Assembly (NCBI GenBank): GCA_018693315.1
Contig: JABHLR010000002.1
Location: 2,445 to 66,444, forward strand
Direction of reading: 5' to 3'
Source of the DNA: an archaeon
GTDB lineage: Archaea; Nanobdellota; Nanobdellia; Pacearchaeales; GW2011-AR1
DNA: 64,000 nucleotides
In this document: one piece after another, positions 1 to 64,000 of the stretch
Layout of the letters: each line of letters begins with the position of its first letter
Numbering within the stretch: position 1 is the first letter of the stretch
Notes under the pieces: generated by a model
Databases searched by the model: none
Told to the model about the DNA's origin: nothing
What the model saw: the letters and a program-made list of their open reading frames with translations, nothing else
Position numbers and translations under genes: made by a program

Positions 1-879
1 GCGAAGAATCAGAAGTTGCCGTATAAGAGGTATGAGATTTGTCGGGTTTTTAGGGATGAGCCGGTTTCTGCGAATAGGTTTCGGGAGTTTACTCAGTGTG
101 ATGCGGATATTGTTGGAGCGGGCGCTAAGGATGAGGCTGAAATGTTGAGTTTGGTTAAGAAGATTTTGGATGAGCTTGGAATTGCTTCTGTTATTTATTT
201 TAATAATCGGAAATTGTTGAATGAGATTATGGTTTCGGAGAATGTTGAGGAGCGGAATCGGGATAAGGTTATTCGGGAGCTGGATAAGCTGGATAAGCTT
301 TCTAAGAAAGAAGTTGCGGATAATTTGAAGAAGTTGGGGGCTGAGAAAATTTTGAAGGTTATTGATGGTAAGTTGGATAAGTTTAAGTTTTATGGCGAGA
401 TTAAGAATTTGAAAAAGTTGTGTAAGGCTTATGGTGTGAAGTTGGAGTTTTCACCGACGCTGGCTAGGGGATTGTCGTATTATAATGGGACCGTTTTCGA
501 GATTAAAGTTAAGGATTCTAAGGATTCGATTTGCGGCGGTGGGGCTTATTTGGTTGGGGATGTTCAAGCTTTTGGATTTGCGTTTGGGCTTGAGAGATTG
601 AGTGCTTTGTCTAATGTTGATGGAGATGGGACTAAGGTTCAGATTATTTCGATTGATGAGGATGAAGCTGCGATTGATTTGGCTTCTAAACTTAGAGAGA
701 AGGGGACTAGTGTTAATTTGATTTTGGATAAATCGATTGGGAAAGCTTTGGATTATGCGAATGCTAAGGGTGTTGGGAAAGTTGTTTTTGTTGGGAAGGA
801 AGAAGTTAAGAAAGGGAAGTTTAAGGTTAAGGATATGAAGAGTGGTGAGGAGAAGTTTGTTTCTGGGGATAAGATTTAG
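1..879 (+). CDS. hisS: Histidyl-tRNA synthetase (5'-truncated by window)
   Basis: Class II motif 2 (FRDEP..NRFREFTQCDAD), ARGLSYYNG, motif 3 GFAFGLER, C-terminal anticodon-binding domain. Confidence 0.95.
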   Translation, partial: AKNQKLPYKRYEICRVFRDEPVSANRFREFTQCDADIVGAGAKDEAEMLSLVKKILDELGIASVIYFNNRKLLNEIMVSENVEERNRDKVIRELDKLDKLSKKEVADNLKKLGAEKILKVIDGKLDKFKFYGEIKNLKKLCKAYGVKLEFSPTLARGLSYYNGTVFEIKVKDSKDSICGGGAYLVGDVQAFGFAFGLERLSALSNVDGDGTKVQIISIDEDEAAIDLASKLREKGTSVNLILDKSIGKALDYANAKGVGKVVFVGKEEVKKGKFKVKDMKSGEEKFVSGDKI

Positions 880-880
880 T

Positions 881-1372
881 TTATCCTCTTCTTTTCCCTA
901 TAGGATTTTTTTTATCGTGTTTTACTTTAGAACTTTTTGGTATATGAATTGCGTCTGGATTTGTGGTTTGCCCTCTTGTTCTTGCCATGACCTCTAGGGC
1001 ACTTCCTGCATCTGCGGGTAATTCTACTTCTGTTTTTTCTGGTTCGACTATTGATTCCATGGATGGACTATATTTATGATCATCACTACTTGGTTCAATA
1101 TAGATAAGCACTGCCCCAAGCCTATTGTAGACAAACTCATCTCTTCGCGTATTGAACACTGCCTTTTGATAATCCCTATCAACTAGATCTCTTCTTTTGT
1201 GGTCGGCAAACATTTTTGCGACATCTGGATGAACTGGGATTGCTCTTGGTAATGGGGTGTCTCTTCCGTCTTTGCCGGTTTTGACCCATTTTTTTGGATC
1301 ATTTGCTGTTCCTCTGAAAGTATAATCTGCTCCTTCTGGGGTATAAATCATAACCTTATCTTTGTCTGCCAT
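881..1372 (-). CDS. Hypothetical protein
   Basis: 163-aa ORF with a TATA-like element upstream; no recognised motif. Confidence 0.6.
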   Translation of the reverse strand: MADKDKVMIYTPEGADYTFRGTANDPKKWVKTGKDGRDTPLPRAIPVHPDVAKMFADHKRRDLVDRDYQKAVFNTRRDEFVYNRLGAVLIYIEPSSDDHKYSPSMESIVEPEKTEVELPADAGSALEVMARTRGQTTNPDAIHIPKSSKVKHDKKNPIGKRRG

Positions 1373-1403
1373 GCCTTTTTTTGTGAATTGTTCTTTATAA
1401 GAA

Positions 1404-2210
1404 TTATTGTGTTTCTATGTCTATGTTTTCTGCCTCTATGAAACCTAGTTCTTGTTCGAGTTCTTTGAGTTCGTCGTCGTGGATTTTCATTGTTAGGTGG
1501 ATATCTTGGAAGTGAATTGGCTGTCTTAGGAAAATTTTTCCATTGTTTGAAAGATGGAGCATTGGGACGAAGCTGCTGAGTTTTTCTTCTTTTGATGGAG
1601 CGAGGTGTGTGAATTTCATGTGGGCGTTTCCGTTTTTAATGTGATTGTCTACGATACCGAAGATTGATTTTATTCTGACTTTTAATGGGACGAAGGATCC
1701 TTTTGGCATAACTGTTAGTGCAGATTTTTGGGCTTGGCGCCCTTTGATTTCTTTTTTGATTCTTCTGTTTTCTGTGTTGATTGCGTGATCAAGTGCTTTC
1801 ATTAGTTCTTTTAATGTTACTTTTTTGTGACGTGCCATTGGGGTTCGTGGGGTTAGTGTTGGCAATTCGTTTTCGTCGATGAATATTTTTTCCATTTCAT
1901 ATCGCTTTTCGTCGCGATTGCCGTAGAGTGCGTCGTTTAAATCTTGGATGTAGGAATTGATTAGGATTTCGGATTTTAGTCTTAAGAGGAGTGAGCATGC
2001 CAGGAGGACTTTTGATGAGATGAAAAAATCGGCTTCTTCGAGTTGTTGGATTGTTTCGACATATTTGTCTGCTAGTTTTCCGAGGTCGATGTCCCATGGG
2101 TCTAGTTGTTCTGTTTTGATTAGGTCGTAAATTATTCCTTGCCAGCCGAGCTCTTCGCCTGATATTAGGTTGAAGAACTGGTCTTGGTTAATTCTGTTAT
2201 CACCTTCCAT
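1404..2210 (-). CDS. scpA: Segregation/condensation protein A (kleisin)
   Basis: LDPWDIDL..LADKY, LLRLKSE, VTLKELMKAL, C-terminal winged helix (F..LHL...GKI.L.Q). Confidence 0.9.
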   Translation of the reverse strand: MEGDNRINQDQFFNLISGEELGWQGIIYDLIKTEQLDPWDIDLGKLADKYVETIQQLEEADFFISSKVLLACSLLLRLKSEILINSYIQDLNDALYGNRDEKRYEMEKIFIDENELPTLTPRTPMARHKKVTLKELMKALDHAINTENRRIKKEIKGRQAQKSALTVMPKGSFVPLKVRIKSIFGIVDNHIKNGNAHMKFTHLAPSKEEKLSSFVPMLHLSNNGKIFLRQPIHFQDIHLTMKIHDDELKELEQELGFIEAENIDIETQ

Positions 2211-2241
2211 TATGTGAGGATGGAGATGTAGTTAATAAGAT

Positions 2242-2319
2242 TTCCTGTGGTGGAGAATAACTTTTCGCGGCCTTAACCTTTTGGTTATCTTGGGTCTTAT
2301 ACGAGATAAGTTACAGGAA
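2242..2319 (+). repeat. Structured repeat copy 1 (family C)
   Basis: aataact-ttcg-gccttaacc-loop-ggttatctt-gggtcttatacga-aagtt; related copy at 3177-3237; closed by ttcctgt/acaggaa. Confidence 0.75.
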
Positions 2320-2382
2320 TATGAACCCCGGGAGGTGCGACGAATCACAAAGATTATTAAAGATTGGGCTAATTGTTATTCT

Positions 2383-3117
2383 ATGAAAAAGGTGATTGAC
2401 TTCAATAAAGAACCTCTTGGTCTATATACAGAAGAACAGATAAAAAAGAATTTTGACAATCCAAAGATTGCAACAACAAATGTTGGACCAGAAATTGTTA
2501 AGGATGGAGAAAGAAAAGTTTTAATGTTGCCATTCAAGAAAGGAAAACATGGTAAAGAAGACAAAGCAAGTTGGATTATGAAACTTGATAAAAGCTATGA
2601 GACCATATATTGCCAATACAAAGTAAAATTTGAGAATGGCTTTGATTGGAAATTGGGTGGGAAATTGCCAGGATTTGGCGGAGGAGATAAGCCTGCAGGA
2701 GGAAGACATTCTGATAAGGGCTTTACTTCAAGAATCATGTGGAGAGAGAAGGGGACTATGCACCAGTATGTTTATCATCCAAAAGATGAAGCTCATTATG
2801 GCACCGGTTTTTGGTGGCATAATATGATGTCTAAGAAAATGGAAAGATTAAAATTCATACCTGGAAAATGGCACACTATAAAAATGAAGATTAAGATGCA
2901 TAATAATTGGGAAGACCCTGGATATATTGTATGTTGGCTTGATGGAAAATTAGCACTTCGTCAAGATGTCAAGTTAAGGGCAAAAAATTCAAAAGAATAT
3001 GGTATTGAATTGTTCCTATTTACAGTATTTTTCGGTGGAGCTGAGGAACGTTTTGCACCTGACAAGGATTCCAAGATTTATTTTGATGATTTTATAATTT
3101 CTGATAAAGAGATATAA
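2383..3117 (+). CDS. Polysaccharide lyase family 14-like protein
   Basis: Y.VKFENGFDW..GGKLPG, SRIMWR, W.DG, FFGG motifs; ATG 2383 lies ~22 nt after a TATA-like ttattaaa. Confidence 0.75.
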   Translation: MKKVIDFNKEPLGLYTEEQIKKNFDNPKIATTNVGPEIVKDGERKVLMLPFKKGKHGKEDKASWIMKLDKSYETIYCQYKVKFENGFDWKLGGKLPGFGGGDKPAGGRHSDKGFTSRIMWREKGTMHQYVYHPKDEAHYGTGFWWHNMMSKKMERLKFIPGKWHTIKMKIKMHNNWEDPGYIVCWLDGKLALRQDVKLRAKNSKEYGIELFLFTVFFGGAEERFAPDKDSKIYFDDFIISDKEI

Positions 3118-3128
3118 TTTTTTAATTA

Positions 3129-3397
3129 GGGCACCACACCGTTCAGTCGCTTCCCGTTGGAGCTTTCTAAAAATATAATAACTCGTTCGTTGCCTTAACC
3201 TCTTTGGGTTATCTTCGGGCTTACACGAATTAGAGTTTCATAACAGCTCATTCGCCCTCCGCAGGAGTAAACCCTGCCACTTTTTCTTTGAAAAAGTTGA
3301 GACGTGAACTTTCGAAGAAATTTCACGTTAGGTTTAGAATTTTCGTAGAAAATTATAAACCCTAGGAGCGACAATAAAGCGATATAAATATGTGCCT
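3129..3397 (+). ncRNA. Candidate unclassified structured RNA (~270 nt) containing family C repeat copy 2
   Basis: Terminal ggcac/gtgcc and gtcgct/agcgac pairings enclose about five stem-loops; G.U pairs favour the + strand; lies between convergent genes. Confidence 0.5.
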
Positions 3398-3498
3398 CAT
3401 TGTCATCTCCTGGGGAAAAAGAGGTGATAGTATAACTAACCAGTAATACTTTTTAAAGGTTTCGGTTCTGTTGTAATTGGTGAGTGACACCAGTAGAA

Positions 3499-3735
3499 TT
3501 ACTTTTTAGCTTCTAGTTTGATTTCGACTTCTTTCTTGTCGAATTCTGTGAAGTGGCATCGTCCGCAGTATGATCTGCCTTTTCCTGTGGATAGAAAAAT
3601 TCCTGGTCCGCATCTTGGGCAGCTTCGTGCTTTCTTTACTATTTTATCGCCTTCAACTGTGTACTTTTTGTATTTTACAGAAGTTGGTTTGTTAACGTGT
3701 TTCTTCTTACCTTTGATTTTCGATTTGATTGCCAT
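3499..3735 (-). CDS. rps27ae: 30S ribosomal protein S27ae (eS31)
   Basis: CPRCGPG.F...R.YCGRC zinc ribbon; conserved operon. Confidence 0.95.
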   Translation of the reverse strand: MAIKSKIKGKKKHVNKPTSVKYKKYTVEGDKIVKKARSCPRCGPGIFLSTGKGRSYCGRCHFTEFDKKEVEIKLEAKK

Positions 3736-4187
3736 TATTCTGCTTTCTCCTCTGCTTTAGGTTCTTCTGCTGGAGCTTCTTCTGGTTTAGGTTCTTCAGT
3801 TTTTTCTTCAGTTGGAGCTTCTGCTTCTGGAGTTGGTTCTGCAGCTGCTGCTTCTTCTGCTGCCTTTGCTTCTGCTGCGGCTTTTTCTTCTTTTGCCTTA
3901 GCTTCTGCTGCAGTTTTTTCTTCAGCTTCCATTTTCTTTTTAACTTTTTGTGGGATTACTTCTACGTGTTTTTTTGCTTCTGCGTTGTTATAAACTACTG
4001 CTTCAGCGACGAAAGTTTGTCTTCCGAAATTTGTGTTGATTTTTTTTACTATTGTTAATCCTGCGTCTTTCCCGATTGCTTCTTTTACTTCATCGTAAGT
4101 TGGCGTAGTTGGATTTTTAATTTCTATTGTAATTTCTTCTCTTTCTAGGAATGGATTTTTTGTTTGGGTGATTATTTTGCTTTCCAT
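3735..4187 (-). CDS. rps24e: 30S ribosomal protein S24e with Ala/Glu/Pro-rich tail
   Basis: NPFLEREE, TP, I.TNFG motifs; operon context. Confidence 0.9.
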   Translation of the reverse strand: MESKIITQTKNPFLEREEITIEIKNPTTPTYDEVKEAIGKDAGLTIVKKINTNFGRQTFVAEAVVYNNAEAKKHVEVIPQKVKKKMEAEEKTAAEAKAKEEKAAAEAKAAEEAAAAEPTPEAEAPTEEKTEEPKPEEAPAEEPKAEEKAE

Positions 4188-4188
4188 T

Positions 4189-4380
4189 TTATTTTGATTT
4201 GATTGCGAATTCGCCGTCGCTATTTATTTTCATGTTTTCAGCCATTTCGGATTTCTCTGAGTCGAAAATGTGAATTCGCCCTTTGAATGATTCGCTTGCT
4301 GGAGTTTCTCCGCAGTTTGGGCATTTGTCGCCGAAGTAGATTGTTCTACAATTTAAACAGGATTTTTCTTTAGCTGCCAT
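4189..4380 (-). CDS. spt4: Transcription elongation factor Spt4 (RpoE'')
   Basis: CxxC..CPxC, SE.A....I...G.FAIK. Confidence 0.92.
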   Translation of the reverse strand: MAAKEKSCLNCRTIYFGDKCPNCGETPASESFKGRIHIFDSEKSEMAENMKINSDGEFAIKSK

Positions 4381-4982
4381 TATTTCTTTGCTACCTTTTT
4401 AGCTGCTTTAGCTTCGAGAGCTGCGGATTGCTCGGCTTGTTTTGCGTTTTTAATTTTTTCTTCTTTTACCCAGTCTAGTTTTCCTAAACCTGGTTGCCTC
4501 ATTGTTAGACCGATTTTTGGTTCTTCGCCTTTATATGAGATTGCTACTATTCGTGCTACGCATTTGTCGCCTTGTGTCAAGATTTTCTTTCCGTCTTTTC
4601 CTGTTAGAACTCCAGTGTCTGAATATGAAACGAAGTCGTCCATTGTTTGCGATATGTGGATCATTCCTCTGATCGGGCCCATGGAAATGAAAGCTCCGAA
4701 GTTTGTGATTTCTTCTATTGTTCCGTAGATTAATTCTTGTAATTCTGGTTTGAATACAATTAGTTTGAAAGTTGATTCGTAGTAAGCTGCGCCGTCGCCT
4801 GGGATAATGATACCTTCTTTGACTTCCATGACGTCGAGAACTGATACTACTGTTCCTATATCCTTGTCTTGGAAACCTGAGTAGGACTCTTCCAACTGTG
4901 CTCGGACAGCCGCGTCAGTATCCATGCCAAACTTGTTTGGCTCTACTCTTACATGATCAGTTACTAGAACTTCATAGAACAT
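4380..4982 (-). CDS. rpoE1: RNA polymerase subunit E' (Rpo7)
   Basis: IIPGDGAAY, S1 domain FGAFI.MGP..GMIHISQ, KIGLTMRQPGLGK. Confidence 0.97.
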   Translation of the reverse strand: MFYEVLVTDHVRVEPNKFGMDTDAAVRAQLEESYSGFQDKDIGTVVSVLDVMEVKEGIIIPGDGAAYYESTFKLIVFKPELQELIYGTIEEITNFGAFISMGPIRGMIHISQTMDDFVSYSDTGVLTGKDGKKILTQGDKCVARIVAISYKGEEPKIGLTMRQPGLGKLDWVKEEKIKNAKQAEQSAALEAKAAKKVAKK

Positions 4983-5019
4983 ATCTTACTGAGAAAAATT
5001 TGCTTTAAAAACCTTATGC

Positions 5020-5403
5020 TTAGATTAATTCGAGGTTGTTTTTGCCGCGAATTGTGAGGATTTTGTTATTTACTCGGGATTTTAGGTTTCTGTCGAGTGT
5101 TGCTAGAACGATGTCTGTGCCTAGGATGTAATTTACGATTTTGATGTCGACGTTTGGGTTTCTTTCTGGGAGCTGAATTACTTCTGGTTTTATTGCTTCT
5201 ATAATTTCGAAGGCTAATCTTGCGGCATGTCTATTTATTCTTTTCATTCCGTGTCTATCTTTTAGTGCGCCGAGTTCGTTGAGGACATCTTGTGGGACTA
5301 TCCATTCTATTTCTTTGTCGATGACTTGCTCGGCTATGTTTGGGAAGTCGATTTTTTGTTTCGCGCATGTTAGGACGAAGTTTGTGTCGAGTAGGATTTT
5401 CAT
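5020..5403 (-). CDS. PIN-domain protein (Fcf1/Utp24-like)
   Basis: ILLDTNF, V..EL, VD..I, LATLD; usual position upstream of rpoE'. Confidence 0.85.
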   Translation of the reverse strand: MKILLDTNFVLTCAKQKIDFPNIAEQVIDKEIEWIVPQDVLNELGALKDRHGMKRINRHAARLAFEIIEAIKPEVIQLPERNPNVDIKIVNYILGTDIVLATLDRNLKSRVNNKILTIRGKNNLELI

Positions 5404-5453
5404 AATGTTGTTAGTTTGACAAGATTTATATAAGTTAGCTTCTTGAGTTGAAT

Positions 5454-6017
5454 ATGAAAGAGGTTGGTAATGTTCTTCGGATACTGAAAGAGACGAAGCG
5501 ACTTGTTGAGGAGGATAATTCGCATGCGTTGAAGGCTTTGTCGAATCAGACGATTCATTCTGCTATGGTTGCGCAGGATGGGGATAATATTGTTGTTGCG
5601 GTTTTGGTTTATTCTTTGGGGAAGGTTTTGGAGCGTGGGCATTATCGTGAGCTTGAGGGTTGGGCTGAGTTTTATGATGTTGTGAATAAGAATTTGAATT
5701 TGGCGATTAAGGCTCTTGAAAAAAATAATGTTGATAATGTGCGTGTTTATTTGGGGAGAATTAGAAATTCTTTGAATAAGTTTGATGGATATTTGGGTGA
5801 GTATATTAAGGATGTTTTTAAGAAGGCCGAGGTTAATAAGGCGTTTAAGATGTATGAGCATGGTTTGTCGACGGAGGCTACGGCGAATTTGTTGGGAGTG
5901 AGTCTTTGGGATTTGTCTTCGTATATTGGGCAGTCGCATATTGGTGATGCTCATGTTGCGATTACGATGCCAGTTGCTGAGAGGGTGAAAATTGCGGAGG
6001 GGATTTTTGAAGAATGA
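5454..6017 (+). CDS. Hypothetical helical protein with C-terminal HTH-like segment
   Basis: GLS.EATANLLGVS.W; ATGA-coupled to the downstream PIN-like gene. Confidence 0.6.
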   Translation: MKEVGNVLRILKETKRLVEEDNSHALKALSNQTIHSAMVAQDGDNIVVAVLVYSLGKVLERGHYRELEGWAEFYDVVNKNLNLAIKALEKNNVDNVRVYLGRIRNSLNKFDGYLGEYIKDVFKKAEVNKAFKMYEHGLSTEATANLLGVSLWDLSSYIGQSHIGDAHVAITMPVAERVKIAEGIFEE

Positions 6018-6688
6018 AATACCTAATTTTTGATGCGGGGCCGATAATTTCTTTGACGATGAATGGGATGTTGCCGATTATTGAGAAGTTGAAAAGCGTT
6101 TTCCTGGGTGAGTTTATTTTGACGCCGCAGGTTAAGAAAGAGGTTGTTGATAAGCCGATGAAGATTAAGAAATTTAAGTTGGAGGCTGTGAGGGTTCGGG
6201 ATATGATTGAGCGCGGTGTGTTTAAGATGTCGTCTGATGTTATTCCTGATGATAGGTTGAATAATGAGACGAAGCGGATTTTGAAAACTGTGAATGGGGT
6301 TTTGAGGACGACGGCGACTGGGGAGAAGATGAAGATTATTCAGGATGGTGAGGCTGCGTGTATGGCGTTTGCGAAATTGTGTAAGTGTGATAATGTGATT
6401 GTGATTGATGAGAGGACTGCGAGGATGTTGGTTGAGGCGCCGCATGATTTGGAGAAGTTGATGGAGAAGAAATTGCATACGCCGTTGGATGCTGAGTTGA
6501 GTTTGTTGGATGGGTTTAAGGGGATTAAGTTTATTCGGTCGGCTGAGCTTTTGTTTGTTGCTTTTAAGAAGGGTTTGATTCCGATTAAGAAGAGTGCGGA
6601 TTTGTTGGATGGGTTGCTTTATGGTGTGAAGTTTAAGGGTTGTGCGATTAGTTCTGGTGAGATTGAAGAAATGAAAAAACTAATTTAA
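6014..6688 (+). CDS. PIN-like domain protein
   Basis: LIFDAGPIISL, V..EVV, GEAAC, VIDERTAR. Confidence 0.7.
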   Translation: MKYLIFDAGPIISLTMNGMLPIIEKLKSVFLGEFILTPQVKKEVVDKPMKIKKFKLEAVRVRDMIERGVFKMSSDVIPDDRLNNETKRILKTVNGVLRTTATGEKMKIIQDGEAACMAFAKLCKCDNVIVIDERTARMLVEAPHDLEKLMEKKLHTPLDAELSLLDGFKGIKFIRSAELLFVAFKKGLIPIKKSADLLDGLLYGVKFKGCAISSGEIEEMKKLI

Positions 6689-6793
6689 GTGTCAATTTCT
6701 TGATAAAATTCTCCTTATGTATAAACATACACTGCGTCGAATTTTATGCTTCGAAATTGCCTGCTTAAATTAATTTTTTGAAGTTGGTTTAAA

Positions 6794-6921
6794 TTAAATG
6801 GGCGCAGGAGGAATTTTTTATTCGCAATTTGCATTTCGTAAAATATTAATTAATTAATTTTACTCAAAGCGAATTGCTCACCCCCACCGAGGTATGCGTT
6901 AAATGGGCGCAGGAGGAATTT
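6794..6921 (-). repeat. 23-bp duplication of tRNA-Trp 3' end enclosing a family A hairpin
   Basis: ttaaatgggcgcaggaggaattt at 6794-6816 and 6899-6921. Confidence 0.9.
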
Positions 6922-6974
6922 AACCCCCACCTCCCGGGCTGGAGCCGGGTAGACTAACATTATCCGATGCACCC
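6904..6974 (-). tRNA. tRNA-Trp(CCA), no intron
   Basis: Cloverleaf GGGUGCA/UGCGCCC-A; anticodon arm CCCGG-CUCCAGC-CCGGG; T arm GGGGG-UUAAAUU-CCUCC. Confidence 0.88.
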
Positions 6975-7061
6975 AATAAAGAAGATAGAGTCTTTCCGTT
7001 TTTAAAGTTAAGTACTTTCTTTTCCCAATACTTTTATAAATAAGTTTATCTTAACTTTAGC

Positions 7062-7547
7062 ATGGTGAAAAAGGTGGTGAAGAAGACTGTCACTGAAACT
7101 ATCAATGATGATGGTTCCAGGAAGACTGTTGTTAAGGAGCATGCGCCGAAGGAAGTTGTGAAGAAGAAGCCTGCTGTGAAAAAAAAGAAGATGACGGCGA
7201 GGGAGCGGGAAGAGTTATTGATTGAGAATTTTGTTGGGCTTCAGCATGCTATGACGAATATGTCGATTAAGTTTGGTTCTTTGTCTGATAATATTAGTAA
7301 GTTGTTGCAGGTTTTTGAGGAGTCGGCGAAGAATTTTGTTTCTGGTGGAAAGAGTGATGATAGGGATATGTTGAAGAAGATTGATTCATTGTTGAACCAA
7401 AATAAGACGATTGCTAAGGGTTTGGTTTTGATGGAGGGGAAGTTGAGGGGGAGATCTGAGGAGCCGAAGGCGATACCACCTAGGGTGGAAATGAAGCCTA
7501 GGACGGAAGCACCTCAAATGAGACCCAGGCCACTTCCAAGCGCATGA
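7062..7547 (+). CDS. Hypothetical coiled-coil protein
   Basis: ORF with upstream TATA (ttttataaat); heptad-like core. Confidence 0.65.
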   Translation: MVKKVVKKTVTETINDDGSRKTVVKEHAPKEVVKKKPAVKKKKMTAREREELLIENFVGLQHAMTNMSIKFGSLSDNISKLLQVFEESAKNFVSGGKSDDRDMLKKIDSLLNQNKTIAKGLVLMEGKLRGRSEEPKAIPPRVEMKPRTEAPQMRPRPLPSA

Positions 7548-8221
7548 GTTCTGTAGATGTTTCTATGATAGCCGCTGATCCATTTATTAGTAAATTTGTT
7601 TTTGCGATTATCCAAAATATTCGTGCCAAGAATTTTGATTATGATGACCGGCATGTGATTCACGCTGACATGGTTCCGAGAGCTTCTGAGAGGGTCATAC
7701 ATGCTTCGCTTGGGGAAAAGATCACTAGAAGGGTTCCTGCTATGGCTCCTGCTGTTCGGAAGAGAGATATGAGTGCTTTGGTCGCTCCGATTGCTAGGCC
7801 GAGGATGAGAGCGCCGATTCAGCAAGTTGCTCCCCCTGTTCAGGCTCAGACGATGGCTCCACCTATTCAGCAAGCTGCCCCAATTGTTCCGCAGGGTATG
7901 CCGCCTGGGTTGACTCAGGATTATGGGAAGATTACTCCTTTGTTGAATGATCCTTCGATTTCTACGATTGAGTGTCAGGGTCCAGGAAAGCCGGTGATGA
8001 TTATTCGGGCTGGGCAGAAGCAGGTGACGAAGATTGTTTTGAGCGGGAAAGATATTAAGGAAGTTTTGGATAAGGTTTCGGATGCTGCGCATATTCCTTT
8101 GCTTGAGGGTGTGTTTCGTGCGGCTGTTGATAATTTTTCTATTAATGCTGTGATTTCTGAGATGATTGGTTCGCGGTTTGTGATTAAGAAGCAGACGGCT
8201 TATGCAATGCTGGAGCGGTAG
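7544..8221 (+). CDS. Protein with Pro/Gln-rich linker and a domain like the N-terminus of VirB11/FlaI-type secretion ATPases (no ATPase domain)
   Basis: YGKITPLLNDPSISTIEC.GPGKPV; no Walker A. Confidence 0.6.
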   Translation: MSSVDVSMIAADPFISKFVFAIIQNIRAKNFDYDDRHVIHADMVPRASERVIHASLGEKITRRVPAMAPAVRKRDMSALVAPIARPRMRAPIQQVAPPVQAQTMAPPIQQAAPIVPQGMPPGLTQDYGKITPLLNDPSISTIECQGPGKPVMIIRAGQKQVTKIVLSGKDIKEVLDKVSDAAHIPLLEGVFRAAVDNFSINAVISEMIGSRFVIKKQTAYAMLER

Positions 8222-8251
8222 GCTTAAAAGATATAATTTGATTATTTATTT

Positions 8252-8533
8252 ATGGAAGATAAGATTACGCCCGAGAAGCTTGAGAAATATTTTGATTTGA
8301 CTAGTCGGGCTTTGGCTGAGGTTAAAGAGAATATAATTTCTGGAAGAGAGGTTGATGCTAAAGAGATTGTTGATATGGTTTCTAATTATTTGTCAGATGC
8401 TAAGCACTTTGAGGGTAAGGGGGATTTTATTAATGCTTTTGCGGCTTTGAATTATGCGCATGGGTGGTTAGATTCTGGGGTTCGATTGAAGGTTTTTGAT
8501 GTTACGGACGATAAGTTATTTACAGTCTGTTGA
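8252..8533 (+). CDS. DUF357 protein
   Basis: Y.SDA.HF...GD..NAFAALNYAHGWLD.G. Confidence 0.9.
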   Translation: MEDKITPEKLEKYFDLTSRALAEVKENIISGREVDAKEIVDMVSNYLSDAKHFEGKGDFINAFAALNYAHGWLDSGVRLKVFDVTDDKLFTVC

Positions 8534-8857
8534 TACTGATAGAACTCTTTTTAGAAAGTTTACATAGAGTTCTTGTGGAACTTCCTCTGGGCTTTTTCCC
8601 TTAAATTCTGGAACTAGTCTAGAAAGCTCCTTCCATCCTTTTGTGCCTCCGTCGTTTGCTAGTTTTTCTAATACTGCTTGTGGACCTGCGCCGTTTCCTT
8701 GATATTCTAAAGAATAATGCTCTCCTCTGTATTCGAACGTAACTTTCCCATCTTTTGCTTCGGCCAAGAAATTAAAGCCATGTAGTCCTCCGAACGTATT
8801 GAATTCTTCCGCTGTTCTTTGGGCGTAGCGCTCTGAATCTTGTTGGGCTTGACTCAT
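8516..8857 (-). CDS. Hypothetical protein
   Basis: 113-aa ORF; no motif recognised. Confidence 0.55.
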   Translation of the reverse strand: MSQAQQDSERYAQRTAEEFNTFGGLHGFNFLAEAKDGKVTFEYRGEHYSLEYQGNGAGPQAVLEKLANDGGTKGWKELSRLVPEFKGKSPEEVPQELYVNFLKRVLSVSTDCK

Positions 8858-8932
8858 ATAATTATAGGTTTTTGAAGTTAATAATATTTACTATACCAGA
8901 ATGTATATAAATTGGGTTTGTCTTTTTGGGTT

Positions 8933-9613
8933 ATGGAAAAAACTTGGGTGATAAGTTTGGGTGGTTCGCGGATTGTGCCGGATGATGTTGACGATAAGTT
9001 TCTTGCGAGGTTTAAGAAATTGATTGATGCGCATCGTGGTGTGAGATTTGTGGTTGTGACTGGTGGAGGTTCTACGGCGAGAAGATATATGTCGGCCTTG
9101 AGGAAATTGGGCAAGAAGACGCAGACTCAGTCGAGGGAAGGGATCGCGGTTACGAGATTACATGCTGGATTTATGGCGAGGTTTTTTGGGAAGTCGGCTA
9201 ATAGTAGTGTGCCGTTGAATATGAAGGAAGTTAAAAATTCGCTTGGGAAAAATCGTGTTGTGTTTTGTGGGGCGTTGAGATATGGGACGAAGCTTACGAC
9301 TGATGGTGTGGCGGCGAGGGTTGCTGGATATTTGAAGAGTCCGTTTATTAATTTGACTAATGTGAAGGGGTTGTATAGTGCGAATCCGGCGACTCATAAG
9401 AATGCGAAGTTTATTGGGAAGATTGGTTGGAAGAAGTTTTATGATATTGCGAAGGGAATTAAGTTTGCGGCTGGGCAGCATTTTGTTTTGGATCAGTCGG
9501 CGGCGAATGTGATTATGAAGAAGAAGATTGTGACTTATATTGTTGGGTCGCTTTCTGCGATTGATAATATTCTTAAGGGGAAGAAGTTTGTTGGGACGAG
9601 GATTGGGGGATGA
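8933..9613 (+). CDS. pyrH: UMP kinase
   Basis: VISLGGS, VVTGGG..AR.Y, TTD.VAA, TNV.GLY..NP. Confidence 0.92.
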   Translation: MEKTWVISLGGSRIVPDDVDDKFLARFKKLIDAHRGVRFVVVTGGGSTARRYMSALRKLGKKTQTQSREGIAVTRLHAGFMARFFGKSANSSVPLNMKEVKNSLGKNRVVFCGALRYGTKLTTDGVAARVAGYLKSPFINLTNVKGLYSANPATHKNAKFIGKIGWKKFYDIAKGIKFAAGQHFVLDQSAANVIMKKKIVTYIVGSLSAIDNILKGKKFVGTRIGG

Positions 9614-10122
9614 AACTGAAAAAAATTAAATCTAAGGCTGGGATTGTTGATGGTTGTGATGGGTATTTGATTGATGCTGATGAGAAAGTTGCTCGGGCTA
9701 TTGTTGCGTCGCTTAAGGATAAGAAATTTGGTGGGGTTGTTGCTGTGCTTGGTCGGAGTGGTGGATTTAACAGGAGAGTTGTTGAGAGTTTGAAGATTGA
9801 TTGTTTGGTTTCTCCTGAGTCGGGGGATAGGAAGGATAGTTTGAAGCAGAGGGATTCGGGTTTGAATCATGTTGTTGCTAAGGCTGCTAAGGCTAAGGGT
9901 ATTGAGGTTGTTATTGATTTTGATTCTTTGGTTGAGATGAAAGGTAAAGAGAAGGCTTTGGGGTTGGCGAGAATTATGCAGAATGTTAAGATTTGTCGGC
10001 GGGCTAAGTGTGGGATTAAGATTTGGGGAAGTGTCGATGAAAAGGCTTTGAGGAGTTTTGGGTTTAGTGTTGGAATGTCGAGTGTTGAGGTTAGGAAGGC
10101 TGTTGCTGCGGAGATTTTATAA
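9610..10122 (+). CDS. rnp3: RNase P protein component Rpp30-like
   Basis: NR..VE...D.L.SP....RKD...QRDSGLNHV.AK.A....I. Confidence 0.8.
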   Translation: MKLKKIKSKAGIVDGCDGYLIDADEKVARAIVASLKDKKFGGVVAVLGRSGGFNRRVVESLKIDCLVSPESGDRKDSLKQRDSGLNHVVAKAAKAKGIEVVIDFDSLVEMKGKEKALGLARIMQNVKICRRAKCGIKIWGSVDEKALRSFGFSVGMSSVEVRKAVAAEIL

Positions 10123-10142
10123 AGAGTTTTGTCTTAGGTTTT

Positions 10143-11891
10143 TTGATGGTGAGTATTACTGGTTATGCTGTGGATGTTGTGAGTGGGATTGGGAATCATA
10201 TCGCGAAATTGCCGGCGAGTGAGGCGATTATTTTTGATATTGCTGTGATCTTGATTGTTGCTGCGATACTTGCTTTTATTGCTAAGTTTTTGAGGCAGCC
10301 CTTAATTCCTGCTTATGTTTTAACTGGTTTGATTATTGGTCCGCTTGTTTTCGGATTTGTTAGGAATTTGGATTTGATTTATGCGTTCTCTGAGATTGGA
10401 ATTGCTTTCCTGTTGTTTACGGCGGGGCTTGAGATTTCGTTTAAGAAGATTAAGGAGGCTGGGCTGAAGAAGATTGTTTTGATTGGGTTGTTGCAGGTTG
10501 GTGTGATTTTTGCGTCTGTGTTTTTTCTTGCTGACTTTATGGGGTTGACTAGTTTGCAGGCTGCTTATATTGGTATTATTTTGGCGTTTGGTTCTACGAT
10601 GGTTGATATTAAATTGTTGGCTGATCGTGGTGAGTTGGTGACTTTACATGGGCGTTTGGTTTTGGGTATTTTGTTGTTTCAGGATTTGATTGCTATTATT
10701 GCGATTGTTGTTTTTACTTCTGGTAATTTTGCTGTTGGTCCTCTGTTTATTGCTTTTGCTAAGCTTGCGACGATTTTGATTGTGGCGATAGTTTTGCAGA
10801 AATATGTTTTGAATAAGTTGTTTAGGTTTGCTGCTAGATCTAATGAGTTGTTATTTTTGTCGTCGCTGGCTGTGCTTTTCTTCTTTATTATTTTGACCTA
10901 TGTTTCTGAGTTGTCGATTGTGATTGGTGCTTTTATTGCTGGGGTTTCTTTGGCTAATTCGCCGTTTAAGATGGAGTTGGAATCTCGTGTTGCTCCGCTG
11001 AGGGATTTCTTTGCTATTTTGTTTTTTGTCGCTCTGGGTATGCAAATTGTGTTTAGTGGGATTGGTGAGAGGATGGTTTTGTTGTGGGTGCTTTTGGCTG
11101 GTGCTTTTTTGATTAAGCCGATTATTACTTTGATTCTTTTGAGGGTTACTTGTTATCGTTCTCGGACTAGTTTCTTTACTGCGATTTCGCTTGCTCAGCT
11201 TTCTGAGTTCTCTTTGATTATTGGTGCGATTGGTGTTTCGATGGGTGCTTTGGATGTTTCGATTTTTTCGACTGTGATTTTGGCGACGATTATTACGATG
11301 TCTGTTACTCCTTACTTTATTAATTTGAAGGATGGGTTGTATCGGGTTTTTAAGTATCCTGTTAGGATGTTGCGGTTTTTGCCGATGAGAGATGATTTGA
11401 AATATGAGCGTGGGGACGATAAGGATGTTTTGTTGATTGGGTCGCATAGGATGGGTGGAGCTTTGATGGAGGAGTTGCTGGGTAAGAAAGATAAGTTGTT
11501 GGTTGTTGATTATAATCCTGAGGTGATTGGGATTTTGAAGAAGAAGAAGGTTTCTTGTATTTATGGTGATGTTACTAGCCCTGAACTCCTGGACAAGATT
11601 AATCTTAAGAAATTGAGGTTGGTAATTTCGACTATTCCTGATTATGGTGAGACTCTGCATTTGTTGAAGAAAATTAAGAGGGTTGCGCCGAAGGTTAAGG
11701 TTGTTGTGACGGGGTCGAGGATTAGTGAGGCTTTGAGATTGTATAAGGCTGGGGCTGATTTTGTTGTGACGCCGAAGATTATTGCTGGCCAGGAGTTGGC
11801 TGAAGTTATACACGGCAGTAAGATGGATCTGAAGAAGGAGAAGAGGAAGCATTTGAAGCATTTGAGTGAGATACATAAGTTGCTTTACTAA
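10143..11891 (+). CDS. Kef-type cation:proton antiporter with TrkA-N domain
   Basis: CPA2 TM domain (LRDFF..LFF, QLSEFS) plus C-terminal GxxxxG / YGD domain. Confidence 0.9.
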   Translation: MMVSITGYAVDVVSGIGNHIAKLPASEAIIFDIAVILIVAAILAFIAKFLRQPLIPAYVLTGLIIGPLVFGFVRNLDLIYAFSEIGIAFLLFTAGLEISFKKIKEAGLKKIVLIGLLQVGVIFASVFFLADFMGLTSLQAAYIGIILAFGSTMVDIKLLADRGELVTLHGRLVLGILLFQDLIAIIAIVVFTSGNFAVGPLFIAFAKLATILIVAIVLQKYVLNKLFRFAARSNELLFLSSLAVLFFFIILTYVSELSIVIGAFIAGVSLANSPFKMELESRVAPLRDFFAILFFVALGMQIVFSGIGERMVLLWVLLAGAFLIKPIITLILLRVTCYRSRTSFFTAISLAQLSEFSLIIGAIGVSMGALDVSIFSTVILATIITMSVTPYFINLKDGLYRVFKYPVRMLRFLPMRDDLKYERGDDKDVLLIGSHRMGGALMEELLGKKDKLLVVDYNPEVIGILKKKKVSCIYGDVTSPELLDKINLKKLRLVISTIPDYGETLHLLKKIKRVAPKVKVVVTGSRISEALRLYKAGADFVVTPKIIAGQELAEVIHGSKMDLKKEKRKHLKHLSEIHKLLY

Positions 11892-11922
11892 ACCTTAAAA
11901 ATGCGTTAATCTATGGAGCTAT

Positions 11923-13440
11923 ATGGAAGATAAATTGATTATTGAGTCGTTGTCGCCGATGGAGCGGAGCGTTTTGCCGAAGTTGAGTGGAGATTTTTTG
12001 AGTATTGAGGATGTTTCTGAGAACGCTGATTTGGATAAAACTACTGCCCTGAGAGCTGTTGGGTTTTTGAAGAATAAGGAGCTGGTTGAAGTTGAGAGCG
12101 CTGAGAAGAAAGTTGTGATTCTTGGGATTTTGGGTGTTAATTACTTGAAGAAGGAGTTGCCTGAGCGGGTTTTGTTGAATAAGTTGTCGGAGAAGAAATC
12201 TATTTTGATTGGGGAGATTCGAAATGTTTGTGGGTTGAATGAGAATGAGGCGAAGATTGCGTTGGGGACTTTGAAGAAGAAGGCGCTGATTGGTATTGAT
12301 GGCGGGAAGTTAGTTTTGAATGCGAAGTCGAGTGAGGTTTCTAGCAAGATGGTCGAGGAGTTGTTTCTTGAGAAGTTGCCGATGGAGGTTGGGGAGGTTA
12401 AGGACTTGGATGCTTTGGCTTTTGAGAATTTGAAGAAGCGAAAGGATATTGTCGAGGTTGAGGAGCAGAAGTCTATGAGTGTTAAGTTGACTGGGTTGGG
12501 GGTGAAGATTTCTAAGATGAATTTGGATGATAATTTGCTGGAGGCTTTGACGCCGAAGATTTTGAAGCAGAACGCGTGGAAGGGAAAGAAGTTTAGGCGG
12601 TATGATTTGTCGTCGCCAGTTCCGAGGATTTATGGGGGGAAGAGGCATTTTACGAATCAAGCTAAGGATCATGCGAAATCGATTTGGTTGGAGATGGGTT
12701 TTAAGGAGATGAGTGGGAATTTGGTCGAGACTGGGTTTTGGGTTTTTGATGCTTTGTTTACGGCTCAGGATCATCCGGTTCGGGAGATGCAGGATACGTT
12801 TTATTTAAAGGACATGAAGGGTGAGCTGCCGGCTAAAGATATTGTTAGCGGGGTTAAGAAGGCTCATGAGGGTGGAATTGATGGGTCTAAGGGTTGGCAG
12901 TATAAATGGGAGGAGGAGAAGGCAAAGAAGGTTTTGCTTAGGACGCATACTACTAATTTGTCGGCTAGGAAGTTGAAAGAGATTGCGGATACTAAAGAAT
13001 TTCCTGCTAAGTACTTTTCAATTGGAAAATGTTTTAGGAATGAGACTGTGGATTGGTCGCATGGTTTTGAGTTTAATCAGACTGAAGGGATTGTGGTTGA
13101 TGAGAATGCTAATTTTAGGCAGTTGATTGGATATTTGACTCAGTTCTTTAATAAGATGGGATTTGATAAGCTTAGAATTAGGCCTGCTTATTTTGCGTAT
13201 ACCGAGCCGTCGTTGGAGATGGATTACTTTCATCCTGTGCATAAGAAGTGGGTTGAGCTCGGGGCGGCGGGGATGTTTAGGCCTGAGGTTACGATTCCTA
13301 TGTTTGGGAAGCATGTTCCTGTGTTGGCTTGGGGTCCTGGATTTGATAGAATTATGACTCAGTTTTTTGAGATTAATGATTTGAGGGAATTGTATAAGAA
13401 TGATATTAGTAAATTACGGGAGACTAAGGTTTGGAGATAA
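11923..13440 (+). CDS. pheS: Phenylalanyl-tRNA synthetase alpha (archaeal type)
   Basis: FDALF..QDHPVREMQDTF, LRTHTT, FRNE.VD..H..EF.Q, YTEPS. Confidence 0.97.
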   Translation: MEDKLIIESLSPMERSVLPKLSGDFLSIEDVSENADLDKTTALRAVGFLKNKELVEVESAEKKVVILGILGVNYLKKELPERVLLNKLSEKKSILIGEIRNVCGLNENEAKIALGTLKKKALIGIDGGKLVLNAKSSEVSSKMVEELFLEKLPMEVGEVKDLDALAFENLKKRKDIVEVEEQKSMSVKLTGLGVKISKMNLDDNLLEALTPKILKQNAWKGKKFRRYDLSSPVPRIYGGKRHFTNQAKDHAKSIWLEMGFKEMSGNLVETGFWVFDALFTAQDHPVREMQDTFYLKDMKGELPAKDIVSGVKKAHEGGIDGSKGWQYKWEEEKAKKVLLRTHTTNLSARKLKEIADTKEFPAKYFSIGKCFRNETVDWSHGFEFNQTEGIVVDENANFRQLIGYLTQFFNKMGFDKLRIRPAYFAYTEPSLEMDYFHPVHKKWVELGAAGMFRPEVTIPMFGKHVPVLAWGPGFDRIMTQFFEINDLRELYKNDISKLRETKVWR

Positions 13441-13441
13441 G

Positions 13442-15088
13442 ATGACTATATTAACAGTTGATAGGAAAGAGTTTGAGAAGAAGGCTGGGAAGGTTACTAA
13501 GGAGCTTGAAGATAAGATTACGATGATGGGGACGCCGATTGAGGAAGTTAGTGATGCTGAGGTTAGTGTTGAGGTTTTTCCTAATAGGCCTGATTTGTTG
13601 TCGATGGGGAATTTTGCTAGGGCTGTGAATCAATTTAACGGGAAAGGAAAGGTTGCTAGTTTTAAGATTAATAAGCCAGAGAGTGATTTTGTTGTGACGA
13701 TTGATAAGAGTGTTAAATCGGTTAGGCCTCATACGGTTTGTGCAATTGTTAAGGGATTGAAGTTTGATGACGCTAAGATTAAAGAGATTGTTGATATTCA
13801 GGAGAAGTTGCATAATTCGCTTGGGCGGAAGAGGAAGAAGTTGGCGATTGGGATTTACCCGCTTGATAAGATTAAGTTGCCGATTAGGTTTATTGGACGG
13901 AAGCCTGAGGATATTAAATTCTTGCCGTTGGAGGCTAAGGCTGAGATGACAGGTAGGCAGATTTTGAGAGGTCACCCCGCTGGTCGTGAGTATGCTGATT
14001 TGTTGAAAGACATGGAAGTGTTTCCGATTTTTGTTGACGCTAATGATGAGATTCTTTCGATGCCGCCGATTATTAATTCTGAGAAAACTGGCAGGATTGA
14101 TGAATCTACTAAGGAAATTTTTATTGAGTGCTCTGGGTATAATTTGGTTTATTTGAAGAAGTGTTTGAATATTATTGTTGCGGCTTTGGATTCTATGGGC
14201 GGAAAGGTTTATGCTATGGATGTTAAGGATTCCAAGGACAAGGATTTTGTGTCGCCTGATATGAGCGCTGAGGAGTTGAGTTTTAAGATCGAGGATATTG
14301 AGAAGACGCTTGGGATTTCATTGAAGGAGAAGGATGTTGTTGGTTATTTGGCTAGGATGGGGATTGGTTATGATGTTAAGAAAAAGGTTGCTTTAATTCC
14401 TGCTTATCGTGCTGATATTTTGCATTGGGTTGATTTGGCTGAGGAGGTTGCGATTGCTTATGGTTATGATAAGTTTGTGCCTGAGATTCCTGAGATTTCT
14501 ACGATTGCCGAGGAGAATCCTGTTGATAAATTAAAAAGGACGATTGGAAATGTTTTGGCTGGTGTTGGGTTACTGGAGACTTCTAGTTATCATTTGACGA
14601 CTAAGAAGAATGTGAAGAGAATGCATTATGAGTTTAATGATTTTATTGAGGTTGAGGATTCGAAGACTGAGCGGGATGTTTTGAGGATTGATTTGTTGAC
14701 GAATCTTTTACAAATAGCTTCGGAGAATAGTGATGCTTCCTACCCGCAGAAAGTTTTTGAGATGGGGACGGTCTTTGCTCGGGATGAGAATAGCTCAACA
14801 GGTGTTTTTGAAAAAGAGAGATTAGCGATTGCTTTAGCTGATGAGAATATTAGGTTTACGGAGATGAAACAGATCTTGGATTATTTGTTTAAAATGTTGG
14901 ACGTTGAGTACTCGATTGAGGCAGTGGATAATTCGAATTATATTATTGGTAGGTGCGGAAAGATTGTTGTTAAGGGGAAAGAAGTTGGGCTTGTTGGTGA
15001 GATTGCGCCTAGGGTTTTAAAGAATTGGAAGATTAAGATGCCTGTTGTTGCGTGTGAGATGGGGCTTGGGTTTTTGATGGAAGAATAA
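13442..15088 (+). CDS. pheT: Phenylalanyl-tRNA synthetase beta
   Basis: PNRPDLLS, QEKLH..GR.R, SMPPIINS, YRADILH..DLAEEVAIAYGY. Confidence 0.97.
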   Translation: MTILTVDRKEFEKKAGKVTKELEDKITMMGTPIEEVSDAEVSVEVFPNRPDLLSMGNFARAVNQFNGKGKVASFKINKPESDFVVTIDKSVKSVRPHTVCAIVKGLKFDDAKIKEIVDIQEKLHNSLGRKRKKLAIGIYPLDKIKLPIRFIGRKPEDIKFLPLEAKAEMTGRQILRGHPAGREYADLLKDMEVFPIFVDANDEILSMPPIINSEKTGRIDESTKEIFIECSGYNLVYLKKCLNIIVAALDSMGGKVYAMDVKDSKDKDFVSPDMSAEELSFKIEDIEKTLGISLKEKDVVGYLARMGIGYDVKKKVALIPAYRADILHWVDLAEEVAIAYGYDKFVPEIPEISTIAEENPVDKLKRTIGNVLAGVGLLETSSYHLTTKKNVKRMHYEFNDFIEVEDSKTERDVLRIDLLTNLLQIASENSDASYPQKVFEMGTVFARDENSSTGVFEKERLAIALADENIRFTEMKQILDYLFKMLDVEYSIEAVDNSNYIIGRCGKIVVKGKEVGLVGEIAPRVLKNWKIKMPVVACEMGLGFLMEE

Positions 15089-15183
15089 TTGCGAATATGT
15101 TAGTTTTAAGAATTTGTGTATGTTGTATCTTTTAAGGAGTAACATGTAGTAACCTTTATAAGTTAAATAATTTCTAATAAGAT

Positions 15184-15819
15184 ATGGAAGGGAATTATCT
15201 TGAGGCAGAGAAATTGCTGCGAAAATCTATTGAAGCTAATGGGGATGTTAGTTGGGCAGCTGTTGACAATAAGAAAATGGGGAAAGCTTATGGAAAGCTG
15301 GTTGATATCTTCGGGAATGAATTGAGCTCTGGAAATAGACAGGAAATAGTTCAAACAATGATAAGGAATTCTGGGTATTCTGAGACTGCAGAAAGTCCTG
15401 AAACAATCTTCACGACAGCGGTGGATGGTGAAAATCAATATGATGTGGCTGCATGTGTTTATTTACCCGGAGCGGATCTTCCAGTATTTGTTCATGAAGG
15501 AACTCACTTTTTAGCTCATTACGGTCCGAAGGCAGAAAGAATAATTCAAAAAGATATACCTCTTGCAAATGTCTTGGAGTATTTTTTCAGGTTAAGACAA
15601 GATCCTTCTCGCTTGGAAGAAATTACTGGAGGAGTAGATTTAAAGACGCTAAGAAGTGTTGCGGCTAATCCATTTTTAGATGACTCGGTAGAACATTCTA
15701 ATGGGGAAACTAGGGAGGCAATTATAACTGCGGTGAATGCTTATGCTGAATCTGAGCGGCATGGGGAGCAAGCGGGAATTGCTTATATAAGAAATTTGAT
15801 GGTGGAATCAAATGCCTAG
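15184..15819 (+). CDS. Hypothetical protein with HExxH motif
   Basis: VFVHEGTHFL; atypical codon usage. Confidence 0.55.
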   Translation: MEGNYLEAEKLLRKSIEANGDVSWAAVDNKKMGKAYGKLVDIFGNELSSGNRQEIVQTMIRNSGYSETAESPETIFTTAVDGENQYDVAACVYLPGADLPVFVHEGTHFLAHYGPKAERIIQKDIPLANVLEYFFRLRQDPSRLEEITGGVDLKTLRSVAANPFLDDSVEHSNGETREAIITAVNAYAESERHGEQAGIAYIRNLMVESNA

Positions 15820-16510
15820 GTTTGAGAAAGCAAGAGATGGGATTGAGTATGTGGTTAGGATTCCTGGAGAAATAACTGTAGATGATCCCGTTGGAGCACA
15901 TATTCTAAAGAGGGTAGATGCAAATCCTAATATCAGGACAAGGTTTGGTGCGAAACAGGTAAGATATGATAAGCTCCTAGAAGACTTTGAGAATAGTGAT
16001 CTGCCCAAAGAATACTATGATGCTTTAATGAATAGAATGGGTCATATAACAAAACCTCTTGCGCAAATAAGAGATGAAAGAGTCTTTAGAGGAAATGCGT
16101 CAAAAAATGGCCCTCTTTTAAAACAGCTTTTTGGCGAAGAGGACAAACTGTCCGCAGAACAGATTAAGGAATTGACATATAGACTTGGTGATTTTGGTGG
16201 CTTTAAGGGGTATGTCAAGGATTATATTTCGCAGAGATTATCTGACTTGCCAAATGAATTTTCTGAATATAAAGAAGAAATAAGGGCTTCGAGTCAGTCG
16301 GGAAATATGAAAGGCTTAGTAACTGCGCTGACTAATTTGAGAAGAGTGGTGGACTTTCATGTAGATTATGGACACGGAACTTTTCTTAAATGGCATACCA
16401 ATAGAGATCTTATGGCAAAATATAGCGAGGCAAACAAGAATGGAAGTATATTTGAATTCTTAGATGTTGCTCGAGAAGTTGTAGGGAAACATAATAAAGC
16501 TAAGTCTTAA
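15812..16510 (+). CDS. Hypothetical protein
   Basis: 232-aa ORF overlapping the previous gene. Confidence 0.55.
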   Translation: MPRFEKARDGIEYVVRIPGEITVDDPVGAHILKRVDANPNIRTRFGAKQVRYDKLLEDFENSDLPKEYYDALMNRMGHITKPLAQIRDERVFRGNASKNGPLLKQLFGEEDKLSAEQIKELTYRLGDFGGFKGYVKDYISQRLSDLPNEFSEYKEEIRASSQSGNMKGLVTALTNLRRVVDFHVDYGHGTFLKWHTNRDLMAKYSEANKNGSIFEFLDVAREVVGKHNKAKS

Positions 16511-16523
16511 TCTTTTGAAATGA

Positions 16524-17003
16524 TTAGCCGAAGTAACTTCGTTTTTTTGATATGTCATCAGTTTCGAAATTTGTTTCTAGGTTTTCGATGAGCTTCATTA
16601 TTGTCGGCTTGAACTCTTGCCAGATTATGAAGGCTTCGTTGATGAATTTTGCTTCTTCTTTCTCGTTGTAGATTGTGTCGAGTTTCATTATTTCGATTTG
16701 GGTTCGTGATAGGGCCTTGTAGATTTTCTTTATTGTTTCTTTGTCTGTTTCGGACATATTTCTGATAATTGAAAATACGAACATTGGGGGTGAACTTGGG
16801 TTAATTAGAGTTTCAAAAAGATGGAGATATGCTGCGATCTTTTCATTGATTGTTCTACGAATTTCCCGGACTAAGAACATTGATTCTTTATCTTGGATCT
16901 TCTCGATGTCAAAATCTTCGGCTATTTTTTGGAATTCAGGCAAACTATGTTTTTGTGCTAGTTCGTTATATACTGCTTCGAAGTCGAAGTCGTCTTTTTC
17001 CAT
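16524..17003 (-). CDS. Hypothetical helical protein
   Basis: 159-aa ORF with upstream TATA. Confidence 0.65.
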   Translation of the reverse strand: MEKDDFDFEAVYNELAQKHSLPEFQKIAEDFDIEKIQDKESMFLVREIRRTINEKIAAYLHLFETLINPSSPPMFVFSIIRNMSETDKETIKKIYKALSRTQIEIMKLDTIYNEKEEAKFINEAFIIWQEFKPTIMKLIENLETNFETDDISKKRSYFG

Positions 17004-17056
17004 AAAGTAGTTGCGAGGGGAGTGTTTATAAATTTAAGTGGGGAAGAGTTTATGTT

Positions 17057-17177
17057 GCCGCAGTAGCTCAGTTTTGATAGAGCGCGTCATTGGTAAAGTA
17101 AGTTCGAAGAACTTTCATGTTTTGAATTTAAAAATCCAAAAATGACGAGGTCACGGGTTTGATCCCCGTCTGTGGCT
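17057..17177 (+). tRNA. tRNA-Thr(GGU) with 46-nt intron at 37/38 (17096-17141)
   Basis: GCCGCAG/CUGUGGC acceptor; CGUCA/UGACG anticodon stem; BHB helix UUGG/CCAA with AAA bulge. Confidence 0.9.
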
Positions 17178-17497
17178 TATCTTCTGGGCTGATCTGTGTC
17201 TGTATTGTTTACTTTAATTGCATTTCCGACTAGTCCTACTGTGTCGGATCCTATGTCCCAGAGGCTTGATGCTGTTTGACCGATCCATCCGAAGTAGATG
17301 TAGACTGCGTTGACGACTCCTCGTGGTGATGTTAGATCGACTTGGCTTGATGTGAATATGTTTATCATTGAGAAGTATATTAGGGCTCCGATTAGAACTA
17401 TGATTACGACTTTCATTTTTCGGGAATGGTGCTCCATTTTTAGATACCAGAGGCCGGCTAGAACGAATACTGCTACTATCACCCATTGGACTATCAT
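17177..17497 (-). CDS. Small membrane protein
   Basis: Two to three hydrophobic segments. Confidence 0.65.
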   Translation of the reverse strand: MIVQWVIVAVFVLAGLWYLKMEHHSRKMKVVIIVLIGALIYFSMINIFTSSQVDLTSPRGVVNAVYIYFGWIGQTASSLWDIGSDTVGLVGNAIKVNNTDTDQPRR

Positions 17498-17561
17498 GTT
17501 ATGTTAAAGGGATTGTGTTATAAAAAGTTATCTTTTTATAGTTGAAAATGTTTGGTTAATT

Positions 17562-18224
17562 ATGAAGAAGAGGCTTAAGGTTTATTTATTTAGACATGGG
17601 AAGACGACGTTTAATCGTGATGGGCGCTTCACGGGGCAGTCAGAAGCTAGGTTGACGGCGGAGGGTCGGAAGCATGCGAATATTATTGCTAAGAAATTGA
17701 GGGGTAAGAAGTTTGAGGTTGCGATTCGTACTCATTTGTCTAGGTCAAAGGATACATTGAGGCCTGTTTTGGAGTTTCATCCTGAGTGTAAGATTATTTT
17801 GGAGGATGATAGGATGATTGAGAGGAGTTATGGTGATCTTGAGGGGACGACACATGAGCAGTTTATTGATAGAATTGGTGAGCGGAGTTATGATTTGAGG
17901 GTTCATGGGGATGCGATTGAGAATCTTGAGCCGAAGTTGAGGGATAAGGTTGAGGAGTTTTTGGGGAAGGAGGAGTATAAGGCGATTCATAGAGGGTATA
18001 AGGTTGCGGCTCCGGGTGGCGAGTCTTTTAGGGATGTTGAGAAAAGGGTTAAGAAGTTTATTAAGTGGCTGAAGAAATATATGAGAAAGAATAAGGTTAA
18101 TGTTGCGATTTCGGCGCATGGGAATTCTATTCGGTTGTTTCGTAAGATAATGGAGAGGGCCCCGAAGAAAGAGGTTGTTAGTTGGTTCATTCCTTATGAT
18201 AAGGTTTTTGAGTATTCGATTTAG
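17562..18224 (+). CDS. Histidine phosphatase family protein (phosphoglycerate mutase-like)
   Basis: RHG.T..N, ERSYG.LEG, PGGES, SAHGNSIR. Confidence 0.9.
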   Translation: MKKRLKVYLFRHGKTTFNRDGRFTGQSEARLTAEGRKHANIIAKKLRGKKFEVAIRTHLSRSKDTLRPVLEFHPECKIILEDDRMIERSYGDLEGTTHEQFIDRIGERSYDLRVHGDAIENLEPKLRDKVEEFLGKEEYKAIHRGYKVAAPGGESFRDVEKRVKKFIKWLKKYMRKNKVNVAISAHGNSIRLFRKIMERAPKKEVVSWFIPYDKVFEYSI

Positions 18225-18227
18225 AAA

Positions 18228-18833
18228 TTATTCTTCGTTTTCATCTGCTTCGTCTGCTTCTGATGCCATCCATGCCCACCATGGTCTTTTGACTTCTATC
18301 TCTTCTCCGGTCTCTGCGTCAATTCTTGTTAGAACATCTTCGTGATTTTTGATGAAACCAAAAATTCTGAAAGTCTTTCTTGCTCTGGCTTCGTAGACTG
18401 CTTGAGTTCTATTTCCTTCGCCGACTTCTTTGAGTTCGATTGTGCAGTTTCTTGTTTCGTTGCAATTTTTTAATCTTAATCTTTTAAGTGCTTTTTCTGA
18501 AGCTGTGTCTGGCATTATTTTTATTAGGGCGTTTCTTCCGTTGCTTAGTCTTACTCTTAGTTCGCTTGCGTTGCTTCCATTAGTTAGATTCAATCTTGTT
18601 CTGATTCTGGCCTTTTGTGCTCGAAGCTCTATGATTTCAGAATTTATTTTTCTTAAAATTAGTCTTCTTTCGTCTAGTAATATTTCTTCACCAGCTTGCA
18701 TTCTTTCCCTTATACCTGCCATGGCTTCTACCTGCAGAGCTCTTCTTTCTTGTGTGCCATTCTGTGCCGCGACTACGCCTAGCATTGCAATTAGGAATGT
18801 CGTTAAAAGTAAAACTGTTATCACCTTTTTCAT
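18228..18833 (-). CDS. Secreted hypothetical protein
   Basis: Signal peptide; C-terminal IDAETGE..KRPWW (PepSY-like end). Confidence 0.7.
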   Translation of the reverse strand: MKKVITVLLLTTFLIAMLGVVAAQNGTQERRALQVEAMAGIRERMQAGEEILLDERRLILRKINSEIIELRAQKARIRTRLNLTNGSNASELRVRLSNGRNALIKIMPDTASEKALKRLRLKNCNETRNCTIELKEVGEGNRTQAVYEARARKTFRIFGFIKNHEDVLTRIDAETGEEIEVKRPWWAWMASEADEADENEE

Positions 18834-18865
18834 AAGATTAATAAGCTGATTTGATATAAAAAGTT

Positions 18866-19786
18866 ATGGTTTATCGAATAGGAAAGTTGAAATTGAAGAA
18901 TCGGTTTTTGTTGGCGCCGATGCTGGAGCCGAATGATGTTGCGTTTAGGTTGTTGTGCAAGAAGGCTGGATGTGGCTTGACTTATTGTGGGATGACTTCT
19001 CCTTTGTCTAGACAGAAGATGTTCTTGGATGATAAGCCTGCGGTTCAGTTGTTTGGGAATTCGGCAAAGGGAATTGCGAGCTTTATTAAGAAATATGATT
19101 CAAAGGTTTCGCTTTGGGATTTTAATTTGGGGTGTCCGTCGAAGTTGTCGAAGAAGATGGGACATGGGGCATATCTATGTATTGATGCATTCGCACCCAA
19201 GGGTGTACCTCCTGCCCAGAAGGCATCCGCTGGCGCGGACAAGGGAGGCAATATTGAGACGATTGAGAAAATTTTGAAAGTGATGTGTGGGGCTACTAAG
19301 AAACCTGTGACGATTAAGTTGAGGAAGTCTGGGAAGGCTATTGAGATTGCTAAGATGGCTGAGAAATATGTTGATGCGATTGGGATTCATGCTCGGACTG
19401 CTTCACAAGGTTATTCTGGTGATGTTGATTATGATTTTGCTTTGAGGCTGAAGAAGGCCGTTTCGGTTCCTGTTATTTATTCTGGGAACGTTAATGAGAA
19501 GAATGTTAAGAAAATTTTGAAGGATTTTGATTTTGTATTTGTTGGGCGAGAAGCGATTGGGGATCCTGGGATTTTTGCTCGATTGAATGGTAAGAAATCT
19601 AAAATCGGATTTAGGGGTTATTTGAAGTTGGCGAAAAAGTATAAATTGTTTTTTAGGCAGATCAAATATCAGGCGATGAATTTTACGAAGGGTGTTGTTG
19701 GGGCGAAGAAATTGAGGTTGGGTTTGATTGGAGCGAAGAGTATTGGGGATGTCGAGAGGGTAGTTTTAAATAATAAGTTAGGTTGA
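18866..19786 (+). CDS. dus: tRNA-dihydrouridine synthase family protein with in-frame repeat insertion
   Basis: LAPM, VQLFG, DFNLGCP, PVTIKLR, IHART, GR.AIG.P. Confidence 0.9.
   Translation: MVYRIGKLKLKNRFLLAPMLEPNDVAFRLLCKKAGCGLTYCGMTSPLSRQKMFLDDKPAVQLFGNSAKGIASFIKKYDSKVSLWDFNLGCPSKLSKKMGHGAYLCIDAFAPKGVPPAQKASAGADKGGNIETIEKILKVMCGATKKPVTIKLRKSGKAIEIAKMAEKYVDAIGIHARTASQGYSGDVDYDFALRLKKAVSVPVIYSGNVNEKNVKKILKDFDFVFVGREAIGDPGIFARLNGKKSKIGFRGYLKLAKKYKLFFRQIKYQAMNFTKGVVGAKKLRLGLIGAKSIGDVERVVLNNKLG
19194..19251 (+). repeat. Family B 58-nt element, intragenic copy in dus
   Basis: Ungapped alignment to the reverse complement of 36061-36118; 29 of the first 33 nt identical. Confidence 0.85.
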
Positions 19787-19793
19787 GGTTTTT

Positions 19794-20723
19794 ATGATTT
19801 GGAAAATAATTGCGGTGATGCTGGTTGTGCTTTTGGTTTTGTTTTCTGCTTCTTATGTTTACCAATATATGCCTCATGATGCCGTTGAGTTGAGGCAGGG
19901 GAATACTGTGCCCGAGTCTATTGTTATGGTTGAGTATGGCGCGGTTCCTGTGTTTGCTGAGAACTTGAGGTTTAATCACAATGATATTTCTTATTTTATT
20001 GAGAATGACTGTAATGGTGTTCGGAGTGCCGCGATGCGTGAGGCGTTTAATATTTTTGAACAGAGGATGAAAATTGTTTCGTTTTATGAGGTTAGTGGCG
20101 GTGCTGATATTGATGTTGGGTGTTCTGATGATTATATTGAGGTTGGGGAAAGGTTGTTCGCTGCCGGAGAGGGCGGCCCTTCTAGAATAATTAACACTAG
20201 CGTTTTTAAGACGATCGAGAAAGGGAAAATTATTTTGTATGATGAGCCAAGGTGTGTAACTCCGAATGTTGAGATTCATGAGCTTGGGCATGTTTTTGGG
20301 TTTGATCATTCGCCTAATCCTGGAAATATAATGTATAATGTTTCGCGATGCGACCAGCATATTAGTGAGGATATGGTTGATTTGATTTCTGAGCTTTATT
20401 CGATTGAACCTTTGGCGGATGCTTCGATAAGTGATGTTGAGGCTGTGACTCGTGGGCGATATTTGGATTTTAATATTACTGTTTTGAATGAGGGGTTGCT
20501 CGATATTGATGCTATGAATTTAACGATTTTTGTTGATGGCGAGGAGGCTCAGATTATGGATCTTGGTAAAATTGGGATTGGTTATGGTAGGACGCTGAAG
20601 GCTACAAATGTTATGATGGATTCTAGGGGTTCTGATAAAATTGATTTTGTTCTTGATAGCGAAAAGGCTGTTCGGGAATTGAATGAAGGAAATAATGTCG
20701 TTGAAATGACTGTTGGTTCTTGA
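19794..20723 (+). CDS. Matrixin-family zinc metalloprotease with C-terminal CARDB-like domain
   Basis: N-terminal TM; HELGHVFGFDH + NIMY Met-turn; E.NE.NN. Confidence 0.88.
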   Translation: MIWKIIAVMLVVLLVLFSASYVYQYMPHDAVELRQGNTVPESIVMVEYGAVPVFAENLRFNHNDISYFIENDCNGVRSAAMREAFNIFEQRMKIVSFYEVSGGADIDVGCSDDYIEVGERLFAAGEGGPSRIINTSVFKTIEKGKIILYDEPRCVTPNVEIHELGHVFGFDHSPNPGNIMYNVSRCDQHISEDMVDLISELYSIEPLADASISDVEAVTRGRYLDFNITVLNEGLLDIDAMNLTIFVDGEEAQIMDLGKIGIGYGRTLKATNVMMDSRGSDKIDFVLDSEKAVRELNEGNNVVEMTVGS

Positions 20724-20757
20724 TAAAACTTAAAAACCTGTCGTGGGTGGAATTTTA

Positions 20758-22878
20758 ATGGAAAGAGATGAGTTGGAATATTTGGAGATTTTGAAAGGGT
20801 TGATGGAATTGCCGTTTCAGGTTGGCAAAAATTTGTTGATTGATTTTTTGAGTGGGAACTTGAAGAATAAGTCTGTGATTAAGAATCAGTTGGATGTGTT
20901 AAATGGGTTTGGGAGTTTGAATTGGGATTCTGGTAGGATTTCGAATGAGATCGATAAGTTGATTGTGAGTGGAATGATTGAGATGGTTCAGAGTGATTAT
21001 AATCGTTTTGTGAAAGTTTTGGGTTTGTCGATTAAAGGTCGGAATGAGATTACGAATCCTACTTTGCCTGATAAAAAATTGGCGAAAAGAGCTGAGTTTA
21101 AGGAGACTGAAATTAGCGATGAGGATAGGGCTCTGTTTGAAGAGCATGGACAGTTTTTGAAAAGATTTAATGATGAGCAAAAAAAGGCGATTGTTTCTGG
21201 GGCGCCGAATGTGCTTTGTGTTGCTGGGGCTGGATCTGGGAAGACCACAATTTTAACGAAGAGGATTGAGTTTTTGGTGAAATGTAAGGGTGTTGATCCG
21301 TCGAAGATTTTGGCGATTACTTTTACGAGAAAAGCTAGGAAACAAATGGAAGAGCGGCTTGCTAAGTTGGGGGTTAGTGGTGTTCTTGTTAATACTTTTA
21401 ATTCGTTTTGTGAGAAAATTTTGAGAAGACATGAGGCTCAGATTTATGGGCGACCGATTCGGGTGCAGAGTTATGGAGATAAGATTCTTGCGATGAATAT
21501 GGCTTTGGCTTCGTTGGGGATGGATATGCAGGACGTTGTGAATAGTTATTTTAATTTGTCACAGAAGAAATTTATGACTGGGAGTCAGATGGCGAATAGT
21601 TTTATGAATGATTGTTTTTCGGTGATGAATTATTTTAAGGTGACTGGAAGTGAGCATGATTTTTCGAAGGATGTTGATATTCGTGATAGGAAAAATGCTG
21701 AGAGAATTTTTAGGATTGTGAAATTTTTGAGGGAGCATATGGAGGTTCAGGGCTTGAGAGATTATAGTGATCAGATAATTGATGCGATTGGTTTTTTGAA
21801 AAAGAATGCTGGGGCGATTCCGCAGTTTGAGCATGTTTTGGTTGATGAGTATCAGGACGTGAATGCGATGCAGATTGAGTTGTTGGATTTATTGGCGGCT
21901 CCTAATTTGTTTGTGGTTGGGGATCCGAGGCAGAGTATTTTTGGATGGAGGGGTTCTGATATAAAATATATTTTGGACTTTGAAAAGGGGCGAGATAATG
22001 TTGAGGTTGTGCATATGACTAAGAATTATCGGAGTGCGCAGGAAATTGTTGGGTTTATGAATCATGCGATTTCTGATATGGGGTTGCCGGATTTGGAGCA
22101 TCAGCAGTTTAAGGTTGGGAAGGATGAGCGGATTGTAAGGATTTTGGATTTTGAAAATGAGGAGGCTGAGCGGGCTTTTGTGATTAGGAATATTGTTGAT
22201 GGAGATGTTCCTAATAATAAGATTTTTGTTTTGGCGAGGACGAATCGGCAGTTGAATGAGTTATCTAGGTTGATGAAGACTGCTGGGATTCCGCATTTTG
22301 TTAGAGAGGATGATAGGGGTCAGGTTATGAAAGAGGGCGAGGAGGCTGTGACTTTGGCGACGGTTCATGCGATTAAGGGGCTTGAGGCGAAGAAGGTTTT
22401 TGTGATTGGAGCGAACGAGCAGAATTTTCCGTGTAAGGCTAGTGACCATCCTGCTATTGAGATGTTGAAGACTGAGGATTATGACCGGGAGGAGGAGGAG
22501 CGGCGTTTGTTTTATGTTGCGATTTCTCGGGCGAAGAAAATTTTGTATGTGACTTATTCTGGGAAGAAGCCTAGTTATTATATTAATGATGAGATGCGGG
22601 CTTTGGCGAATCCTGGTGAATCTGGTGGAAATAAAACTTTGGAGAAAGCTGTTGTTGATGATGGGGTTGTCGGGGAATTGAAAAGCTGGAGGGCGGCTGT
22701 TAGCGGGGAGAGGGGTGTTTCTTCTTTTATGATTTTGACTAATGCTACGATTGATGAGATTGCTCGGGTGATGCCTAAGGACGCTGATGAGCTGGCGAAG
22801 GTGAAGGGAATTGGTCCGGCGAAGTTGGTTGAGCATGGTGGGAAAATTTTGGATATTGTGAATGGGGTTTGGGATTAG
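20758..22878 (+). CDS. UvrD/Rep-family helicase with N-terminal RQC-like and C-terminal HRDC domains
   Basis: AGAGSGKT, TFTRKA, VDEYQD, GDPRQSIFGWRG, NYRS, TVH..KGLE, EERRLFYVA.SRA; HRDC L..WR..A....P....L..V.GIG. Confidence 0.9.
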   Translation: MERDELEYLEILKGLMELPFQVGKNLLIDFLSGNLKNKSVIKNQLDVLNGFGSLNWDSGRISNEIDKLIVSGMIEMVQSDYNRFVKVLGLSIKGRNEITNPTLPDKKLAKRAEFKETEISDEDRALFEEHGQFLKRFNDEQKKAIVSGAPNVLCVAGAGSGKTTILTKRIEFLVKCKGVDPSKILAITFTRKARKQMEERLAKLGVSGVLVNTFNSFCEKILRRHEAQIYGRPIRVQSYGDKILAMNMALASLGMDMQDVVNSYFNLSQKKFMTGSQMANSFMNDCFSVMNYFKVTGSEHDFSKDVDIRDRKNAERIFRIVKFLREHMEVQGLRDYSDQIIDAIGFLKKNAGAIPQFEHVLVDEYQDVNAMQIELLDLLAAPNLFVVGDPRQSIFGWRGSDIKYILDFEKGRDNVEVVHMTKNYRSAQEIVGFMNHAISDMGLPDLEHQQFKVGKDERIVRILDFENEEAERAFVIRNIVDGDVPNNKIFVLARTNRQLNELSRLMKTAGIPHFVREDDRGQVMKEGEEAVTLATVHAIKGLEAKKVFVIGANEQNFPCKASDHPAIEMLKTEDYDREEEERRLFYVAISRAKKILYVTYSGKKPSYYINDEMRALANPGESGGNKTLEKAVVDDGVVGELKSWRAAVSGERGVSSFMILTNATIDEIARVMPKDADELAKVKGIGPAKLVEHGGKILDIVNGVWD

Positions 22879-22974
22879 TATTCTGTGATGTATATGTTGT
22901 AGGACAATAATGTTTTATAAGCTGAGGTATTTAATTTTCTTACCCGGGAAAGAGAGTTAAGTGATTCAATAAAG

Positions 22975-24942
22975 ATGAATACAAAAAAAATGCTGGGACT
23001 CGGGTTGGTTGTTGTTTTCTTAGTTTCAAGTTTTATGATTGTTAGCGCTGAGAGTTTTAGATGGGATGTTGATTCTACAGCGACGGGCACGCTAACTACT
23101 ACTACTAATGGTGTAATTATTGTTAGAAATCCTGATGGCGCTGGTGGGCCACACTTGACTGGAAATGCGGCTTGTACAAAAAATGGGTATACCGGTTGTA
23201 ATAAAGTTCTTGCTGGAGTTATTGGTTCTCATGATGATCATTATATTCCTTTGAATTATAACTGTCATTATATTTTCTTGGATGGGCGACATGATAGGCC
23301 GGTTTTGCAGGTGAGTTGTTCTAAAACTACGACAACTAGTTCTGTTGCTTTAGCTGGTAATGATTTTGGGGATGAAACAATTTCCTTTGCTGATGGAATT
23401 AAGAATTTTGGGAAGTTCAGTATTTCTTATCCTGGTTATAGTTCGATTACAAATAAAGTTCATACTTTGAGTGTTGATTCGAGTGATGTTATGGTTTGGT
23501 TTTCAACTGGTGGATCTAGCACTTCTAGCACTTCTGCGAATATTATGGGATGCTTGGATTTGGATTCTAATGATGTTTGTGATTATCTTGATGACGATAA
23601 GGATGGAGATGGATATGATGCGAGTGTTGATGATTGTGATGATAATGATGCTTCGATAAATCCTGGGGCAACTGAAGTTTGCGATAGTGTTGATAATGAC
23701 TGTGATGGTTCTGTCGATGAGGGTTGTGGAGTTTTTGGTACTTACTATAGAGATTTGGATGGTGATGGGTATGGTAATTTAGGGAATCCTATTATTTCTT
23801 TTGGTGCTCCTCTTGGATATGTTGGTAACAATGATGATTGTGACGACTGGCGCGCTAGTGTGCACCCTGGTGCTGTTGAGATTTGCGGGAATGATATTGA
23901 TGAAGACTGTGATGGTGTAGCTGACGATGGATGTACCACGCCTGTTGATGATGATAAAGATGATGATGGGTATAATGCTAGTGTTGATGATTGTGATGAT
24001 AACGATGCTGCTGTGAATCCTGGGGCGATTGAGATTTGTGATGACGGGGTTGATAATAATTGTGATGGGGATATTGATGAGGGTTGTACTACTCCTGTTA
24101 ATGACGATGTAGATGGTGATGGGTATAATGCTAGTGTTGATGATTGTGATGATAATGATGCTGCTGTGAATCCTGGAATGCTAGAAGCTTGTGATGATGG
24201 GGTTGATAATAATTGTGATGGAGATATTGATGAGGGTTGCGGGACTACTGATTCAAATGCTCCTGTTATTGATTTTTTTGCTCCTTTTGATGGACAGATT
24301 TTCTATGGGCTTCCTTTTGTTGTTGATTTTGTGTTTGGAGTAAATGATCAGTCTGATGTTTTTGATTGTCATGTGGATATTAATGGGGAGTCGCATACTG
24401 TGATTAATGTTAACAAGAGTGAGAATAATAGCCTTGAGGTTAGTTTGGATGAAGGGAATTATAGCGCGATGGTTTTCTGCGCTGATTCTTTTGGTAATAT
24501 GGGAAATGGTAGCGAGGTTTTGTTTGGTGTTGAGCAGTTTGGAACTTGTTCTGTTGATGCGAATTGTACTGATTATTATGGTGAGCGATATTGCTCCGGA
24601 GACGACATCTACCAGACTTTCCACGACTTGAGCTGTGTTGGTGGAAGTTGTGTTGAAAATGTTAGTGAGGTGTTTGTGAAGGGCTGTAAGGATGATTGCA
24701 GGAGTGGGAAGTGCCGAAACGATGACGATGATGACGATGATGACGATGATGAACCTGTGAATTTTTTTGTTAGTAGAGATACTTTGGTTCCTAGTGTGAT
24801 TGGGGTTAATGCTTCTGGTGATATTAATCTTGGGACTTATGCTAGTGCTGAGAGCAATAGGCTTCCTTGGGTTTGGATTTTTCTGTTGATTGTGGGCGTT
24901 GTGGTTTTGTTGTTCGCTATTGTTTGGGCTGGGATGGATTGA
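22975..24942 (+). CDS. Cell-surface protein with repeated Cys/Asp-rich metal-binding (MopE-like) motifs
   Basis: Signal peptide; 4x D.DGDGY..DCDD....NPGA.E.C..DN.CDG..DEGC; C-terminal TM. Confidence 0.85.
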   Translation: MNTKKMLGLGLVVVFLVSSFMIVSAESFRWDVDSTATGTLTTTTNGVIIVRNPDGAGGPHLTGNAACTKNGYTGCNKVLAGVIGSHDDHYIPLNYNCHYIFLDGRHDRPVLQVSCSKTTTTSSVALAGNDFGDETISFADGIKNFGKFSISYPGYSSITNKVHTLSVDSSDVMVWFSTGGSSTSSTSANIMGCLDLDSNDVCDYLDDDKDGDGYDASVDDCDDNDASINPGATEVCDSVDNDCDGSVDEGCGVFGTYYRDLDGDGYGNLGNPIISFGAPLGYVGNNDDCDDWRASVHPGAVEICGNDIDEDCDGVADDGCTTPVDDDKDDDGYNASVDDCDDNDAAVNPGAIEICDDGVDNNCDGDIDEGCTTPVNDDVDGDGYNASVDDCDDNDAAVNPGMLEACDDGVDNNCDGDIDEGCGTTDSNAPVIDFFAPFDGQIFYGLPFVVDFVFGVNDQSDVFDCHVDINGESHTVINVNKSENNSLEVSLDEGNYSAMVFCADSFGNMGNGSEVLFGVEQFGTCSVDANCTDYYGERYCSGDDIYQTFHDLSCVGGSCVENVSEVFVKGCKDDCRSGKCRNDDDDDDDDDDEPVNFFVSRDTLVPSVIGVNASGDINLGTYASAESNRLPWVWIFLLIVGVVVLLFAIVWAGMD

Positions 24943-24995
24943 TGTTAATCTCGGTGTCGCAATCTTTAAAAGCTGTTTTATTCTCTTTTTGTTAT

Positions 24996-25156
24996 GCTCC
25001 TATAGTCTAGAGGCCAAGGATGCCACCCTCTCAAGAGGTGGGAAACCCTCGTCGATGAGACAACGGTTTCATGTTCGCTTGAACAACCACTAAAATCTCT
25101 CACGAGATTTTGTTGGAGAACGGTGGTGACCCGGGTTCGAATCCCGGTGGGAGCGT
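24996..25156 (+). tRNA. tRNA-Glu(CUC) with 87-nt intron at 37/38 (25034-25120)
   Basis: GCUCCUA/UGGGAGC acceptor; CCACC/GGUGG stem; BHB helix CUCU/GGAG with AAC bulge; canonical GGUUCGAAUCC. Confidence 0.9.
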
Positions 25157-25285
25157 TATACCCTCTTGACCAATCGCGGGGACATATTTTTTGTTTAGAA
25201 ATAACTAAATGAAAACTAAAAAACAAGAATTTTTGAAAAATATGTCACCAGTAGGTGGTCGACAATTATTATATAGTCTATTTTT

Positions 25286-26488
25286 GTGGACACTGACACC
25301 ATGAAAATTGATCCTTACAACCACGAAGGGTCGCTGACCCGTTGGAAAGATAAGGTGCGGGAATTGGGAGGAATTCCTGACATCTCGAGACAGAACTCGG
25401 AGATAATTTTGAAATACATGAGCGACATGGAACTCGGAATTAACACATCCCTATCGAGTAAAAAAGGAGCGAGAAGTTTTGTTCGAATCAACACAATAAG
25501 ACAAAGACTTACATTCCTAGCCAAGAAATTCAAAGAAATTCTTGATGTTGATGATATGATTCTCCTAACTGAGCAACAAATTTGTTCATTCTTTGTTGAC
25601 ATGCGTAAGGGCGTCATAAAACGGCAGGACGGGCGCAGATATAAGGCGACACGAGACTTTGTTAAGATATTTAAGGCATTCTGGCACTGGTGGCAAAAAG
25701 TCGCACGTAAGGCGGGACAAACGGTTGAAGACATTACAGTTTACCTAGACTCCTCGGGAGAGAAACCCGAATGGGTATATCTCAACGAAGAACAAATCAG
25801 AATCTTCTGTGATAATTGCAATTTAAAATATAAAGTTCTTACTATGTTTTTGTTTGATACAGGCATTAGGGCTCCGACCGAATTACTGAACATGAAAGTT
25901 TCTGATTTGTCTAGAGATTGCAAGGAACTAAATATTCGAGATGAAGTTTCGAAAACATTTGGTAGGAGAATTAAGTTAATGCTTTGCTCAGAATTGATTA
26001 AGAGATACATCAAAGAGAATAACTTAAGTCAAGACGATTATATATTCAAATTCAGCCCCTATGTTGCCAATCGTTACCTGAAAAGGTTAGCTAAAAAATT
26101 ATTTGGCGATGAAAAGAGTTTGGCTGGTCAGAATTATTCTGATTTGACGATGTATGATTTTAGGCATTGTAGTTGTTGTTATTGGCTTGTGAGATATAAA
26201 TCTGAGTCGGCTCTTAAATTTAGATTTGGTTGGAAGAAATCAGATAAGATTCATTATTATTCTGAAATGCTTGGAATGAGAGATACGATTAGTGAAGAAG
26301 ATTTATTGGTCGATGTCACAAAAACGGAATTAGAACAAAGATTAGTCAAATCAGAAAATAGAAGTGAGCTTCTAGAGGCTCAGGTCGAAGCCATGAAGAG
26401 ACAGATGGCTGCGATAAAAGTTGATGTGAATAGGGTTCATTGGGGTATTAAGGAGGCAATAAGATTGAAACTTCTGAAGACTTGTTAA
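25286..26488 (+). CDS. Tyrosine recombinase/integrase
   Basis: DTGIR..E, SKT, YDFRH (Y in place of H in HxxR), FGW, HYY. Confidence 0.88.
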   Translation: MDTDTMKIDPYNHEGSLTRWKDKVRELGGIPDISRQNSEIILKYMSDMELGINTSLSSKKGARSFVRINTIRQRLTFLAKKFKEILDVDDMILLTEQQICSFFVDMRKGVIKRQDGRRYKATRDFVKIFKAFWHWWQKVARKAGQTVEDITVYLDSSGEKPEWVYLNEEQIRIFCDNCNLKYKVLTMFLFDTGIRAPTELLNMKVSDLSRDCKELNIRDEVSKTFGRRIKLMLCSELIKRYIKENNLSQDDYIFKFSPYVANRYLKRLAKKLFGDEKSLAGQNYSDLTMYDFRHCSCCYWLVRYKSESALKFRFGWKKSDKIHYYSEMLGMRDTISEEDLLVDVTKTELEQRLVKSENRSELLEAQVEAMKRQMAAIKVDVNRVHWGIKEAIRLKLLKTC

Positions 26489-27357
26489 TTCCATTCTTAT
26501 TATTGGCGATAGCTTTCTCTTTTATTCTTGCCGAACCGATTCATAAGATTGAGAAAGAAATTCAAGAATTTCCAAGTAAATTAGTATCTTTTTTTACTAA
26601 TACGATTTTTATTATTTTCATAATTATTTTGTTTTCAGTTGGATTAATTTTTCTAATATTCTTCAAATATAAATCACATAGAGAACACAAAAGGATTGAA
26701 ATAGAGAAAAAAGAAATTAGAAAATCATTCAGCCCTAAGGCTAGAAAAATTTACCTTAAGGAGAATGAAGATAAAGAAATTAATGAAAAAGAATCAGAAG
26801 AAGATGTTGAGGATGAAGAATCATACGAACCTCTACCAATAGGAACCTATCAAAAAAGTGTGAATATAAAGGTTGATTCAGGTAAAAGATATTTTCACAA
26901 GAAGGACATAAGCAAAGATGAAGTTGAATATCTTCTGGATGAAGGTTATCAAATTAAAAAATATAAAAACCTCTTAAATAGTAGAATGGAAAAATTTCTT
27001 TTACAGCCGAGACATAATGAAAGTTTTACTCATTTATTTTTAACCCATAATATTTCCGAATTTCTAGAAAAAGAAGGTATTGAGACGGAATTATACACAA
27101 CTAAAAAACCAGATATTGTTTTTGAAATTCGTGGCAAGAGGTTTGCGATTGAAATAGAGACAGGTTCTATTTTTTCTAAGATTAGTAGGATGAAAGAAAA
27201 ATTAAAAGTTCTAGAGAATTATGACAAGTGGTTTTTTGTTGTGACTGATAGAAATAAGGTGAAGAAGTACAAAAGATATGGAGATGCAGTAGATAAAAGA
27301 TATGTAAAACCTAGGCTAGATAAGCTGATAAAACTCGCTAAAAAAGCCCAAAAATAG
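26482..27357 (+). CDS. Membrane-anchored protein with PD-(D/E)XK nuclease-like C-terminal domain
   Basis: N-terminal TM segments; KPDIVF...AIEIETG. Confidence 0.6.
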   Translation: MLIPFLLLAIAFSFILAEPIHKIEKEIQEFPSKLVSFFTNTIFIIFIIILFSVGLIFLIFFKYKSHREHKRIEIEKKEIRKSFSPKARKIYLKENEDKEINEKESEEDVEDEESYEPLPIGTYQKSVNIKVDSGKRYFHKKDISKDEVEYLLDEGYQIKKYKNLLNSRMEKFLLQPRHNESFTHLFLTHNISEFLEKEGIETELYTTKKPDIVFEIRGKRFAIEIETGSIFSKISRMKEKLKVLENYDKWFFVVTDRNKVKKYKRYGDAVDKRYVKPRLDKLIKLAKKAQK

Positions 27358-27488
27358 GACTCTGGATTTTGGGTGTGTAAATGGGGTCCTATCGTCGATA
27401 AATATTAGTATAAATTGGCAAAGAGTCAGTCGGCATAATATGTATGTGTAGGGGTAGTGACTAGGAGGTAAATTATTCTTATTTCTAG

Positions 27489-28067
27489 TTAATTCTCAAA
27501 CGCTATCAGATAAAAATAATGTCGATGCTTAAATGGGAAAAAATCTGTTCTCTGCTTAAATTTCTTGTAGATTATTTTCTTATCTAGCTTCTTCAACGTG
27601 TCCTTTATATCTAAATCATAAAACTTTTTGTTTTTATCAAGATTTATAATTTTCCGATCCAATGTAATTATTCCCAAACCACCCTTTTTTATAACCCTTT
27701 TAAATTCCGATAAAACTTTTAGCACATCAGTATAGAATAATGAATTTACGCAATAAACAACATCAAAGGAATTATCTTTAAATGGCATTTTCCCCATATC
27801 TCCCTTAGTAAACTTTATTTTTGGGTAATCCTTTCTTGCCCTTTTGATAAATTTCATATCATAGTCCAACCCCTCTGCGACAATGTTTTTCTGGTTCAAT
27901 AAATTCGTATGTTCTCCCTGTGCACAACCCACATCAAGAACCTTAACGGACCTCTTCTTAAAGTACTCATCTATTAACACGACAGTCAACTCCACATCAT
28001 TTTTTCTATTTGTCCAATGAGATTTTCCCTTATGGATAATCTTTATTGTTTTCTTATCAATTCCCAT
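27489..28067 (-). CDS. Class I SAM-dependent methyltransferase
   Basis: VLDVGCAQG, GDM..MPF.DNSFD, E..RV.K.GG. Confidence 0.9.
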   Translation of the reverse strand: MGIDKKTIKIIHKGKSHWTNRKNDVELTVVLIDEYFKKRSVKVLDVGCAQGEHTNLLNQKNIVAEGLDYDMKFIKRARKDYPKIKFTKGDMGKMPFKDNSFDVVYCVNSLFYTDVLKVLSEFKRVIKKGGLGIITLDRKIINLDKNKKFYDLDIKDTLKKLDKKIIYKKFKQRTDFFPFKHRHYFYLIAFEN

Positions 28068-28077
28068 ATTAAAATAA

Positions 28078-28821
28078 TTACAGCTCCTCTCTCCAAAAGA
28101 CGACCCTCTTCTCAATAAAAACAACAGCAAAATACATAATTAATCCAATCAATACAACATATAATAAGCCCGCGAATACCATTGCTGAATCCAACAAAGA
28201 AGCTGAATAGCTAATTTGATACCCAAGTCCGACACTAGAACTAATAAACTCCGCTACAATTGCCCCTACCGAAGCGAGAGCGATACCTATCTTTAACCCA
28301 GTAAACAAATAAGGTAAAGAATATGGGATTTGTACATTCCTTAATATCTCTGTTTTCGTACTACCCGCAGCTTTCATTATATTAATAAAACCTTTATTCA
28401 CAGACTCGATCCCTTTATTCAAATTAATAAAAATCGGAAAAAAGCAAACCAAACTAACAGTAATTAATTTTGGCAAAATTCCATGGCCAAACCAAATTAA
28501 TAGAAGAGGTATTAGTGCAATTTTTGGTACAATTTGAACCCCGACAAGCATTGGGTGTATAATTTCCTTAACGTATCTAGAATATACTCCCAAGATAGCC
28601 ACAATAAAAGCAAAAATTACGGCGACGAAAAAACCACTTAATATCTCTGACAAAGTCCAAAATGCATGCTCAGTTAAAATAGAAAAATTTTGTATAAATA
28701 CTGTAATTATTTCTATTGGTCCTGGAAGCAAAAAAGACGGAATATTAAGAAAACCTACCACAAATTCCCAAATAACGAGTAGAAGCAATATCGTTCCAAG
28801 TTGATAAATTAGCTTTTTCAA
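28078..28821 (-). CDS. ABC permease (SsuC/TauC/NitT family)
   Basis: LP.P, P.IA..PLL..WFG.G, EAA-like loop, GAIVAEF...GLG. Confidence 0.92.
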   Translation of the reverse strand: MKKLIYQLGTILLLLVIWEFVVGFLNIPSFLLPGPIEIITVFIQNFSILTEHAFWTLSEILSGFFVAVIFAFIVAILGVYSRYVKEIIHPMLVGVQIVPKIALIPLLLIWFGHGILPKLITVSLVCFFPIFINLNKGIESVNKGFINIMKAAGSTKTEILRNVQIPYSLPYLFTGLKIGIALASVGAIVAEFISSSVGLGYQISYSASLLDSAMVFAGLLYVVLIGLIMYFAVVFIEKRVVFWREEL

Positions 28822-30464
28822 CTTAACACCTCTTGAATCTCATTAAGAATCTTATTATATTTTTTTAATGATTTTATTTTTTTAGTCCTTGGTCGAGGGA
28901 AGGGGACATCATAAACTTTCTTTACAATTGCAGGGCTTCCTTTTAAAATAAATATTCTATCCGACAACAAAATAGCTTCATCTATATTATGGGTAACCAT
29001 AACAATCGTAATCAAGTGCTTTTTGCACAAATTCATAATCAACTCATTCATCTTGTATCTGGTTATATAATCCAAAGCTCCAAAGGGCTCATCCAGAAAA
29101 ACAATATGTGGCCTAGTTATTAAAGCTCTTGCAATAGCAACCCTTTGTTTCATTCCACCAGAAAGCTGATGGGGATAATGATTTTCAAAGCCAGTTAGCC
29201 CAACCTCCTCGATCATTTCATCAACATTGACATCATGATTCAATATCTCCGCAAAAAAGACCACATTCTCCCTCAAAGTCTTCCATGGCAACAAATTCGC
29301 AGATTGCGTAACAAAACTAAATTTTTTCTGCAATTCTTTTGTCAATGCCTTACCCTCGTAATCTACCTTCCCCTCGTAATTCTCATCTAAGCCACTCAGA
29401 ATATTTAAGAATGTAGACTTCCCACATCCCGATTCTCCAAGAATCGTTACAAATTCCCCTTCATTTATGCTAAAATTAACATCCTTAAGAATTTTTTGGG
29501 GTTTTTGATTCAAACTAAAACTCTTAAAAACTCTTTCTGCAGATATTGTTTTTGGAATCTCTTTAGACTTTAGTCCATTGACAAATTTGTTAGTAAAAAA
29601 CTCTCCAATATCAACATCCCCTTCCAATAGATTAGCAGTAGTTAAAATATCCTTAAGTCGTATCCAATCATGCTTACTCTGCACACCATTGCTCGCATTT
29701 TCAGACAAAGGCAATCTTTCATCAAGCTTCAATCTACTTTCAAACATCTTTTTTTGATAATCCTTCTCATCCGCCAATTGAGGATTTTGTTTCATCATTA
29801 TATCAAAAGACTCTTTTGGATACTTTCTCTCATAACTCATCCCCTTTAGAATTGCATTGGTAAACCCCTGGACAATCTTAGGATTCTTTTCCGCATAATC
29901 AGAATTAGCAACCAAACAAAGACCATAAGACTTTAAGCCGTAATCATAAAAAAGAATATTACTTAGTTTTTTATTTTTCTCTCCTGCCATTAAGAATGGG
30001 TATGTCACAAAGTGTTTTACGCCCTTTTTTAAAAATTTATTTCCCAAACCATCTACTGGCATCTCAAAAATATTATCTCTATTAATATTATTTTTTAGTA
30101 GAAAAGCAGAATACATTTGATAAGAATTACTATTTAAAATCACACCAACCTTTTCACCCTCAAGGTTTTTTGGATTTGATATTTTTTTCCAAGAGACTAT
30201 CCCCGAAGGATTTACCTTACCAACAACAGCTATAACTTTAATTGGCAAACCCTTGCTCCTTGCTATCATAGCTGTTTCTGCACTCACAATCCCCATAGCA
30301 TACTCTCCAGACCCTACCTGTTCACTGGTAATCTTCGAGCCTAAATTCTGCACAATTGAAACATCCAAGCCCTCTTCTTGAAAAAACTTCTTTTCTTTAG
30401 CAACATAGGAAAAAACCCATGAACCACCATGAAACCAGCTAATAGGAAAACTTAGCTTTTCCAT
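28818..30464 (-). CDS. NMT1/THI5-like substrate-binding domain fused to ABC ATPase
   Basis: N-terminal part paralogous to the upstream SBP (SWFHGG); C-terminal GESGCGKST, LSGGMKQR, LDEPF. Confidence 0.85.
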   Translation of the reverse strand: MEKLSFPISWFHGGSWVFSYVAKEKKFFQEEGLDVSIVQNLGSKITSEQVGSGEYAMGIVSAETAMIARSKGLPIKVIAVVGKVNPSGIVSWKKISNPKNLEGEKVGVILNSNSYQMYSAFLLKNNINRDNIFEMPVDGLGNKFLKKGVKHFVTYPFLMAGEKNKKLSNILFYDYGLKSYGLCLVANSDYAEKNPKIVQGFTNAILKGMSYERKYPKESFDIMMKQNPQLADEKDYQKKMFESRLKLDERLPLSENASNGVQSKHDWIRLKDILTTANLLEGDVDIGEFFTNKFVNGLKSKEIPKTISAERVFKSFSLNQKPQKILKDVNFSINEGEFVTILGESGCGKSTFLNILSGLDENYEGKVDYEGKALTKELQKKFSFVTQSANLLPWKTLRENVVFFAEILNHDVNVDEMIEEVGLTGFENHYPHQLSGGMKQRVAIARALITRPHIVFLDEPFGALDYITRYKMNELIMNLCKKHLITIVMVTHNIDEAILLSDRIFILKGSPAIVKKVYDVPFPRPRTKKIKSLKKYNKILNEIQEVLS

Positions 30465-30465
30465 G

Positions 30466-31482
30466 TTATTCACTCCTCGTAACAAATTCATTCGTAAAAA
30501 ATTCTTCTAAGTTAACATCAGAATCCAAGAAACCCAGATCATCCATAATATCCTCAGTATTCTGCCATGTTTCTAAATCTTGTAGCCCATCTGTTGGGTC
30601 TGATCCCCCAAATAGCTTATCATTAAACTCATTCCTCATATAAAATAATTTTTCTTCATATGGAGCATTAAGTTCTGGATTCTCCTCTAGCATTATCCTT
30701 AATGCTTCCTCTGGATTTTCTTGCTCATATTTAAAACCCTTTAAAATCGCATTAACGACTCTTTGCACAATCTCTGGATTCTCCTCTAGATAATCATCAT
30801 TAACAACAATACCATGACTATACATATTTAATCCATGATCATAATAAACTAAAGTATTCGTCTCAACTCCCTTCAAATCAGCAATTGACTTTGTAACAAA
30901 GGGTGATAACGCATGACAATCAACCGCTCCAGCAATAAATTCTTGCCCAGCACCAGAAATTGGAATCTCCTCAATCTTTGATAAATCTATATCATTCATC
31001 TTGGCAAACATTAAAAATTGTTGATAAGTGTTACTTGTACGCGTCACTCCAATCTTCTTTCCCTCAAGGTTTTTTGGATCACTCAGATTCACATCTGTAT
31101 GACATGTTAATCCAGCATGTGAAACCTTGTCAATAATAGCGACAACAGTTAAAGGAACTCCTTTGCTCTTAGCCATTAAAGCTACATCTGCAGAAACTAT
31201 ACCAATAGGAGATTGTCCAGAGCCAATTAAAGAACTCGTAATAGTAGACCCCTTATTTTCATGAAGAGTTACTGACAATCCTTCATCGGCAAAATAACCA
31301 TTATAATCTGCTACATACGCATATCCCCAAAAACCACCATGAAACCAACTTAATTCAAAATCTATTTCATTTAAGCCTCCAGTAGATTTTTCATTCGAGA
31401 AAAAGATAAAGCCCAATACTAATACCAACACAACGACGACGACTAAGAAAGACCACTTTTTCAAACCATTACCCTTTTTCAT
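30466..31482 (-). CDS. ABC substrate-binding protein, NMT1/THI5 family
   Basis: N-terminal TM anchor; GYF.DEGL.V, L.GKKIG, FTNEF. Confidence 0.88.
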   Translation of the reverse strand: MKKGNGLKKWSFLVVVVVLVLVLGFIFFSNEKSTGGLNEIDFELSWFHGGFWGYAYVADYNGYFADEGLSVTLHENKGSTITSSLIGSGQSPIGIVSADVALMAKSKGVPLTVVAIIDKVSHAGLTCHTDVNLSDPKNLEGKKIGVTRTSNTYQQFLMFAKMNDIDLSKIEEIPISGAGQEFIAGAVDCHALSPFVTKSIADLKGVETNTLVYYDHGLNMYSHGIVVNDDYLEENPEIVQRVVNAILKGFKYEQENPEEALRIMLEENPELNAPYEEKLFYMRNEFNDKLFGGSDPTDGLQDLETWQNTEDIMDDLGFLDSDVNLEEFFTNEFVTRSE

Positions 31483-31756
31483 ATCAGAGAGAGGTATTAT
31501 TCTTTTATAAAGTTTTTCAAATCTTCTAATCACCCTAAACTCTCAGAAAGATAAGTACACTTGTGCTCCTCAATCAACTGCACAATTTTCTCGTCAGCAA
31601 TCAACTCTCCAAACTCATTCGACAACTTTCCGCCACCCATATACTCAACCTCGACAATCCTTAAAAACTCTAACCACCAACGACAATTAAACTAAACAAA
31701 GTTCATAAACAAAAAATTTAGTTGTCCCCTCCCGATGCCAAAAAGGTCAGGTCGGC

Positions 31757-31865
31757 GGCGGGAGCGTTTCTGTGATTTGAACGGTTCAAATTGAGCGATT
31801 CGCTTTGAGGAAAACAATTTTAAGTATATTTTTCCGAGATGCAAATTGCGAATAGGCGGGAGCGT
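31757..31865 (+). repeat. 11-bp direct repeat resembling the tRNA-Glu 3' end, enclosing a family A hairpin
   Basis: ggcgggagcgt at 31757-31767 and 31855-31865; internal tgagcgattcgctttgag...atgcaaattgcgaata matches 6820-6880 (- strand). Confidence 0.85.
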
Positions 31866-31964
31866 GAAATGAAAATTTTCTAGAGGCAGGAGAAGTCATG
31901 TCGTCCCCGTTACTTCCTGACAATCAATACAAAGACATAAAAAGCAAATTTCATCAGTAAAGTT

Positions 31965-32927
31965 ATGGTAGCTAAACCAAAAGCGCCGAAGATCAATGAT
32001 TTAATCTTTAAGGAACTCATTAAAAGAGGCTACTCTCTAGAAGGAAATACGCGAATCTGGAACATCGCCGACTCAAAACTCTGGTACCTAACACCTGACC
32101 AAGCACAGTCATACCTAGATTTAGAAGACGAAGAGAAATATAAGGAAGAGGTAACAAACAAAGAGCTAAAACTTATTGATGAAAATATAGACGAAATTTT
32201 AAAAGAGGCAGGAGGAGGCCCATTAAATATCATAGACTTAGGATGCGGAGACGGAAAGAAGGTGGTAAAATTCATCGAAAAACTAAAAGGAAAAGTAAAG
32301 TTGAGATATTGCCCAATCGACATAAGCGGCTACATGGTAAGCAAAGCGATCGAAAGAATAAAGAAACTAAAAGCAGGAGAGATCGTAGAATTTCAATGGA
32401 ACATATCAGATTTTGAAAATATAGAAAACATAACAGAATTATTGAGACAAGGAGAATTCAAGAAACATCTAATTTTATTATTAGGTAACACGCTCGGGAA
32501 CTTTGAAATCAACGAGCTATTATACGAAATCAGAAGTTCGATGAAGGGAAACGATTTACTTGTCATCGGCAACGGGATAGATAACGGAAAGGTTGATACT
32601 CGTGCGGAATCTTATGAGAAAAATGAAACAGTAGATAGATTCTTAATAAAAATCCCATTCCAACTTGGACTTAAGCCAAGCGAAATAGAAATAGGAACGA
32701 GATTTAAGAATTCCAGAATAGAATTGTATTATACGATAAAGAAAGACAAAGTAATCAAATTCCAAGAAAAGGAAATTCAATTTCAAAAAGGAGATCAAAT
32801 TATAGTAGCAGTTGGATACAAATATCCAAAAGAAGAATTTATGAGCTATTTGAATATTCATTTCGATGATGTCAGTGCGAAAACCTCTGAAGATGGAACA
32901 CAGATTCTAGCCCTCTGCAAAAAATAA
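31965..32927 (+). CDS. EgtD-like (histidine N-alpha) methyltransferase family protein
   Basis: IIDLGCGDG.K, Y.PIDIS, LLGNTLGNF, SRIE. Confidence 0.75.
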   Translation: MVAKPKAPKINDLIFKELIKRGYSLEGNTRIWNIADSKLWYLTPDQAQSYLDLEDEEKYKEEVTNKELKLIDENIDEILKEAGGGPLNIIDLGCGDGKKVVKFIEKLKGKVKLRYCPIDISGYMVSKAIERIKKLKAGEIVEFQWNISDFENIENITELLRQGEFKKHLILLLGNTLGNFEINELLYEIRSSMKGNDLLVIGNGIDNGKVDTRAESYEKNETVDRFLIKIPFQLGLKPSEIEIGTRFKNSRIELYYTIKKDKVIKFQEKEIQFQKGDQIIVAVGYKYPKEEFMSYLNIHFDDVSAKTSEDGTQILALCKK

Positions 32928-32993
32928 CTCAAAGATTTAATTCATATTTCTCAACCCCAATAACTTTTTATATCTATTTTAATCAGTATTACT

Positions 32994-33136
32994 GATCCTG
33001 TAGCTCAGTCTGATCAGAGCGCTAGTCTTATATGGCTACAGTTCCTCCGGGAATTGTAAAAGCTTTCGCTTGAAAATCTTTAGGGATTTTCGCTTGAGAA
33101 AGCTAGAGGTCCCGGGTTTAAATCCCGGCAGGATCA
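32994..33136 (+). tRNA. tRNA-Ile(UAU) with 68-nt intron at 37/38 (33033-33100)
   Basis: GAUCCUG/CAGGAUC-A acceptor; CUAGU-CU-UAU-A|A-GCUAG; BHB helix CUUA/UGAG with AAA bulge. Confidence 0.88.
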
Positions 33137-33247
33137 TCAGATCCGGATTTAAACCCTGTGTTTATTTTCCCGGCCGAGCGTTTAGGTCTGAACAAATGTA
33201 AAAATATTTGCAGACCTGGGCGCGAGTTGGATCATCAGATCCGGATT
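33131..33247 (+). repeat. 19-bp duplication of tRNA-Ile 3' end/trailer enclosing a long hairpin
   Basis: ggatcatcagatccggatt at 33131-33149 and 33229-33247; internal gcgtttaggtctg/cagacctgggcgc stem. Confidence 0.9.
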
Positions 33248-33262
33248 AAAGGATAAATTAAA

Positions 33263-33823
33263 ATGATAATAGGAATAGCTGGAAGAATCGCGGCAGGGAA
33301 AGAAACACTAACAAAGTTCTTGAGAGACAAAGGAGTTAATTATTTTGAGACTCGAAGAATCTTATCTGAGACTTTGGAGGAGATGGGACTAGAGGCAAGC
33401 AGGTCTAATATGCAAGATCTTGGAGACAGATGGAGAGGAGAGGGGGGCGCAGGCGCTCTGATGGAAAAGATTCTAGAGAAGATAAACTATAAAGATGAAG
33501 ACTGGATTATTGACAGTCTTAGAAACGGGGGGGAGGCTGAATTTTTGAGGGAAAAATTAGGAAAAGATTTTGTGTTAATATCTGTGGATGCCCCAAGGGA
33601 AATCAGATTCAAAAGAATTGTCGATAGAGGGAAAAAAAGCGACATGTTAAATTGGGATAATTTTCTGAAAGTAGACGAAAGAGATGATTTCGACAAAGAA
33701 AATCCGATGGGACAACAAACGGGAAGGCTTATAGGGATGTCAGACCACGTCATTATGAACGACGGCATATTAGAAGACGCAATGTCGGAAATAAAAAAAG
33801 CTTGGGAGGAGATTAATAAATAA
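33263..33823 (+). CDS. P-loop nucleotide kinase (dephospho-CoA kinase-like)
   Basis: IGIAGRIAAGK, IDSLRN..E, R..RI..RG, D..I.NDG. Confidence 0.8.
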   Translation: MIIGIAGRIAAGKETLTKFLRDKGVNYFETRRILSETLEEMGLEASRSNMQDLGDRWRGEGGAGALMEKILEKINYKDEDWIIDSLRNGGEAEFLREKLGKDFVLISVDAPREIRFKRIVDRGKKSDMLNWDNFLKVDERDDFDKENPMGQQTGRLIGMSDHVIMNDGILEDAMSEIKKAWEEINK

Positions 33824-33824
33824 A

Positions 33825-35006
33825 ATGTTACTAGGATTAGTAGGAAAACCATCATGCGGAAAATCAACATTCTTCAAGGCAGCGACGCTCTCGGACGTCT
33901 TAATAGCCTCATATCCATTCGCAACAATCGAGCCGAACCATGGAATTGGATATGTGAGAGTCGACGCTTTATGCAAAGAACTCAAAACAAAATGTAATCC
34001 GAGAACAGGATTCTGCACAGGCGAAACAAGATTTGTCCCAGTCGAGCTAATGGATGTAGCAGGTTTAGTCGAAGGCGCCTCTGAGGGTAAAGGACTCGGT
34101 AACAAATTTCTAGACTCACTAAGACAAGCCGACATGTTCATCCACATCGTAGACGCATCAGGCACAACAGACGCCGAAGGAAAAGAGGGTTCAGGCGATC
34201 CAGTCCAAGATGTAAAAATGCTAGAGAACGAACTCAACAAATGGTATCAAGCAATATTCAAAAAAACCTGGGACAAACTTTCTAGAACAATACAAACAAC
34301 AAAACAAGATCTCTCAGTATCCTTAGCAAAACAATTTTCAGGACTAGGAGTTTCAGAAGACGACATCAAAGACGTCCTAATAAAATTAAAGCTCGATCCA
34401 CTCAAGCCAACATCATGGTCCGAAACAGATCTAGCAAATTTTACAGAAACACTAAGGCACCTAACAAAACCAATGCTAATCGCCGCAAATAAAATCGACA
34501 AGCCTGGCGCAAAAGAAAATTTAGAAAGACTAAAACAAGAATTCCCAAACATGCAAATAATCCCATGCTCAGCCGACGCCGAACTATCCCTAAGGCAAGC
34601 TAAAGAACACGGATTAATCGAATACATTCAAGGCGAATCATCATTCAAAATCAACGAAGACAAAGCAAACGAAAAACAAAAAGCAGCCCTAGAGTCAATC
34701 CAAAAAAACGTCCTAGACGAATTCGGCTCAACAGGAGTTCAAGAAGTCCTAGACAAATCAGTTTTCGATCTTCTAAACTATATCGCAATTTTCCCAGCAG
34801 GAAATAAACTAGCAGACTCCAAAGGCAACATCCTACCAGATTGCTTTCTACTTCCAGGCGGCTCAACAGCACTAGACTTCGCATATTCACTCCATACAGA
34901 CATAGGTGACAAATTCGTAAAAGCAATCGACGTCAGAACAAAACAACCGGTCGGAAAAGATCACGCCCTAAAGCATAGGGACGGAATAGAAATCATGACT
35001 TCATAA
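33825..35006 (+). CDS. ychF: Redox-regulated ATPase YchF (archaeal OBG family)
   Basis: GKPS.GKST, YPFATIEPN, DVAGLV.GA..GKGLGN.FL, NKID, TGS domain. Confidence 0.93.
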   Translation: MLLGLVGKPSCGKSTFFKAATLSDVLIASYPFATIEPNHGIGYVRVDALCKELKTKCNPRTGFCTGETRFVPVELMDVAGLVEGASEGKGLGNKFLDSLRQADMFIHIVDASGTTDAEGKEGSGDPVQDVKMLENELNKWYQAIFKKTWDKLSRTIQTTKQDLSVSLAKQFSGLGVSEDDIKDVLIKLKLDPLKPTSWSETDLANFTETLRHLTKPMLIAANKIDKPGAKENLERLKQEFPNMQIIPCSADAELSLRQAKEHGLIEYIQGESSFKINEDKANEKQKAALESIQKNVLDEFGSTGVQEVLDKSVFDLLNYIAIFPAGNKLADSKGNILPDCFLLPGGSTALDFAYSLHTDIGDKFVKAIDVRTKQPVGKDHALKHRDGIEIMTS

Positions 35007-35404
35007 TCGCAATTAAATATCACCAAGCCCCAGACATCCAAACAATCGCCGAAGAGGTAGTAAGAAAGCTAGACTGGAGCCACGTCCTCCTCGAACACGT
35101 TTCATTTCTTAGAAGCACAGGATCAAGGGCTAGACGAACAATCGCAAGATGCCACGCCCTCGGCAAAGCAATGCAAATCGGCATGGGAAGAAAAAAAGGA
35201 TTCTACCTAATCGAAGTCATCTCAGAAAAATTCGACAGACTCTCAGCAGAAGAACAACTAAAAGTAATCATCCACGAACTAATGCACATCCCAAAATCTT
35301 TCGGCGGCGGCTTCATCCACCACGACAAAGTCCACGACGCATCAGTCGACCACGTCTACAACCACTACTGCAATCTAAAAAAAGAAGAGACAGAATGGTT
35401 CTAA
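35006..35404 (+). CDS. Putative metallopeptidase (HExxH) with apparent ATC start
   Basis: Open frame from 35006: AIKY..APD..RS.GS...TIARCH..EVISE.F...IIHELMHIP..FGGG. Confidence 0.75.
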   Translation: MAIKYHQAPDIQTIAEEVVRKLDWSHVLLEHVSFLRSTGSRARRTIARCHALGKAMQIGMGRKKGFYLIEVISEKFDRLSAEEQLKVIIHELMHIPKSFGGGFIHHDKVHDASVDHVYNHYCNLKKEETEWF

Positions 35405-35703
35405 AACAAATCACCTACTACATCAACAACAAGCCTCACAAGATAAAAGTAAAACTCTGCGACACTCCATTAAAAAAAACAACAGGCCTAATGTTCCGAA
35501 GCCAAAGCCCGCCACTCCTATTCGTCTTCAATAAAAATAAAACTCTAGCAATTCACTCACTCTTTTGCAAACCATTTAGAGCAATCTGGCTCGACGACAA
35601 AATGCACGCAACAAAAATTATCGACGTGAAAAACTGGAAACTCAATCTGTCAGGCAAAGGAAAGTACTTGCTCGAAATACCGACGAGGATTACTAATAAA
35701 TGA
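35395..35703 (+). CDS. DUF192 family protein
   Basis: GLMFR, LFVF, IHS.F, IWLD, Y.LEIP. Confidence 0.85.
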   Translation: MVLKQITYYINNKPHKIKVKLCDTPLKKTTGLMFRSQSPPLLFVFNKNKTLAIHSLFCKPFRAIWLDDKMHATKIIDVKNWKLNLSGKGKYLLEIPTRITNK

Positions 35704-35798
35704 CAAATTCACCTCGACAATTGACCAAAAGGTTTAAATAGAAAATCGAATTAGAAACATTAGAACTTGCAAAAGAGGGAAAAAGGAGGTTAAAAAAA

Positions 35799-35975
35799 AT
35801 GGGAAAAATAATCGCTAAAAATGTCGTTGAACGAAAATCTGGATTTCTATACTATGTAGACGGAAAGGGAAACGTTTGCGAGGCTAAGATGGCTCGAGGT
35901 GGAAAGAAGAAAAAGAAAGCCGCTAAGAAACCAGCAAAGAAGAAAGCAGCCGCTAAGAAGAAAAAGAAGAAGTAA
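35799..35975 (+). CDS. Small basic chromatin-like protein (CC1-like core plus Lys/Ala tail), 58 aa
   Basis: MGKIIAKNVVERKSGFLYYVDGKGNVCEAKMARGGKKKKKAAKKPAKKKAAAKKKKKK; SD aggaggt; absent from the ORF track. Confidence 0.75.
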   Translation: MGKIIAKNVVERKSGFLYYVDGKGNVCEAKMARGGKKKKKAAKKPAKKKAAAKKKKKK

Positions 35976-36017
35976 TTCTTCACAACTATTATTAATTTTT
36001 TAATTTATCATATTCAA

Positions 36018-36052
36018 TGAATCTCCCACGTTAGGGAGCTTGGGAGATTCAT
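36018..36052. terminator. Inverted repeat between convergent genes
   Basis: atgaatctccca...tgggagattcat. Confidence 0.55.
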
Positions 36053-36060
36053 TATAACTT

Positions 36061-36118
36061 TTGCCGAGCTTGTTTGGTTTATCAAATGCCATCTAGGCAC
36101 GAGGTACACCATTGGGTG
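36061..36118 (-). repeat. Family B 58-nt element, intergenic copy downstream of iscU
   Basis: Aligns without gaps to 19194-19251. Confidence 0.85.
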
Positions 36119-36131
36119 TTATTTCCCAGAA

Positions 36132-36503
36132 CTATTTCAAATCCCCAATAGCCTTCTGCAAAGCATCCGCAGCCAAATTAGAACAATGAACTTTTATCGG
36201 AGGCAACTGGCCTAACGCCGCAGCCACATCCTTATTAGTAATCTTCTTCGCCTCACTTATTTTCTTACCCTTAACCAAAGTTGTCATCATCGAAGAACTC
36301 GCAATCGCTGCCGCACATCCAAAAGTCTGAAACTTCACATCGCTAATCTTGTCACCATCAACCTTCAACATAACTTTCAAAACATCGCCACAACTAGGAT
36401 TCCCAACAGTCCCAACCCCGTCAGCGTCCTCAATCTCACCCATGTTCCGCGGATTCTGGAAATGATCAAAAACCGCCTTCGTATAATCACAATTACTTCC
36501 CAT
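36132..36503 (-). CDS. iscU: Fe-S scaffold IscU/NifU-N
   Basis: HF.NPRN.G, CGD, GCAAAIASSS, LPP.K.HCS. Confidence 0.95.
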   Translation of the reverse strand: MGSNCDYTKAVFDHFQNPRNMGEIEDADGVGTVGNPSCGDVLKVMLKVDGDKISDVKFQTFGCAAAIASSSMMTTLVKGKKISEAKKITNKDVAAALGQLPPIKVHCSNLAADALQKAIGDLK

Positions 36504-36699
36504 TATTCAATTCCTTCAACAGCTCGTCAACATCAACACCATGCGCCGCAGCTCCATTCTCAATCGTCTCAAACTGCGCCATAGGGCACCCGCCACAAAA
36601 CAATCCCCGCTCACCCAACTTATTACCAGCCTCAGGATCCAAATCCATCAACTCCATAAAAGTCATATCCTTAGTAATTTTCTTCTTCTTAGCTACCAT
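36493..36699 (-). CDS. DUF1858 protein
   Basis: ITKDM..G..C.GCP.A..ETIE.GA..HG.D. Confidence 0.88.
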
Positions 36700-37453
36700 T
36701 CTTAGTAGCCTCCACCTTCAAACTCTCAAGCGCAATTCCAGTATACTGCCGCTTACTAATATCCTTATCCTCGCCCAATATCTTAACACTAAGCCCAGCA
36801 GACTCCATCTTCGAAATATAATCATCCTTCTGCAAAGCCCCAGCAACACAACCAACCATCAACTCGTCATCATTCTTCTGCTCCTCGCTCAACTCACCCA
36901 ATAAAACAATATCAGAAACATACATCTTTCCACCATCCTTCAAAACTCGAGCAACCTCAGAAAAAACCTTATCCTTATCAGGCGCAAGATTCACAACACA
37001 ATTACTAATCACAATATCAATAGACGCATCATCAACAGGCAACTTTTCAATATCCCCAAGCCTAAACTCGGTATTCTTATATCCATACTTTTCAGCATTC
37101 GCCTCAGCTCGCGCAATCATCTCAGGAGTCATATCAACACCAATCACTTTCCCAGATTCTCCAACTTTCTTAGCCGCCAAAAAAACATCAAACCCAGCAC
37201 CACTTCCCAAATCCAAAACAGTCTGCCCCTCTTTCATATTTCCCAAAGCAATCGGATTCCCACAGCCCAAACCAAGATTCGCCTCAGGCACATTATTAAT
37301 TTCCTCGTCACTATATCCAATCGATTTAGAAATTTCATCATTCAATTTCAAATTCGCATTCCCAAGACTACATCCACAACTATTACTACAGCCCCCGCTA
37401 CTCGCTATCTTCGCGTAACCTTCTTTAACAGTTTCTTTTACGTCATTACTCAT
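36689..37453 (-). CDS. arsM: Arsenite methyltransferase
   Basis: [39 protein letters not shown]. Confidence 0.9.
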
Positions 37454-38585
37454 TTTCCAACTCCAACTTAAACGGACTTATTTTCCGCAGTTTATTAACT
37501 TTCTCCTCAATCTTCCCAACAACAAAATCCTCATTCCCAACAACATCCTCACCAAGCGTCATCCGAATACTCCCATGAACATACAATTCCTCAGCACCAA
37601 TCGCCTTCAAAACATAACTCTCCTTCAGCTTTGTAGATGCGCAAGCCGATCCGGTCGAAACATAAATCCCATCCTTATCCAACATCAACATCAAACTCTC
37701 ACCTTCAATCCCATAAAACGAAACATTCACATTATTATAAACACGATTCTTCATCGACCCATTAATCTTAACACCCTTAATTTTTTTCAAACCAGCAATA
37801 ATCTTATCACGACTCTTTTTGATTTTCTTTTTATCAACGCTAACATCCAAAGCCGTAGCCAACCCAACAATCCCAGGAACATTCTCAGTCCCACTCCTCA
37901 ATCCATTCTCCTGCCCGCCACCATTCAAAATCGGAGAAATCTTAGTCCCATTTTTAACATATAAAAATCCAACACCCTTAGGCGCACCAATCTTGTGCCC
38001 AGATACACTCATCAAATCAATATTGCCCAAATCCAAATCAACCTTACTAAATCCCTGAACAGCATCGGTATGAAAATAAACACCCTTCTTCTTACAAACC
38101 TTCCCAATTTCCTCAACTGGCTGCACAGTTCCAATCTCATTATTAACATGCATCACCGAAACCAAAAGAGTATCATCCCGAATCAACTTCTCAACTTCCT
38201 TAACATCAACAATCCCTTCAGAATCAACCCCAACATAATCAATCTCATAACCCCATTTTCCCATATACTTACAAGTTTCCAAAACCGACGGATGCTCAAC
38301 AACAGATGTGACAATATGTTTTTTATCAGGATTCATAGGAGCCAAACCACGAATCGCCAAATTATTAGACTCAGTCCCTCCAGAAGTAAAAACGATTTCC
38401 TTAGAATCACACCCAACAAACTTAGCAATCTCCTCACGCGCTTTCACTAATTCACTCCGGGCTTCACGACCAACAGAATGTAAACTTGAAGCATTTCCAT
38501 AACTCTTCAAAAAAATCTCATTAACCTTTTTCGCAACTTCAGGATACACTTTCGTCGTCGCTGCATTATCTAAATAAATTCTCAT
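37446..38585 (-). CDS. iscS: Cysteine desulfurase
   Basis: [32 protein letters not shown]. Confidence 0.95.
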
Positions 38586-39508
38586 CTTAATTCCTCCATA
38601 AATCCTTCATTATTAATTTTTTCAAAATTAATAATTCTATTGTAACTTCTCTCAATTCCCTTATTCAATCTCTGTCTCCTTTTGGGATATTTATTAATAT
38701 ACTTAAAATACCAATACAAAATACCAAGAAGCCTGTATTTAATTAAATAATAAATTGACCTCATTTCTTCATCATTCAACTTAACATATTTCTGATAACC
38801 ATCCAAAAACAATTTAATTTTATCCCAATAAATTATATCACTTCTGATAAAACTATGTGCAATAAATATTGCCAACTCATAAACAAGATAATCATAATCA
38901 CTATCGTCAAAATCAATAAATGCATTTAGCTTATTCTTGCCGACAATCATATTCACCTCAGAAAGATCCCCATGAATTCTTGCCACTTTTAGATCTTTAA
39001 AGTTTATTTTGTCCAAATTCTTCAGAAGTTTATTTTGAATATTATTAATAATTTTCTTATCTACACCATCTCCAAAAGTTCTCTTTTTGTATTTATGTTT
39101 CTTAGATTTTGTAAACTCAGAACTCAATAAAACCTTATGCATTTTCCCGATAGCCTTAGAGATATCTTTAATCAAAGAATTATTAAATCCCTTAGGGTGG
39201 ACGCCCTCGACGAACTTCTGAATAATAAATTTACTTTTAGAATATTCAACAATCTCAGAACCCACCTTGTTTTTAATATTCTTAACAACGGGCAATTTCT
39301 TATTGTATAAAAAATCAATAAACCCTAACTGTTCTTTAAAATCCTTCAAGTCAATATTACTTAAAAATTTCAAAATAAATTTACCTTGCGTTGTAAAAAG
39401 AATATAAACATCATTTTCTAAAGTATCTTCCAAATACTTATGGCTCTTATATCTGCCAATATTGTAACCATCTAATACTTCAATAAAATCCTTTTTCTTG
39501 ATTCTCAT
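38582..39508 (-). CDS. APH / type II homoserine kinase-like phosphotransferase
   Basis: IHGDL...N, IDFDD. Confidence 0.85.
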   Translation of the reverse strand: MRIKKKDFIEVLDGYNIGRYKSHKYLEDTLENDVYILFTTQGKFILKFLSNIDLKDFKEQLGFIDFLYNKKLPVVKNIKNKVGSEIVEYSKSKFIIQKFVEGVHPKGFNNSLIKDISKAIGKMHKVLLSSEFTKSKKHKYKKRTFGDGVDKKIINNIQNKLLKNLDKINFKDLKVARIHGDLSEVNMIVGKNKLNAFIDFDDSDYDYLVYELAIFIAHSFIRSDIIYWDKIKLFLDGYQKYVKLNDEEMRSIYYLIKYRLLGILYWYFKYINKYPKRRQRLNKGIERSYNRIINFEKINNEGFMEELR

Positions 39509-39873
39509 TAATACTTCGGACTACAACCGCAAAAATTTATAACGTCCTTATTATACTTCTTACAAACCTCACACGAACACTTATGATCCTTCATAAACTT
39601 CAAAATCCTCTGCATTTCAGTCAACGCCAACTTCGGATTCTCAGAAATAACCTTCGCCGACTTAGCAACCTCCTTCTTAACCTCAGGAGTCAACTTAATC
39701 TTATTAGCCCTCTTATTCGACAAATACTGAGAAACCGCAGCCTTACTAATTCCCAAAATACCACCAGCCTTCTCATAACTCATCTCATACTTCCGAGTCA
39801 ACAACTTAGCGAGCTCTTTCCTTACTGCAGGTATAATATACCATACTTCTATTTCTTGTGGTAGCAAATACAT
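39508..39873 (-). CDS. HTH transcriptional regulator with Cys-rich C-terminus
   Basis: P.EIEVWY.IPA.R, LGISKAAVSQY...KR. Confidence 0.85.
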   Translation of the reverse strand: MYLLPQEIEVWYIIPAVRKELAKLLTRKYEMSYEKAGGILGISKAAVSQYLSNKRANKIKLTPEVKKEVAKSAKVISENPKLALTEMQRILKFMKDHKCSCEVCKKYNKDVINFCGCSPKY

Positions 39874-39944
39874 AGTTAACTATAGTGAACATTCCTTTAT
39901 AAATTTTTTGGAAAACCTTTTAACTAAACTATCCATTAAAGAAT

Positions 39945-40517
39945 ATGGATTACAAGCAAAAAGCGAGGCTGATATTTGGAATCATACTTATCTTCTTGGC
40001 ATTCTTTTATTTTCTATCAAGATACAATGTGCTATTTTTAGTCGCCGGAAGCATTTTTTCGGTCATTATATTCTTCCTAGCAGATTACTTCATGGGCTGG
40101 GACTTCAACATCTGGCACTATCTAGCATTCTTCATAATGGTCGTCCAAGGCGTCCTTCTCATGCCGCTATATTTCATGGGCACATCAATAGACAAGTACC
40201 AACACTTCATATTCCCAATCCTAACATGCTTCCTAATCTATCACATAATCAGAAAAATGGACCTAAGCAGAAACGACAAATTATGGATCACCCTAACAAT
40301 TCTAATCTCAACAATAACTCTCTTCGAAATATACGAATATGTAGCAGATTATTTCTGGAACGTAAAATTCCAAGGGGTTTATTCCGGAAGCTGGGTCGAA
40401 CAACAATTCACACTTATCATGCCAAGAATAGACGACACAATGGTAGACTTAATGATAGGAATAGCAGGCGGAATCACATTTGTTTTAGGTATGATACTCT
40501 TTAAGAAATCGAAATAG
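39945..40517 (+). CDS. Membrane protein (DUF2238/VanZ-like)
   Basis: DK..H, E..E...D, DTM.DL within TM helices. Confidence 0.65.
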   Translation: MDYKQKARLIFGIILIFLAFFYFLSRYNVLFLVAGSIFSVIIFFLADYFMGWDFNIWHYLAFFIMVVQGVLLMPLYFMGTSIDKYQHFIFPILTCFLIYHIIRKMDLSRNDKLWITLTILISTITLFEIYEYVADYFWNVKFQGVYSGSWVEQQFTLIMPRIDDTMVDLMIGIAGGITFVLGMILFKKSK

Positions 40518-40686
40518 CATTAACCGGACATCCGGCCATAGCATCCTTCTCGCACGTCAACTTCTCAACCTCAGCCTTAACAGCATGCGCCTTCCCATCC
40601 TTCATCTCAAAAGAACCCGGACACGTCGCAGAACAAGCCCCACACCCAATACACTTATTTTGATCCACTACTATTTTGTGTGTCAT
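40501..40686 (-). CDS. Monocluster ferredoxin
   Basis: CIGCGAC...CP ... CPVNAI. Confidence 0.92.
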   Translation of the reverse strand: MTHKIVVDQNKCIGCGACSATCPGSFEMKDGKAHAVKAEVEKLTCEKDAMAGCPVNAISIS

Positions 40687-40864
40687 TCAAATCTTCCTCC
40701 ACAGGATCATTAATTTCATCAATACGAAACAACTCATTCTCCACAATTTCCTCAGTCGCAACCGAACCCGTAATAACATTCCCAATCATATTAGTCACAA
40801 AGAAAAATCCCAAAGCTACAATTACCAAAACCGCAACGACAATCAAAACATTCCGATTAACCAT
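40655..40864 (-). CDS. Small single-TM protein
   Basis: Hydrophobic N-terminus followed by ITG motif. Confidence 0.55.
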   Translation of the reverse strand: MVNRNVLIVVAVLVIVALGFFFVTNMIGNVITGSVATEEIVENELFRIDEINDPVEEDLNDTQNSSGSK

Positions 40865-40914
40865 AGAAGAAATAACCCAACAACATTTATAAACTTAATC
40901 CATTTAAACATAAT

Positions 40915-41472
40915 ATGGTAGCAACACTAATCTGGGTCCTAATCGTCGCGGTCGTAGTTATCGTCGCAATCTTCTTTATGTACTACAACCGATTCGTCAG
41001 ACTATCAGCCCAAATCGACAACTCACTCGCACAAATCTCAGTCCAACTACGAAAACGTTCAGACCTAATCCCAAACTTACTATCCTCAGTAAAAGGCTAC
41101 ATGAAACACGAGAAGGGAATAATCAAAGAAGTAACTGACGCAAGAAAAGCTCTAGTCGGAGCAGAAGGCGTCGAAGCAAAAATGAAAGCCGGCAACAAAT
41201 TACAATCAGCACTTAAATCAATCTTCGCAATTGCAGAAGGATACCCAGACCTAAAAGCGAACACAAACTTCCTTCACCTTCAACAAGAACTATCAGCCAT
41301 CGAGGACAAAGTAGCATATGCACGACAATATTACAACGACGGAATCATGTCCTACAACGTCATGACAACAGTAGTCCCAGGCAAATGGTTCGCATCAATG
41401 TACGGATTCAATAAAAGAGAATACCTAAAAATCCCAGAAGCAGCAAAGGCAGTTCCAAAGATTGAATTCTAA
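40915..41472 (+). CDS. lemA: LemA family protein
   Basis: QL..R.DLIPNL...VKGY..HE, E.YPDLKAN.NF..LQ, R..YN. Confidence 0.95.
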   Translation: MVATLIWVLIVAVVVIVAIFFMYYNRFVRLSAQIDNSLAQISVQLRKRSDLIPNLLSSVKGYMKHEKGIIKEVTDARKALVGAEGVEAKMKAGNKLQSALKSIFAIAEGYPDLKANTNFLHLQQELSAIEDKVAYARQYYNDGIMSYNVMTTVVPGKWFASMYGFNKREYLKIPEAAKAVPKIEF

Positions 41473-41523
41473 TATACATATTCTAATATACCCTATTACA
41501 ACATATATGTTACAGTATATAAG

Positions 41524-41901
41524 TTAAAATGGACAATATTCATCAATAACAGCTTTCGCCTTTTCGGAATAACAAAAAAGGATTGGAGCAGTGACAATCC
41601 TACGATCTTTGCCAAGATTTAACCTACCAATAACATAAGAGTTGACTCCATGTGATTTCGGGGTTGTGATAATGTCCGAAGAATTATTTATCATTCCAGG
41701 GCAATTCGGACCATTATCAAAATACTCTAACATGGCGGGATCAACATCAGACAAGTCAACATCACAGCCGCGAACAACTAATAGTCCAGAACTAGGAGAG
41801 CTACGAACCCTAGAATTTGTTCCAGGAAGAACAAGCCTAGCAAGCTGGTTCTGGAATAATATTCGTTGGATATCCTTAGTCACTCTAACATCCCTTCTCA
41901 T
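41524..41901 (-). CDS. Hypothetical protein inserted between lemA and htpX
   Basis: 125-aa ORF; atypical codon usage. Confidence 0.5.
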   Translation of the reverse strand: MRRDVRVTKDIQRILFQNQLARLVLPGTNSRVRSSPSSGLLVVRGCDVDLSDVDPAMLEYFDNGPNCPGMINNSSDIITTPKSHGVNSYVIGRLNLGKDRRIVTAPILFCYSEKAKAVIDEYCPF

Positions 41902-41978
41902 ATAAATTCATAGATACCAGCTATAAAAACATTATTACATTCCATCACATATAAAAACCATTTCAACTTTCCACTACC

Positions 41979-42875
41979 ATGGAACCCTCACGTCTATCAT
42001 TCCACGAAGAAATCAGAAAAAATAAATTCAGCTCAATCCTCCTAATCGGAGTTGTCCTAATAATTCTCCTAGCACTAGTCTACTCAATCGGATTCGTAAT
42101 CGGAGGCGACTACTTCTTCATAATCCTAATCGCCGGAACAATAATCTCAATCCTATACGTCGTCGGCGGATACTACAAATCAGCAGACCTAGCAATCGCA
42201 TCAGTCAGCGCAAAACGAGCATCAGGACCAGAATATAGACAATACCACAACATCGTAGAAGGACTTTGCCTAGCGTCAGGATTACCAAAACCAAAACTCT
42301 ACATAATGAAGAACCAACAAATAAACGCCTTCGCATCAGGCCGAGATCCACAACATGCAATAATCTGCATCACAACAGGCACACTAGAAAAACTAACAAA
42401 GCAAGAGCTCGAAGGAGTACTAGCTCACGAACTTTCTCACATCGCAAACTACGACATCCGATTCATGACACTAACCGCAGTCCTAGTAGGTATGATCGCA
42501 ATCATTTCTCAAATTTTCCTACGAAGCTTATTTTGGTCATCAATGAGTAACAGAGGAGGAAACAGCAAAGACAGCAGCGGAACAATCTTCATGATAATCG
42601 GAATAGTCTTAGCGATTCTAGCCCCAATAATCGTAGCCCTAGTTCAACTAGCAATCTCACGAAAACGAGAATACGCAGCCGACTCATCAGCAGTCAAATT
42701 CATGCGAACCCCAACGGGACTAATCGGAGCCCTAAAGAAGATCCAACACAACACTCCGATGAAGGTATCAGGAGCAGTAGCCCCCCTCTTCCTCGCAAAA
42801 CCAACGAAGACAAAAGAAATGTTCCAAACCCACCCACCCTTATCTAAGAGAATAGCAAGATTAGAACGAATGTGA
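41979..42875 (+). CDS. htpX: Zinc metalloprotease HtpX (M48)
   Basis: NAFASG, HELSH, SRKREY.AD, THPP...RI. Confidence 0.93.
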   Translation: MEPSRLSFHEEIRKNKFSSILLIGVVLIILLALVYSIGFVIGGDYFFIILIAGTIISILYVVGGYYKSADLAIASVSAKRASGPEYRQYHNIVEGLCLASGLPKPKLYIMKNQQINAFASGRDPQHAIICITTGTLEKLTKQELEGVLAHELSHIANYDIRFMTLTAVLVGMIAIISQIFLRSLFWSSMSNRGGNSKDSSGTIFMIIGIVLAILAPIIVALVQLAISRKREYAADSSAVKFMRTPTGLIGALKKIQHNTPMKVSGAVAPLFLAKPTKTKEMFQTHPPLSKRIARLERM

Positions 42876-42877
42876 TT

Positions 42878-43624
42878 TTAGACATAATAGAAAGTATAAA
42901 ATAATTCTGGCAAAAAATTAATAAGTACATGTGCAATTATTGGTGCAACTATTCTTCGACCCCGAACTAACCATAATGAGGTAAGCAACATTCCTCCAAC
43001 AAAAGCAGAAAATCCAGAGCCACTAGATTTTGTCAAATGCCAAAATCCAAAAAATAAAGCACTTATAAAAAATGCGACCCACACACCCCAAGAAGCCTCG
43101 GTTTTAATAAAAATAAAAAGCCTAGCTATTTCTTCTGCCGAAATAAAGATAACTAGTGAAATAAGAAGAATGATAACCTCGAGAAATTTATACGATTGAG
43201 AAATATCCTCATCAAGCAATGATGGCTCTTCGGCAATTACCTTCGCCTTAAAATTATTAGAAGGATCCAAGGCAAATTCCTTCACATTTTGAGAAGAATA
43301 ATTATCAAAAAGCATTCCAGAACCAACCGAAACAGGGAGAATAATCAAAAGAGCCAAAACTGCAAAAATAATGTCCTTACCAATATGTGAAAAATCAAAA
43401 CCGAGTTTAGAAAATTTGAAATCTGTAGATTCTATTGCCAAGAAAACTAAAAAACCTATAGAAGAGAAAAAAATCAGGGTAGATAGATGTATTCCCCACG
43501 GAAAATAAAAGAAGGGGTCATAGTGTTCCCATAGAAGACCAGGTAGAAGTGTTAATATCAACATTATGAAAATCCAAGCGTATTTACCAAAAAAAGTATC
43601 CTTATTCCACCACTTCATACTCAA
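42878..43624 (-). CDS. CPBP (Abi/CAAX) intramembrane protease
   Basis: EE..R, S...FG..H, H...N. Confidence 0.8.
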   Translation of the reverse strand: MSMKWWNKDTFFGKYAWIFIMLILTLLPGLLWEHYDPFFYFPWGIHLSTLIFFSSIGFLVFLAIESTDFKFSKLGFDFSHIGKDIIFAVLALLIILPVSVGSGMLFDNYSSQNVKEFALDPSNNFKAKVIAEEPSLLDEDISQSYKFLEVIILLISLVIFISAEEIARLFIFIKTEASWGVWVAFFISALFFGFWHLTKSSGSGFSAFVGGMLLTSLWLVRGRRIVAPIIAHVLINFLPELFYTFYYV

Positions 43625-43669
43625 ATATTGACCATCTAACTATTTAACATTTTCCACGGAAACAACTAA

Positions 43670-44704
43670 TCACTTCCCCAACTTAACAAAATTATAAGCA
43701 GCCTTAGCCGCCAAAGAACCATCAGCAGCCGCAGTTATCGCTTGCTTAAACGGATTATTCGTTCCATCCCCAGCCGCAAACAAACCAGCAACATTCGTCC
43801 GCCCCTCTTTATCAACCTTAATATAACCCTTCTCCAACTCAACCCCAAGCCCCTCAACAATCTGAGTCAAAGGCGTCGACCCAATCTCAACAAAAACCCC
43901 ATCAACCTTTAGCAACCTCTCACCACTCTCCGGCGAAGCCGAGCCATCCACAATCTTCGATTGTGAGCCATCCGACGCAGTCGAGCCATCCACAACCTTT
44001 AGTTGCGAACCAGCCGAGTCAACGAGTCGCAGTCCTGTGACTCGCTTGTCTCCGAGGATTTCTGCAGGCTTCGTATTATAAATTATCTCAATATTTTTAA
44101 TCCCTTCAATCCTATCCAAATTAATCGGCTCAGCCCTCATCTTTTTCTGACGATAACTAACATAAACCTTCTTACAAATACTCGCCAAATAAATCGCAGC
44201 CTTAGCAGCAGAATCCGAACCCCCAACAACGGCAACAGTTTTACCCCTAAAAAAATTCCCATCACAAGTCGCACAATAACTAACACCTTTCCCCAAAAAT
44301 TCACTCTCGCCAGGAATCCCCAGCTTCCGATGCTCAGACCCCAAAGCCGCAATCACACTCTTTCCACAAACCTTCCCGCCACCATAATTTACTACAAACT
44401 CTTTTGCAGACGCCCCAGCTTCCGACACCCCGACACCCCGACACCCCGACACCCCGAGTTTCTCAATGTGAACATTGAGAAACTTTGCTCCAAACATCTT
44501 CGCCTGCTCCTCAAACTTCTTCATCAAATCAATCCCCGAACCAATAAACCCCGGATAATTCTCAATCTCCCCAGCCAAATTCGTCATCCCACCAACCTCT
44601 TTTCCAATAACCAAAGTCTTCAAATCATACCGCCCAGCATAAATCGCCGCAGCCATCCCAGCCGGCCCAGTCCCAAGCACAATCAAATCATAAACATCTT
44701 CCAT
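43670..44704 (-). CDS. trxB: Thioredoxin reductase with two repeat-derived insertions
   Basis: G.GPAG, GVSYCATCDG, VVGG.D.A, FAAGD, QAITAA. Confidence 0.92.
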   Translation of the reverse strand: MEDVYDLIVLGTGPAGMAAAIYAGRYDLKTLVIGKEVGGMTNLAGEIENYPGFIGSGIDLMKKFEEQAKMFGAKFLNVHIEKLGVSGCRGVGVSEAGASAKEFVVNYGGGKVCGKSVIAALGSEHRKLGIPGESEFLGKGVSYCATCDGNFFRGKTVAVVGGSDSAAKAAIYLASICKKVYVSYRQKKMRAEPINLDRIEGIKNIEIIYNTKPAEILGDKRVTGLRLVDSAGSQLKVVDGSTASDGSQSKIVDGSASPESGERLLKVDGVFVEIGSTPLTQIVEGLGVELEKGYIKVDKEGRTNVAGLFAAGDGTNNPFKQAITAAADGSLAAKAAYNFVKLGK

Positions 44705-44790
44705 CTATAAAACAATCCTAAAACCTTTTTATACCTTAGCCATCACTGTTAACCAACAACATTTAAATAACTCTCAATCCTCAATCTATC

Positions 44791-45810
44791 ATGACACCAG
44801 AAAAAAGATTCGAACTTATAACGCGAAACCTCCAAGAAGTAATTGGCGAAGACGAACTCAAGGAAAAACTAAAATCCAAGAAAGAATTCTCAGTATACTG
44901 GGGAGCAATGCCAACCGGCAGCATCTCAATCGCATATTTCTTCCCAATGCTAAAAATCGCAGACCTACTAAAAGCAGGATGCCGAGTAAAAATTCTTGTC
45001 GCAGACCTACACGCCGCACTCGATAGCGTCCCATGGGAAGACCTAGAAAAAAGATACAAATACTATAAGGCAGCCATCGAAACAATGCTCGAAACAATCG
45101 GAGTCCCATTAGAAAAATTAGAATTTGTAAAAGGAAGCGACTTCCAACTCAAAAAAGAATTCTTCCACGATGTCCTTAAAATGAGCACAATCACCAGCAT
45201 AAACGATTGTAAGAAGGCCGCGTCCGAAGTCGTAAAACTTGGAGACAACCCAAAACTATCCGGAATAATCTATCCATCAATGCAAGCCCTAGATGAAGAA
45301 TACCTAAAAGTCGACGCACAGCTCGGCGGAAACGACCAAAGAAAAATCATGGTCTTCGCAAGAGAGAACCTCCCAAAGATAGGATACAAAGCAAGAATAG
45401 AATTACTAAATCCATTAATCAGAGGACTAATCGGAGAAAAGATGAGTTCTTCAATAAAGGCAACCAAAATAGATTTGATGGAAGATCCAAAAACAGTCAT
45501 CAAGAAAATAAACAAAGCAGATTGTATAACAGGCGACCCAGACAATGGGATAATGGCGCTTCTTGAATATTTCCTCTTTATATTAAAAGAAGACAAGAAA
45601 GAAAAGTTCATAATTGAGAGGCCAGAGAAATACGGAGGAAATCTTGAGTACGCATCATACGAAGAAGTAAAAAAAGATTTCATCGACAAGAAACTACACC
45701 CACTAGATTTGAAGAATGCCGTAGCCGCAGAAATCAACAAGCTCCTAAAAATATTCCAAGCAAACAAAGAGTTACAAAAACTCCACAAAGCCGCTTATCC
45801 AGACGAATAA
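44791..45810 (+). CDS. tyrS: Tyrosyl-tRNA synthetase (archaeal)
   Basis: ADLHA.L, YP.MQALD, GG.DQRK, KMSSS, LHPLDLK. Confidence 0.95.
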   Translation: MTPEKRFELITRNLQEVIGEDELKEKLKSKKEFSVYWGAMPTGSISIAYFFPMLKIADLLKAGCRVKILVADLHAALDSVPWEDLEKRYKYYKAAIETMLETIGVPLEKLEFVKGSDFQLKKEFFHDVLKMSTITSINDCKKAASEVVKLGDNPKLSGIIYPSMQALDEEYLKVDAQLGGNDQRKIMVFARENLPKIGYKARIELLNPLIRGLIGEKMSSSIKATKIDLMEDPKTVIKKINKADCITGDPDNGIMALLEYFLFILKEDKKEKFIIERPEKYGGNLEYASYEEVKKDFIDKKLHPLDLKNAVAAEINKLLKIFQANKELQKLHKAAYPDE

Positions 45811-45856
45811 TTTTCCCCACCAAAACATTTATATAATTCTACTACCATCCATAACC

Positions 45857-45940
45857 ATGCAAACGCAAAGAGTGATGTGGTCCCGGAATTCTTATACCTC
45901 TCTAGCGTGTGCTCACTGTCTTTTTATTAAGTTCTGTTAA
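45857..45940 (+). CDS. Candidate 27-aa Cys-rich leaderless small ORF
   Basis: MQTQRVMWSRNSYTSLACAHCLFIKFC; ATG ~22 nt after tttatata. Confidence 0.45.
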   Translation: MQTQRVMWSRNSYTSLACAHCLFIKFC

Positions 45941-45962
45941 GTACACGACATTTCCCATTTCT

Positions 45963-46412
45963 ATGAAAACGAAATTTAATGTCGCTGTACAGACATATAA
46001 CCTTGAAAAAGTAGCACACCCCAACCTATTTGGAGAAAACATCTGTGAGGGCGAAGTTAACAACAATTGCATCTCTTGCAATGAAAACATCACTCATCCG
46101 CTCTGCCCAAACTGCATCTCAAAAGCATTCAATCAATGGACAAAAAAATTCCCAGAACACCACGAGCTAAAAGGAAAACTAAACATCTTCATGCGACACC
46201 ACAATCACATAAAAGGAAAATCGACAACTTGCGTAGTATGTAACAAAAACGACGTCCACGTCTGCCCATACTGCTTCACAGAGCACCTATATAAGCTGGT
46301 GAAAGAAGCAGGCCTAGGCGTCCGAGCAATGACAGAATTCCTTTTTATATTCAACTTCGATTTCGAGCACAAAGGGTATTCACAAGAGCTCGAAGCATTC
46401 GGTGGCTACTAA
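45963..46412 (+). CDS. Zinc-binding hypothetical protein
   Basis: Four CxxC pairs (CISC..ITHPLCPNC; CVVC..CPYC). Confidence 0.75.
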   Translation: MKTKFNVAVQTYNLEKVAHPNLFGENICEGEVNNNCISCNENITHPLCPNCISKAFNQWTKKFPEHHELKGKLNIFMRHHNHIKGKSTTCVVCNKNDVHVCPYCFTEHLYKLVKEAGLGVRAMTEFLFIFNFDFEHKGYSQELEAFGGY

Positions 46413-46443
46413 AACTTATAAACATCCAGAACATTACATAGTC

Positions 46444-46920
46444 ATGGCAACAGTCTGGACCTTCACAAATAAAAGAGAACTCAACAAATCAGAATTTCTA
46501 AATTACATAGAAAGAAAAGTTTTCAGAACAATCAGAAAATTCGACATGCTACCCAGAGACAGATCTATCACCCTAAAAAAATCCAACGACCTAAATACAA
46601 ATGTCCTAAAAAAAATTATAGAAACAAAATTCCCAGTAAAATTTAGTACCAAACCAAATCTATCATCAGAGAATCTTTCACAAGCAGCCGAAGATATTTT
46701 CAAAAACATTCTCAAAGGAAACTACAAAGGGCCATCTCCAAAAAACAAACCATTGTATTTTTTATCCGATAAAGAAATCGAACTCTACGCAAAACTTTCA
46801 AGCATAAAAGGAGCAAAAAGAAAACAAGATAAAAAAATCCAAACCCTCTTTGAAAAATTTCTAAAGAAAAATCAAGACCTAGAATTAAACATTGTCAAAG
46901 CGGTAGGGCAATTAGAATGA
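46444..46920 (+). CDS. Hypothetical protein, possibly a degenerate TtuA/Ncs6-like remnant
   Basis: F..YIERKV.RTIRKF.M and KPL......EI.LYA; no PP-loop or Cys. Confidence 0.5.
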   Translation: MATVWTFTNKRELNKSEFLNYIERKVFRTIRKFDMLPRDRSITLKKSNDLNTNVLKKIIETKFPVKFSTKPNLSSENLSQAAEDIFKNILKGNYKGPSPKNKPLYFLSDKEIELYAKLSSIKGAKRKQDKKIQTLFEKFLKKNQDLELNIVKAVGQLE

Positions 46921-47450
46921 AAAAAGCAGTAGGAATAATAAGCATTTCTGTAAGTGTCGTGGTAATAGCTCTGATGATATATGGGCTCATGAACGCTGGG
47001 GCAATCAGCGAACAAATGTCATCCCAGATTGAAGATTATGGGGCGATAGCACTTTTCTTCATGTCGATAATATTCGACTTAATCCCGCAAATAATCTCTC
47101 CAGTCGCAGCAATGGTAATGGCAGTAGTAATGGGAGTAGGTCTTTACCCGGCAATAATCGCCACAATTCTAGGTTCCACAATAGGTTCCACAATAGGATT
47201 TATACTAGGGAAAAAATACATGTTCGACGCTGTAAACGCGATGACCTCAGAAAAAGCAGTAGAAAGACTAACAAGCCTAACAAACAGGTACGGTAGAATC
47301 GTGGTCCCATTGGCAGCAATATCCCCCGTCCCATATCTTCCCGTTCTACTCGGTGCGATGAACTTCTCAAAAAGAAATTTCATAATCTACGGCCTAATTC
47401 CACGAGCGCTAAGTATCATCATACTCAGCTCAATCATCTATCTGTTCTAA
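46917..47450 (+). CDS. VTT/DedA (SNARE-associated) membrane protein
   Basis: GS.IG..IGF.LG, RYG......A.SP.P. Confidence 0.8.
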   Translation: MKKAVGIISISVSVVVIALMIYGLMNAGAISEQMSSQIEDYGAIALFFMSIIFDLIPQIISPVAAMVMAVVMGVGLYPAIIATILGSTIGSTIGFILGKKYMFDAVNAMTSEKAVERLTSLTNRYGRIVVPLAAISPVPYLPVLLGAMNFSKRNFIIYGLIPRALSIIILSSIIYLF

Positions 47451-47913
47451 CAACGAGATCTCCAAACTTTGCCTTATCCATATTCGCAAGAGGCCTATAT
47501 TCACCATCACACATATAAGAAACAGTTTGAGCAACCCCATCCCTAGATCGCCGATATAAATCAATATCCTGAACAGGAATAATTATCTTAGGCAATTCAA
47601 TAACACGAGGAACGCGAATCAACAATCTTTCAATATCATCAAAAAGTTTTCCTTTCACATGAGGACGCAAAGCACGCTTAACCCAATACCAAGCAGTAGC
47701 ACAATTCTCAACAAATCGCGCACCAACATTTTCATCATAAACAATTTTTTGCGCAGTCGGCCTTCTAAAAAGTTTTCTTGTTCTCTTCCATAATCCATCC
47801 TCCAACCTAAAACAAGTACCACAGGTCGGCCGCGCAACCCCACAATTATTCTTATTAAGAAACTCCACAAAACCCTCAGCTCTCAACCTATGCTTCATAA
47901 CAAACCACACCAA
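47434..47913 (-). CDS. Hypothetical protein
   Basis: 159-aa ORF in leading-strand codon style. Confidence 0.5.
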   Translation of the reverse strand: MVWFVMKHRLRAEGFVEFLNKNNCGVARPTCGTCFRLEDGLWKRTRKLFRRPTAQKIVYDENVGARFVENCATAWYWVKRALRPHVKGKLFDDIERLLIRVPRVIELPKIIIPVQDIDLYRRSRDGVAQTVSYMCDGEYRPLANMDKAKFGDLVVRTDR

Positions 47914-47922
47914 ACCATCCTT

Positions 47923-49002
47923 TTAAGAATTATTAATCTCCATAACAACCTTCCTCAATTCCCTAAAATCCCCAATAATATAATCCGGCTTCTCTTTCTT
48001 AATCACAGCCAACGAAGACCATGCACATTTATTATTAATCGCAACAGCAACACATCCAGCCTCTCGCGCAAACTGAACATCTGAAAATCTATCCCCAACA
48101 TACATCGCCTCCGATGCCTTAATCTTCATCTTTCGAAACAACTTCTCCAACATCTCGTCTTTAGTCGAAAATTTCTCAGACCCATAAACCCCCCTAAACA
48201 AACCCTTCAACTTCAACTTCTTAATCGACGCCCTCAAAAAACTAGTCTTCGAATTCGAAACAACAATCAACGGCATCTCCTCCTTCAGCTCCCACAACGG
48301 CTTCAATGAAACACACGGCTTAATCCCACCATCAATCGCAGCCTTAGTAAAATACTTATAAAATTTCCTACGGAATTTCTGAAGATCTTTAACATGCAAA
48401 CCCAACCCCTTCAAAATCAAATGAGTCTTAACTCCCAACAACTTCCTCATCTTCTCCTTGTCAAATTCATAACCAAACTCGTCCAACGTCCGCACCATAG
48501 TATCAAAAGCTATTTTCTTCGCATCACTAATCGTCCCATCAAAATCAAAAAATATAGCCTTAATCTTCCTATCTCCAGGCGCCCTCCAAGCTTCCCTATC
48601 TTTCAAAAACTCCTTCAGCTCCTTCTTGCTAGACTTCCTCCAAAGATGCTTTAAATCAGAAACCTTATGCTCTTCAATCTTTATGGGCTTTACTTTTTTC
48701 ATAGAGAGATATTCATCTTTATGATTTTGTTTAAAATCTTTCGGATCTAATATATGCAAATAAACAGTTGCTTTCAAATCAGGCCAACCCTCAATAATAT
48801 TTATCACATGAGTCTTCCGATTCTTAAAAGCAGAAGTCTTAGCCGACCTCGCAGCAGCCATTCCCAAAGCAACCTTCTTCAAACTCGTCGCATAAACTCC
48901 CTTCTTAGAATGCATAGGATCTGAATCGGTAGGTTTCCTCGGCTCCAAAACTTTTATTTTCTTCCCACTCCCATGATACAAATATTTCGGTTTTTTCATC
49001 AC
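47923..49002 (-). CDS. Fusion: ADP-ribosyltransferase-fold-like N-domain plus HAD phosphatase
   Basis: N: YLYHGS...LEPR..GVYAT; C: FDFDGT, VSN, YVGD..SD. Confidence 0.7.
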   Translation of the reverse strand: MMKKPKYLYHGSGKKIKVLEPRKPTDSDPMHSKKGVYATSLKKVALGMAAARSAKTSAFKNRKTHVINIIEGWPDLKATVYLHILDPKDFKQNHKDEYLSMKKVKPIKIEEHKVSDLKHLWRKSSKKELKEFLKDREAWRAPGDRKIKAIFFDFDGTISDAKKIAFDTMVRTLDEFGYEFDKEKMRKLLGVKTHLILKGLGLHVKDLQKFRRKFYKYFTKAAIDGGIKPCVSLKPLWELKEEMPLIVVSNSKTSFLRASIKKLKLKGLFRGVYGSEKFSTKDEMLEKLFRKMKIKASEAMYVGDRFSDVQFAREAGCVAVAINNKCAWSSLAVIKKEKPDYIIGDFRELRKVVMEINNS

Positions 49003-49469
49003 AACCCCCTCCTCATCTTTTGAACGTTAAGCCCAAAAAGCTTACTTATAGAACCAACCTTCTTATAATCCATCTTTTCGTAAAAAGGAATAGCGTAAAG
49101 CGAAGAATTTATTTTTATAGATTTGCCGCCCATGCCCTTTGCCGTTTTCTCAAACTTCACAACCAACCCCCTAGCAACACCCCTCTTGTGATATTCCCCA
49201 ACAACAAACAAATTCACAATCTTATCTTCCCGCCCCCGAACAATTCCAATAATTTTCTCGCCAGCCACAGCAACATAAAAAATCGAACACTTATCAAAAT
49301 TTTCCTTTATCCTCGCAAGATTTTTCTTCAGCGGAGTATATGTATCAATATAATTCTTAACACTCTTTTTGCTACCTTCACCACTATTAAACCGCCCAAA
49401 AGTTTTACTAATTAACCTAGCAACATCTTTCAAATCAGAATCTCTATATTTTCTTATCCTCATCATCAC
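48999..49469 (-). CDS. GNAT N-acetyltransferase
   Basis: LFV..EY.KRGVA, SS.YA.PFYEK. Confidence 0.9.
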   Translation of the reverse strand: MMMRIRKYRDSDLKDVARLISKTFGRFNSGEGSKKSVKNYIDTYTPLKKNLARIKENFDKCSIFYVAVAGEKIIGIVRGREDKIVNLFVVGEYHKRGVARGLVVKFEKTAKGMGGKSIKINSSLYAIPFYEKMDYKKVGSISKLFGLNVQKMRRGL

Positions 49470-50656
49470 TCCCTCATCAACAAATAAACAAACGCAGTTA
49501 AAAAGACTATCGCACCGCCAACAATTAAAGTATTGGCAATCCCAATCGTAACAATCCCAATACCAGCCAGAAACACACCAATAGAATCAGCAACATTCCA
49601 ATTAATACTTCCAATCGAACCAAGCGAAGCTCTGATCTTAGAATCGAATTCATGATGAGATGCCGAAGCTTCCGCAACGTCTAAAATCACCTCAAATATT
49701 TTCAAGATAGCAAATAATAGAAACGCAAGTATGACCCACCTAGAGAACGCAATACCAATCATCATAACTCCCGTGACAATCGAGGTCATAAGTAGGGAAA
49801 ACCTAAAGCCACTTTTCTCAACAACTCTTTCAGCTATAAGAGGAGCACCCAAAGATATGAAAGCAATTACACCAAGAGCTCCAGCATAAAACTCTGGCTT
49901 CAGCCCAATAGTTTGAACGAAAAACAATGGAACAGCTAGAGTGAATATACTCCAACCGATATTAGCAAGAATGCTATTTCCCATTATAATCCTAAGATTT
50001 CGATTCTTCTTGTGAAAGATAAAATTATACGACTCAATAGCCTTAAGCCAAGACTTTTTCAAATATCCATGCGGAACTTTCTCCGGCGTAAAATTTCTCT
50101 CCTCCATATACTTCCAGATCATAATAAATATCAACAAACTAACAATCCCAGACACAAGCCAAATCAACCTAAAATTAATCGCAATAATAACAAGGCCAAT
50201 CAGGCCACCAACAATAAGTCCGCCTCTCTCGAAAATATAACCCCTAGAAATTAATCTAACAATCTGGGATTTTTTCTTCCCAATTCCCAACGCGTCAATA
50301 GCCCAAGCCGAACCAGCTCCAGTAGTAAAAGTCCACGCAATATCAGAGATAACCCAAAACGCAGCAATCACCCAAAAACTATTAGCAAAATATATCCCAA
50401 GAAAAGCCACTGTAAACAAAAAGTAAGATATCATCAAAGATTTCTTCCTAGAATCATAATCAGCAACAGCCCCAGTAGGAAACTCAAGAAGCATAGTGAA
50501 AAGGCTAGACAAAGCAAAGAGCGTTGTAATCCAAACAACACTGAAACCCATCTGAACAAAATAAACCAAAGCAAGAGCAACAATCAAAGCCCGCCTTACA
50601 CCATGACCAAACTCCATTCCATTACGAATCGCCTTCACTCTAGTAGAAAACTTCAT
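49466..50656 (-). CDS. MFS transporter
   Basis: EFPTGAVAD...RK.S, S.IRAS..S; ~12 TM. Confidence 0.9.
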   Translation of the reverse strand: MKFSTRVKAIRNGMEFGHGVRRALIVALALVYFVQMGFSVVWITTLFALSSLFTMLLEFPTGAVADYDSRKKSLMISYFLFTVAFLGIYFANSFWVIAAFWVISDIAWTFTTGAGSAWAIDALGIGKKKSQIVRLISRGYIFERGGLIVGGLIGLVIIAINFRLIWLVSGIVSLLIFIMIWKYMEERNFTPEKVPHGYLKKSWLKAIESYNFIFHKKNRNLRIIMGNSILANIGWSIFTLAVPLFFVQTIGLKPEFYAGALGVIAFISLGAPLIAERVVEKSGFRFSLLMTSIVTGVMMIGIAFSRWVILAFLLFAILKIFEVILDVAEASASHHEFDSKIRASLGSIGSINWNVADSIGVFLAGIGIVTIGIANTLIVGGAIVFLTAFVYLLMRE

Positions 50657-52458
50657 TTAATATACCCACCCTTCTGCAAATTCCACAATTTCTTATATTC
50701 GCCAGCCTGATTAATCAACTGCCTATGAGTCCCCGACTGAACAATCTTCCCCCGCTTCATCACAATAATCTTATCTGCATGCATGATAGTCGACAACCTG
50801 TGAGCAATAATAATCGACGTACGCCCCTCCATAAGCCGCGCAAGGTCCTTCTGAATCTCATGCTCAGTCTCGCTGTCCAAAGCCGAAGTAGCCTCATCCA
50901 AAACCAAAATCTTCTTATTCGCCAACAAAGCCCTAGCTATCGAAACCCTCTGCTTCTCCCCTCCACTCAACTTCACGCCACGCTCACCAACAATAGTCCT
51001 CTCCTTCTGTGGCATCTCATCAATAACCTTATCCAACTGCGCAAACTTAATCGCCTTCCAAACGACATCTTTCTTCGCCGAAGGATTCGAGAACTTAATA
51101 TTATTCCAAATAGTATCATCAAACAAAACAGCTTCCTGCGGCACAATCGCCATCTCACTCCGAACGCTCTCCTGTTTGAAATCCTTAATGTTCTTTCCAT
51201 CAATCAAAACTTCTCCGCCTTCAATATCATATAACCGATAAAGCAAATTCACCAAAGTCGACTTTCCACATCCCGAGTGCCCAACAAAAGCAACCTTCTT
51301 ATTCTTAGGAATTTTCAAACTAAACCCATCAAAAAGTTTTCTCTTCGAATATCTAAACTCAACATCCTTAAACTCAATATCTCCATGCTTAATCTCCATC
51401 GCCTTAGCCCCAGGCTTATCCTTAATGCTATTCTCGATTTTCCCATACTCGAACAAATCCTGGAAATCAATCATCGACCTATAATACATTCGAATCCCAT
51501 GAACGAATCCAAACAAAGGCCCAACTACATTTCCATAAATCGTGTAGATAAATACAATCGCACCAATCGTCAACTCGCCATTCAAGAAACTAACCATAGG
51601 AAAATAAAGCAAGAAGAAAACACCAAGTCCTAAAATCGTAGCCTCGCCAACATCAAGCCACTTGAAAAATTGCCAAAACTTCTCAAACGCATTCTTAGTC
51701 TCTTCGCTCAACCTATGAAACCTTTTCTTAACAGCGTCTTCCTTTCCAAAATACTTAACCGAATTAATATTAGTCAAAAAGTCCGCAACGTTCCCTTTCT
51801 CTCTATCTTCCTTCCGATTCGCATAACCACCATAAGGCTTCGAGTAATTCTGCAAAATAATATTATATCCAATAAAAACGACAACAGTAATAATCAAAAC
51901 AATAGCCGCAGACATATTAAAGAAAAGCAAAGAACCAACGACCGCAATCATCGAAAAAACCAAAGGCGCGATATTCCAAACAATTACATCAGTCATTCTA
52001 TCAATGGCACCCGCCCCCCGACCAATCCTCGAAATCAAACTTCCAGTTTTATGCGTCGTGTGAAAATCGTGCGAAAGTCCAACAATATGATTAAAATATT
52101 TCCTTTTCAAATCCGCAATCATATCATTAGAAAGAACAATCAAGAAAACCTGCGAAGCCCACTTAAAGAAAACCCTCGAAATCAATACCACAAAAAACAC
52201 CAAAATCAATACCCAAAGAACATTCACAAAAGCTGATTTCGCCAATAATCCATCAGCAAAAAGAGTTCCGCTATCAATCAATTCCTTAAACAAATACTTG
52301 TCAACAACATAAGTAAGGGCAGTCAAGAACCCTATAATCATCAACATGGTCAATTTTACCTTGTACCTACTAAGAAAGCTCCAATACTCCTTGAAATTGT
52401 ACCCGAAATTGATATCTCGCTTGTACTTTTTCTTATCTATCTTAATTTTCTTTACCAT
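50653..52458 (-). CDS. ABC exporter (fused TMD-NBD)
   Basis: GHSGCGKST, VGERGVKLSGGEKQR, LDEATSALD, IAHRLST. Confidence 0.95.
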   Translation of the reverse strand: MVKKIKIDKKKYKRDINFGYNFKEYWSFLSRYKVKLTMLMIIGFLTALTYVVDKYLFKELIDSGTLFADGLLAKSAFVNVLWVLILVFFVVLISRVFFKWASQVFLIVLSNDMIADLKRKYFNHIVGLSHDFHTTHKTGSLISRIGRGAGAIDRMTDVIVWNIAPLVFSMIAVVGSLLFFNMSAAIVLIITVVVFIGYNIILQNYSKPYGGYANRKEDREKGNVADFLTNINSVKYFGKEDAVKKRFHRLSEETKNAFEKFWQFFKWLDVGEATILGLGVFFLLYFPMVSFLNGELTIGAIVFIYTIYGNVVGPLFGFVHGIRMYYRSMIDFQDLFEYGKIENSIKDKPGAKAMEIKHGDIEFKDVEFRYSKRKLFDGFSLKIPKNKKVAFVGHSGCGKSTLVNLLYRLYDIEGGEVLIDGKNIKDFKQESVRSEMAIVPQEAVLFDDTIWNNIKFSNPSAKKDVVWKAIKFAQLDKVIDEMPQKERTIVGERGVKLSGGEKQRVSIARALLANKKILVLDEATSALDSETEHEIQKDLARLMEGRTSIIIAHRLSTIMHADKIIVMKRGKIVQSGTHRQLINQAGEYKKLWNLQKGGYIK

Positions 52459-52631
52459 ACTGTTATATACCTCAACACCCTCATATTCTCATGCAGGAAG
52501 ACACACGATACGCATCATACACAAAGTACAAAAATATAATCGGCGGCGAGCCAGCTGAAGAGGACGAAGACACGGAGTAAACACTGTTTATAAATTTTTG
52601 CTTAATTCTATCATAATTCATTCAAATTCCT

Positions 52632-54707
52632 CTATTTTTGCCTCTTCAACAAATCATCTAACCTAGCCTTATCACCAGACCTATCCTTTATCGCAGAAAC
52701 CTCAAAAGTCTGATTCTCCCCAATCTCCTTCGCCTTCGTAACCTTCAAATCCCGAATCAACTTCTTCCTAATCGGATCCGAAACAATTAGCTTCCCACTA
52801 GCAGAATCCGAAATCCTCTTCGCCAAAGAAATCGTATTCCCAATACTCGTATATTTCAACTTCCCACCAGTCTTCGACGCGATTAGCTCACCAACATGCA
52901 CACCAAGATTAAACGTAATCTTATCCTTAAACTTCTTATTATAAGCATTCAACTCATCCAAAATCTCCATACCAACCTTCGCAGCCAAAGCCTCATTCTT
53001 ATAAGTCTTAGTCACAAGTGGAGAGAACACAATAAAAACATAATCACCCCTCCAATCAACAAGCCCCTTCTTTTTCTGCGCACTATTAACAGCCCCATGC
53101 AAAGCACTCTTGGCAGCTTCTCCAAGCTCGCCAAAATTCTTAACACTCAAAGAAACAACAGCCGACACATATTTCTCACCCTTCAAAACCAAAGTAGACT
53201 CAGCAATCCCAACCTTATTCTTAGTCAAATCAACCATAGTTTTATCTTCATGGCTATAGTTCTTATCATCAAGCCCCTGAACCGCAGGCGACTTTTTCGT
53301 AAAATTCATACTATCTCCAACACTCGACTTAACTTTCCCAGGAACTTTATCCCGAACCTTTCCAACCATTTTCTTAACAACACCATCCTTACCCAGCGTC
53401 CTCGTTTTCCGGTATCTCATAAACAGAACAGTACCAACCCCACCAAGCACAATTATCAAGAAAATCCAAACGATAGAATACCCCTTAAATATACCAACCT
53501 CTTTCAAGCTCTCAACAGAAATAGCATTTCCAGTTAACAAAACCCTTCGACTAATAGAACTGTCGCCATCATTAATAACAACATCATACGCGCCGCTCGG
53601 AGCATTAATATTAAATTTCCTAATTTCCCCAATATCAATATTCAAATCAAGATTCAGCGTCTCTTCCCCGATCTGAATATCAAGAGTCTTATTGTAAACA
53701 ACATTCCCAATATTCGTAACAGTCAAAATAGAATCCTCAAAACCAAGATCAACCTTTTGAACACCAAGCATTTCAAATTCACGCTCCACAGCCATATCAT
53801 TAAAAGAGCTAGCAATCTTCCAAGTCCCAACACTAGAATTAAAGGCAAAATCAAACTCACCAAACTCACCAGCCTGGACAGATATTTCAGTTTCAACATT
53901 CTCAGGCGAAATAATTTTCAAAGAAACACTACCTTCCATCGCTTTCCCAGACTGATCAAAAATTTCAGCACCAACAGAAAAATTCTCCCCAGGTGTAGCA
54001 ACCTCATTCGACAAACTCAAAATTATCGACGACGCAACCTGGTTAACAACATACGAAACACTGCCAGTACCCTCATTCAAAATACCACCACCAGCGGTAT
54101 CATAAGCCCGAATACTCAAACTATAAGTTCCAGCCTCAGCAGTTTCACCAACAGAAAAAATCTCACTAACAAAACCCTCTTCAACGGCCTTACTAAAAGA
54201 AGTCCCATTCGAACTCTCCACAAAACCATTCAACAAAACACCATTAGCCTTCGTAGCCTCGATACTAACAGTCACAGCCTCGCCAGGATTATATGTAGTC
54301 TTATCCAAAGAAGCCACAACAGAAACATCACTACTCACACTAAACGCCTTCGTCAAAGCCTCATTCGCACCAAGGACCAAACGAACCTGACACTCTCCAA
54401 CAATATCACTCAACCAATCAATTTCCAAATCTTCTTTATTCAAAAATTTATATGGCAAACTATATGGAAACGCCTCACCAGGACTATATCTCCTCGCCGA
54501 CATCTTCTCTAAATTTATTGTTCTATTCCCACAAATCAAATCAACATTCAAATTTCCACTCTCAGCCCCGACCAAACCCTCGGCGCTAACATACAATCTA
54601 TCACCCAAATTATACACATCCAACGGCTCAGAAATCGTAATTCCAGCCAAAACAAACGAACTCGCGAAAACAAGCATCAAAATAAATATACATCCAATTT
54701 TTTTCAT
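52632..54707 (-). CDS. Single-pass membrane protein: Ig-like ectodomain plus class III nucleotide cyclase-like cytoplasmic domain
   Basis: Signal peptide, TM, then GD...VF, GVH.GE, YT.IGNT...A.RI. Confidence 0.7.
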   Translation of the reverse strand: MKKIGCIFILMLVFASSFVLAGITISEPLDVYNLGDRLYVSAEGLVGAESGNLNVDLICGNRTINLEKMSARRYSPGEAFPYSLPYKFLNKEDLEIDWLSDIVGECQVRLVLGANEALTKAFSVSSDVSVVASLDKTTYNPGEAVTVSIEATKANGVLLNGFVESSNGTSFSKAVEEGFVSEIFSVGETAEAGTYSLSIRAYDTAGGGILNEGTGSVSYVVNQVASSIILSLSNEVATPGENFSVGAEIFDQSGKAMEGSVSLKIISPENVETEISVQAGEFGEFDFAFNSSVGTWKIASSFNDMAVEREFEMLGVQKVDLGFEDSILTVTNIGNVVYNKTLDIQIGEETLNLDLNIDIGEIRKFNINAPSGAYDVVINDGDSSISRRVLLTGNAISVESLKEVGIFKGYSIVWIFLIIVLGGVGTVLFMRYRKTRTLGKDGVVKKMVGKVRDKVPGKVKSSVGDSMNFTKKSPAVQGLDDKNYSHEDKTMVDLTKNKVGIAESTLVLKGEKYVSAVVSLSVKNFGELGEAAKSALHGAVNSAQKKKGLVDWRGDYVFIVFSPLVTKTYKNEALAAKVGMEILDELNAYNKKFKDKITFNLGVHVGELIASKTGGKLKYTSIGNTISLAKRISDSASGKLIVSDPIRKKLIRDLKVTKAKEIGENQTFEVSAIKDRSGDKARLDDLLKRQK

Positions 54708-54778
54708 ATACACCACACGAACTTTTACTATATAAATATTATCCATAAATATAAAAACAACTTTCAGCAATATTATAC

Positions 54779-55882
54779 ATGACAAAGATGAAGGTGAACC
54801 CGTGGGAGGTCGAAGGAAGCGTCGATTACGAAAAACTAACCAAAAAATTCGGCACGACAAAAATCCCAGATTCAATCTACAAAGAATTACAAGACTGCCA
54901 TCCCCTATTAAGAAGAGGCATCTACTTCTCCCACAGAGATTTCGACAAATGGCTCAAAGCTCACGAAGAAGGAAAAAAGGTTTCAGTCATAACAGGAAGA
55001 GGCCCATCAGAAAAAATGCACATCGGACATCTGGTCCCATTCCTCGTAGCAAAATCACTCCAAGATAAATTCGGATGCGACGTTTACATTCCAATCTCCG
55101 ACGACGAAAAATTCTTCATCAAGAAAAACCTAACATTCGAAGAATCAATAAAGTATTCTGAAGATAATATATTAGACTTAATAGCCCTAGGATTCGATCC
55201 AAAGAAAACATTCATCTTCGAAGACTTCGTTTACACAGACATCTACAAGTACGCAGCGCAAATCTCAAAACGAATCACATACTCAATGGCAAAAGCAATC
55301 TTTGGACTAACTCCAGAAAAAAACATCGGATGGTCATTCTACCCAGCAATGCAAGCAGCCCACATCCTATTCCCACAATTTCACTCGAAGAAACATATAT
55401 CAGTCGTACCAGTCGCCATCGACCAAGATCCATTTATCAGACTAACCAGAGACATTGCTTCACAAAAAGATATTGCATTAACAAAGCCAGCAGCACTCCA
55501 CGCAAAATTCCTACCATCACTCCACGGCGAGGCAAAAATGTCATCATCGGGCACAGGACTAATCTTTCTATCAGACGACGCAAAAACAGTAAAGAAAAAA
55601 ATAAACAAGTACGCATTTTCCGGCGGACAAAAAACAACAGAAGAACACAGAGAAAAAGGCGGCAACACCGAAGTCGACGTCTCATTCCAATACCTAAGAA
55701 TGCTATTTGAAGAATCGGATGAAAAACTAGAAGAAATAAAAACCAAATACGAATCAGGCGAACTACTAACTGGCGAACTTAAAGCGATCCTAATAGAAAA
55801 AATAAGCGCATTCCTAAAAGATCACCAAAAAAGAAAGCAAGAAGCAAAAAAGAATATCGATAAATTTATCCTAAAAAACTAA
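54779..55882 (+). CDS. trpS: Tryptophanyl-tRNA synthetase (archaeal)
   Basis: TGRGPS..MHIGH, IDQDPF.R..RD, KMSSS, AFSGG. Confidence 0.97.
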   Translation: MTKMKVNPWEVEGSVDYEKLTKKFGTTKIPDSIYKELQDCHPLLRRGIYFSHRDFDKWLKAHEEGKKVSVITGRGPSEKMHIGHLVPFLVAKSLQDKFGCDVYIPISDDEKFFIKKNLTFEESIKYSEDNILDLIALGFDPKKTFIFEDFVYTDIYKYAAQISKRITYSMAKAIFGLTPEKNIGWSFYPAMQAAHILFPQFHSKKHISVVPVAIDQDPFIRLTRDIASQKDIALTKPAALHAKFLPSLHGEAKMSSSGTGLIFLSDDAKTVKKKINKYAFSGGQKTTEEHREKGGNTEVDVSFQYLRMLFEESDEKLEEIKTKYESGELLTGELKAILIEKISAFLKDHQKRKQEAKKNIDKFILKN

Positions 55883-56049
55883 GCAACGCGAGCGACAGAA
55901 ACAACTTTTTCCCATTCTTGAAACGATTTAAAACAGGGCCTATCTTCAGTATCCGAACCATTGCAAATTTCACGCTGAAACTCAGAATTAGTCATATTAA
56001 CACAGGCCTCATACGCATCACACCGACCAACATATTTACACGGACTCAT
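55879..56049 (-). CDS. Small Cys-rich hypothetical protein (56 aa)
   Basis: MSPCKYVGRCDAYEAC...ICNG...RPCF; fills the intergenic gap; below the ORF-track cutoff. Confidence 0.5.
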   Translation of the reverse strand: MSPCKYVGRCDAYEACVNMTNSEFQREICNGSDTEDRPCFKSFQEWEKVVSVARVA

Positions 56050-56090
56050 CACATCATATGAAATTCCTCATTTAAAACTATTATTGTTCT

Positions 56091-56783
56091 TCACTTGCGC
56101 CGTGCAGGCCTGTAAAAAGTATGTGGGCCACGATTAACCCGGCCAGTACTTTCCATATTCTTTGCCCATTTGGGAGTTTTATCAGTAAAGTAATTAGTCG
56201 CTCCATTGGTCGGGTCCGAAAACTTTCCGCTAAGAACACCGCCAGCAATATCCAAACATCCATTCCATTCCTTCGGAGAATAATCTTTATGCTCAGGATT
56301 CATCAGCTTTTCTCTATTAGGATTGCCAAGATTAAAACAAGCATATTGCGACGGAGTCAATATAACATCCTGAACAGTTTCCCCATTCCACTTTTTCCCA
56401 TCGCCAATCCGATTAAGGACAGTGTAAGCAATAGCAACTCTTTCACTCCTGGATTCGCTCCTAGCCTCGCCATAAATCATTCTCGCAAGCAAAACCTTAT
56501 CGCTATCCCCAGAAAAACTACCATCATTAGTTTTGTAAGAAACAGGAACTCTTTCAACTTTCTTTAACACAGGCGGAGATACAGGCACTGGAGCAGAAGC
56601 AACCTTCTCCAATTGTCCATCTTCAACATCTCTCAATACAAGTTCCGGACTGGTATTATCTTGCACAAAAGCGTCACCAGCCTCACTTTTTCTATCAAGA
56701 TTTCCAGATAGGCCAAGCCACAAAGCACCAGCCAAAATTGCCGGACCAAATGCGAAAACTGGATTAAATTTTTCTTTTTCCAT
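56091..56783 (-). CDS. SleB-like cell wall hydrolase (Hydrolase_2)
   Basis: LARMIYGEARSE...AIA..VLNR, QY.C, DPT.GAT.Y, H.FY; N-terminal TM. Confidence 0.88.
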   Translation of the reverse strand: MEKEKFNPVFAFGPAILAGALWLGLSGNLDRKSEAGDAFVQDNTSPELVLRDVEDGQLEKVASAPVPVSPPVLKKVERVPVSYKTNDGSFSGDSDKVLLARMIYGEARSESRSERVAIAYTVLNRIGDGKKWNGETVQDVILTPSQYACFNLGNPNREKLMNPEHKDYSPKEWNGCLDIAGGVLSGKFSDPTNGATNYFTDKTPKWAKNMESTGRVNRGPHTFYRPARRK

Positions 56784-56824
56784 TAAAATAAATCCAAAAA
56801 ACCGTTCTTAAACCTTTCTCCCTG

Positions 56825-57556
56825 TTATTGTGATTCGGTAGCAACTTCCCCAGCAGCTTCAAGAACCTCAACACCCTTAGAAGTAATATTCATCCCAACA
56901 GCCTTCCTCTCGTGCGCAGTCCTTCTCATCTTCGCAATCCGCACAGCCCTATCTCCAACTCCAGCAACTCCACTCTCATAAAACACAGTAACAGAATCAG
57001 AAAGAAATCTCAAAATATCAGTCTTCGTCCAATCACCATCACTAGTCGCCCCCATCTCTCCCTCCAAACTCTCATCAACAAAAACCGTCGTAACCTTCAA
57101 CCTCTTCATCAGCGACGACAAATCAAAAATCACCTGCCGAATTTTCCCCTTATCACTCAAACTCAAAGCCAAAACAGAAATCGGATCAAAACAAATTCTC
57201 TTAATTTGATTCGACGCAATCATCTTCGTCAACTCAGACTTCAACTCCTCAATCGACGTCTGCGGCGAAAACCTCATAAACTTAATTTTACCCTCAGCAC
57301 TCAACTTCGAAAAATCCCAACCATAAGCCATCGCATCATTCAACGTCTCAACAATATCCGGCTCAAACGAACAATACAAACCATTCTCCTGAAACATCGT
57401 CACCCCATTCCAAAGAAACTGCATCAAAAAAGTACTCTTCCCAGACCCCGGCCCACCCACAATCAAATTATCAGAATTACGCACAAATCCCCCCTGACAA
57501 ATCTTATCGAACCCAACGATTCCCGTAGGACACCTATCTATCACATCACCCACCAT
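56825..57556 (-). CDS. KaiC/RAD55-family ATPase
   Basis: TGI.GFD....GG, GGPGSGKST, D.IS, KMR.T.H. Confidence 0.9.
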   Translation of the reverse strand: MVGDVIDRCPTGIVGFDKICQGGFVRNSDNLIVGGPGSGKSTFLMQFLWNGVTMFQENGLYCSFEPDIVETLNDAMAYGWDFSKLSAEGKIKFMRFSPQTSIEELKSELTKMIASNQIKRICFDPISVLALSLSDKGKIRQVIFDLSSLMKRLKVTTVFVDESLEGEMGATSDGDWTKTDILRFLSDSVTVFYESGVAGVGDRAVRIAKMRRTAHERKAVGMNITSKGVEVLEAAGEVATESQ

Positions 57557-57652
57557 AAAAGACTACACCCACAAATCTTTATAAATTCTCTTATTGTATA
57601 ATTTTCTTTTAGATGGCTTACACGTCAGCCCATCAACAAAAGATTTATATAG

Positions 57653-57670
57653 TAATATCAATTGATATTA
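57653..57670. promoter_or_regulatory. Perfect palindrome, likely TA autoregulation operator
   Basis: taatatcaattgatatta immediately after tttatata. Confidence 0.6.
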
Positions 57671-57689
57671 TCAGAAATCAGGAGTTAAA

Positions 57690-57968
57690 ATGCAATTATT
57701 ACATAAAAGAAATTCTAACGCAAGGTCACCAACATTACAAACAGTACTAATGGTAGAAAAATTTATTGACGACAATAGCGGAGAGTACAAGAAAACAGAA
57801 CTATTCAAAAAACTACCAAAAAAAGTAATGTGGCAAACATTCCAAATAATCATGGAATATTTAGCAAGTATATTTAAGATTGTTTATGATAGCGAAGGTT
57901 ACGTAGTTTATATTTGGAATCCAGAATTAGCCGACAAAGTCAAGGACATGCCAGAGATTAAACTATGA
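57690..57968 (+). CDS. Winged-HTH protein, putative antitoxin
   Basis: PTL.TV.MVE...L...LP..V..Q.....YL; ATGA overlap with the next gene. Confidence 0.65.
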   Translation: MQLLHKRNSNARSPTLQTVLMVEKFIDDNSGEYKKTELFKKLPKKVMWQTFQIIMEYLASIFKIVYDSEGYVVYIWNPELADKVKDMPEIKL

Positions 57969-58288
57969 AACCCAATAAGACAAAATTTATAGATAGAAGT
58001 CTAGAAGAAGCTTTCAATATCATTGATAATAACGATCCAACAAAGAAAGCATTAATTAGAGCGATTAAAGATATAAAAGAAAATTGTTATTGCGGAAGAA
58101 ATGTAAGAAAGAAATTAATCCCAAGAAGATTAATCGACAAATACAAAATTAATAATTTATGGATTTACAACCTCCCTTCTGCCTGGAGGTTATTATATTC
58201 CCTAACTAATTCAGGAGAAGTCAAACTAGTGGCAGTAGTTTTAGACTGGATGAATCACAAGGATTATGAAAAATTATTCAAGTTTTAA
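57965..58288 (+). CDS. RelE-like toxin
   Basis: NLW.Y.LP..WRLLY, H..YE..F. Confidence 0.7.
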   Translation: MKPNKTKFIDRSLEEAFNIIDNNDPTKKALIRAIKDIKENCYCGRNVRKKLIPRRLIDKYKINNLWIYNLPSAWRLLYSLTNSGEVKLVAVVLDWMNHKDYEKLFKF

Positions 58289-58300
58289 ATCAAATAAAAA

Positions 58301-58550
58301 AGAGTAGTAAACACAGAATGCGAAGGAATGTTCTTCGTAAGGGTCTGCCCCAACCAAATTAAATTATATTAGTGAGGGTATTTCAGGCTCAGGAACAATC
58401 CACTCCGAAAAAGGCGACTTCCAAATCAACGAAGGCGACTCATACTCTTTAGAACAAGGGGAGAAATATTATATTGAAGGTAATAAGTTACTCTTATCCT
58501 TGATTAATGCACCGAAGTGGACGCCTGAACAGCAGAAGGTTGTTGAGTAG
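58301..58550 (+). pseudogene. Cupin-fold gene remnant with 40-nt frameshifting insertion
   Basis: RVVNTECEGMFFV | insert 58340-58379 | ISGSGTIHSEKGDFQINEGD...APKWTPEQ; no start codon. Confidence 0.6.
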
Positions 58551-58568
58551 GTTTTAAGCCTTTCAGCC

Positions 58569-59792
58569 CTAATCACCCTTCATCCATAAATAAACAATTC
58601 CCTGAATAAAGACTAGAGCACCACTAACAACAATTCCCGCAGGAATACCATATTGAGTAAACAAAACTCCCGCAACAAAAATACCAATAGCATTAGCAAC
58701 ATAACCATTTATACTACCAATCGAACCAAGAGACGCCCGAATCTTTGAATCTGAAACATAATGCGAAGCACTATCTCCAATAACCTCAGCAATCCCTAAA
58801 ACAAATATAACAGCTCCTAGTAATATTATCGCATAAGTCAAACTTGAAGAAAGTCCAAACAAGACAATAAAAACCGCAGTAATCGAATAGATAAAAAACA
58901 GATAAGATCCAAATCCCTTAGACAATTTCATTTTCTTTGCCATAAAAGGAATACTCAACGTGATTAACGCAAAGACTGACTGAAACCCAGATAAATGTTC
59001 TGGAAGAAGTTTTAGGCTCTCGACAATCATTAGGGGCATCCCAATCCAAAAGATTCCCCCAGCAATTGCTCCAACAAAACCCCCAAGCATCATAATTTTC
59101 TTATTCCTCCCAGCTTTACTAAAAAGAAATTTATAAGATTCTCCAGCCTTCAAAAAAGATTTTTTAAGATATCCTGCAGGAATTTTTTCTGGCTTAAAGT
59201 TCCTCTCTTCTCCAAACCTCCACATTAAAAACAAAAGCACTAAATATAACACCGCCCCAACTAACCAAATTAATCTAAAGTTAATAGCAATAACAAACAG
59301 CCCTACAAGACCCCCAACCAAAAACCCTCCTTTTTGAAACAAGAATCCCTTAGAAATCAATCTCACTATTCCCTTCTTCTCCTTTCCAACTTTTAGATTA
59401 TCAACAACCCAAGCCCCACCAGCACCAGTATTAAACGTCCAAGCAACTTCACCCATAATCCAAAAAAATGAAATCAGCCAAAAATTACTAACAAGAAAAA
59501 TCCCAAAATAAGCAAAGGCAAGAAGGAAGAATGAAATCATCAAAGATTTTCTTCTAGAATCATAGTCTGCAACAGCTCCAGTTGGGAACTCCATAAAAAC
59601 CGCAATTAAACTAGCAACAGCAAACAGTGTCGTAATCCAAAAAACTGGAATCCCAATAGAAACAAAATAAATAAGAGCCATTGACATAATTAATACTCGC
59701 CTGATTCCTACGACAAACTTCATGCTCGCCCAAACACCAACAGTCTTTCTCTGAAAGCTCTTTGAAGTATCTTGATCGTTTAACTTCTTCAT
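58569..59792 (-). CDS. MFS transporter (paralog of 49466-50656)
   Basis: Shared EFPTGAVADYDSR.KSLMIS and DSKIRASLGSIGSIN. Confidence 0.9.
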   Translation of the reverse strand: MKKLNDQDTSKSFQRKTVGVWASMKFVVGIRRVLIMSMALIYFVSIGIPVFWITTLFAVASLIAVFMEFPTGAVADYDSRRKSLMISFFLLAFAYFGIFLVSNFWLISFFWIMGEVAWTFNTGAGGAWVVDNLKVGKEKKGIVRLISKGFLFQKGGFLVGGLVGLFVIAINFRLIWLVGAVLYLVLLFLMWRFGEERNFKPEKIPAGYLKKSFLKAGESYKFLFSKAGRNKKIMMLGGFVGAIAGGIFWIGMPLMIVESLKLLPEHLSGFQSVFALITLSIPFMAKKMKLSKGFGSYLFFIYSITAVFIVLFGLSSSLTYAIILLGAVIFVLGIAEVIGDSASHYVSDSKIRASLGSIGSINGYVANAIGIFVAGVLFTQYGIPAGIVVSGALVFIQGIVYLWMKGD

Positions 59793-60817
59793 CTCAACGC
59801 CCTCACAACATCAAAATCCTTATACTTCTTGTCAATAATTCCAAACTTCAAACATCTCTTAAACATAGTATTAACATATTTCATATCCCCTTTGATATCA
59901 TTTTTTTCAATAAAAGCAGAATGCAGTTCTTTATCTCTAACCCTCAACAAATGCCAAACAGACCACAAAAATACAGAAAAGGTCTCAATCGGAATACGAA
60001 TATTAATTCTTTCAATCAAATCTTCTTCGTCAACATCTATGTTTTTAAAATATTCATCCAAAAATAATTTCTTTTGATCTTCTTTAAATGGCTTACCAAA
60101 ATCAGAAAAAATATTCGCCAAACTTGTTGCCCTATCGGTAATTTTCAAATCTTCAAAATCAATCAATCTATATTCGCCCCTATTCACAACTATATTTTCT
60201 TCATGAAAATCACCTTGATCCAAAACGATATCAGGAACGTATTTTTTAAATGGAGTTTTTGAATGCAAATTAGAAAAAGATTCATCAATTATTTTCATCA
60301 ATTTTTTACCACCCAATTTTTTACCCAGATCATTAAGATAATATTTCTTTAACATAAAAACCTGCTCCTTATATCCACATAAAAATTCCTTCTTCAACTT
60401 CTTCAACCCTCCATCGATTTTAATTCCATGTAATTCCCCGCATAATTTCCCAAGTTTATGAAACATTTTTGGTTTATAGTATTCAGATATATTATTAAGA
60501 GTCTTCCCATGAATATACGAGATAATAATAAATTCACTATCAAAATATTTTTTTGATTCATCCAGTGTCCATGCCTTAGGGCTAATATCATAAGGCTCAA
60601 GAGATTTCAGAGCATCAAATTCTTTTCTAGATTTATTCTTTTTATCGGGCTCCATATTCATTCTAAATATGAAACTCTTATTATTTGCTTTAACTAAATA
60701 ATTTAAATTAGAAGCTCCCATCCCAAGCTTAGAAACAGAATTAACCTTAACTTTATTCCTTAACCCCAGTTTCTTAGGATTTAATTTTTCAAAATATTTT
60801 TCAATTTCTTTATTCAT
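59789..60817 (-). CDS. APH/choline kinase-family phosphotransferase
   Basis: G.SN.NY, GDFH..N, LIDFE. Confidence 0.85.
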   Translation of the reverse strand: MNKEIEKYFEKLNPKKLGLRNKVKVNSVSKLGMGASNLNYLVKANNKSFIFRMNMEPDKKNKSRKEFDALKSLEPYDISPKAWTLDESKKYFDSEFIIISYIHGKTLNNISEYYKPKMFHKLGKLCGELHGIKIDGGLKKLKKEFLCGYKEQVFMLKKYYLNDLGKKLGGKKLMKIIDESFSNLHSKTPFKKYVPDIVLDQGDFHEENIVVNRGEYRLIDFEDLKITDRATSLANIFSDFGKPFKEDQKKLFLDEYFKNIDVDEEDLIERINIRIPIETFSVFLWSVWHLLRVRDKELHSAFIEKNDIKGDMKYVNTMFKRCLKFGIIDKKYKDFDVVRALR

Positions 60818-61284
60818 CCCAAAACCTTCCCCATTAAAATATAATTACCATCATACTTTGGACTTATTTTCTTAAATCCAAACTTCCCATAAAACTTTGG
60901 CTTATTCGTAGAAAGTGTCACCATCTTCGCAACAGGCTTCCCAAGTTTCCCAATTTCTTCAATCAAACCTTCAATTAATTTACTCCCAATCCCATTCCCC
61001 TGATATTCAGACTTAACATTAATCCAAAAAATATTAACTACATTATTATCAATCCAAGACCTAACAAAACCTCCAAGCCCGATAACTTCTTTCTTATCTT
61101 CCATAACCAAATAAATAGGTTTGTGCAATGCCCCAGAAAACATTTCCATAATCTCTTTCCTTGCCACGCTTACAGGATATTTCGGATTATTAACTCCTAT
61201 AATTTTTAACATTTGAGAAACATCTTTCTTAGTCGCATGCCTAATAATGAACTTTGGCTTATTTGATTTTAATATCTTTTTCAT
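60814..61284 (-). CDS. GNAT N-acetyltransferase
   Basis: V..EYQG.GIG, FY.KFGF. Confidence 0.9.
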   Translation of the reverse strand: MKKILKSNKPKFIIRHATKKDVSQMLKIIGVNNPKYPVSVARKEIMEMFSGALHKPIYLVMEDKKEVIGLGGFVRSWIDNNVVNIFWINVKSEYQGNGIGSKLIEGLIEEIGKLGKPVAKMVTLSTNKPKFYGKFGFKKISPKYDGNYILMGKVLG

Positions 61285-61817
61285 CTAGCCTTCACATAAT
61301 ACAAGTTATCATAAAACTTGCCATTCTTTTGCGCCTCCTTTTTATGTCTACTCTCAAAAACAAAATCACATTTCTCCATCAACTTCACAGATGCCTTATT
61401 AAAACCTCTACATCTTCCAGAAATCTTTCCCAATTTATATTTCTTAAAAACATAATCAACAAACAACTTAGTGGCTCTTCTTGCAATTCCCTTCCCTCTA
61501 AATTCTTTCTGCAAACCAACCCCAATAATTCCTACTGCTTTTTTCCTGTCAAGAGATTCACCATCCAAACTATGCACTCCAACGAAACCAATAAACTTAT
61601 CATTAGAATCAATAGCAAAAAAGACTCCCTTCTTTTTCTTCATCATATCCAATTTTTCTTTTATTTCTTTCTTGGCTTCAATCAAACTTTCAGGAACAGA
61701 ATTAAAATTTCTTCTCGACTCTGCATCTTCATGCATAGCTAACCATCTCTGAGAATCCCCTAGAACAAGACGTCTAAGAATAAACTTCGGGCTACTTGAT
61801 TTTAGTATTATTTTCAT
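61281..61817 (-). CDS. RimJ/RimL-type GNAT
   Basis: FRGKGIA, N.AS..LMEK..F..E. Confidence 0.9.
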   Translation of the reverse strand: MKIILKSSSPKFILRRLVLGDSQRWLAMHEDAESRRNFNSVPESLIEAKKEIKEKLDMMKKKKGVFFAIDSNDKFIGFVGVHSLDGESLDRKKAVGIIGVGLQKEFRGKGIARRATKLFVDYVFKKYKLGKISGRCRGFNKASVKLMEKCDFVFESRHKKEAQKNGKFYDNLYYVKAR

Positions 61818-62572
61818 CTCAATTCATAAAGAACCTTTATCCCCCAATATTTAGATGATATCTTTTCCACATTAATTACTTTCTTCAATTTTAAATTAAG
61901 CTTGAACCCTTCTGATTTTTTTATGATAAGATAATGCCAATCTCTTCCCCGTGACTTTTTTATCTTAAGATTACTAAATTTTTTTAAATATCTCAAAAAA
62001 TCTATCTGTTTCTTATCCTGCCATATCTCGACCATCTTCTTATATTTTTTAGGATGATCATCTCTAAATTCTTGTAACTCTAAAACTGCCAACCCATGGT
62101 TTGTTAAAATCCTATTTACCTCTTCGATAAACAACGCCCTATCGCTAATATATTGCATTGTCGCCTGGCAAAAAACAAAATCAAAACTAGAAGATTTAAA
62201 CGAAAGTTTTTTCCCCGCATCAAACCCCATATAAATTTTAGGTATGTCTTTTTTCTTAAACCCCTGATCCAAAGCATACTCATTAGTTAATTTTTGGTTC
62301 CAATCCTTTTCATAATTCGTACCAAATACTTCTACCTTATCTCCATATTTTCGTTTTAGTTCTAATAAAGCCCTACCAAAACCCGCACCAATTTCTAGGA
62401 TTTTGATTTTTCGTTTATTTTTGAGAATTTCCTCAACATTTCTTGCTATGTTCCCAATCCTTCCCATCGCCCCCTTTAATCCTAAAGATCTCCCAGGTCT
62501 CCAAATTATATTTCCATCTTGACCACTCTTTTTTATCCAATAGTTTTTATCCATCATCAACCCCTCAAACAT
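61814..62572 (-). CDS. Class I SAM-dependent methyltransferase
   Basis: ILEIGAGFG, FD.V.C, E..RIL...G. Confidence 0.85.
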   Translation of the reverse strand: MFEGLMMDKNYWIKKSGQDGNIIWRPGRSLGLKGAMGRIGNIARNVEEILKNKRKIKILEIGAGFGRALLELKRKYGDKVEVFGTNYEKDWNQKLTNEYALDQGFKKKDIPKIYMGFDAGKKLSFKSSSFDFVFCQATMQYISDRALFIEEVNRILTNHGLAVLELQEFRDDHPKKYKKMVEIWQDKKQIDFLRYLKKFSNLKIKKSRGRDWHYLIIKKSEGFKLNLKLKKVINVEKISSKYWGIKVLYELR

Positions 62573-63356
62573 CTATATCACTTTTTAATTTATATCCATC
62601 TACTTCAAAACCACCTAATTTCTCCAAAATATGATTTGTTAATCTTTGATATATCTCAAACATACGCTTCTCATTTTTTATCTCAATTGCTTTAATAAAT
62701 AATTTAACAAACTTCTTGTCGGGGAAATCTTTAACAAGATATTTTTTCTTATCGTTCTCATCAGATAAAAATCTCCAAACCTTATTCGATGATATCTTTA
62801 GAAATCCGATTAACTCACTATATTTTGATAGCATTTCAGCCAGATAATTATAATAAACAAATCTAAAATCCCCTTTACTTGCTTCATAAACTTCTTCTAA
62901 GTTATCTTGCATATCCCATAAAGAATATTTTGCATTTTTAATTTGAAAGTCTGTACCCTTAGAATATTTCTTAGAAAGATAAGATTTTGCCAACTTCTTC
63001 AACTTTCTAGCAATCCCTTTTTTATCTAAAATAATCTTTCCAGTAAAAAACATATGTGGAGCCATTTGCCTTCTACCCTTAAAATCTTCTTCCATATAAG
63101 CTTTAATTTGCTTTGGAGGATTCGCAAAATACTCAACTAAAATCCCATTAATTATTCGATTTCCCCTTTCTCTCCACCTAATTCCCTCGCTTAAAATGAT
63201 TTGCAAATCAATATCTGAATGCTTTGTCGGATTTCCAGTCACATAACTTCCACAAACCACAACACCAATTATATCTTTGTCGTGCCCCCACTCTTCCAAG
63301 AATTTTCCCACAGTCTTTTTTATTATCGTTTTCATCTTATTCCAACTCCTTATCAA
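62565..63356 (-). CDS. Pol-beta-family nucleotidyltransferase with helical C-domain
   Basis: GSY.TG....SDIDL. Confidence 0.85.
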   Translation of the reverse strand: MIRSWNKMKTIIKKTVGKFLEEWGHDKDIIGVVVCGSYVTGNPTKHSDIDLQIILSEGIRWRERGNRIINGILVEYFANPPKQIKAYMEEDFKGRRQMAPHMFFTGKIILDKKGIARKLKKLAKSYLSKKYSKGTDFQIKNAKYSLWDMQDNLEEVYEASKGDFRFVYYNYLAEMLSKYSELIGFLKISSNKVWRFLSDENDKKKYLVKDFPDKKFVKLFIKAIEIKNEKRMFEIYQRLTNHILEKLGGFEVDGYKLKSDIDV

Positions 63357-63681
63357 ACTTTTTTATATGCCTAGCTTTATTCTTCCCAATATATTTCTCA
63401 GATTTTTTCCACCACCGAACCCAAGCATCATCCAAGGACATCTCCTTTCGTCTAGAAATCTGCATCACTAAAACAACCATATCCATTAACTTATTCTGCT
63501 TCTTCAACTTACTCTCAGCCTTTTCATACTCCCTTATCTCTTTCTTCAACGCCAAAACCAGCCTCTTATCAGAAGTCTTATCAAACCCCGCAATCTTCTC
63601 AAAATCATAAATATTTTTAGACATCTTATTAAAATTAGTTTTCAGCCCCATAGAATCTCTAATTATTTTATCCATCACCAT
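63337..63681 (-). CDS. MazG-like all-alpha NTP pyrophosphatase, possibly degenerate
   Basis: L..EI.E ... L.D......I......LD.A....KY. Confidence 0.55.
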   Translation of the reverse strand: MVMDKIIRDSMGLKTNFNKMSKNIYDFEKIAGFDKTSDKRLVLALKKEIREYEKAESKLKKQNKLMDMVVLVMQISRRKEMSLDDAWVRWWKKSEKYIGKNKARHIKKFDKELE

Positions 63682-63682
63682 C

Positions 63683-64000
63683 TTAATTCAACCCAAACCG
63701 TTTATTTAAATCTTCTTTATCAATCACGCAAACAAATCTCTTGTAATAATCATTATCAATAAATTTCATCTTACAATTAAAATCCTTGAAAATTCTTTTT
63801 ATTTCTGACTCACTATAAGCTTCTAAGATAGATTCTTTTTCATTCTCATCATAATAATCAGTCTCGTTATTTCCAACAAATTTCTTTCTTTTCTCTAATC
63901 TCTGATGAAGTTCTGTTTCGGTTTCAGGTCTTAATTGGTCTGAAATAATTAAAGCCTTCTTAGCAGTAGACAATAAATGCTTAATCAATTTCCTAGGATT
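63683..64000 (-). CDS. Probable methyltransferase C-terminal part (truncated by window)
   Basis: Open to the window end; IISD.LRP ... S...AYS..E. Confidence 0.5.
   Translation of the reverse strand, partial: NPRKLIKHLLSTAKKALIISDQLRPETETELHQRLEKRKKFVGNNETDYYDENEKESILEAYSESEIKRIFKDFNCKMKFIDNDYYKRFVCVIDKEDLNKRFGLN

What the first reader, a model, noticed from the sequence alone, without database searches (positions are those of the whole stretch)
6794..33247. Recurrent ~100-bp 'tRNA 3'-end duplication + long hairpin' units at three tRNA-derived sites
Seen: the 3' end of tRNA-Trp is repeated 105 bp away (23-bp DR, 6794/6899), that of tRNA-Ile 98 bp away (19-bp DR, 33131/33229), and the tRNA-Glu-like island end 98 bp away (11-bp DR, 31757/31855). 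Each pair encloses a long imperfect hairpin with an AT-rich apex that directly abuts the downstream copy. Known: tRNA 3'-end duplications are integrase att scars, but they normally flank kb-scale cargo. Inference: a gene-less, nearly fixed-size mini-element targets tRNA 3' ends and may be mobilised in trans by the resident tyrosine recombinase. Alternatively it is an RNA-templated duplication process. This is the best candidate for an undescribed system in the window.
Basis: partly seen in the sequence, partly recalled or inferred. Interest (0 to 1): 0.85.

Follow-up and report, generated by a model that had tools for sequence, protein, structure and literature searches.

The report
Gene-sparing hairpin insertions in tRNA genes
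A small marine archaeon and its relatives carry a family of about 60-base DNA hairpins that insert into tRNA genes and some protein-gene ends while copying the gene's end so that an intact gene survives, a way of inserting that no described mobile element is known to use.

Summary
The three direct repeats and hairpins are real, at the stated coordinates.

They belong to a genus-wide system:
- 12 of 38 ARAGORN tRNA calls in this genome repeat their 3' end 56-113 nt downstream.
- The hairpin of sites 1 and 2 (family A) occurs in 30 of 36 other genomes of the genus and in 0 of 24 from other genera.
- Its structure covaries strongly.

Read along the hairpin strand, a unit is: intact target, an inverted copy of about 12-16 nt around the insertion point, a 5-9 nt direct copy, the hairpin, YA, then the repeated target end.

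The same layout occurs at tRNA 3' ends, at tRNA 5' ends plus promoter when the hairpin is antisense, and at three protein-gene ends. The tRNA-Trp locus is empty in 10 of 20 relatives.

The hairpin strand is the C-rich strand 52:14, whichever way the tRNA points.

The inserts are not introns: 1-3 target bases are lost. They are not classical integrase att scars either.

Best reading: small mobile DNA hairpins whose replication-linked insertion duplicates the target end.

This scan noted the same elements on other pieces of this genome (e1-4981934, e1-4981935).

The parts
6903..6975 (-). Intact tRNA-Trp(CCA), the target gene of unit 1
   Evidence: ARAGORN; Rfam tRNA 52.7 bits
6899..6921 (-). Site 1 direct repeat, copy 1: T-loop positions 56-60, T-stem 3' strand, acceptor 3' strand and 4 nt of trailer
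   Evidence: 23 nt, 100% identical to 6794-6816
6889..6902 (-). Site 1 segment F: inverted copy of the T-loop and variable-loop bases of the same tRNA, with the T-stem part mutated
   Evidence: Local alignment to the reverse complement of the tRNA; read
6881..6888 (-). Site 1 segment B2: direct copy of variable-loop bases plus the T-stem 5' strand, abutting the hairpin
   Evidence: Sense match GGTGGGGGT, whose last base is also the first base of the hairpin core
6821..6880 (-). Site 1 family-A hairpin core (TGAGCAA...TTGCGAA); 6817-6820 is the TAAA linker
   Evidence: nhmmer E = 8.7e-16; covariance model 85.7 bits; fold
6794..6816 (-). Site 1 direct repeat, copy 2: the displaced tRNA-Trp 3' end, followed by the original flank
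   Evidence: empty orthologous sites
24996..25155 (+). tRNA-Glu(CUC) with an intron, the integration target of the island
   Evidence: Rfam 44 bits; ARAGORN; sequence
25158..31756 (.). Integrated island: 400-aa integrase at 25286-26488, a methyltransferase and ABC-transporter genes. It is bounded by plain 12-13 nt repeats of the tRNA-Glu 3' end and has no F or B2 segment
   Evidence: PHROG integrase phrog_1, E = 4e-16; Pfam; GC 0.31-0.36; sequences
31757..31767 (+). Site 2 direct repeat, copy 1 (GGCGGGAGCGT); also the right-hand repeat of the island
   Evidence: Its sequence matches the 3' end of tRNA-Glu(UUC) better than that of tRNA-Glu(CUC)
31768..31782 (+). Site 2 segment F, including the antisense T-loop GATTTGAAC (31774-31782)
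   Evidence: Read; pairs with B2 in the fold
31783..31791 (+). Site 2 segment B2: direct copy of a T-loop of the Glu(UUC) type (GGTTCAAAT)
31792..31852 (+). Site 2 family-A hairpin core; 31853-31854 is the TA linker
   Evidence: Covariance model 78 bits, E = 2.7e-17; nhmmer
31855..31865 (+). Site 2 direct repeat, copy 2
32994..33136 (+). tRNA-Ile(UAU) with an intron at position 37/38, the target gene of unit 3
   Evidence: Rfam 53.7 bits. Anticodon and stems read by eye; ARAGORN miscalls it Ser
33131..33152 (+). Site 3 direct repeat, copy 1: last 6 nt of the tRNA plus trailer
33145..33156 (+). Site 3 segment F: GGATTTAAACCC, an exact antisense of the tRNA's T-loop region
   Evidence: 12-nt antisense match
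33168..33174 (+). Site 3 segment B2: direct copy of the T-stem 3' strand plus the first acceptor base (TCCCGGC)
   Evidence: Sense match; read
33175..33226 (+). Site 3 hairpin core (family D: CGAGCG...GCGCGAG) with the same C-G plus tandem G.A base as family A; 33227-33228 is the TT linker
   Evidence: Fold -26.2 kcal/mol, z = -3.59. Relatives in 12 of 48 other genomes of the genus, in the same kinds of context. Weak hit of the family-A model, 12.8 bits, E = 0.21
33229..33250 (+). Site 3 direct repeat, copy 2
   Evidence: A strain in run X7 diverges exactly at 33136 and 33247

Best explanation
The three sites are insertions of small, non-coding, mobile DNA hairpin elements. Family A is at sites 1 and 2, and family D is at site 3. 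Both share a hairpin base made of a C-G pair followed by tandem G.A pairs.

Shown: read along the hairpin strand, every unit has the same order.
1. The intact target: left flank L and right flank R, up to a point 9 to more than 45 nt beyond the insertion point.
2. An inverted copy of about 12-16 nt spanning the insertion point (segment F).
3. A 5-9 nt direct copy of the end of L (segment B2).
4. The hairpin.
5. A YA dinucleotide.
6. R again, lacking its first 1-3 nt.

Shown: the gene on the 5' side stays whole because its end is duplicated.

Inferred: only insertions within a few tens of bases of a gene end are therefore tolerated. That would explain why the units pile up at tRNA 3' ends, at tRNA 5' ends plus promoter when the hairpin is antisense, and at protein-gene 3' ends. 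tRNA genes are also strongly preferred as targets.

Inferred: the flank copies are made from the target during insertion and are not carried by the element. Insertion is a DNA-level event linked to replication, in which the hairpin folds on one particular strand. A nick at the target would be extended through R. The polymerase would then switch template twice, which gives the sense-antisense-sense pattern, before joining to the hairpin-bearing strand. The enzyme is unknown and may be supplied in trans.
For: Anatomy:
- Seen in 12 tRNAs of this genome and in 31 of 78 tRNAs examined across the genome and related loci.
- 66 of 82 family-A copies have the direct repeat, against 10 of 82 with shuffled flanks. 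35 of those 66 have the inverted segment at score 8 or more, against 0 of 66 shuffled.

Targets, among the 66 copies with a clear repeat:
- tRNA sense 39, tRNA antisense 9, protein-gene 3' end 3, other 15.
- Examples read: L092, L107 and L103 for protein-gene ends; L096, L101 and L115 for tRNA 5' end plus promoter.

Mobility:
- Of 20 orthologous tRNA-Trp loci, 10 are empty, 7 are filled, 1 carries an antisense unit upstream of the tRNA (L054) and 2 are unclear. The filled loci hold at least four different cargos. The original trailer and neighbour promoter resume after copy 2.
- Tandem units exist with identical flanks but hairpins that clearly differ from each other (L031).
- A hairpin is present in the spare tRNA-Phe copy of one species and absent in this genome.
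- Decayed units exist (L042; tRNA-Leu).

Selection on the hairpin:
- 96.4% of cells are paired, against 82.1% in shuffles.
- 16 of 17 pairs have compensatory changes, and 0 of 500 shuffles reach the observed values.
- The tandem G.A pairs, one C.A and one U.U are nearly invariant.
- G.T wobbles number 34 against 11 A.C.

DNA level: the hairpin strand is the C-rich strand 52:14, with 15 of 81 copies too weak to call. The ratio is 37:10 when the hairpin is co-oriented with the nearest tRNA and 10:2 when it is opposed. In this genome 9 of 9 copies follow the rule.

Genus-restricted: 30 of 36 genomes of the genus against 0 of 24 from other genera.
Against: - No transposase, HUH nickase, Cas1 or reverse transcriptase was found in this genome. 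The genome is 87% complete, and the two Rep searches had silent controls, so they say nothing.
- No excised form, circle or filled/empty polymorphism within one population was seen. Only contigs were available.
- The template-switch steps are inferred from the end product alone. I could not derive the junctions from clear microhomologies.
- The inverted segment reaches score 8 in only 35 of 66 units.
- 16 of 82 copies show no clear repeat, and three family-D copies lie next to coding sequence without one.
- GC skew in this genome also follows gene orientation. The strand bias could therefore reflect selection against the hairpin in neighbouring transcripts rather than replication.
- Related genomes are not independent samples.
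Confidence: 0.6

Rival explanations
1. Miniature integrative elements. In this reading, circles of about 100 bp carry an attP identical to one tRNA's 3' part. A tyrosine integrase supplied in trans integrates them, as with kb-scale islands that restore the tRNA 3' end.
For: - The direct repeat is the tRNA 3' part and the intact gene is regenerated.
- Hairpins sit in the T-loop or anticodon loop. From memory, and not from any call (I saw only the title of Williams 2002, in the reference list of PMC9897764), these are the classical integrase crossover sites.
- A direct copy of the T-stem 5' strand precedes the hairpin, as an attP core arm would.
- Tandem arrays occur.
- An integrase family with up to 5 copies per genome is present in 32 of 49 genomes of the genus, next to tRNA-Glu here and next to tRNA-Asp on contig C7.
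Against: - One hairpin family is found at more than 20 different tRNA species in both orientations and at protein-gene ends. Each has its own inverted and direct flank copies, so every target would need its own pre-adapted attP.
- The real island in this window has plain repeats and no F or B2 segment.
- There is no association between hairpin and integrase (20/10/3/3 genomes).
- The hairpin would lie inside the presumed crossover segment.
- The strand bias holds whichever way the tRNA points.
Confidence: 0.1
2. A two-step origin. Partial tandem duplications of gene ends, with an inverted middle segment, arise on their own, for example by replication errors at highly transcribed, palindrome-rich tRNA genes. 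The hairpins are separate small transposons that survive only when they land in the spare copy.
For: - Units exist with other cargo or almost none, such as the tRNA-Met triple 69-bp repeat and the tRNA-Val and tRNA-Phe units.
- A family-A hairpin sits in reverse orientation in the spare tRNA-Phe copy of one species, where this genome has the spare copy without it.
- Two Trp units with different cargo share the same mutated pattern in the inverted segment (G024 and G002).
Against: - The layout is stereotyped across unrelated targets. The direct copy is 5-9 nt long and abuts the hairpin, and the inverted segment spans the very point where the hairpin sits.
- Spare copies free of any cargo are rare in the data I examined.
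Confidence: 0.14
3. An RNA-level origin. The hairpins are non-canonical tRNA introns, and the units are relics of intron-bearing genes that were partly overwritten by intron-less copies through spliced RNA, or they serve as alternative 3' exons.
For: - Hairpins sit at loop positions of tRNA copies: T-loop, 37/38, variable loop and the D/anticodon junction.
- Two complete second copies carry one (Ser, Cys in L029).
- The genome has a splicing endonuclease and genuine introns.
- Most hairpins share the tRNA's orientation: 54 of 69 copies with a tRNA within 300 nt.
- How archaeal tRNA introns arrive is called open in the abstract of preprint 10.64898/2026.10.13.758758.
Against: - Removing the hairpin does not restore the tRNA. 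T54-T55-C56, or another 1-3 nt, are missing and YA is added.
- I found no bulge-helix-bulge at the boundaries by eye; this was not a formal scan.
- 15 of 81 copies are antisense to the nearest tRNA, and some lie in protein-gene tails.
- In this genome, 9 of 9 hairpin copies have an intact tRNA beside them.
- No reverse transcriptase was found.
- The endonuclease ORF is a single 175-aa unit. That a unit of this size is the strict-substrate type is recalled from memory.
Confidence: 0.06
4. A host-serving module. The hairpin is a structured small RNA or protein-binding site that is co-transcribed with the tRNA. The repeated tRNA end would supply its 3' processing signal, and the antisense segment would regulate folding of the precursor.
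For: - The structure is strongly conserved, with invariant non-Watson-Crick pairs and more G.U than A.C.
- The unit lies 18-45 nt after the tRNA in 19 of 29 foreign loci.
- The antisense segment stays similar between species for the same tRNA (tRNA-Lys and tRNA-Asn units).
Against: - Presence or absence, and different cargos, occur at one orthologous locus.
- Decayed and tandemly multiplied copies exist.
- Antisense copies and protein-gene contexts occur.
- The strand bias does not follow tRNA direction.
- The element is absent from 6 of 36 genomes of the genus and from all 24 genomes of other genera searched.
Confidence: 0.1

Closest known systems
Integrase-borne genomic islands, proviruses and plasmids in tRNA genes, where a complete and a partial tRNA copy flank the insert
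   Same: - The insert lies within the tRNA gene, the 3' part is repeated, and an intact gene is regenerated.
- The partial copy is displaced downstream.
- The window itself holds such an island, at 25158-31756.
- The general phenomenon is described in PMC9897764 (passages read). A model that links it to intron gain is in PMC3293823 (abstract read).
   Different: - Known inserts are kb-scale (9-23 kb in PMC9897764) and carry or depend on an integrase with one fixed attP.
- These units are about 100 bp and have no gene.
- One core serves many targets in both orientations, protein genes included.
- The units add an inverted copy of the target flank and lose 1-3 target bases.
- They show no link to the integrase family.
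Small non-autonomous hairpin repeats of prokaryotes: MITEs, REP/REPIN elements mobilised by RAYT, and IS200/IS605 miniatures
   Same: - They are short, non-coding and multi-copy.
- The hairpin is a conserved imperfect palindrome with conserved mismatches.
- Orientation is biased with respect to the chromosome strand. I recall the same for IS200/IS605, which act on single-stranded DNA at the fork.
   Different: - Those elements give no target duplication, or a short one of fixed length, and make no inverted copy of the target.
- Here the duplication ranges from 9 to more than 45 nt.
- No Y1 transposase was found in this genome.
Rep-dependent integration of adeno-associated virus, which partly duplicates the target locus
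   Same: - A hairpin-ended single-stranded DNA element integrates by nicking and replication.
- The result is a partial duplication of the target, so a working copy of the target gene is kept. PMC2900306 states that most latently infected lines show gene duplications and cites Henckaerts 2009 by title (passages read).
- This is a likeness of mechanism only.
   Different: - It is a eukaryotic virus with a kb-scale genome that encodes its own Rep.
- No Rep-like gene was detected here, but the controls of those searches were silent and the result is uninformative.
- Nothing shows common descent.
Archaeal non-canonical tRNA introns and their proposed transposition
   Same: - Related short hairpin sequences are found at several loop positions of different tRNAs in one lineage.
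- The route by which introns arrive is stated as open in the abstract of 10.64898/2026.10.13.758758.
   Different: - These inserts cannot be removed to give a correct tRNA.
- They always sit beside an intact copy.
- They occur antisense to the tRNA and in protein-gene tails.

Membership tests
Integrase-mediated integrative element at a tRNA gene | The insert is flanked by a direct repeat made of the tRNA 3' part, and the gene is regenerated | tested here: met
Integrase-mediated integrative element at a tRNA gene | The element carries one pre-formed attP identical to its single target | tested here: not met
   The same hairpin family occurs in tRNAs of more than 20 anticodons, in both orientations, and in 3 protein-gene ends. 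The flank copies are specific to each target.
Integrase-mediated integrative element at a tRNA gene | The element encodes an integrase or co-occurs with one | tested here: not met
   The units contain no ORF. Genome counts are hairpin+/integrase+ 20, +/- 10, -/+ 3 and -/- 3. The genomes are incomplete, so this is a weak test.
Archaeal tRNA intron spliced by the EndA endonuclease | Excision restores a complete tRNA sequence | tested here: not met
   The hairpin plus YA replaces 1-3 nt, for example T54-T55-C56.
Archaeal tRNA intron spliced by the EndA endonuclease | A bulge-helix-bulge motif at both boundaries | tested here: inconclusive
   None was found by manual inspection of the Arg, Trp and second Ser copies. 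No formal motif scan was run.
Archaeal tRNA intron spliced by the EndA endonuclease | Lies in the sense orientation inside the only functional gene copy | tested here: not met
   15 of 81 copies are antisense to the nearest tRNA. In this genome 9 of 9 copies have an intact tRNA beside them.
MITE / REPIN / IS200-IS605 miniature | A short, non-coding, multi-copy element with a conserved hairpin | tested here: met
   9 full copies in this genome, 1-23 matches per genome in the relatives that have any, and covariation
MITE / REPIN / IS200-IS605 miniature | No target duplication, or a short one of fixed length, and no rearranged target copies | tested here: not met
   Repeats range from 9 to more than 45 nt with a median of 18. 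An inverted flank copy is present in 35 of 66 units.
MITE / REPIN / IS200-IS605 miniature | A cognate transposase (Y1 HUH or DDE) in the genome | tested here: inconclusive
   PF01797 was not found in the 87%-complete genome, and its controls did respond. DDE families were not searched.
Integron attC site | An imperfect hairpin with conserved unpaired bases and a variable centre, recombined as a single strand | tested here: inconclusive
   The structural likeness is met and so is the strand bias. I did not see the R''/R' core motif in the consensus, but that motif is recalled from memory. No integron integrase was tested.

The most novel reading that the evidence does not exclude
These hairpins may define a new class of transposition. 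In it, a single-stranded DNA hairpin is inserted by a nick followed by displacement synthesis and template switches. The target's end is duplicated and an inverted target copy is written, so essential genes are spared. The same process delivers structured inserts into the loops of tRNA gene copies. It would then be a concrete, testable DNA-level route for the arrival of archaeal tRNA introns and for the disruption and replacement of tRNA genes.
Probability: 0.25. Interest if true: 0.9.

Novelty: new variant of a known kind. Interest (0 to 1): 0.8.

Why it matters
- If the reading holds, a lineage of very small archaeal genomes tolerates an active mobile element because each insertion rebuilds the gene it hits. 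That design principle has no described prokaryotic counterpart.
- The product has a sense-antisense-sense target pattern, a variable long duplication and a bias for one strand. It is a natural record of a replication-coupled insertion reaction whose enzyme is still unknown.
- It explains why tRNA gene finders see 'extra' tRNA ends and broken second copies in these genomes.
- It documents rapid turnover of tRNA genes: three different tRNA-Trp sequence types at one locus, nested and replaced tRNA-Ser genes, and inverted tRNA blocks.
- It offers a system in which the long-standing question of how inserts enter archaeal tRNA genes can be tested directly.

Tried and rejected
- **Rfam.** Scans of the window and of ten unit loci gave only tRNA hits above threshold. 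No known RNA family matches the hairpin.
- **C/D-box or K-turn RNA.** I considered this by eye and rejected it. The tandem G.A pairs lie in a symmetric helix without the 3-nt bulge, and the box spacing is wrong. The motifs are recalled from memory.
- **Primer-binding-site idea.** Rejected, because the repeats follow the genomic trailer and not CCA. One unit (tRNA-Arg(CCU)) has CCA after copy 1, which I take as chance.
- **Link between the hairpin and the genuine 37/38 introns.** The tRNA-Glu and tRNA-Ile introns share a TTCGCTTGA motif. The family-A model did not hit them even with filters off, so the link is not supported.
- **Enzyme searches in this 87%-complete genome.** RVT_1, Y1_Tnp and Cas1 were not found. 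Viral_Rep and Rep_1 were not found either, but their controls were silent and the result is uninformative.
- **Sequencing runs.** No RNA holder was listed. Only contigs could be laid. They showed no joint that skips a unit and no circle junction, and contigs cannot show their absence.
- **Taxon name.** The one genome-contig scan used a low-complexity protein and returned only two bacterial hits. I cannot name the lineage from my own calls; the DPANN label comes from earlier notes.
- **In-frame test.** Three family-D copies next to coding sequence were tested for an open stretch of at least 120 aa spanning the hairpin, and none was found.
- **Literature.** Searches found no description of such units. 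These searches cover only the held open-access library.
- **Insertion pathway.** I tried several step-by-step pathways (flap ligation, hairpin-end opening, fork reversal). None reproduced both junctions from clear microhomology, so the enzymology is left open.

Full report
**1. The observation**

- 23 nt at 6794/6899, spacing 105.
- 11 nt at 31757/31855, spacing 98.
- 19 exact nt (22 nt at 95%) at 33131/33229, spacing 98.

The window holds four tRNA genes by Rfam, three of them with introns. ARAGORN without the intron option sees only tRNA-Trp. Copy 1 at site 1 is the 3' end of tRNA-Trp. Copy 1 at site 3 is the last six bases plus trailer of a tRNA that I read as tRNA-Ile(UAU) with a 37/38 intron.

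Copy 1 at site 2 is the right-hand repeat of a 6.6-kb, low-GC island. The island begins right after tRNA-Glu(CUC). It encodes a 400-aa protein that matches the PHROG integrase family (E = 4e-16; no Pfam hit).

Each interval folds into a small hairpin followed by a long imperfect hairpin with an AT-rich tip. The z-scores are -3.08, -1.26 and -3.59.

**2. The pattern is genome-wide**

The window lies in a 674-kb assembly of 8 contigs. Of 38 ARAGORN tRNA calls, 12 have an exact copy of at least 11 nt of their 3' end 56-113 nt downstream. Among 3000 random positions, 5.2% have any repeat that long within 500 nt.

Reading these regions in tRNA orientation gave a constant anatomy:
- the intact tRNA;
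- within 0-10 nt, a segment that is the reverse complement of the tRNA's own T-loop and variable-loop bases (segment F), with the T-stem part usually mutated or deleted;
- a short direct copy of the variable loop and T-stem 5' strand (segment B2);
- a hairpin;
- two bases, usually TA or CA;
- the tRNA from T-loop position 57 to its end, sometimes with several bases of trailer.

**3. The hairpin is a conserved family**

The hairpins of sites 1 and 2 belong to one family (A). It has 9 full copies and 2 half copies in this genome. A covariance model built from 8 copies found it in 30 of 36 other genomes of the same genus and in 0 of 24 genomes from other genera of the order, with 1-23 matches per genome in those that have any.

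On 44 aligned copies:
- 96.4% of cells form standard pairs, against 82.1% in shuffles.
- 16 of 17 pairs show compensatory double changes, and no shuffle in 500 reaches the observed values.
- Sliding the partners destroys the signal.
- Four non-Watson-Crick features are nearly invariant: a tandem G.A/A.G at the base, a second one below the tip, one C.A and one U.U.
- G.T wobbles outnumber A.C 34 to 11.

One particular strand is therefore selected to fold, and its odd pairs look like a protein recognition surface.

The site 3 hairpin is a different family (D). It has the same base (a C-G pair, then tandem G.A) and is the second-best hit of the family-A model in the region, at a weak 12.8 bits. 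It has relatives in 12 of 48 other genomes of the genus, in the same kinds of context.

A third family (B) sits at tRNA-Thr(UGU) and tRNA-Ser(GGA) here. Further cargo types occur in relatives.

**4. Empty and filled sites**

The genes flanking tRNA-Trp are syntenic across the genus. Of 20 loci in which ARAGORN finds tRNA-Trp:
- 10 have nothing between the tRNA and the neighbour's promoter (CCCAATACTTTTATAAATAA).
- 7 carry one or two units. The cargo is family A in this genome and in G024, a family A/B hybrid in G002, a third type in G061 and G003, another type in G004, and two decayed units in G069.
- 1 (G025) has a unit on the other side of the tRNA, in antisense orientation.
- 2 are rearranged.

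In filled sites the native trailer and promoter resume right after copy 2. Units also occur as tandem arrays. In L031 two adjacent units have identical flanks, but their hairpins clearly differ from each other. Old units decay: their second copies drift away from the tRNA (tRNA-Leu; G069).

These are the marks of insertions, not of a fixed gene feature.

**5. The inserts are not introns**

- Taking the hairpin out does not restore a tRNA. In T-loop cases T54-T55-C56 are gone and YA is added. At other positions 1-3 nt are missing.
- In this genome, every one of the 9 hairpin copies has an intact tRNA beside it.
- Two complete second copies carry a hairpin, and each stands next to an intact twin (tRNA-Ser(UGA); tRNA-Cys in L029).
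- 15 of 81 copies are antisense to the nearest tRNA.
- I saw no bulge-helix-bulge at the boundaries, by eye only.
- No reverse transcriptase was found.

**6. The rule is general and polar**

Copies with no tRNA upstream showed the same layout in two other settings.

First, at the 3' ends of protein genes (L092, L107, L103). The last 20-30 nt of the ORF, including the stop codon, are repeated after the hairpin. The inverted and direct flank copies are made of coding sequence.

Second, with the hairpin antisense to the gene, at the 5' ends of tRNA genes (L096, L101, L115, L121, L097, and tRNA-Glu in L024, L100 and L106). There the repeat covers the tRNA's first bases and its promoter.

Read along the hairpin strand, the order is always the same: intact target, inverted copy across the insertion point, short direct copy of the left flank, hairpin, YA, right flank again.

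Of 82 family-A copies with enough flank, 66 have the repeat, against 10 of 82 after shuffling. Of those 66, 35 have the inverted segment at score 8 or more, against 0 of 66 shuffled. Median unit length is 123 nt and median aligned repeat length is 18 nt, with a range of 9 to more than 45.

Targets among those 66 are tRNA sense 39, tRNA antisense 9, ORF 3' end 3 and other 15. The 'other' class includes second units of arrays and tRNAs that ARAGORN misses.

The flank copies are specific to each target, so they must be written from the target at insertion. An insertion is harmless only if the rest of the gene fits within the duplicated stretch. That explains the clustering at gene ends. The excess of tRNA genes (48 against 3 protein genes) points to a real preference for tRNA genes as targets.

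**7. Strand bias**

This genome has contig-wide GC skew of about ±0.4, with one switch inside the window near 27 kb. All 9 family-A copies have their folding strand on the C-rich strand.

Over 81 copies with at least 1.5 kb of flank, the count is 52 C-rich, 14 G-rich and 15 too weak to call. The ratio is 37:10 when the hairpin shares the tRNA's direction and 10:2 when it opposes it (earlier partial counts). For comparison, 23 of the 37 tRNA genes scored in this genome lie on the C-rich strand.

Orientation therefore follows the chromosome strand and not the tRNA. This argues for a DNA-level, probably replication-linked, event. There are two caveats. Skew here also follows gene direction, so selection against the hairpin in neighbouring transcripts is an alternative. 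And copies in related genomes are not independent.

**8. The integrase idea**

The window's island shows what this lineage's integrase does: plain 12-13 nt repeats with no inverted or direct flank copy. A paralogue sits next to tRNA-Asp on contig C7.

The family is present in 32 of 49 genomes of the genus but is unrelated to hairpin presence (20, 10, 3 and 3 genomes in the four classes).

The site 2 unit has flanks of the tRNA-Glu(UUC) type although it lies at the tRNA-Glu(CUC) locus. It was probably carried in with the island, which means units can hitch-hike on islands. I found nothing else that connects them to integrases.

**9. Mechanism**

Shown: the end product, and its polarity.

Inferred: a nick in the hairpin-sense strand is extended through the right flank, which restores the gene. 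Two template switches follow, writing the inverted copy and then the short direct copy, before the strand joins a hairpin-bearing strand that has lost 1-3 target bases.

The formal pattern is a duplication with an inverted middle segment. The nearest mechanistic likeness I know is Rep-dependent integration of adeno-associated virus, which partly duplicates its target and so keeps a working gene. I saw this in passages of PMC2900306 and in the title of Henckaerts 2009 in its reference list.

I could not derive the junctions from microhomologies, and I found no candidate enzyme. This part carries low confidence.

**10. Independent assemblies**

No RNA run was listed, and only contigs could be laid. 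Contigs from other studies cover parts of sites 2 and 3.

One strain (run X7) diverges exactly at 33136 and at 33247, which are the tRNA end and the end of copy 2. The unit therefore behaves as a discrete replaceable cassette. Another strain (run X6) has small differences inside the site 2 hairpin. It also joins 24938 to 31865 on opposite strands, which is an inversion of the whole tRNA-island-unit block. Likewise, the tRNA-Trp-plus-unit block is inverted in this genome relative to its relatives.

**11. What is known**

Complete-plus-partial tRNA pairs around kb-scale integrated elements are well described (PMC9897764, passages). A mobile-element route to tRNA disruption has been proposed for one archaeal locus (PMC3293823, abstract). 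The arrival of archaeal tRNA introns is called unresolved in a 2026 preprint (abstract).

Five searches of the held library found no account of hairpin units of about 100 bp with this anatomy.

Earlier notes of this scan on other pieces of the same genome reached a similar reading:
- e1-4981934 reported tiny hairpin elements in tRNA genes.
- e1-4981935 reported the nested tRNA-Ser.
- e1-1494348 reported repeated gatB tails.

I re-derived the first two from my own calls. I also found protein-gene tails in relatives that fit the third.

Noticed in passing
window 25158-31756: A 6.6-kb low-GC island is integrated in tRNA-Glu(CUC). It carries an integrase (25286-26488), a methyltransferase and an ABC transporter with NMT1/THI5-like binding proteins. 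A contig of run X6 replaces 25157-27491 with 53 other letters, so the integrase end of the island varies between strains.
   Followed up: partly
window 24938-31865 and 6794-7060: Whole blocks of tRNA plus unit are inverted between strains or species. A contig of run X6 joins 24938 to 31865 on opposite strands. The tRNA-Trp, its promoter and its unit are inverted here relative to the flanking genes in other species.
   Followed up: partly
window about 26000-30000: The only GC-skew sign switch of the assembly lies here, from about +0.4 to -0.4. It is probably a replication origin or terminus, and it coincides with the island.
   Followed up: no
window 33064-33100 and 25074-25083: The 37/38 intron of tRNA-Ile holds two 13-nt repeats 24 nt apart (TTTCGCTTGAAAA / TTTCGCTTGAGAA). 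The tRNA-Glu intron holds TTCGCTTGAA. The motif resembles the 5' arm of the family-A hairpin, but the covariance model did not match these introns.
   Followed up: partly
L041-L070 (orthologous tRNA-Trp loci): Three very different tRNA-Trp sequence types occupy the same syntenic locus in different species of one genus. This suggests replacement of whole tRNA genes.
   Followed up: no
G000 C5:62440-62750 (L006): An intact tRNA-Ser(CGA) lies between the two arms of a family-A hairpin. A diverged tRNA-Ser 5' part precedes it, and this part matches the intact tRNA-Ser(CGA) of another species (L026). The 3' pieces downstream match the inner gene.
   Followed up: partly
G000 C4:28969-29200 (L005): tRNA-Met is followed by two further copies of its last 24 nt plus 45 nt of trailer. 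This is a 69-bp tandem repeat without a family-A hairpin.
   Followed up: no
L128, L132, L133: Family-D hairpins lie next to or inside protein-coding sequence, without an obvious repeat in the 50 nt shown. No open stretch of at least 120 aa spans the hairpin.
   Followed up: partly
G017:C12:9300-9375 (seen): The last 76 nt or so of the gene to the left of tRNA-Trp are repeated between that gene and the tRNA in one species. This is another duplicated gene tail.
   Followed up: no

Follow-up and report, generated by a model that had tools for sequence, protein, structure and literature searches.

Watson-Crick swaps of the 19:56 elbow pair in tRNAs of a small-genome DPANN archaeal family

INTRODUCTION

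Four tRNA genes in one stretch of archaeal DNA raise the question of whether the elbow pair G19-C56 of tRNA can change its bases while remaining a pair. RNase P, the L1 stalk and T-boxes all make use of the elbow platform, and in archaea C56 is 2′-O-methylated (Cm56) by aTrm56 or, by an alternative route, with a C/D-box guide. Passages of two papers describe G19-C56 as conserved, even 'virtually universally conserved', with no single mutation tolerated in yeast SUP4oc (PMC4117946, PMC7912444). An initial annotation of the stretch had nevertheless reported replacement of the pair in three of its four tRNAs, and had read this either as relaxed constraint in the lineage or as evasion of integrases or nucleases that target the T loop.

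Exceptions have been described. Passages of one paper treat a yeast tRNA-Asp without the G19-C56 interaction (PMC4117946), and erosion of elbow contacts in animal mitochondrial tRNAs is known from abstracts. As presented there, these are natural tRNAs without a canonical G19-C56, like those treated here, but their contact is lost or their loops are eroded, whereas the archaeal variants keep the pair and swap its bases; unlike the mitochondrial case, the archaeal variants also belong to a cellular, non-organellar genome and are otherwise normal tRNAs. They share with the canonical elbow (G18-Psi55, G19-C56, U54-A58; RF00005) the cloverleaf, G18, U55, U54, A58, the loop sizes and a Watson-Crick 19:56 pair, and differ in having A-U or U-A in place of G-C. 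A full-text search found no published natural A-U or U-A 19:56 elbows, and for C19-G56 it returned a tmRNA paper only. The Steinberg laboratory has reportedly carried out combinatorial 'purine trap' work on the T loop.

MATERIALS AND METHODS

The window is the whole stretch of DNA that was analysed, 64,000 nt of an archaeon (GCA_018693315.1, JABHLR010000002.1:2445-66444). Its genome, labelled G000, is a 674 kb metagenome-assembled genome (MAG) that is 87% complete. tRNA genes were found with Rfam cmscan (RF00005, gathering score 29 bits) and with ARAGORN, introns allowed. Elbow positions were taken from the covariance-model alignment and verified on the raw sequence. tRNA censuses were made for eight genomes; the related genomes are incomplete MAGs, and kin among them are not independent.

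RESULTS AND DISCUSSION

Elbow bases of the window tRNAs

The window holds exactly four tRNAs by cmscan, all above the gathering score (range 44.0-53.7 bits). The gene for tRNA-Trp(CCA), at 6904-6974 (-), lacks an intron and scores 52.7 bits. Its D loop, AAUGUUA, places G18 at 6958 and U19 at 6957 in the model alignment, and its T loop, UUAAAUU, places U55 at 6922 and A56 at 6921, giving the elbow pair U19-A56. The tRNA-Thr(GGU) gene, at 17057-17177 (+) and with an intron in the anticodon loop (46.3 bits), places G18 at 17076 and A19 at 17077 within its D loop (AGUUUUGAUA), and in its T loop, UUUGAUC, U54, U55 and U56 occupy 17158-17160; its pair is A19-U56. The same A19-U56 pair is found in tRNA-Ile(UAU), whose intron-containing gene lies at 32994-33136 (+) (53.7 bits; mislabelled as Ser by ARAGORN), with G18 (33012) and A19 (33013) in the D loop AGUCUGAUCA and U56 (33119) in the T loop UUUAAAU. 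The fourth gene, for tRNA-Glu(CUC) at 24996-25155 (+) (44.0 bits), has G18 and G19 at 25012-25013 and C56 at 25138, a canonical elbow that serves as an internal control. Its 87-nt intron is at the canonical 37/38 site, and contigs without exactly those 87 nt, joining 25032 to 25120, occur in two public runs.

Thus canonical G19-C56 is absent from Thr-GGU, Ile-UAU and Trp and present in Glu-CUC, and pairing is retained in all four. G18, U54, U55 and A58, the partners of the G18-U55 contact and of the U54-A58 reverse-Hoogsteen pair, are kept in every one. The model alignment agrees with all four assignments of the initial annotation, and in none of Thr, Ile and Trp does it place a G at 19 and a C at 56. 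A public-run contig from another study (X5) covers 16771-17956, with tRNA-Thr, and a second, from the probable source study (X2), covers 31725-33872, with tRNA-Ile; both match the window with zero differences. A look-up of public runs that contain the stretch returned no RNA run. The swapped pairs of the window tRNAs are confirmed as real.

Genome-wide census

ARAGORN predicted 37 tRNAs in G000 and Rfam 35. Swapped 19:56 pairs occur in five of the 37, namely all three tRNA-Thr, Ile-UAU and Trp, so the earlier figure of three in four holds for the window but not as a general rate. The other two tRNA-Thr genes, at C2:20848-20919 and C8:25100-25172, likewise have A19-U56. By both programs the swapped genes are the sole ones found for Thr-UGU, Thr-GGU, Thr-CGU, Trp-CCA and Ile-UAU; no canonical second copy for these five anticodons was present among the 37 ARAGORN and 35 Rfam predictions of the 87%-complete assembly. 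As far as the DNA goes, they do not look like unexpressed duplicates of canonical genes. The same-genus genome G024 also has no second gene for its Thr anticodons, and has a second ARAGORN 'Trp-CCA' call of 89 nt. With their single-copy status and conservation as indirect support, the swapped tRNAs are probably working tRNAs that are processed, charged and used. They rank among the lowest-scoring tRNA matches here, and tRNA finders and covariance models penalise swapped-elbow tRNAs.

Switching of the pair among relatives

The initial annotation had proposed tabulating positions 19 and 56 in this and related genomes; swaps are found in both, concentrated in one family. Within the genus, G024 has four among 37 tRNAs and G005 two among 37. 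Elsewhere in the family, G289 has one among 37, a Met-CAU with U-A, and in another family of the order G029 has one among 34. None was seen in G044, of another family and without Trm56 (0/39), or in the only two Trm56-positive genomes compared, G224 (0/35) and G193 (0/24). Outside G000 and G024, where every tRNA-Thr is swapped, the swaps are in Thr, Trp, one Met and one Ala. A strict pattern survey found the Thr-type A19-U56 pattern in at least 6 of 401, a lower bound, as it gave no matches with a reversed control but found only two of five sampled same-genus genomes.

Among 403 distinct tRNA predictions, 400 were assignable: 351 G:C, 41 A:U (42 with L040), 8 U:A and no non-Watson-Crick pair. 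ARAGORN had misfolded L040, L224 and L250 with a wrong D arm; alignment settled L040 as A19-U56, and the other two were left out. Wherever position 19 is not G, position 56 carries the complementary base (50/50 tRNAs), which excludes a chance origin of the matched changes. No unpaired 19:56, no G-U, A-A or U-U intermediate and no C19-G56 state was seen among the assignable tRNAs. In alignments of orthologues, the 13 tRNA-Trp sequences are all paired (6 AU, 4 UA, 3 GC), with seven changes on both sides, a tie with the most variable acceptor pair; the 15 distinct tRNA-Thr(UGU) sequences, from 11 genera of the family, are all paired too (8 AU, 6 GC, 1 UA). In both alignments the variability of 19:56 equals that of the most variable helix pairs in the same tRNAs.

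These counts also bear on whether the swapped genes are artefacts, be it errors of assembly, pseudogenes or fragments of mobile elements that resemble tRNAs. The assembly is an incomplete MAG and displaced tRNA fragments adjoin several genes, both of which would suit such an origin, but the swapped tRNAs of the window score 46-54 bits against a cut-off of 29, all stems are intact (99.7-100% of helix cells in the orthologue alignments are paired), no other gene was found for any of the anticodons concerned, public contigs match without difference, and dozens of genomes that were assembled independently show the same elbow states. The initial annotation had argued that paired changes speak against sequencing error or decay; we regard an artefact or decay as close to refuted.

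One swap is visibly a recent event. Ile-UAU has A19-U56 in G000 only (1 of 16 genomes) and G19-C56 in the 15 relatives, ten of the same genus and five of other families. In a comparison that rests on G000, G003 and G004, the 39-nt 5′ exon of G000 differs from that of its closest genome, G003, only at position 19, and the compared 3′ part differs at position 56 and at one variable-loop base.

Positions 18 and 55 vary in this group as well, as A18/G55 and as C55. The A18/G55 variant is found in 9 of the 403 distinct tRNAs, including tRNA-Cys of G000, G005 and G044 and three tRNA-Thr genes of G044 (UGU, CGU and a third labelled AGU by ARAGORN).

Selection on geometry or on bases

The swaps are tRNA-specific, mainly in Thr and Trp, and clustered in one family. 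The proposal of a relaxed elbow constraint is upheld in that the pair switches among G-C, A-U and U-A, always as a Watson-Crick pair; as a statement about the lineage at large it must be narrowed to certain tRNAs and one family. We give a probability of about 0.6 to relaxed selection on the base identity of 19:56 with compensatory change, enabled by loss of T-loop modifiers. Selection in this small-genome DPANN family would keep the geometry of the pair, a flat platform, and not the identity of its bases, and 19:56 would evolve by double compensatory substitutions as an ordinary helix pair does. The permissive step would have been loss of Trm56 (Cm56), Pus10 and TrmI, which read T-loop bases, and the permissiveness may be raised further by mutation biased towards AT and by drift in small populations of symbionts. 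The loss would have permitted changes that were themselves nearly neutral.

The preference for particular tRNAs could instead mean that selection has favoured a weaker or different elbow pair in Thr, Trp and some other tRNAs, where that pair might serve elbow flexibility, L1-stalk release or life in cold marine water, or act as an identity or anti-determinant mark. All three Thr isoacceptors are swapped in G000 and G024, Thr A-U is maintained over several genera, in G044, of an unrelated family, it is again Thr whose 18:55 is altered, and several studies have marine or seawater metagenome runs with near-identical DNA, as such selection might have it; yet the states of these same tRNAs flip in a way not expected under a fixed functional requirement. 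The three tRNA-Thr of G005 carry U-A, A-U and G-C within one genome, which argues against a fixed requirement; G013 has G-C in Thr-CGU although it lies inside an A-U genus; tRNA-Trp changes between A-U and U-A in close relatives, as between G000 and G002, whose genes are 92% identical; and only one genome has the Ile-UAU swap. Nor is any aminoacyl-tRNA synthetase that charges Thr, Trp or Ile known to read the elbow, which we count against this explanation. Overall we consider it unlikely. Relaxed selection with compensatory change has difficulties of its own. A switch between A-U and U-A in close relatives needs two transversions by way of a mismatch, which counts against a neutral model, and the Thr and Trp bias, together with the A18/G55 of tRNA-Thr in G044, points to a tRNA-specific factor outside that model.

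If bases at 19:56 are free in this lineage, what is required there in vivo would be a planar Watson-Crick pair. Essential single-copy tRNAs with G-C, A-U and U-A at 19:56, within one genus and sometimes one genome, form a natural series, and offer matched natural substrates for tests of elbow recognition by RNase P, by the ribosome and by modification enzymes.

T-loop modifiers and RNase P RNA

Trm56 and the RNase P RNA S-domain, which the initial annotation had singled out for checking, gave opposite results. Trm56 (PF01994) was not found in any of 41 genomes of the order, all MAGs, with four of four control archaea positive. It was likewise not found in 270 of 301 sampled genomes of the phylum. 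Because Trm56 is missing in most of the phylum and the swaps are clustered in one family, its loss can be at most permissive and not the whole cause. Pus10 had no match above the cut-off in the 41 genomes; weak TIGR01213 matches in 37 of them, tried as a divergent Pus10, were rejected, since they fall on Cbf5, a 295-aa ORF to which NCBIfam gives that name at 254.7 bits against a cut-off of 242. TrmI was found neither in G000 nor in five same-genus genomes of 91-100% completeness, and fibrillarin, needed for the guided route to Cm56, was found in one of those five and not in G000. Another DPANN archaeon, Nanoarchaeum equitans, is reported to be without Pus10 and TrmY (PMC7337903), and in this it resembles the present genomes as to Pus10; the passages of that paper concerned with T-loop modification mention no altered 19:56. 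Loss of T-loop modifiers in reduced genomes may free otherwise frozen RNA positions to change.

RNase P RNA (RF00373) is present at full length in G000 at C5:178157-178447(-), covering model positions 1-288; its score of 80.8 bits lies under the cut-off of 84. Only a few bases of P12 remain, and the motifs AGAAACGA and GAUGGAACG align as J11/12- and J12/13-like junctions, so that the S-domain is there with its junction motifs conserved; we take these two motifs to be the junctions that dock the elbow. In passages of one paper, the 19:56 platform is the surface on which RNase P and the L1 stalk stack (PMC3664808), and such stacking would need no G-C as such.

Integrative elements next to tRNA genes

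Directly 3′ of tRNA-Trp in the window, on the (-) strand, is a hairpin-rich insertion of 86 nt (about 6817-6902); beyond it, at 6798-6816 (-), the 3′ end of tRNA-Trp recurs as a displaced duplicate that runs from T-loop position 56/57 to the discriminator. Insertion and duplicate together (6798..6902) are context of the gene and not part of the elbow itself. Seven of the 37 tRNA genes of G000 have such an arrangement, an insertion of 55-100 nt with a displaced repeat of the tRNA 3′ end beyond it. The core that is duplicated begins, in one element family, right after position 56, and position 56 therefore flanks the crossover site; some families duplicate the whole T arm, and such a duplication can overwrite the T loop of the host gene.

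So heavy a load of elements, with a crossover next to position 56, is what would be expected if elbow bases changed so as to avoid recognition of the T loop, or of T-loop DNA, by mobile elements or nucleases. Base 56 is no barrier to them, however: where the right end of the element reads GAGTAAA(A), or a close version of it, the neighbouring tRNA has C56 in Arg-CCU and Ser-GGA, U56 in Thr-UGU and A56 in the Trp of the window. Nor are swapped tRNAs depleted of elements (two of five, against five of 32 others, numbers that are small), and position 19, far from the element sites, always changes in step, which fits RNA structure and not DNA targeting. The evasion offered by the initial annotation is not supported, and we consider such an escape very unlikely.

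In a broader form, the elbow would be a fast-evolving interface in this archaeal family, driven by conflict or tRNA-specific selection and not by drift. Candidate drivers are tiny integrative elements recombining at 56/57 or a putative factor with specificity for the tRNA-Thr and tRNA-Trp elbows; if this were true, new bases would be repeatedly forced at 56 and then compensated at 19. It seems to us quite improbable.

Genetic code

A tRNA with a UCA anticodon suggested genome-wide recoding of UGA in G000. This was rejected: ORFs read in the standard code and no shorter than 100 aa account for 88.7% of the genome, and 290 of these 1098 ORFs stop at TGA.

Elbow pairs of the window and its genome

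Rfam places four tRNA genes in the window, all above the gathering score. tRNA-Trp-CCA (6904-6974, minus strand) has G18 and U19 with U55 and A56; tRNA-Thr-GGU (17057-17177, plus) and tRNA-Ile-UAU (32994-33136, plus) have G18 and A19 with U55 and U56; and tRNA-Glu-CUC (24996-25155, plus) has G18 and G19 with U55 and C56. The latter three contain an anticodon-loop intron. ARAGORN detects Trp alone when run without introns, and all four genes when introns are allowed, Ile-UAU being mislabelled as Ser. The initial annotation described the elbow pair, normally G19-C56, as swapped to A19-U56 or U19-A56 in Thr, Ile and Trp and canonical in Glu, and this is confirmed: the raw sequence bears out the elbow positions of the covariance-model alignment, and structural alignment restores neither G19 nor C56 in the variants. 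Positions 18 and 19 were taken from the ARAGORN loops, and the variants were also compared with canonical orthologs. The tRNA-Thr gene is spanned with zero differences by a contig from another study (run X5), and tRNA-Ile by one from the study that is probably the source (run X2). No RNA run was found to contain the stretch. In a yeast suppressor tRNA, no single mutation of G19-C56 is described as tolerated (PMC4117946).

DNA contigs of X5 and X2 exactly skip the 87-nt intron of tRNA-Glu-CUC (25033-25120; joint 25032 to 25120), so an intron-less allele exists in related strains from the same waters. Over the window (1-64000) there is a very strong GC skew, reaching +0.48 in 4-kb bins; its sign flips near 28-32 kb, and AT skew flips the opposite way.

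The genome holding the window (G000; 674 kb in 8 contigs, 39% G+C, 87% complete) is small and marked as archaeal by the type of its tRNA introns, its RNase P RNA and Cbf5. ARAGORN predicts 37 tRNAs in it, and Rfam 35. A D-loop GG together with UC at 55-56 occurs in 31 of the 37, A19-U56 in four (Thr-UGU, Thr-GGU, Thr-CGU and Ile-UAU) and U19-A56 in Trp, while tRNA-Cys (C4:23366-23436; L079:167-237) keeps G19-C56 and has A18 with G55. The proportion of three in four is thus right inside the window and too high as a frequency, which is 5/37 genome-wide. Redundancy was considered as well: each swapped tRNA is the sole gene found for its anticodon, so these are not spare copies. G000 has only two CAU tRNAs, initiator and elongator Met, plus Ile-GAU and Ile-UAU, so AUA is probably read by the UAU tRNA rather than by a modified CAU tRNA.

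Conservation and spread

Orthologs were fetched from related genomes by BLAST. Of the genomes recovered from the genus, nearly all have A19-U56 in tRNA-Thr, the exception being G013 with G19-C56 in Thr-CGU; genomes from other families of the order have G19-C56. A family search using one genome per genus, supplemented in the alignment by further genomes of the genus and the family, gave 15 distinct Thr-UGU sequences: eight A-U, six G-C and one U-A, every one paired. tRNA-Trp is A-U in six, U-A in five and G-C in four of 15 genomes; the genes of G000 (U-A) and its relative G002 (A-U) are 92% identical. When 13 Trp sequences are aligned without gaps (A-U 6, U-A 4, G-C 3), 19:56 is paired in 13/13, with both sides changed in seven, as many as in the most variable acceptor pair. 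Ile-UAU is A-U in G000 only, and G-C in 10 same-genus and five other-family genomes; compared with the closest relative, G003, its 5′ exon differs solely at position 19, and the 3′ portion compared differs at 56 and one variable-loop base.

Whole tRNA sets were examined in seven further genomes by locating each Rfam tRNA, fetching the DNA and running ARAGORN. Swaps number 4/37 and 2/37 in two genomes of the genus, G024 and G005 (the three Thr of G005 being U-A, A-U and G-C), 1/37 in another genus of the family (G289; Met-CAU, U-A), 1/34 in another family of the order (G029; Trp, U-A), 0/39 in G044, a genome without Trm56 from another family of the class, and 0/35 and 0/24 in the Trm56-positive G224 and G193. 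Pooling all DNA gave 403 distinct tRNA predictions, and the 400 that were assignable, a set enriched for the sought orthologs and including kin that are not independent, comprise 351 G:C, 41 A:U (42 with one misfold settled by alignment) and eight U:A, with no other 19:56 combination among them. Conservatively counted, no fewer than about eleven distinct double substitutions are required, spread over Thr-UGU, Thr-CGU, Thr-GGU, Trp, Ile-UAU, the G289 Met-CAU and a distant-family Ala-GGC.

A strict pattern requiring A19 in a Thr-type D arm and U56 in the T arm, insensitive and therefore giving a lower bound, matched in 6 of 401 genomes sampled phylum-wide. Matches came from G000, two congeners, one member of a different genus in the same family, and two genomes of a distant family, there in tRNA-Ala-GGC. 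Reversing the pattern as a control gave no matches. The trait is concentrated in one family and sporadic elsewhere; the swaps are real, conserved and wider than first described.

Elements beside tRNA genes

Seven of the 37 G000 tRNA genes (C2:20848, C3:9347, C4:28969, C5:82173, C5:122229, C5:176999 and C7:7234) carry downstream an insertion of ~55-100 nt, beyond which lies a displaced duplicate of the gene's 3′ end. In the window, a hairpin-rich 86-nt element (~6817-6902, minus) directly adjoins tRNA-Trp on its 3′ side, followed by the displaced end (6798-6816, minus), which starts at T-loop position 56/57 and ends with the discriminator. Over 52 nt, this insertion matches the sequence 3′ of tRNA-Gln-UUG (contig C2) at 86.5%. 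The elements at Arg-CCU, Ser-GGA, Thr-UGU and Trp resemble one another at their ends, and in each the duplicated core begins directly after position 56 (for Trp, a boundary ambiguous by one base), so T-loop-directed integration is real in G000. This lends some substance to the proposal that elbow bases changed to escape T-loop-targeting mobile elements. However, the similar-ended elements adjoin C56, U56 and A56 tRNAs alike, so the base at 56 is no barrier to them, and DNA targeting offers no reason for a concerted change at position 19; we give evasion a low probability. Met-CAU (two tandem 69-nt units) and Phe are flanked by elements from different families, whose copies start within the T-stem 5′ strand; by duplicating the whole T arm, these could in principle overwrite the host T loop.

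Elbow factors and a proposed explanation of the swaps

Cm56, made by Trm56, is described as a hallmark of archaeal tRNA (PMC7912444). Trm56 was found in none of 41 genomes of the order, which are incomplete, with archaeal controls positive in 4/4. Among phylum-wide sampled genomes at least 90% complete it is present in 31/301, and in 0/13 of this family. The guided route to Cm56 needs fibrillarin, which was not found in G000 and is present in one of five same-genus genomes (91-100% complete); TrmI was found neither in G000 (87% complete) nor in those five. No Pus10 match reaches the cut-off in any of the 41 genomes, weak matches being rejected because they map to Cbf5; N. equitans is likewise reported to be without Pus10 (PMC7337903).

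RNase P RNA was found in 31/41 genomes of the order. That of G000 (C5:178157-178447, minus; L077:258-548) scores 80.8 bits, below the Rfam cut-off, and covers the whole model; it retains the conserved junction motifs, with P12 reduced to a few bases. Scores range from 34 to 90 bits within the genus and from 74 to 180 in the order's other families.

Position 19:56 is kept as a pair while base identity is free. The remaining elbow readers may stack on a flat Watson-Crick platform, which would retain pairing, and absence of enzymes requiring C56 or a canonical T loop would leave the bases free to change; a kept pair of free bases fits the presence of platform-stacking readers and the failure to find such enzymes. 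We regard the loss of T-loop enzymes as permissive rather than causal, since most of the phylum is without Trm56, yet few swaps occur beyond one family. A mutational drift toward A+T could turn G-C into A-U by way of G-U; A-U to U-A flips are not accounted for in this way. A purely neutral account is weakest in that it does not explain the bias toward Thr and Trp. For tRNA biologists, the swaps offer a natural set of altered elbows among essential tRNAs.

Other variable elbow positions

In G005 (loci L149-L161), C55 replaces the near-universal U55 in 10/37 tRNAs, making pseudouridine 55 impossible there; tRNA-Val-GAC has C55 in four other genera. The neighboring G18-U55 contact gives way to A18/G55, with G19-C56 kept, in tRNA-Cys of G000, G005, G014 and G044, Leu-AAG of G029, Ala-CGC of G224 and three of the tRNA-Thr genes in G044. 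The G024 ortholog of the G000 Cys gene is canonical.

The elongator-type Met-CAU of G000 (C4:28969-29042; L080:171-242) and of G024 has the T loop GUCAGCA (G54, G58), so the usual U54-A58 partners are missing; the same loop occurs in the displaced copies behind Met-CAU. Genome-wide UGA recoding in G000 was rejected, with standard-code ORF coverage of 88.7% and TGA terminating 290/1098 ORFs. A tRNA with a UCA anticodon (C6:132255-132329, minus; L078:356-430) scores 57.5 bits in Rfam and has C33 and a 2-nt T-stem bulge.

Follow-up and report, generated by a model that had tools for sequence, protein, structure and literature searches.

Several described systems act on short palindromic DNA or target tRNA genes. 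REP sequences occur in hundreds of copies in extragenic space, and the cognate Y1 gene (RAYT) is typically flanked by the repeats. The attC sites of integrons act as folded single strands and carry extrahelical bases. The IS200/IS605 elements show an orientation bias relative to replication, and free-standing homing endonuclease genes of the phage T4 SegB type are found in tRNA clusters. The single-strand transposition of IS608 (IS200/IS605) involves the recognition of imperfect hairpins in one DNA strand, as described in excerpts of PMC3201880. Displaced tRNA fragments have been located beside integrated elements of 9-23 kb (excerpts of PMC9897764), and tRNA disruption in one archaeon has been tied to a 1.8-kb recombinase-bearing element (excerpts of PMC3293823).

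The hairpin described here, designated family A, was found in a window of 64,000 nucleotides, the whole stretch of DNA analysed, from an archaeon of the order Pacearchaeales. With the REP/REPIN-RAYT systems it shares short, gene-less, imperfect palindromes present many times per genome, compensatory pairing, conserved bases at the foot and a lineage-specific distribution. However, family A has tens of copies and not hundreds, occupies the loops of tRNA genes and not extragenic space, and is accompanied by a duplication of the gene end. The Y1 transposase (PF01797) has no match in the source genome (G000), is present in 8 of the 41 genomes of the genus, and never lies beside the hairpin (0 of 6 Y1 loci, E < 0.01). 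Within the excerpts that cover IS200/IS605, the likeness consists of hairpins in one strand, cleavage at a set distance from the foot and the lack of a fixed target duplication. On the other hand, the family A units contain one hairpin and not two distinct ends, have no TnpA or TnpB beside them, lose a few target bases, and are free of a constant target tetranucleotide, with left flanks that vary by tRNA. Integron attC sites are also about 60 nt long, fold as a single strand, keep conserved unpaired bases while the sequence is free, and are strand-specific. Family A differs in the lack of an integron integrase, attI or cassette ORFs, and its G.A, U.U and C.A positions are symmetric and not extrahelical. 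The analogy with attC or REP sites that an earlier note on this DNA had drawn is not supported as stated: the defining features tested are absent. Searches of the full-text literature outside subscription-only papers gave no description of such hairpin elements at tRNA genes, and no described element family was found to match family A.

An exact pattern of the two arms with a free loop matches the window at 31798-31854 (+) and 6819-6874 (-), against an expectation of 0.00 from 100 dinucleotide shuffles. The hairpins announced earlier at 31791-31854 (+) and about 6820-6880 (-) are thus present, the second one extending over 6819-6881, and they differ by one base in each arm. The features of the two loci, and the remaining tRNA genes of the window, are the following:

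6794 to 6816, minus strand: second copy of the Trp direct repeat, the displaced tRNA-Trp 3' fragment, 2 nt past the 3' end of the hairpin
6819 to 6881, minus strand: family A hairpin 3' of tRNA-Trp (pattern match; covariance model 85 bits)
6881 to 6898, minus strand: Trp filler (6889-6898), then 8 nt copied from the T-stem 5' strand (6881-6888), directly adjoining the hairpin
6899 to 6921, minus strand: first copy of the Trp direct repeat, a 23-nt exact repeat inside and just past the intact tRNA-Trp
6904 to 6974, minus strand: intact tRNA-Trp(CCA), the target gene (Rfam tRNA model 52.7 bits; ARAGORN 6903-6975)
17057 to 17177, 24996 to 25155 and 32994 to 33136: tRNA genes with long introns (Rfam tRNA model)
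31659 to 31685, plus strand: promoter-like box, remnant of a former tRNA-Glu gene
31757 to 31767, plus strand: first copy of the Glu direct repeat, the acceptor 3' end left by a former tRNA-Glu(TTC) gene that has lost its body
31768 to 31791, plus strand: Glu filler, with an inverted copy of the tRNA-Glu T-loop (31774-31782) and a direct 9-nt T-loop copy (31783-31791) that abuts the hairpin
31791 to 31854, plus strand: family A hairpin at the decayed tRNA-Glu site (pattern match; covariance model 79.1 bits)
31855 to 31865, plus strand: second copy of the Glu direct repeat, the displaced tRNA-Glu 3' fragment, directly 3' of the hairpin

The orientation relative to tRNA sense, said to be alike at both copies, is indeed the same. 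The Trp copy lies 22 nt 3' of the minus-strand tRNA-Trp, and the 31791 copy is flanked by two plus-strand tRNA-Glu acceptor 3' ends, at a place where relatives carry a plus-strand tRNA-Glu. The first copy of the Trp repeat comprises the 3' part of the T-loop, the 3' strands of the T-stem and of the acceptor, and 5 nt of flank. When the flanks of the Trp unit are matched to the gene, the 7-nt left match stops at tRNA position 51 and the right flank starts again at position 55; in the 31791 unit three target bases are likewise absent between the left and right flanks. The fragment at 31757-31767 matches the 3' end of the genome's intact tRNA-Glu(TTC) gene (C3:131-203), and the filler plan of 31768-31791 is also found in a relative, G022. 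The covariance-model match of the 31791 copy spans model positions 1-63, and its RNA fold is a rod of -14.3 kcal/mol. A scan of the whole window with Rfam places only four tRNAs above threshold and no family that fits the hairpin (ARAGORN calls just the tRNA-Trp), and a relaxed scan around the Trp copy yields matches at chance level, e.g. a group I intron at 17 bits against 50.

The profile built from the two window copies detects seven more, at E values from 2e-10 to 2e-7, in the source genome, which comprises 674 kb in 8 contigs and is 87% complete. A covariance model made from the nine copies recovers exactly those nine. The search of this genome and 60 relatives with the model, run with stricter filters above 40 genomes and on many incomplete genomes, gave 222 matches in 31 of the 61 genomes, the source genome being one of them. 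Of the 36 relatives in the same genus, 30 carry from 1 to 22 copies each and six have none; no covariance-model match occurs among the 24 genomes searched from eight other families of the order, and viral contigs hold no match to the two-arm pattern. The identity of the arms is 0.76-0.81 within a genome and 0.77 between genomes. Copies within a genome are consequently no closer than those of different genomes and give no sign of a recent burst, nor was a new insertion seen among the copies. Many units nevertheless hold perfect repeats of 18-52 nt.

The association with the ends of tRNA genes, put forward in the earlier note from two loci, extends to the further copies. ARAGORN places a tRNA within 135 nt of 35 of the 41 copies, with 22 anticodons represented, while the share of the genome within that distance of a tRNA is estimated at about 2% (for about 40 tRNAs). 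Four of the six copies away from a called tRNA stand at a contig edge with a tRNA 3' fragment adjoining. Read along the hairpin strand, the usual unit consists of an intact tRNA gene, a spacer of 19-47 nt, the hairpin and a displaced 3' part of the tRNA. This displaced part starts 0-10 nt past the 3' end of the hairpin, repeats 8-52 nt of the gene, often together with its flank, and reaches a variable point beyond the gene end.

Both flanks of the hairpin were compared with the adjacent intact tRNA in 25 units. A copy of the target, 5-14 nt long, abuts the 5' end of the hairpin in 22 of them, and its length is 7 nt in 13 units, 6 nt in four, 5 nt in two, 8 nt in one and 14 nt in two. By the borders of the model, a gap of 2-14 nt in the target separates the right flank from the left, most commonly one of 4 nt (nine cases), and the model's first column, read by eye, continues the target in 11 cases. 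The 4-nt gap together with this first column means that about 3 nt are replaced, typically the first three bases of the T-loop. The insertion points fall mostly in the T-loop, where they gather at one position; others lie at the T-stem/acceptor junction, in the anticodon loop (L010), in the variable region (L030) or at the junction of the D and anticodon arms (L032, C5:122442). Between the intact gene and the 7-nt copy, the spacer frequently includes the uninterrupted target in inverted form, extending across the insertion point, and beside the 7-nt copy 10 of the 25 units show a junction palindrome with a loop of 1-3 nt. Opening of a hairpin end ('P nucleotides') was considered as the origin of these palindromes and rejected, as the inverted piece copies the uninterrupted target and not a hairpin-bearing end. 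Also rejected was a MITE of the DDE type: a target duplication of fixed length is lacking, the repeats being mostly 8-52 nt, and the hairpin sits inside the second copy.

Departures from the usual unit are of several kinds. At some tRNA 5' ends the layout is mirrored with the hairpin inverted (L021, L024, L025, L033, L051), and the rule that the 5' end of the hairpin points toward the intact gene is not absolute (exceptions L018:1501, C8, L019, L130). Copies also occur upstream of tRNAs, antisense to them and within dead fragments. Tandem arrays of repeat, filler and hairpin exist; L131, for example, has two perfect 107-nt units. At L144 the hairpin stands at the end of a protein-coding gene whose last ~25 nt are repeated behind it, on the same plan, and L145 holds a copy with no recognisable tRNA nearby. 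In dispensable targets the insertion is simple and brings no new duplication, as in an old tRNA-Ser (C5:122442), in L019 and in the upstream tRNA-Trp copy of the genome G025 (L051). At C5:62496-62634 a hairpin splits an older tRNA-Ser and an intact tRNA-Ser is placed within its loop.

Comparison of the two window loci with relatives indicates which sites are filled. Orthologs of the gene beside tRNA-Trp (window 6014-6688) occur in 39 of 41 genomes, and ARAGORN calls a tRNA-Trp in 22 of the 30 orthologous loci fetched. The family A hairpin is found at tRNA-Trp only in the source genome and in G024, G025 and G021. At most of the other loci the tRNA-Trp is on the same strand as the neighbouring gene and runs straight into the promoter box of the next gene, so these sites are read as empty. 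In G024 the hairpin occupies the same T-loop position. In G025 an inverted hairpin is placed in an upstream tRNA-Trp copy that keeps its promoter, with a second promoter and an intact gene behind, while in the source genome the promoter, tRNA-Trp, hairpin and fragment are inverted as a whole unit relative to the relatives. The gene beside the 31791 copy (31965-32927) encodes a methyltransferase (Pfam), and a tRNA-Glu lies just upstream of its ortholog in 13 of 23 relatives, in either orientation. This site is empty in G031. In G022 the tRNA-Glu is followed by two family A hairpins and another hairpin, and in the source genome there are a promoter box, two acceptor fragments and the hairpin. 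A box like that at 31659-31685 precedes the plus-strand tRNA-Glu in both G031 and G022. The presence of filled and empty alleles at the same loci supports the conclusion that family A behaves as inserted DNA.

Inverted units such as that of tRNA-Trp may have a parallel, by analogy, in the chromosome inversions of Thermococcales, for which excerpts of PMC5495485 propose catalysis by an integrase of a mobile-element family.

The minimum-energy fold of all nine copies in the source genome is one continuous rod. Its foot is closed by a Y-R pair, above which stand a tandem G.A and a helix of 6 bp. A C.A mismatch comes next, then one G-C and one C-G pair, a U.U mismatch and two Y-R pairs; the second tandem G.A leads into an A/T-rich helix that ends in a variable A/T loop. 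In the MAFFT alignment of the nine copies, which was not fitted to the model, 94.7% of the cells are paired and 8 of the 17 pairs change on both sides. For 42 copies from 31 genomes the values rise to 97.1% of the cells, with compensatory changes at 16 of 17 pairs (104 cells); this alignment was fitted to the covariance model and so favours the model's own fold, and the nine-copy alignment agrees with it in direction. The values observed for the 42 copies are attained in none of 500 shuffles, and 28-60% of the cells stay paired once the partners are shifted by 1-3 columns. These compensatory changes bear out the earlier suggestion that selection acts on a folded single strand. The AAAA/TTTT step beside the loop is constant in sequence and shows no covariation.

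The fold as first drawn stood in one half only. Its inner stem, which is common to the rod, covaries, and the compensatory change noticed there (G-C against U-A, alignment columns 20/49) was seen again in further copies. Its outer stems attcgc/gcgaat and tttg/caaa, which had been taken as conserved, have no compensated pair: in the nine copies, none of the 10 pairs changes on both sides, 83% of the cells are paired, and two copies break two of the four tttg/caaa pairs. The conserved 'asymmetric bulges' of that drawing become, in the rod, symmetric non-Watson-Crick pairs (two tandem G.A, one U.U and one C.A), which are nearly invariant among the 42 copies: 41-42 of 42 at both tandem G.A sites, 42 of 42 for U.U and 39 of 42 for C.A. 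Tandem G.A pairs are also known from the K-turn, where they adjoin a 3-nt bulge and a canonical stem. A K-turn or box C/D-like site for L7Ae was dropped because both tandem G.A are flanked by regular pairs on both strands, with no 3-nt bulge.

As for the strand that folds, G.U outnumbers A.C by 32 to 11 among the variable pairs, so the evidence leans toward the strand carrying the G.A pairs, although the conserved C.A, which on the opposite strand is a G.T pair, runs counter to it. Folding of single sequences gives z-scores from -1.2 to -4.2 and both strands fold, hence it separates neither the two strands nor DNA from RNA. Between copies at the same tRNA species in different genomes, 61 differences are compensated, 17 are one-sided and 22 break a pair (one locus enters the count twice); since their descent from a single insertion is not established, this comparison is excluded as evidence of selection in place.

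The hairpin strand also has a polarity on the chromosome. The GC skew of the source genome is extreme, about +/-0.35, and constant along contigs. All 10 copies of this genome have the G.A strand on the C-rich strand, including the C8 copy that is inverted relative to its tRNA, and so do all 11 copies of G025, four of which are inverted relative to the tRNA. In G026 the count is 11 of 19, or 8 of 12 where |GC skew| is at least 0.2, and among other copies it is 23 of 33, or 9 of 10 at |skew| > 0.2. Strongly skewed places pooled give 37 of 42. The polarity is not absolute: 4 of the 12 strongly skewed places of G026 break it. The two window copies are on opposite strands, at opposite sides of a skew switch at about 25-36 kb. 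The tRNA genes of the source genome are distributed as 23 on the C-rich and 14 on the G-rich strand, and duplicated 3' ends are found at 11 and 2 of them, respectively.

An enzyme that accompanies the hairpins was sought in several ways. The source genome has no reverse transcriptase (PF00078) match. With PF00589 it has two tyrosine recombinases, one Xer-like and one 407-aa integrase beside tRNA-Asp on C7, neither of them near a hairpin. The window integrase (25286-26488), directly after tRNA-Glu(CTC), is a paralog of the C7 integrase with 56% identity. When the 520 ORFs lying up to 900 nt from a hairpin (66 loci) were clustered, no shared family emerged beyond synteny and four HNH-like ORFs, and the hairpin arrays have no ORFs between the hairpins. 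The proposal that the hairpin is a recognition site of a recombinase or transposase thus received no backing, as neither was found with the copies.

Family A is probably a genus-specific DNA of about 63 nt, an imperfect palindrome without genes, that constitutes a small non-autonomous mobile element whose fold is recognised in trans. The hairpin would fold as single-stranded DNA, and this would be the structure seen by a putative trans-acting enzyme for copying and insertion. Insertion would be polar relative to the strand asymmetry linked to replication. A hit in a single-copy tRNA gene would presumably be lethal. In the survivors, break repair would rebuild the gene end from an intact chromosome copy, and rejoining with templated filler, at a fixed few bases 5' of the hairpin, would leave a working gene and a displaced fragment. 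Such a repair step presupposes an intact template, e.g. polyploidy or a sister chromosome. The reading of the units as repair scars is drawn from the duplication with its fixed 7-nt left border, its variable right border and the templated filler.

The layout of the units resembles the integration of tyrosine-integrase elements into tRNA genes, in which (excerpts of the literature on such integration) an intact tRNA and an insert are followed by a displaced partial 3' end as a direct repeat. Repeats of those elements start in the T-loop or anticodon loop, and the repeat from the tRNA loop to the 3' end, which the excerpts of PMC9897764 present as the classic integrase signature, is found in family A. 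The hairpin and displaced tRNA 3' end could then be a remnant or miniature of such an element, with the repeats as attL and attR. The genus does have a multi-copy integrase family (26 of 40 relatives; two members in the source genome, one of them in the window), and the 31791 copy stands at the far edge of a low-GC stretch that starts at the tRNA-Glu(CTC)/integrase 25286-26488. This origin is nevertheless very doubtful. One hairpin family occurs at 22 anticodons with repeats specific to each tRNA, which a carried attP could not produce, and 10 of 12 integrase loci are at Asp, Glu or Tyr tRNAs with no family A hairpin within 1.5 kb of any of the 12; ten hairpin-bearing genomes have no integrase match. 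Unlike integrase islands, the units have just ~100 nt between the repeats and no integrase, the hairpin lies inside the displaced copy, a few target nucleotides are lost, the filler contains inverted copies of the target, and the layout can be mirrored at tRNA 5' ends. The narrower proposal that the 31791 copy is the attR of the 6.6-kb low-GC stretch from tRNA-Glu(CTC)/integrase was rejected as a general explanation, given that a conserved tRNA-Glu promoter box immediately precedes the fragments and that the other integrase loci hold no hairpin. The hairpins could alternatively stem from the repair of breaks: free-standing nucleases of the homing type would cut tRNA genes, and the hairpin would be copied from another locus as templated filler. 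Like the SegB type, family A has tRNA targets and an old gene piece stranded beside a rebuilt gene. HNH-like ORFs occur at tRNA genes in 13 of 41 genomes, overlapping or preceding them (tRNA adjoining in 13 of 15 loci, hairpin in four of the 15), nearby sequence served as template for the filler beside hairpins, which includes the intact target in inverted copies, and the T-loop insertions concentrate at one position. The nuclease assignment relies on a motif read by eye; for the long form Pfam gives an E of 0.006, short of its cut-off, and for the short form it has no match. Moreover, the hairpin units are gene-less, and nuclease-like ORFs were not found in most hairpin-bearing genomes nor in the source genome, which has nine hairpins and is 87% complete. 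Precise 5' and 3' ends, strand polarity and selection for pairing would not be expected of filler either, and repair after nuclease cutting is an improbable source of the hairpins.

An element that serves the host, either as a bidirectional terminator or processing signal behind tRNAs or as a site for a host protein on RNA or replicating single-stranded DNA, could account for the fold itself. Pairing is kept at 97% though the arms are only ~78% identical, the non-Watson-Crick positions are near-invariant and the AAAA/TTTT step is conserved in sequence, the loop is flanked by an A-run and a T-run, most copies are in the 3' trailer of a same-strand tRNA, and the strict polarity in two genomes resembles polar motifs linked to replication. 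The distribution speaks against it. Most orthologous tRNA-Trp sites and several tRNA-Glu sites of the relatives work without the hairpin, as do the 6 of 36 genomes of the genus that lack any copy, and copies are also upstream of or antisense to tRNAs, in dead fragments and in tandem arrays. A role in cis leaves the displaced gene fragments unexplained and no Rfam family fits, so that a host function appears unlikely. Intron transposition is reportedly the subject of work by Fujishima et al. in 2010, and a non-canonical tRNA intron, spliced from RNA by the archaeal endonuclease, has some appeal here: three of the four window tRNAs have long introns that share a 9-nt motif with the 5' arm of the hairpin, and in an otherwise full-length tRNA-Ser-like gene (C5:122442) a copy separates the D arm from the anticodon arm. 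Removal of the hairpin restores no tRNA, however, as 2-14 target nucleotides are absent in 22 of 25 units and most hosts are 3' fragments, so the exons do not rebuild the gene. The base of the rod has symmetric 2x2 G.A loops and 1x1 mismatches in place of two 3-nt bulges 4 bp apart (BHB), and an intact intron-less gene of the same anticodon adjoins the Trp copy and normally the remaining copies as well. Splicing is therefore an extremely improbable explanation.

The non-autonomous element favoured above may belong to a wider group. Another hairpin family (behind C2:20848 and C7:7235) and a hairpin at 33166-33222 of the window follow the same unit plan, and the foot Y-G-A-R ... Y-G-A-R is common to these two and family A. 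It is conceivable, as a tentative and in all somewhat unlikely extension, that the three form one undescribed superfamily of strand-polar single-stranded DNA elements. No known transposase, integrase or reverse transcriptase would take part in their movement. They would insert at the replication fork, into the hairpin loops of essential genes, and fixation would occur only by way of a fold-back, templated break repair in which the gene end is duplicated. If so, they would represent a new lifestyle for selfish DNA within the single-copy tRNA genes of minimal genomes, and could drive the turnover, inversion and relocation of tRNA genes in DPANN archaea and perhaps in CPR bacteria.

For family A itself, the mobile-element reading, if true, would mean that a selfish element lives mainly in the single-copy tRNA genes of a 0.7-Mb genome and persists since each hit is mended into a working gene plus a scar. 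It would also explain the stranded fragments, tandem arrays of tRNA ends, inverted units and relocated tRNA genes across the genus. Fragments and hairpins beside tRNAs in DPANN genomes would then have to be annotated neither as introns nor as split genes. The conserved rod with two tandem G.A, the fixed 7-nt junction and the strand polarity offer a handle for the search of the enzyme.

The contigs of four marine metagenome runs were also compared with the window over 6000-7600. None of them shows a joint or an empty-site allele at the Trp locus; the identical filled allele was seen in three of the four runs, a result that concerns its presence only.

The family A hairpin, an element of about 63 nt that lies mostly at tRNA genes, also occurs at the 3' terminus of a protein-coding gene in one of the relatives, and is therefore not limited to tRNA genes. 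This locus and the other features considered here are the following:

Locus L144 (genome G026, C12:37503-37570): family A hairpin where a protein-coding gene ends (3' end)
Window 32994-33250: long-intron tRNA, then its own T arm copied in inverted orientation, then a hairpin that does not belong to family A
C4:28970-29250, in the genome of the window: tRNA-Met(CAT) with an unusual T-loop, behind which a 69-nt unit is repeated in tandem
Window 24996-26488: intron-bearing tRNA-Glu(CTC), followed directly by an integrase-like ORF of 400 aa
Window 25.2-31.5 kb: low-GC stretch (GC 0.30-0.35)

At L144, the last ~25 nt of the protein-coding gene are repeated behind the hairpin, and the filler holds a copy of the target in inverted orientation. 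The unit at 32994-33250 has the same plan as family A with a different hairpin family: its hairpin (at about 33166-33222) carries the Y-G-A-R foot, the base sequence also present in family A, and the unit contains a 19-nt direct repeat formed by the tRNA end and its flank. At the tRNA-Met(CAT) locus the 69-nt tandem repeats leave the tRNA 3' end in three copies, and the locus has no family A hairpin.

A 9-nt motif, TTCGCTTGA, is common to two of the window's tRNA introns, those at 24996-25155 and 32994-33136; it is present twice in the latter and is similar to the hairpin 5' arm. The intron at 17057-17177 has only a looser match to it. The integrase-like ORF behind tRNA-Glu(CTC) is 56% identical to a protein on contig C7 of the same genome that matches PF00589, and the ORF itself has no Pfam match at E < 0.01. 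The 3' flank of this tRNA-Glu(CTC) is also that of tRNA-Glu(TTC) on contig C3 (131-203).

Other ORFs are found at tRNA genes of the relatives. In G004 (locus L043), an HNH-like ORF of 157 aa overlaps the 5' end of tRNA-Trp, and an anticodon-loop fragment of the old tRNA-Trp gene is stranded upstream. Other relatives (loci L108-L111) have a shorter HNH-like ORF located 5' of tRNA-Gly in the Arg-Gly-Leu tRNA cluster. The ORFs at L043 and L108-L111 have the appearance of cassettes for free-standing homing nucleases, located at tRNA genes of archaea.

The tRNA-Trp unit of the window (6790-7030) is inverted as a whole, with promoter, gene, hairpin and fragment, relative to most relatives. The tRNA-Glu beside the methyltransferase gene is likewise found in both orientations among relatives. 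The low-GC stretch contains ABC-transporter genes encoding an NMT1/THI5-like binding protein, a permease and an ATPase. The GC skew of the + strand changes from about +0.5 to about -0.5 across 25-36 kb. Possible readings of the region 25200-36000 are a boundary of replication, an inversion and an island.
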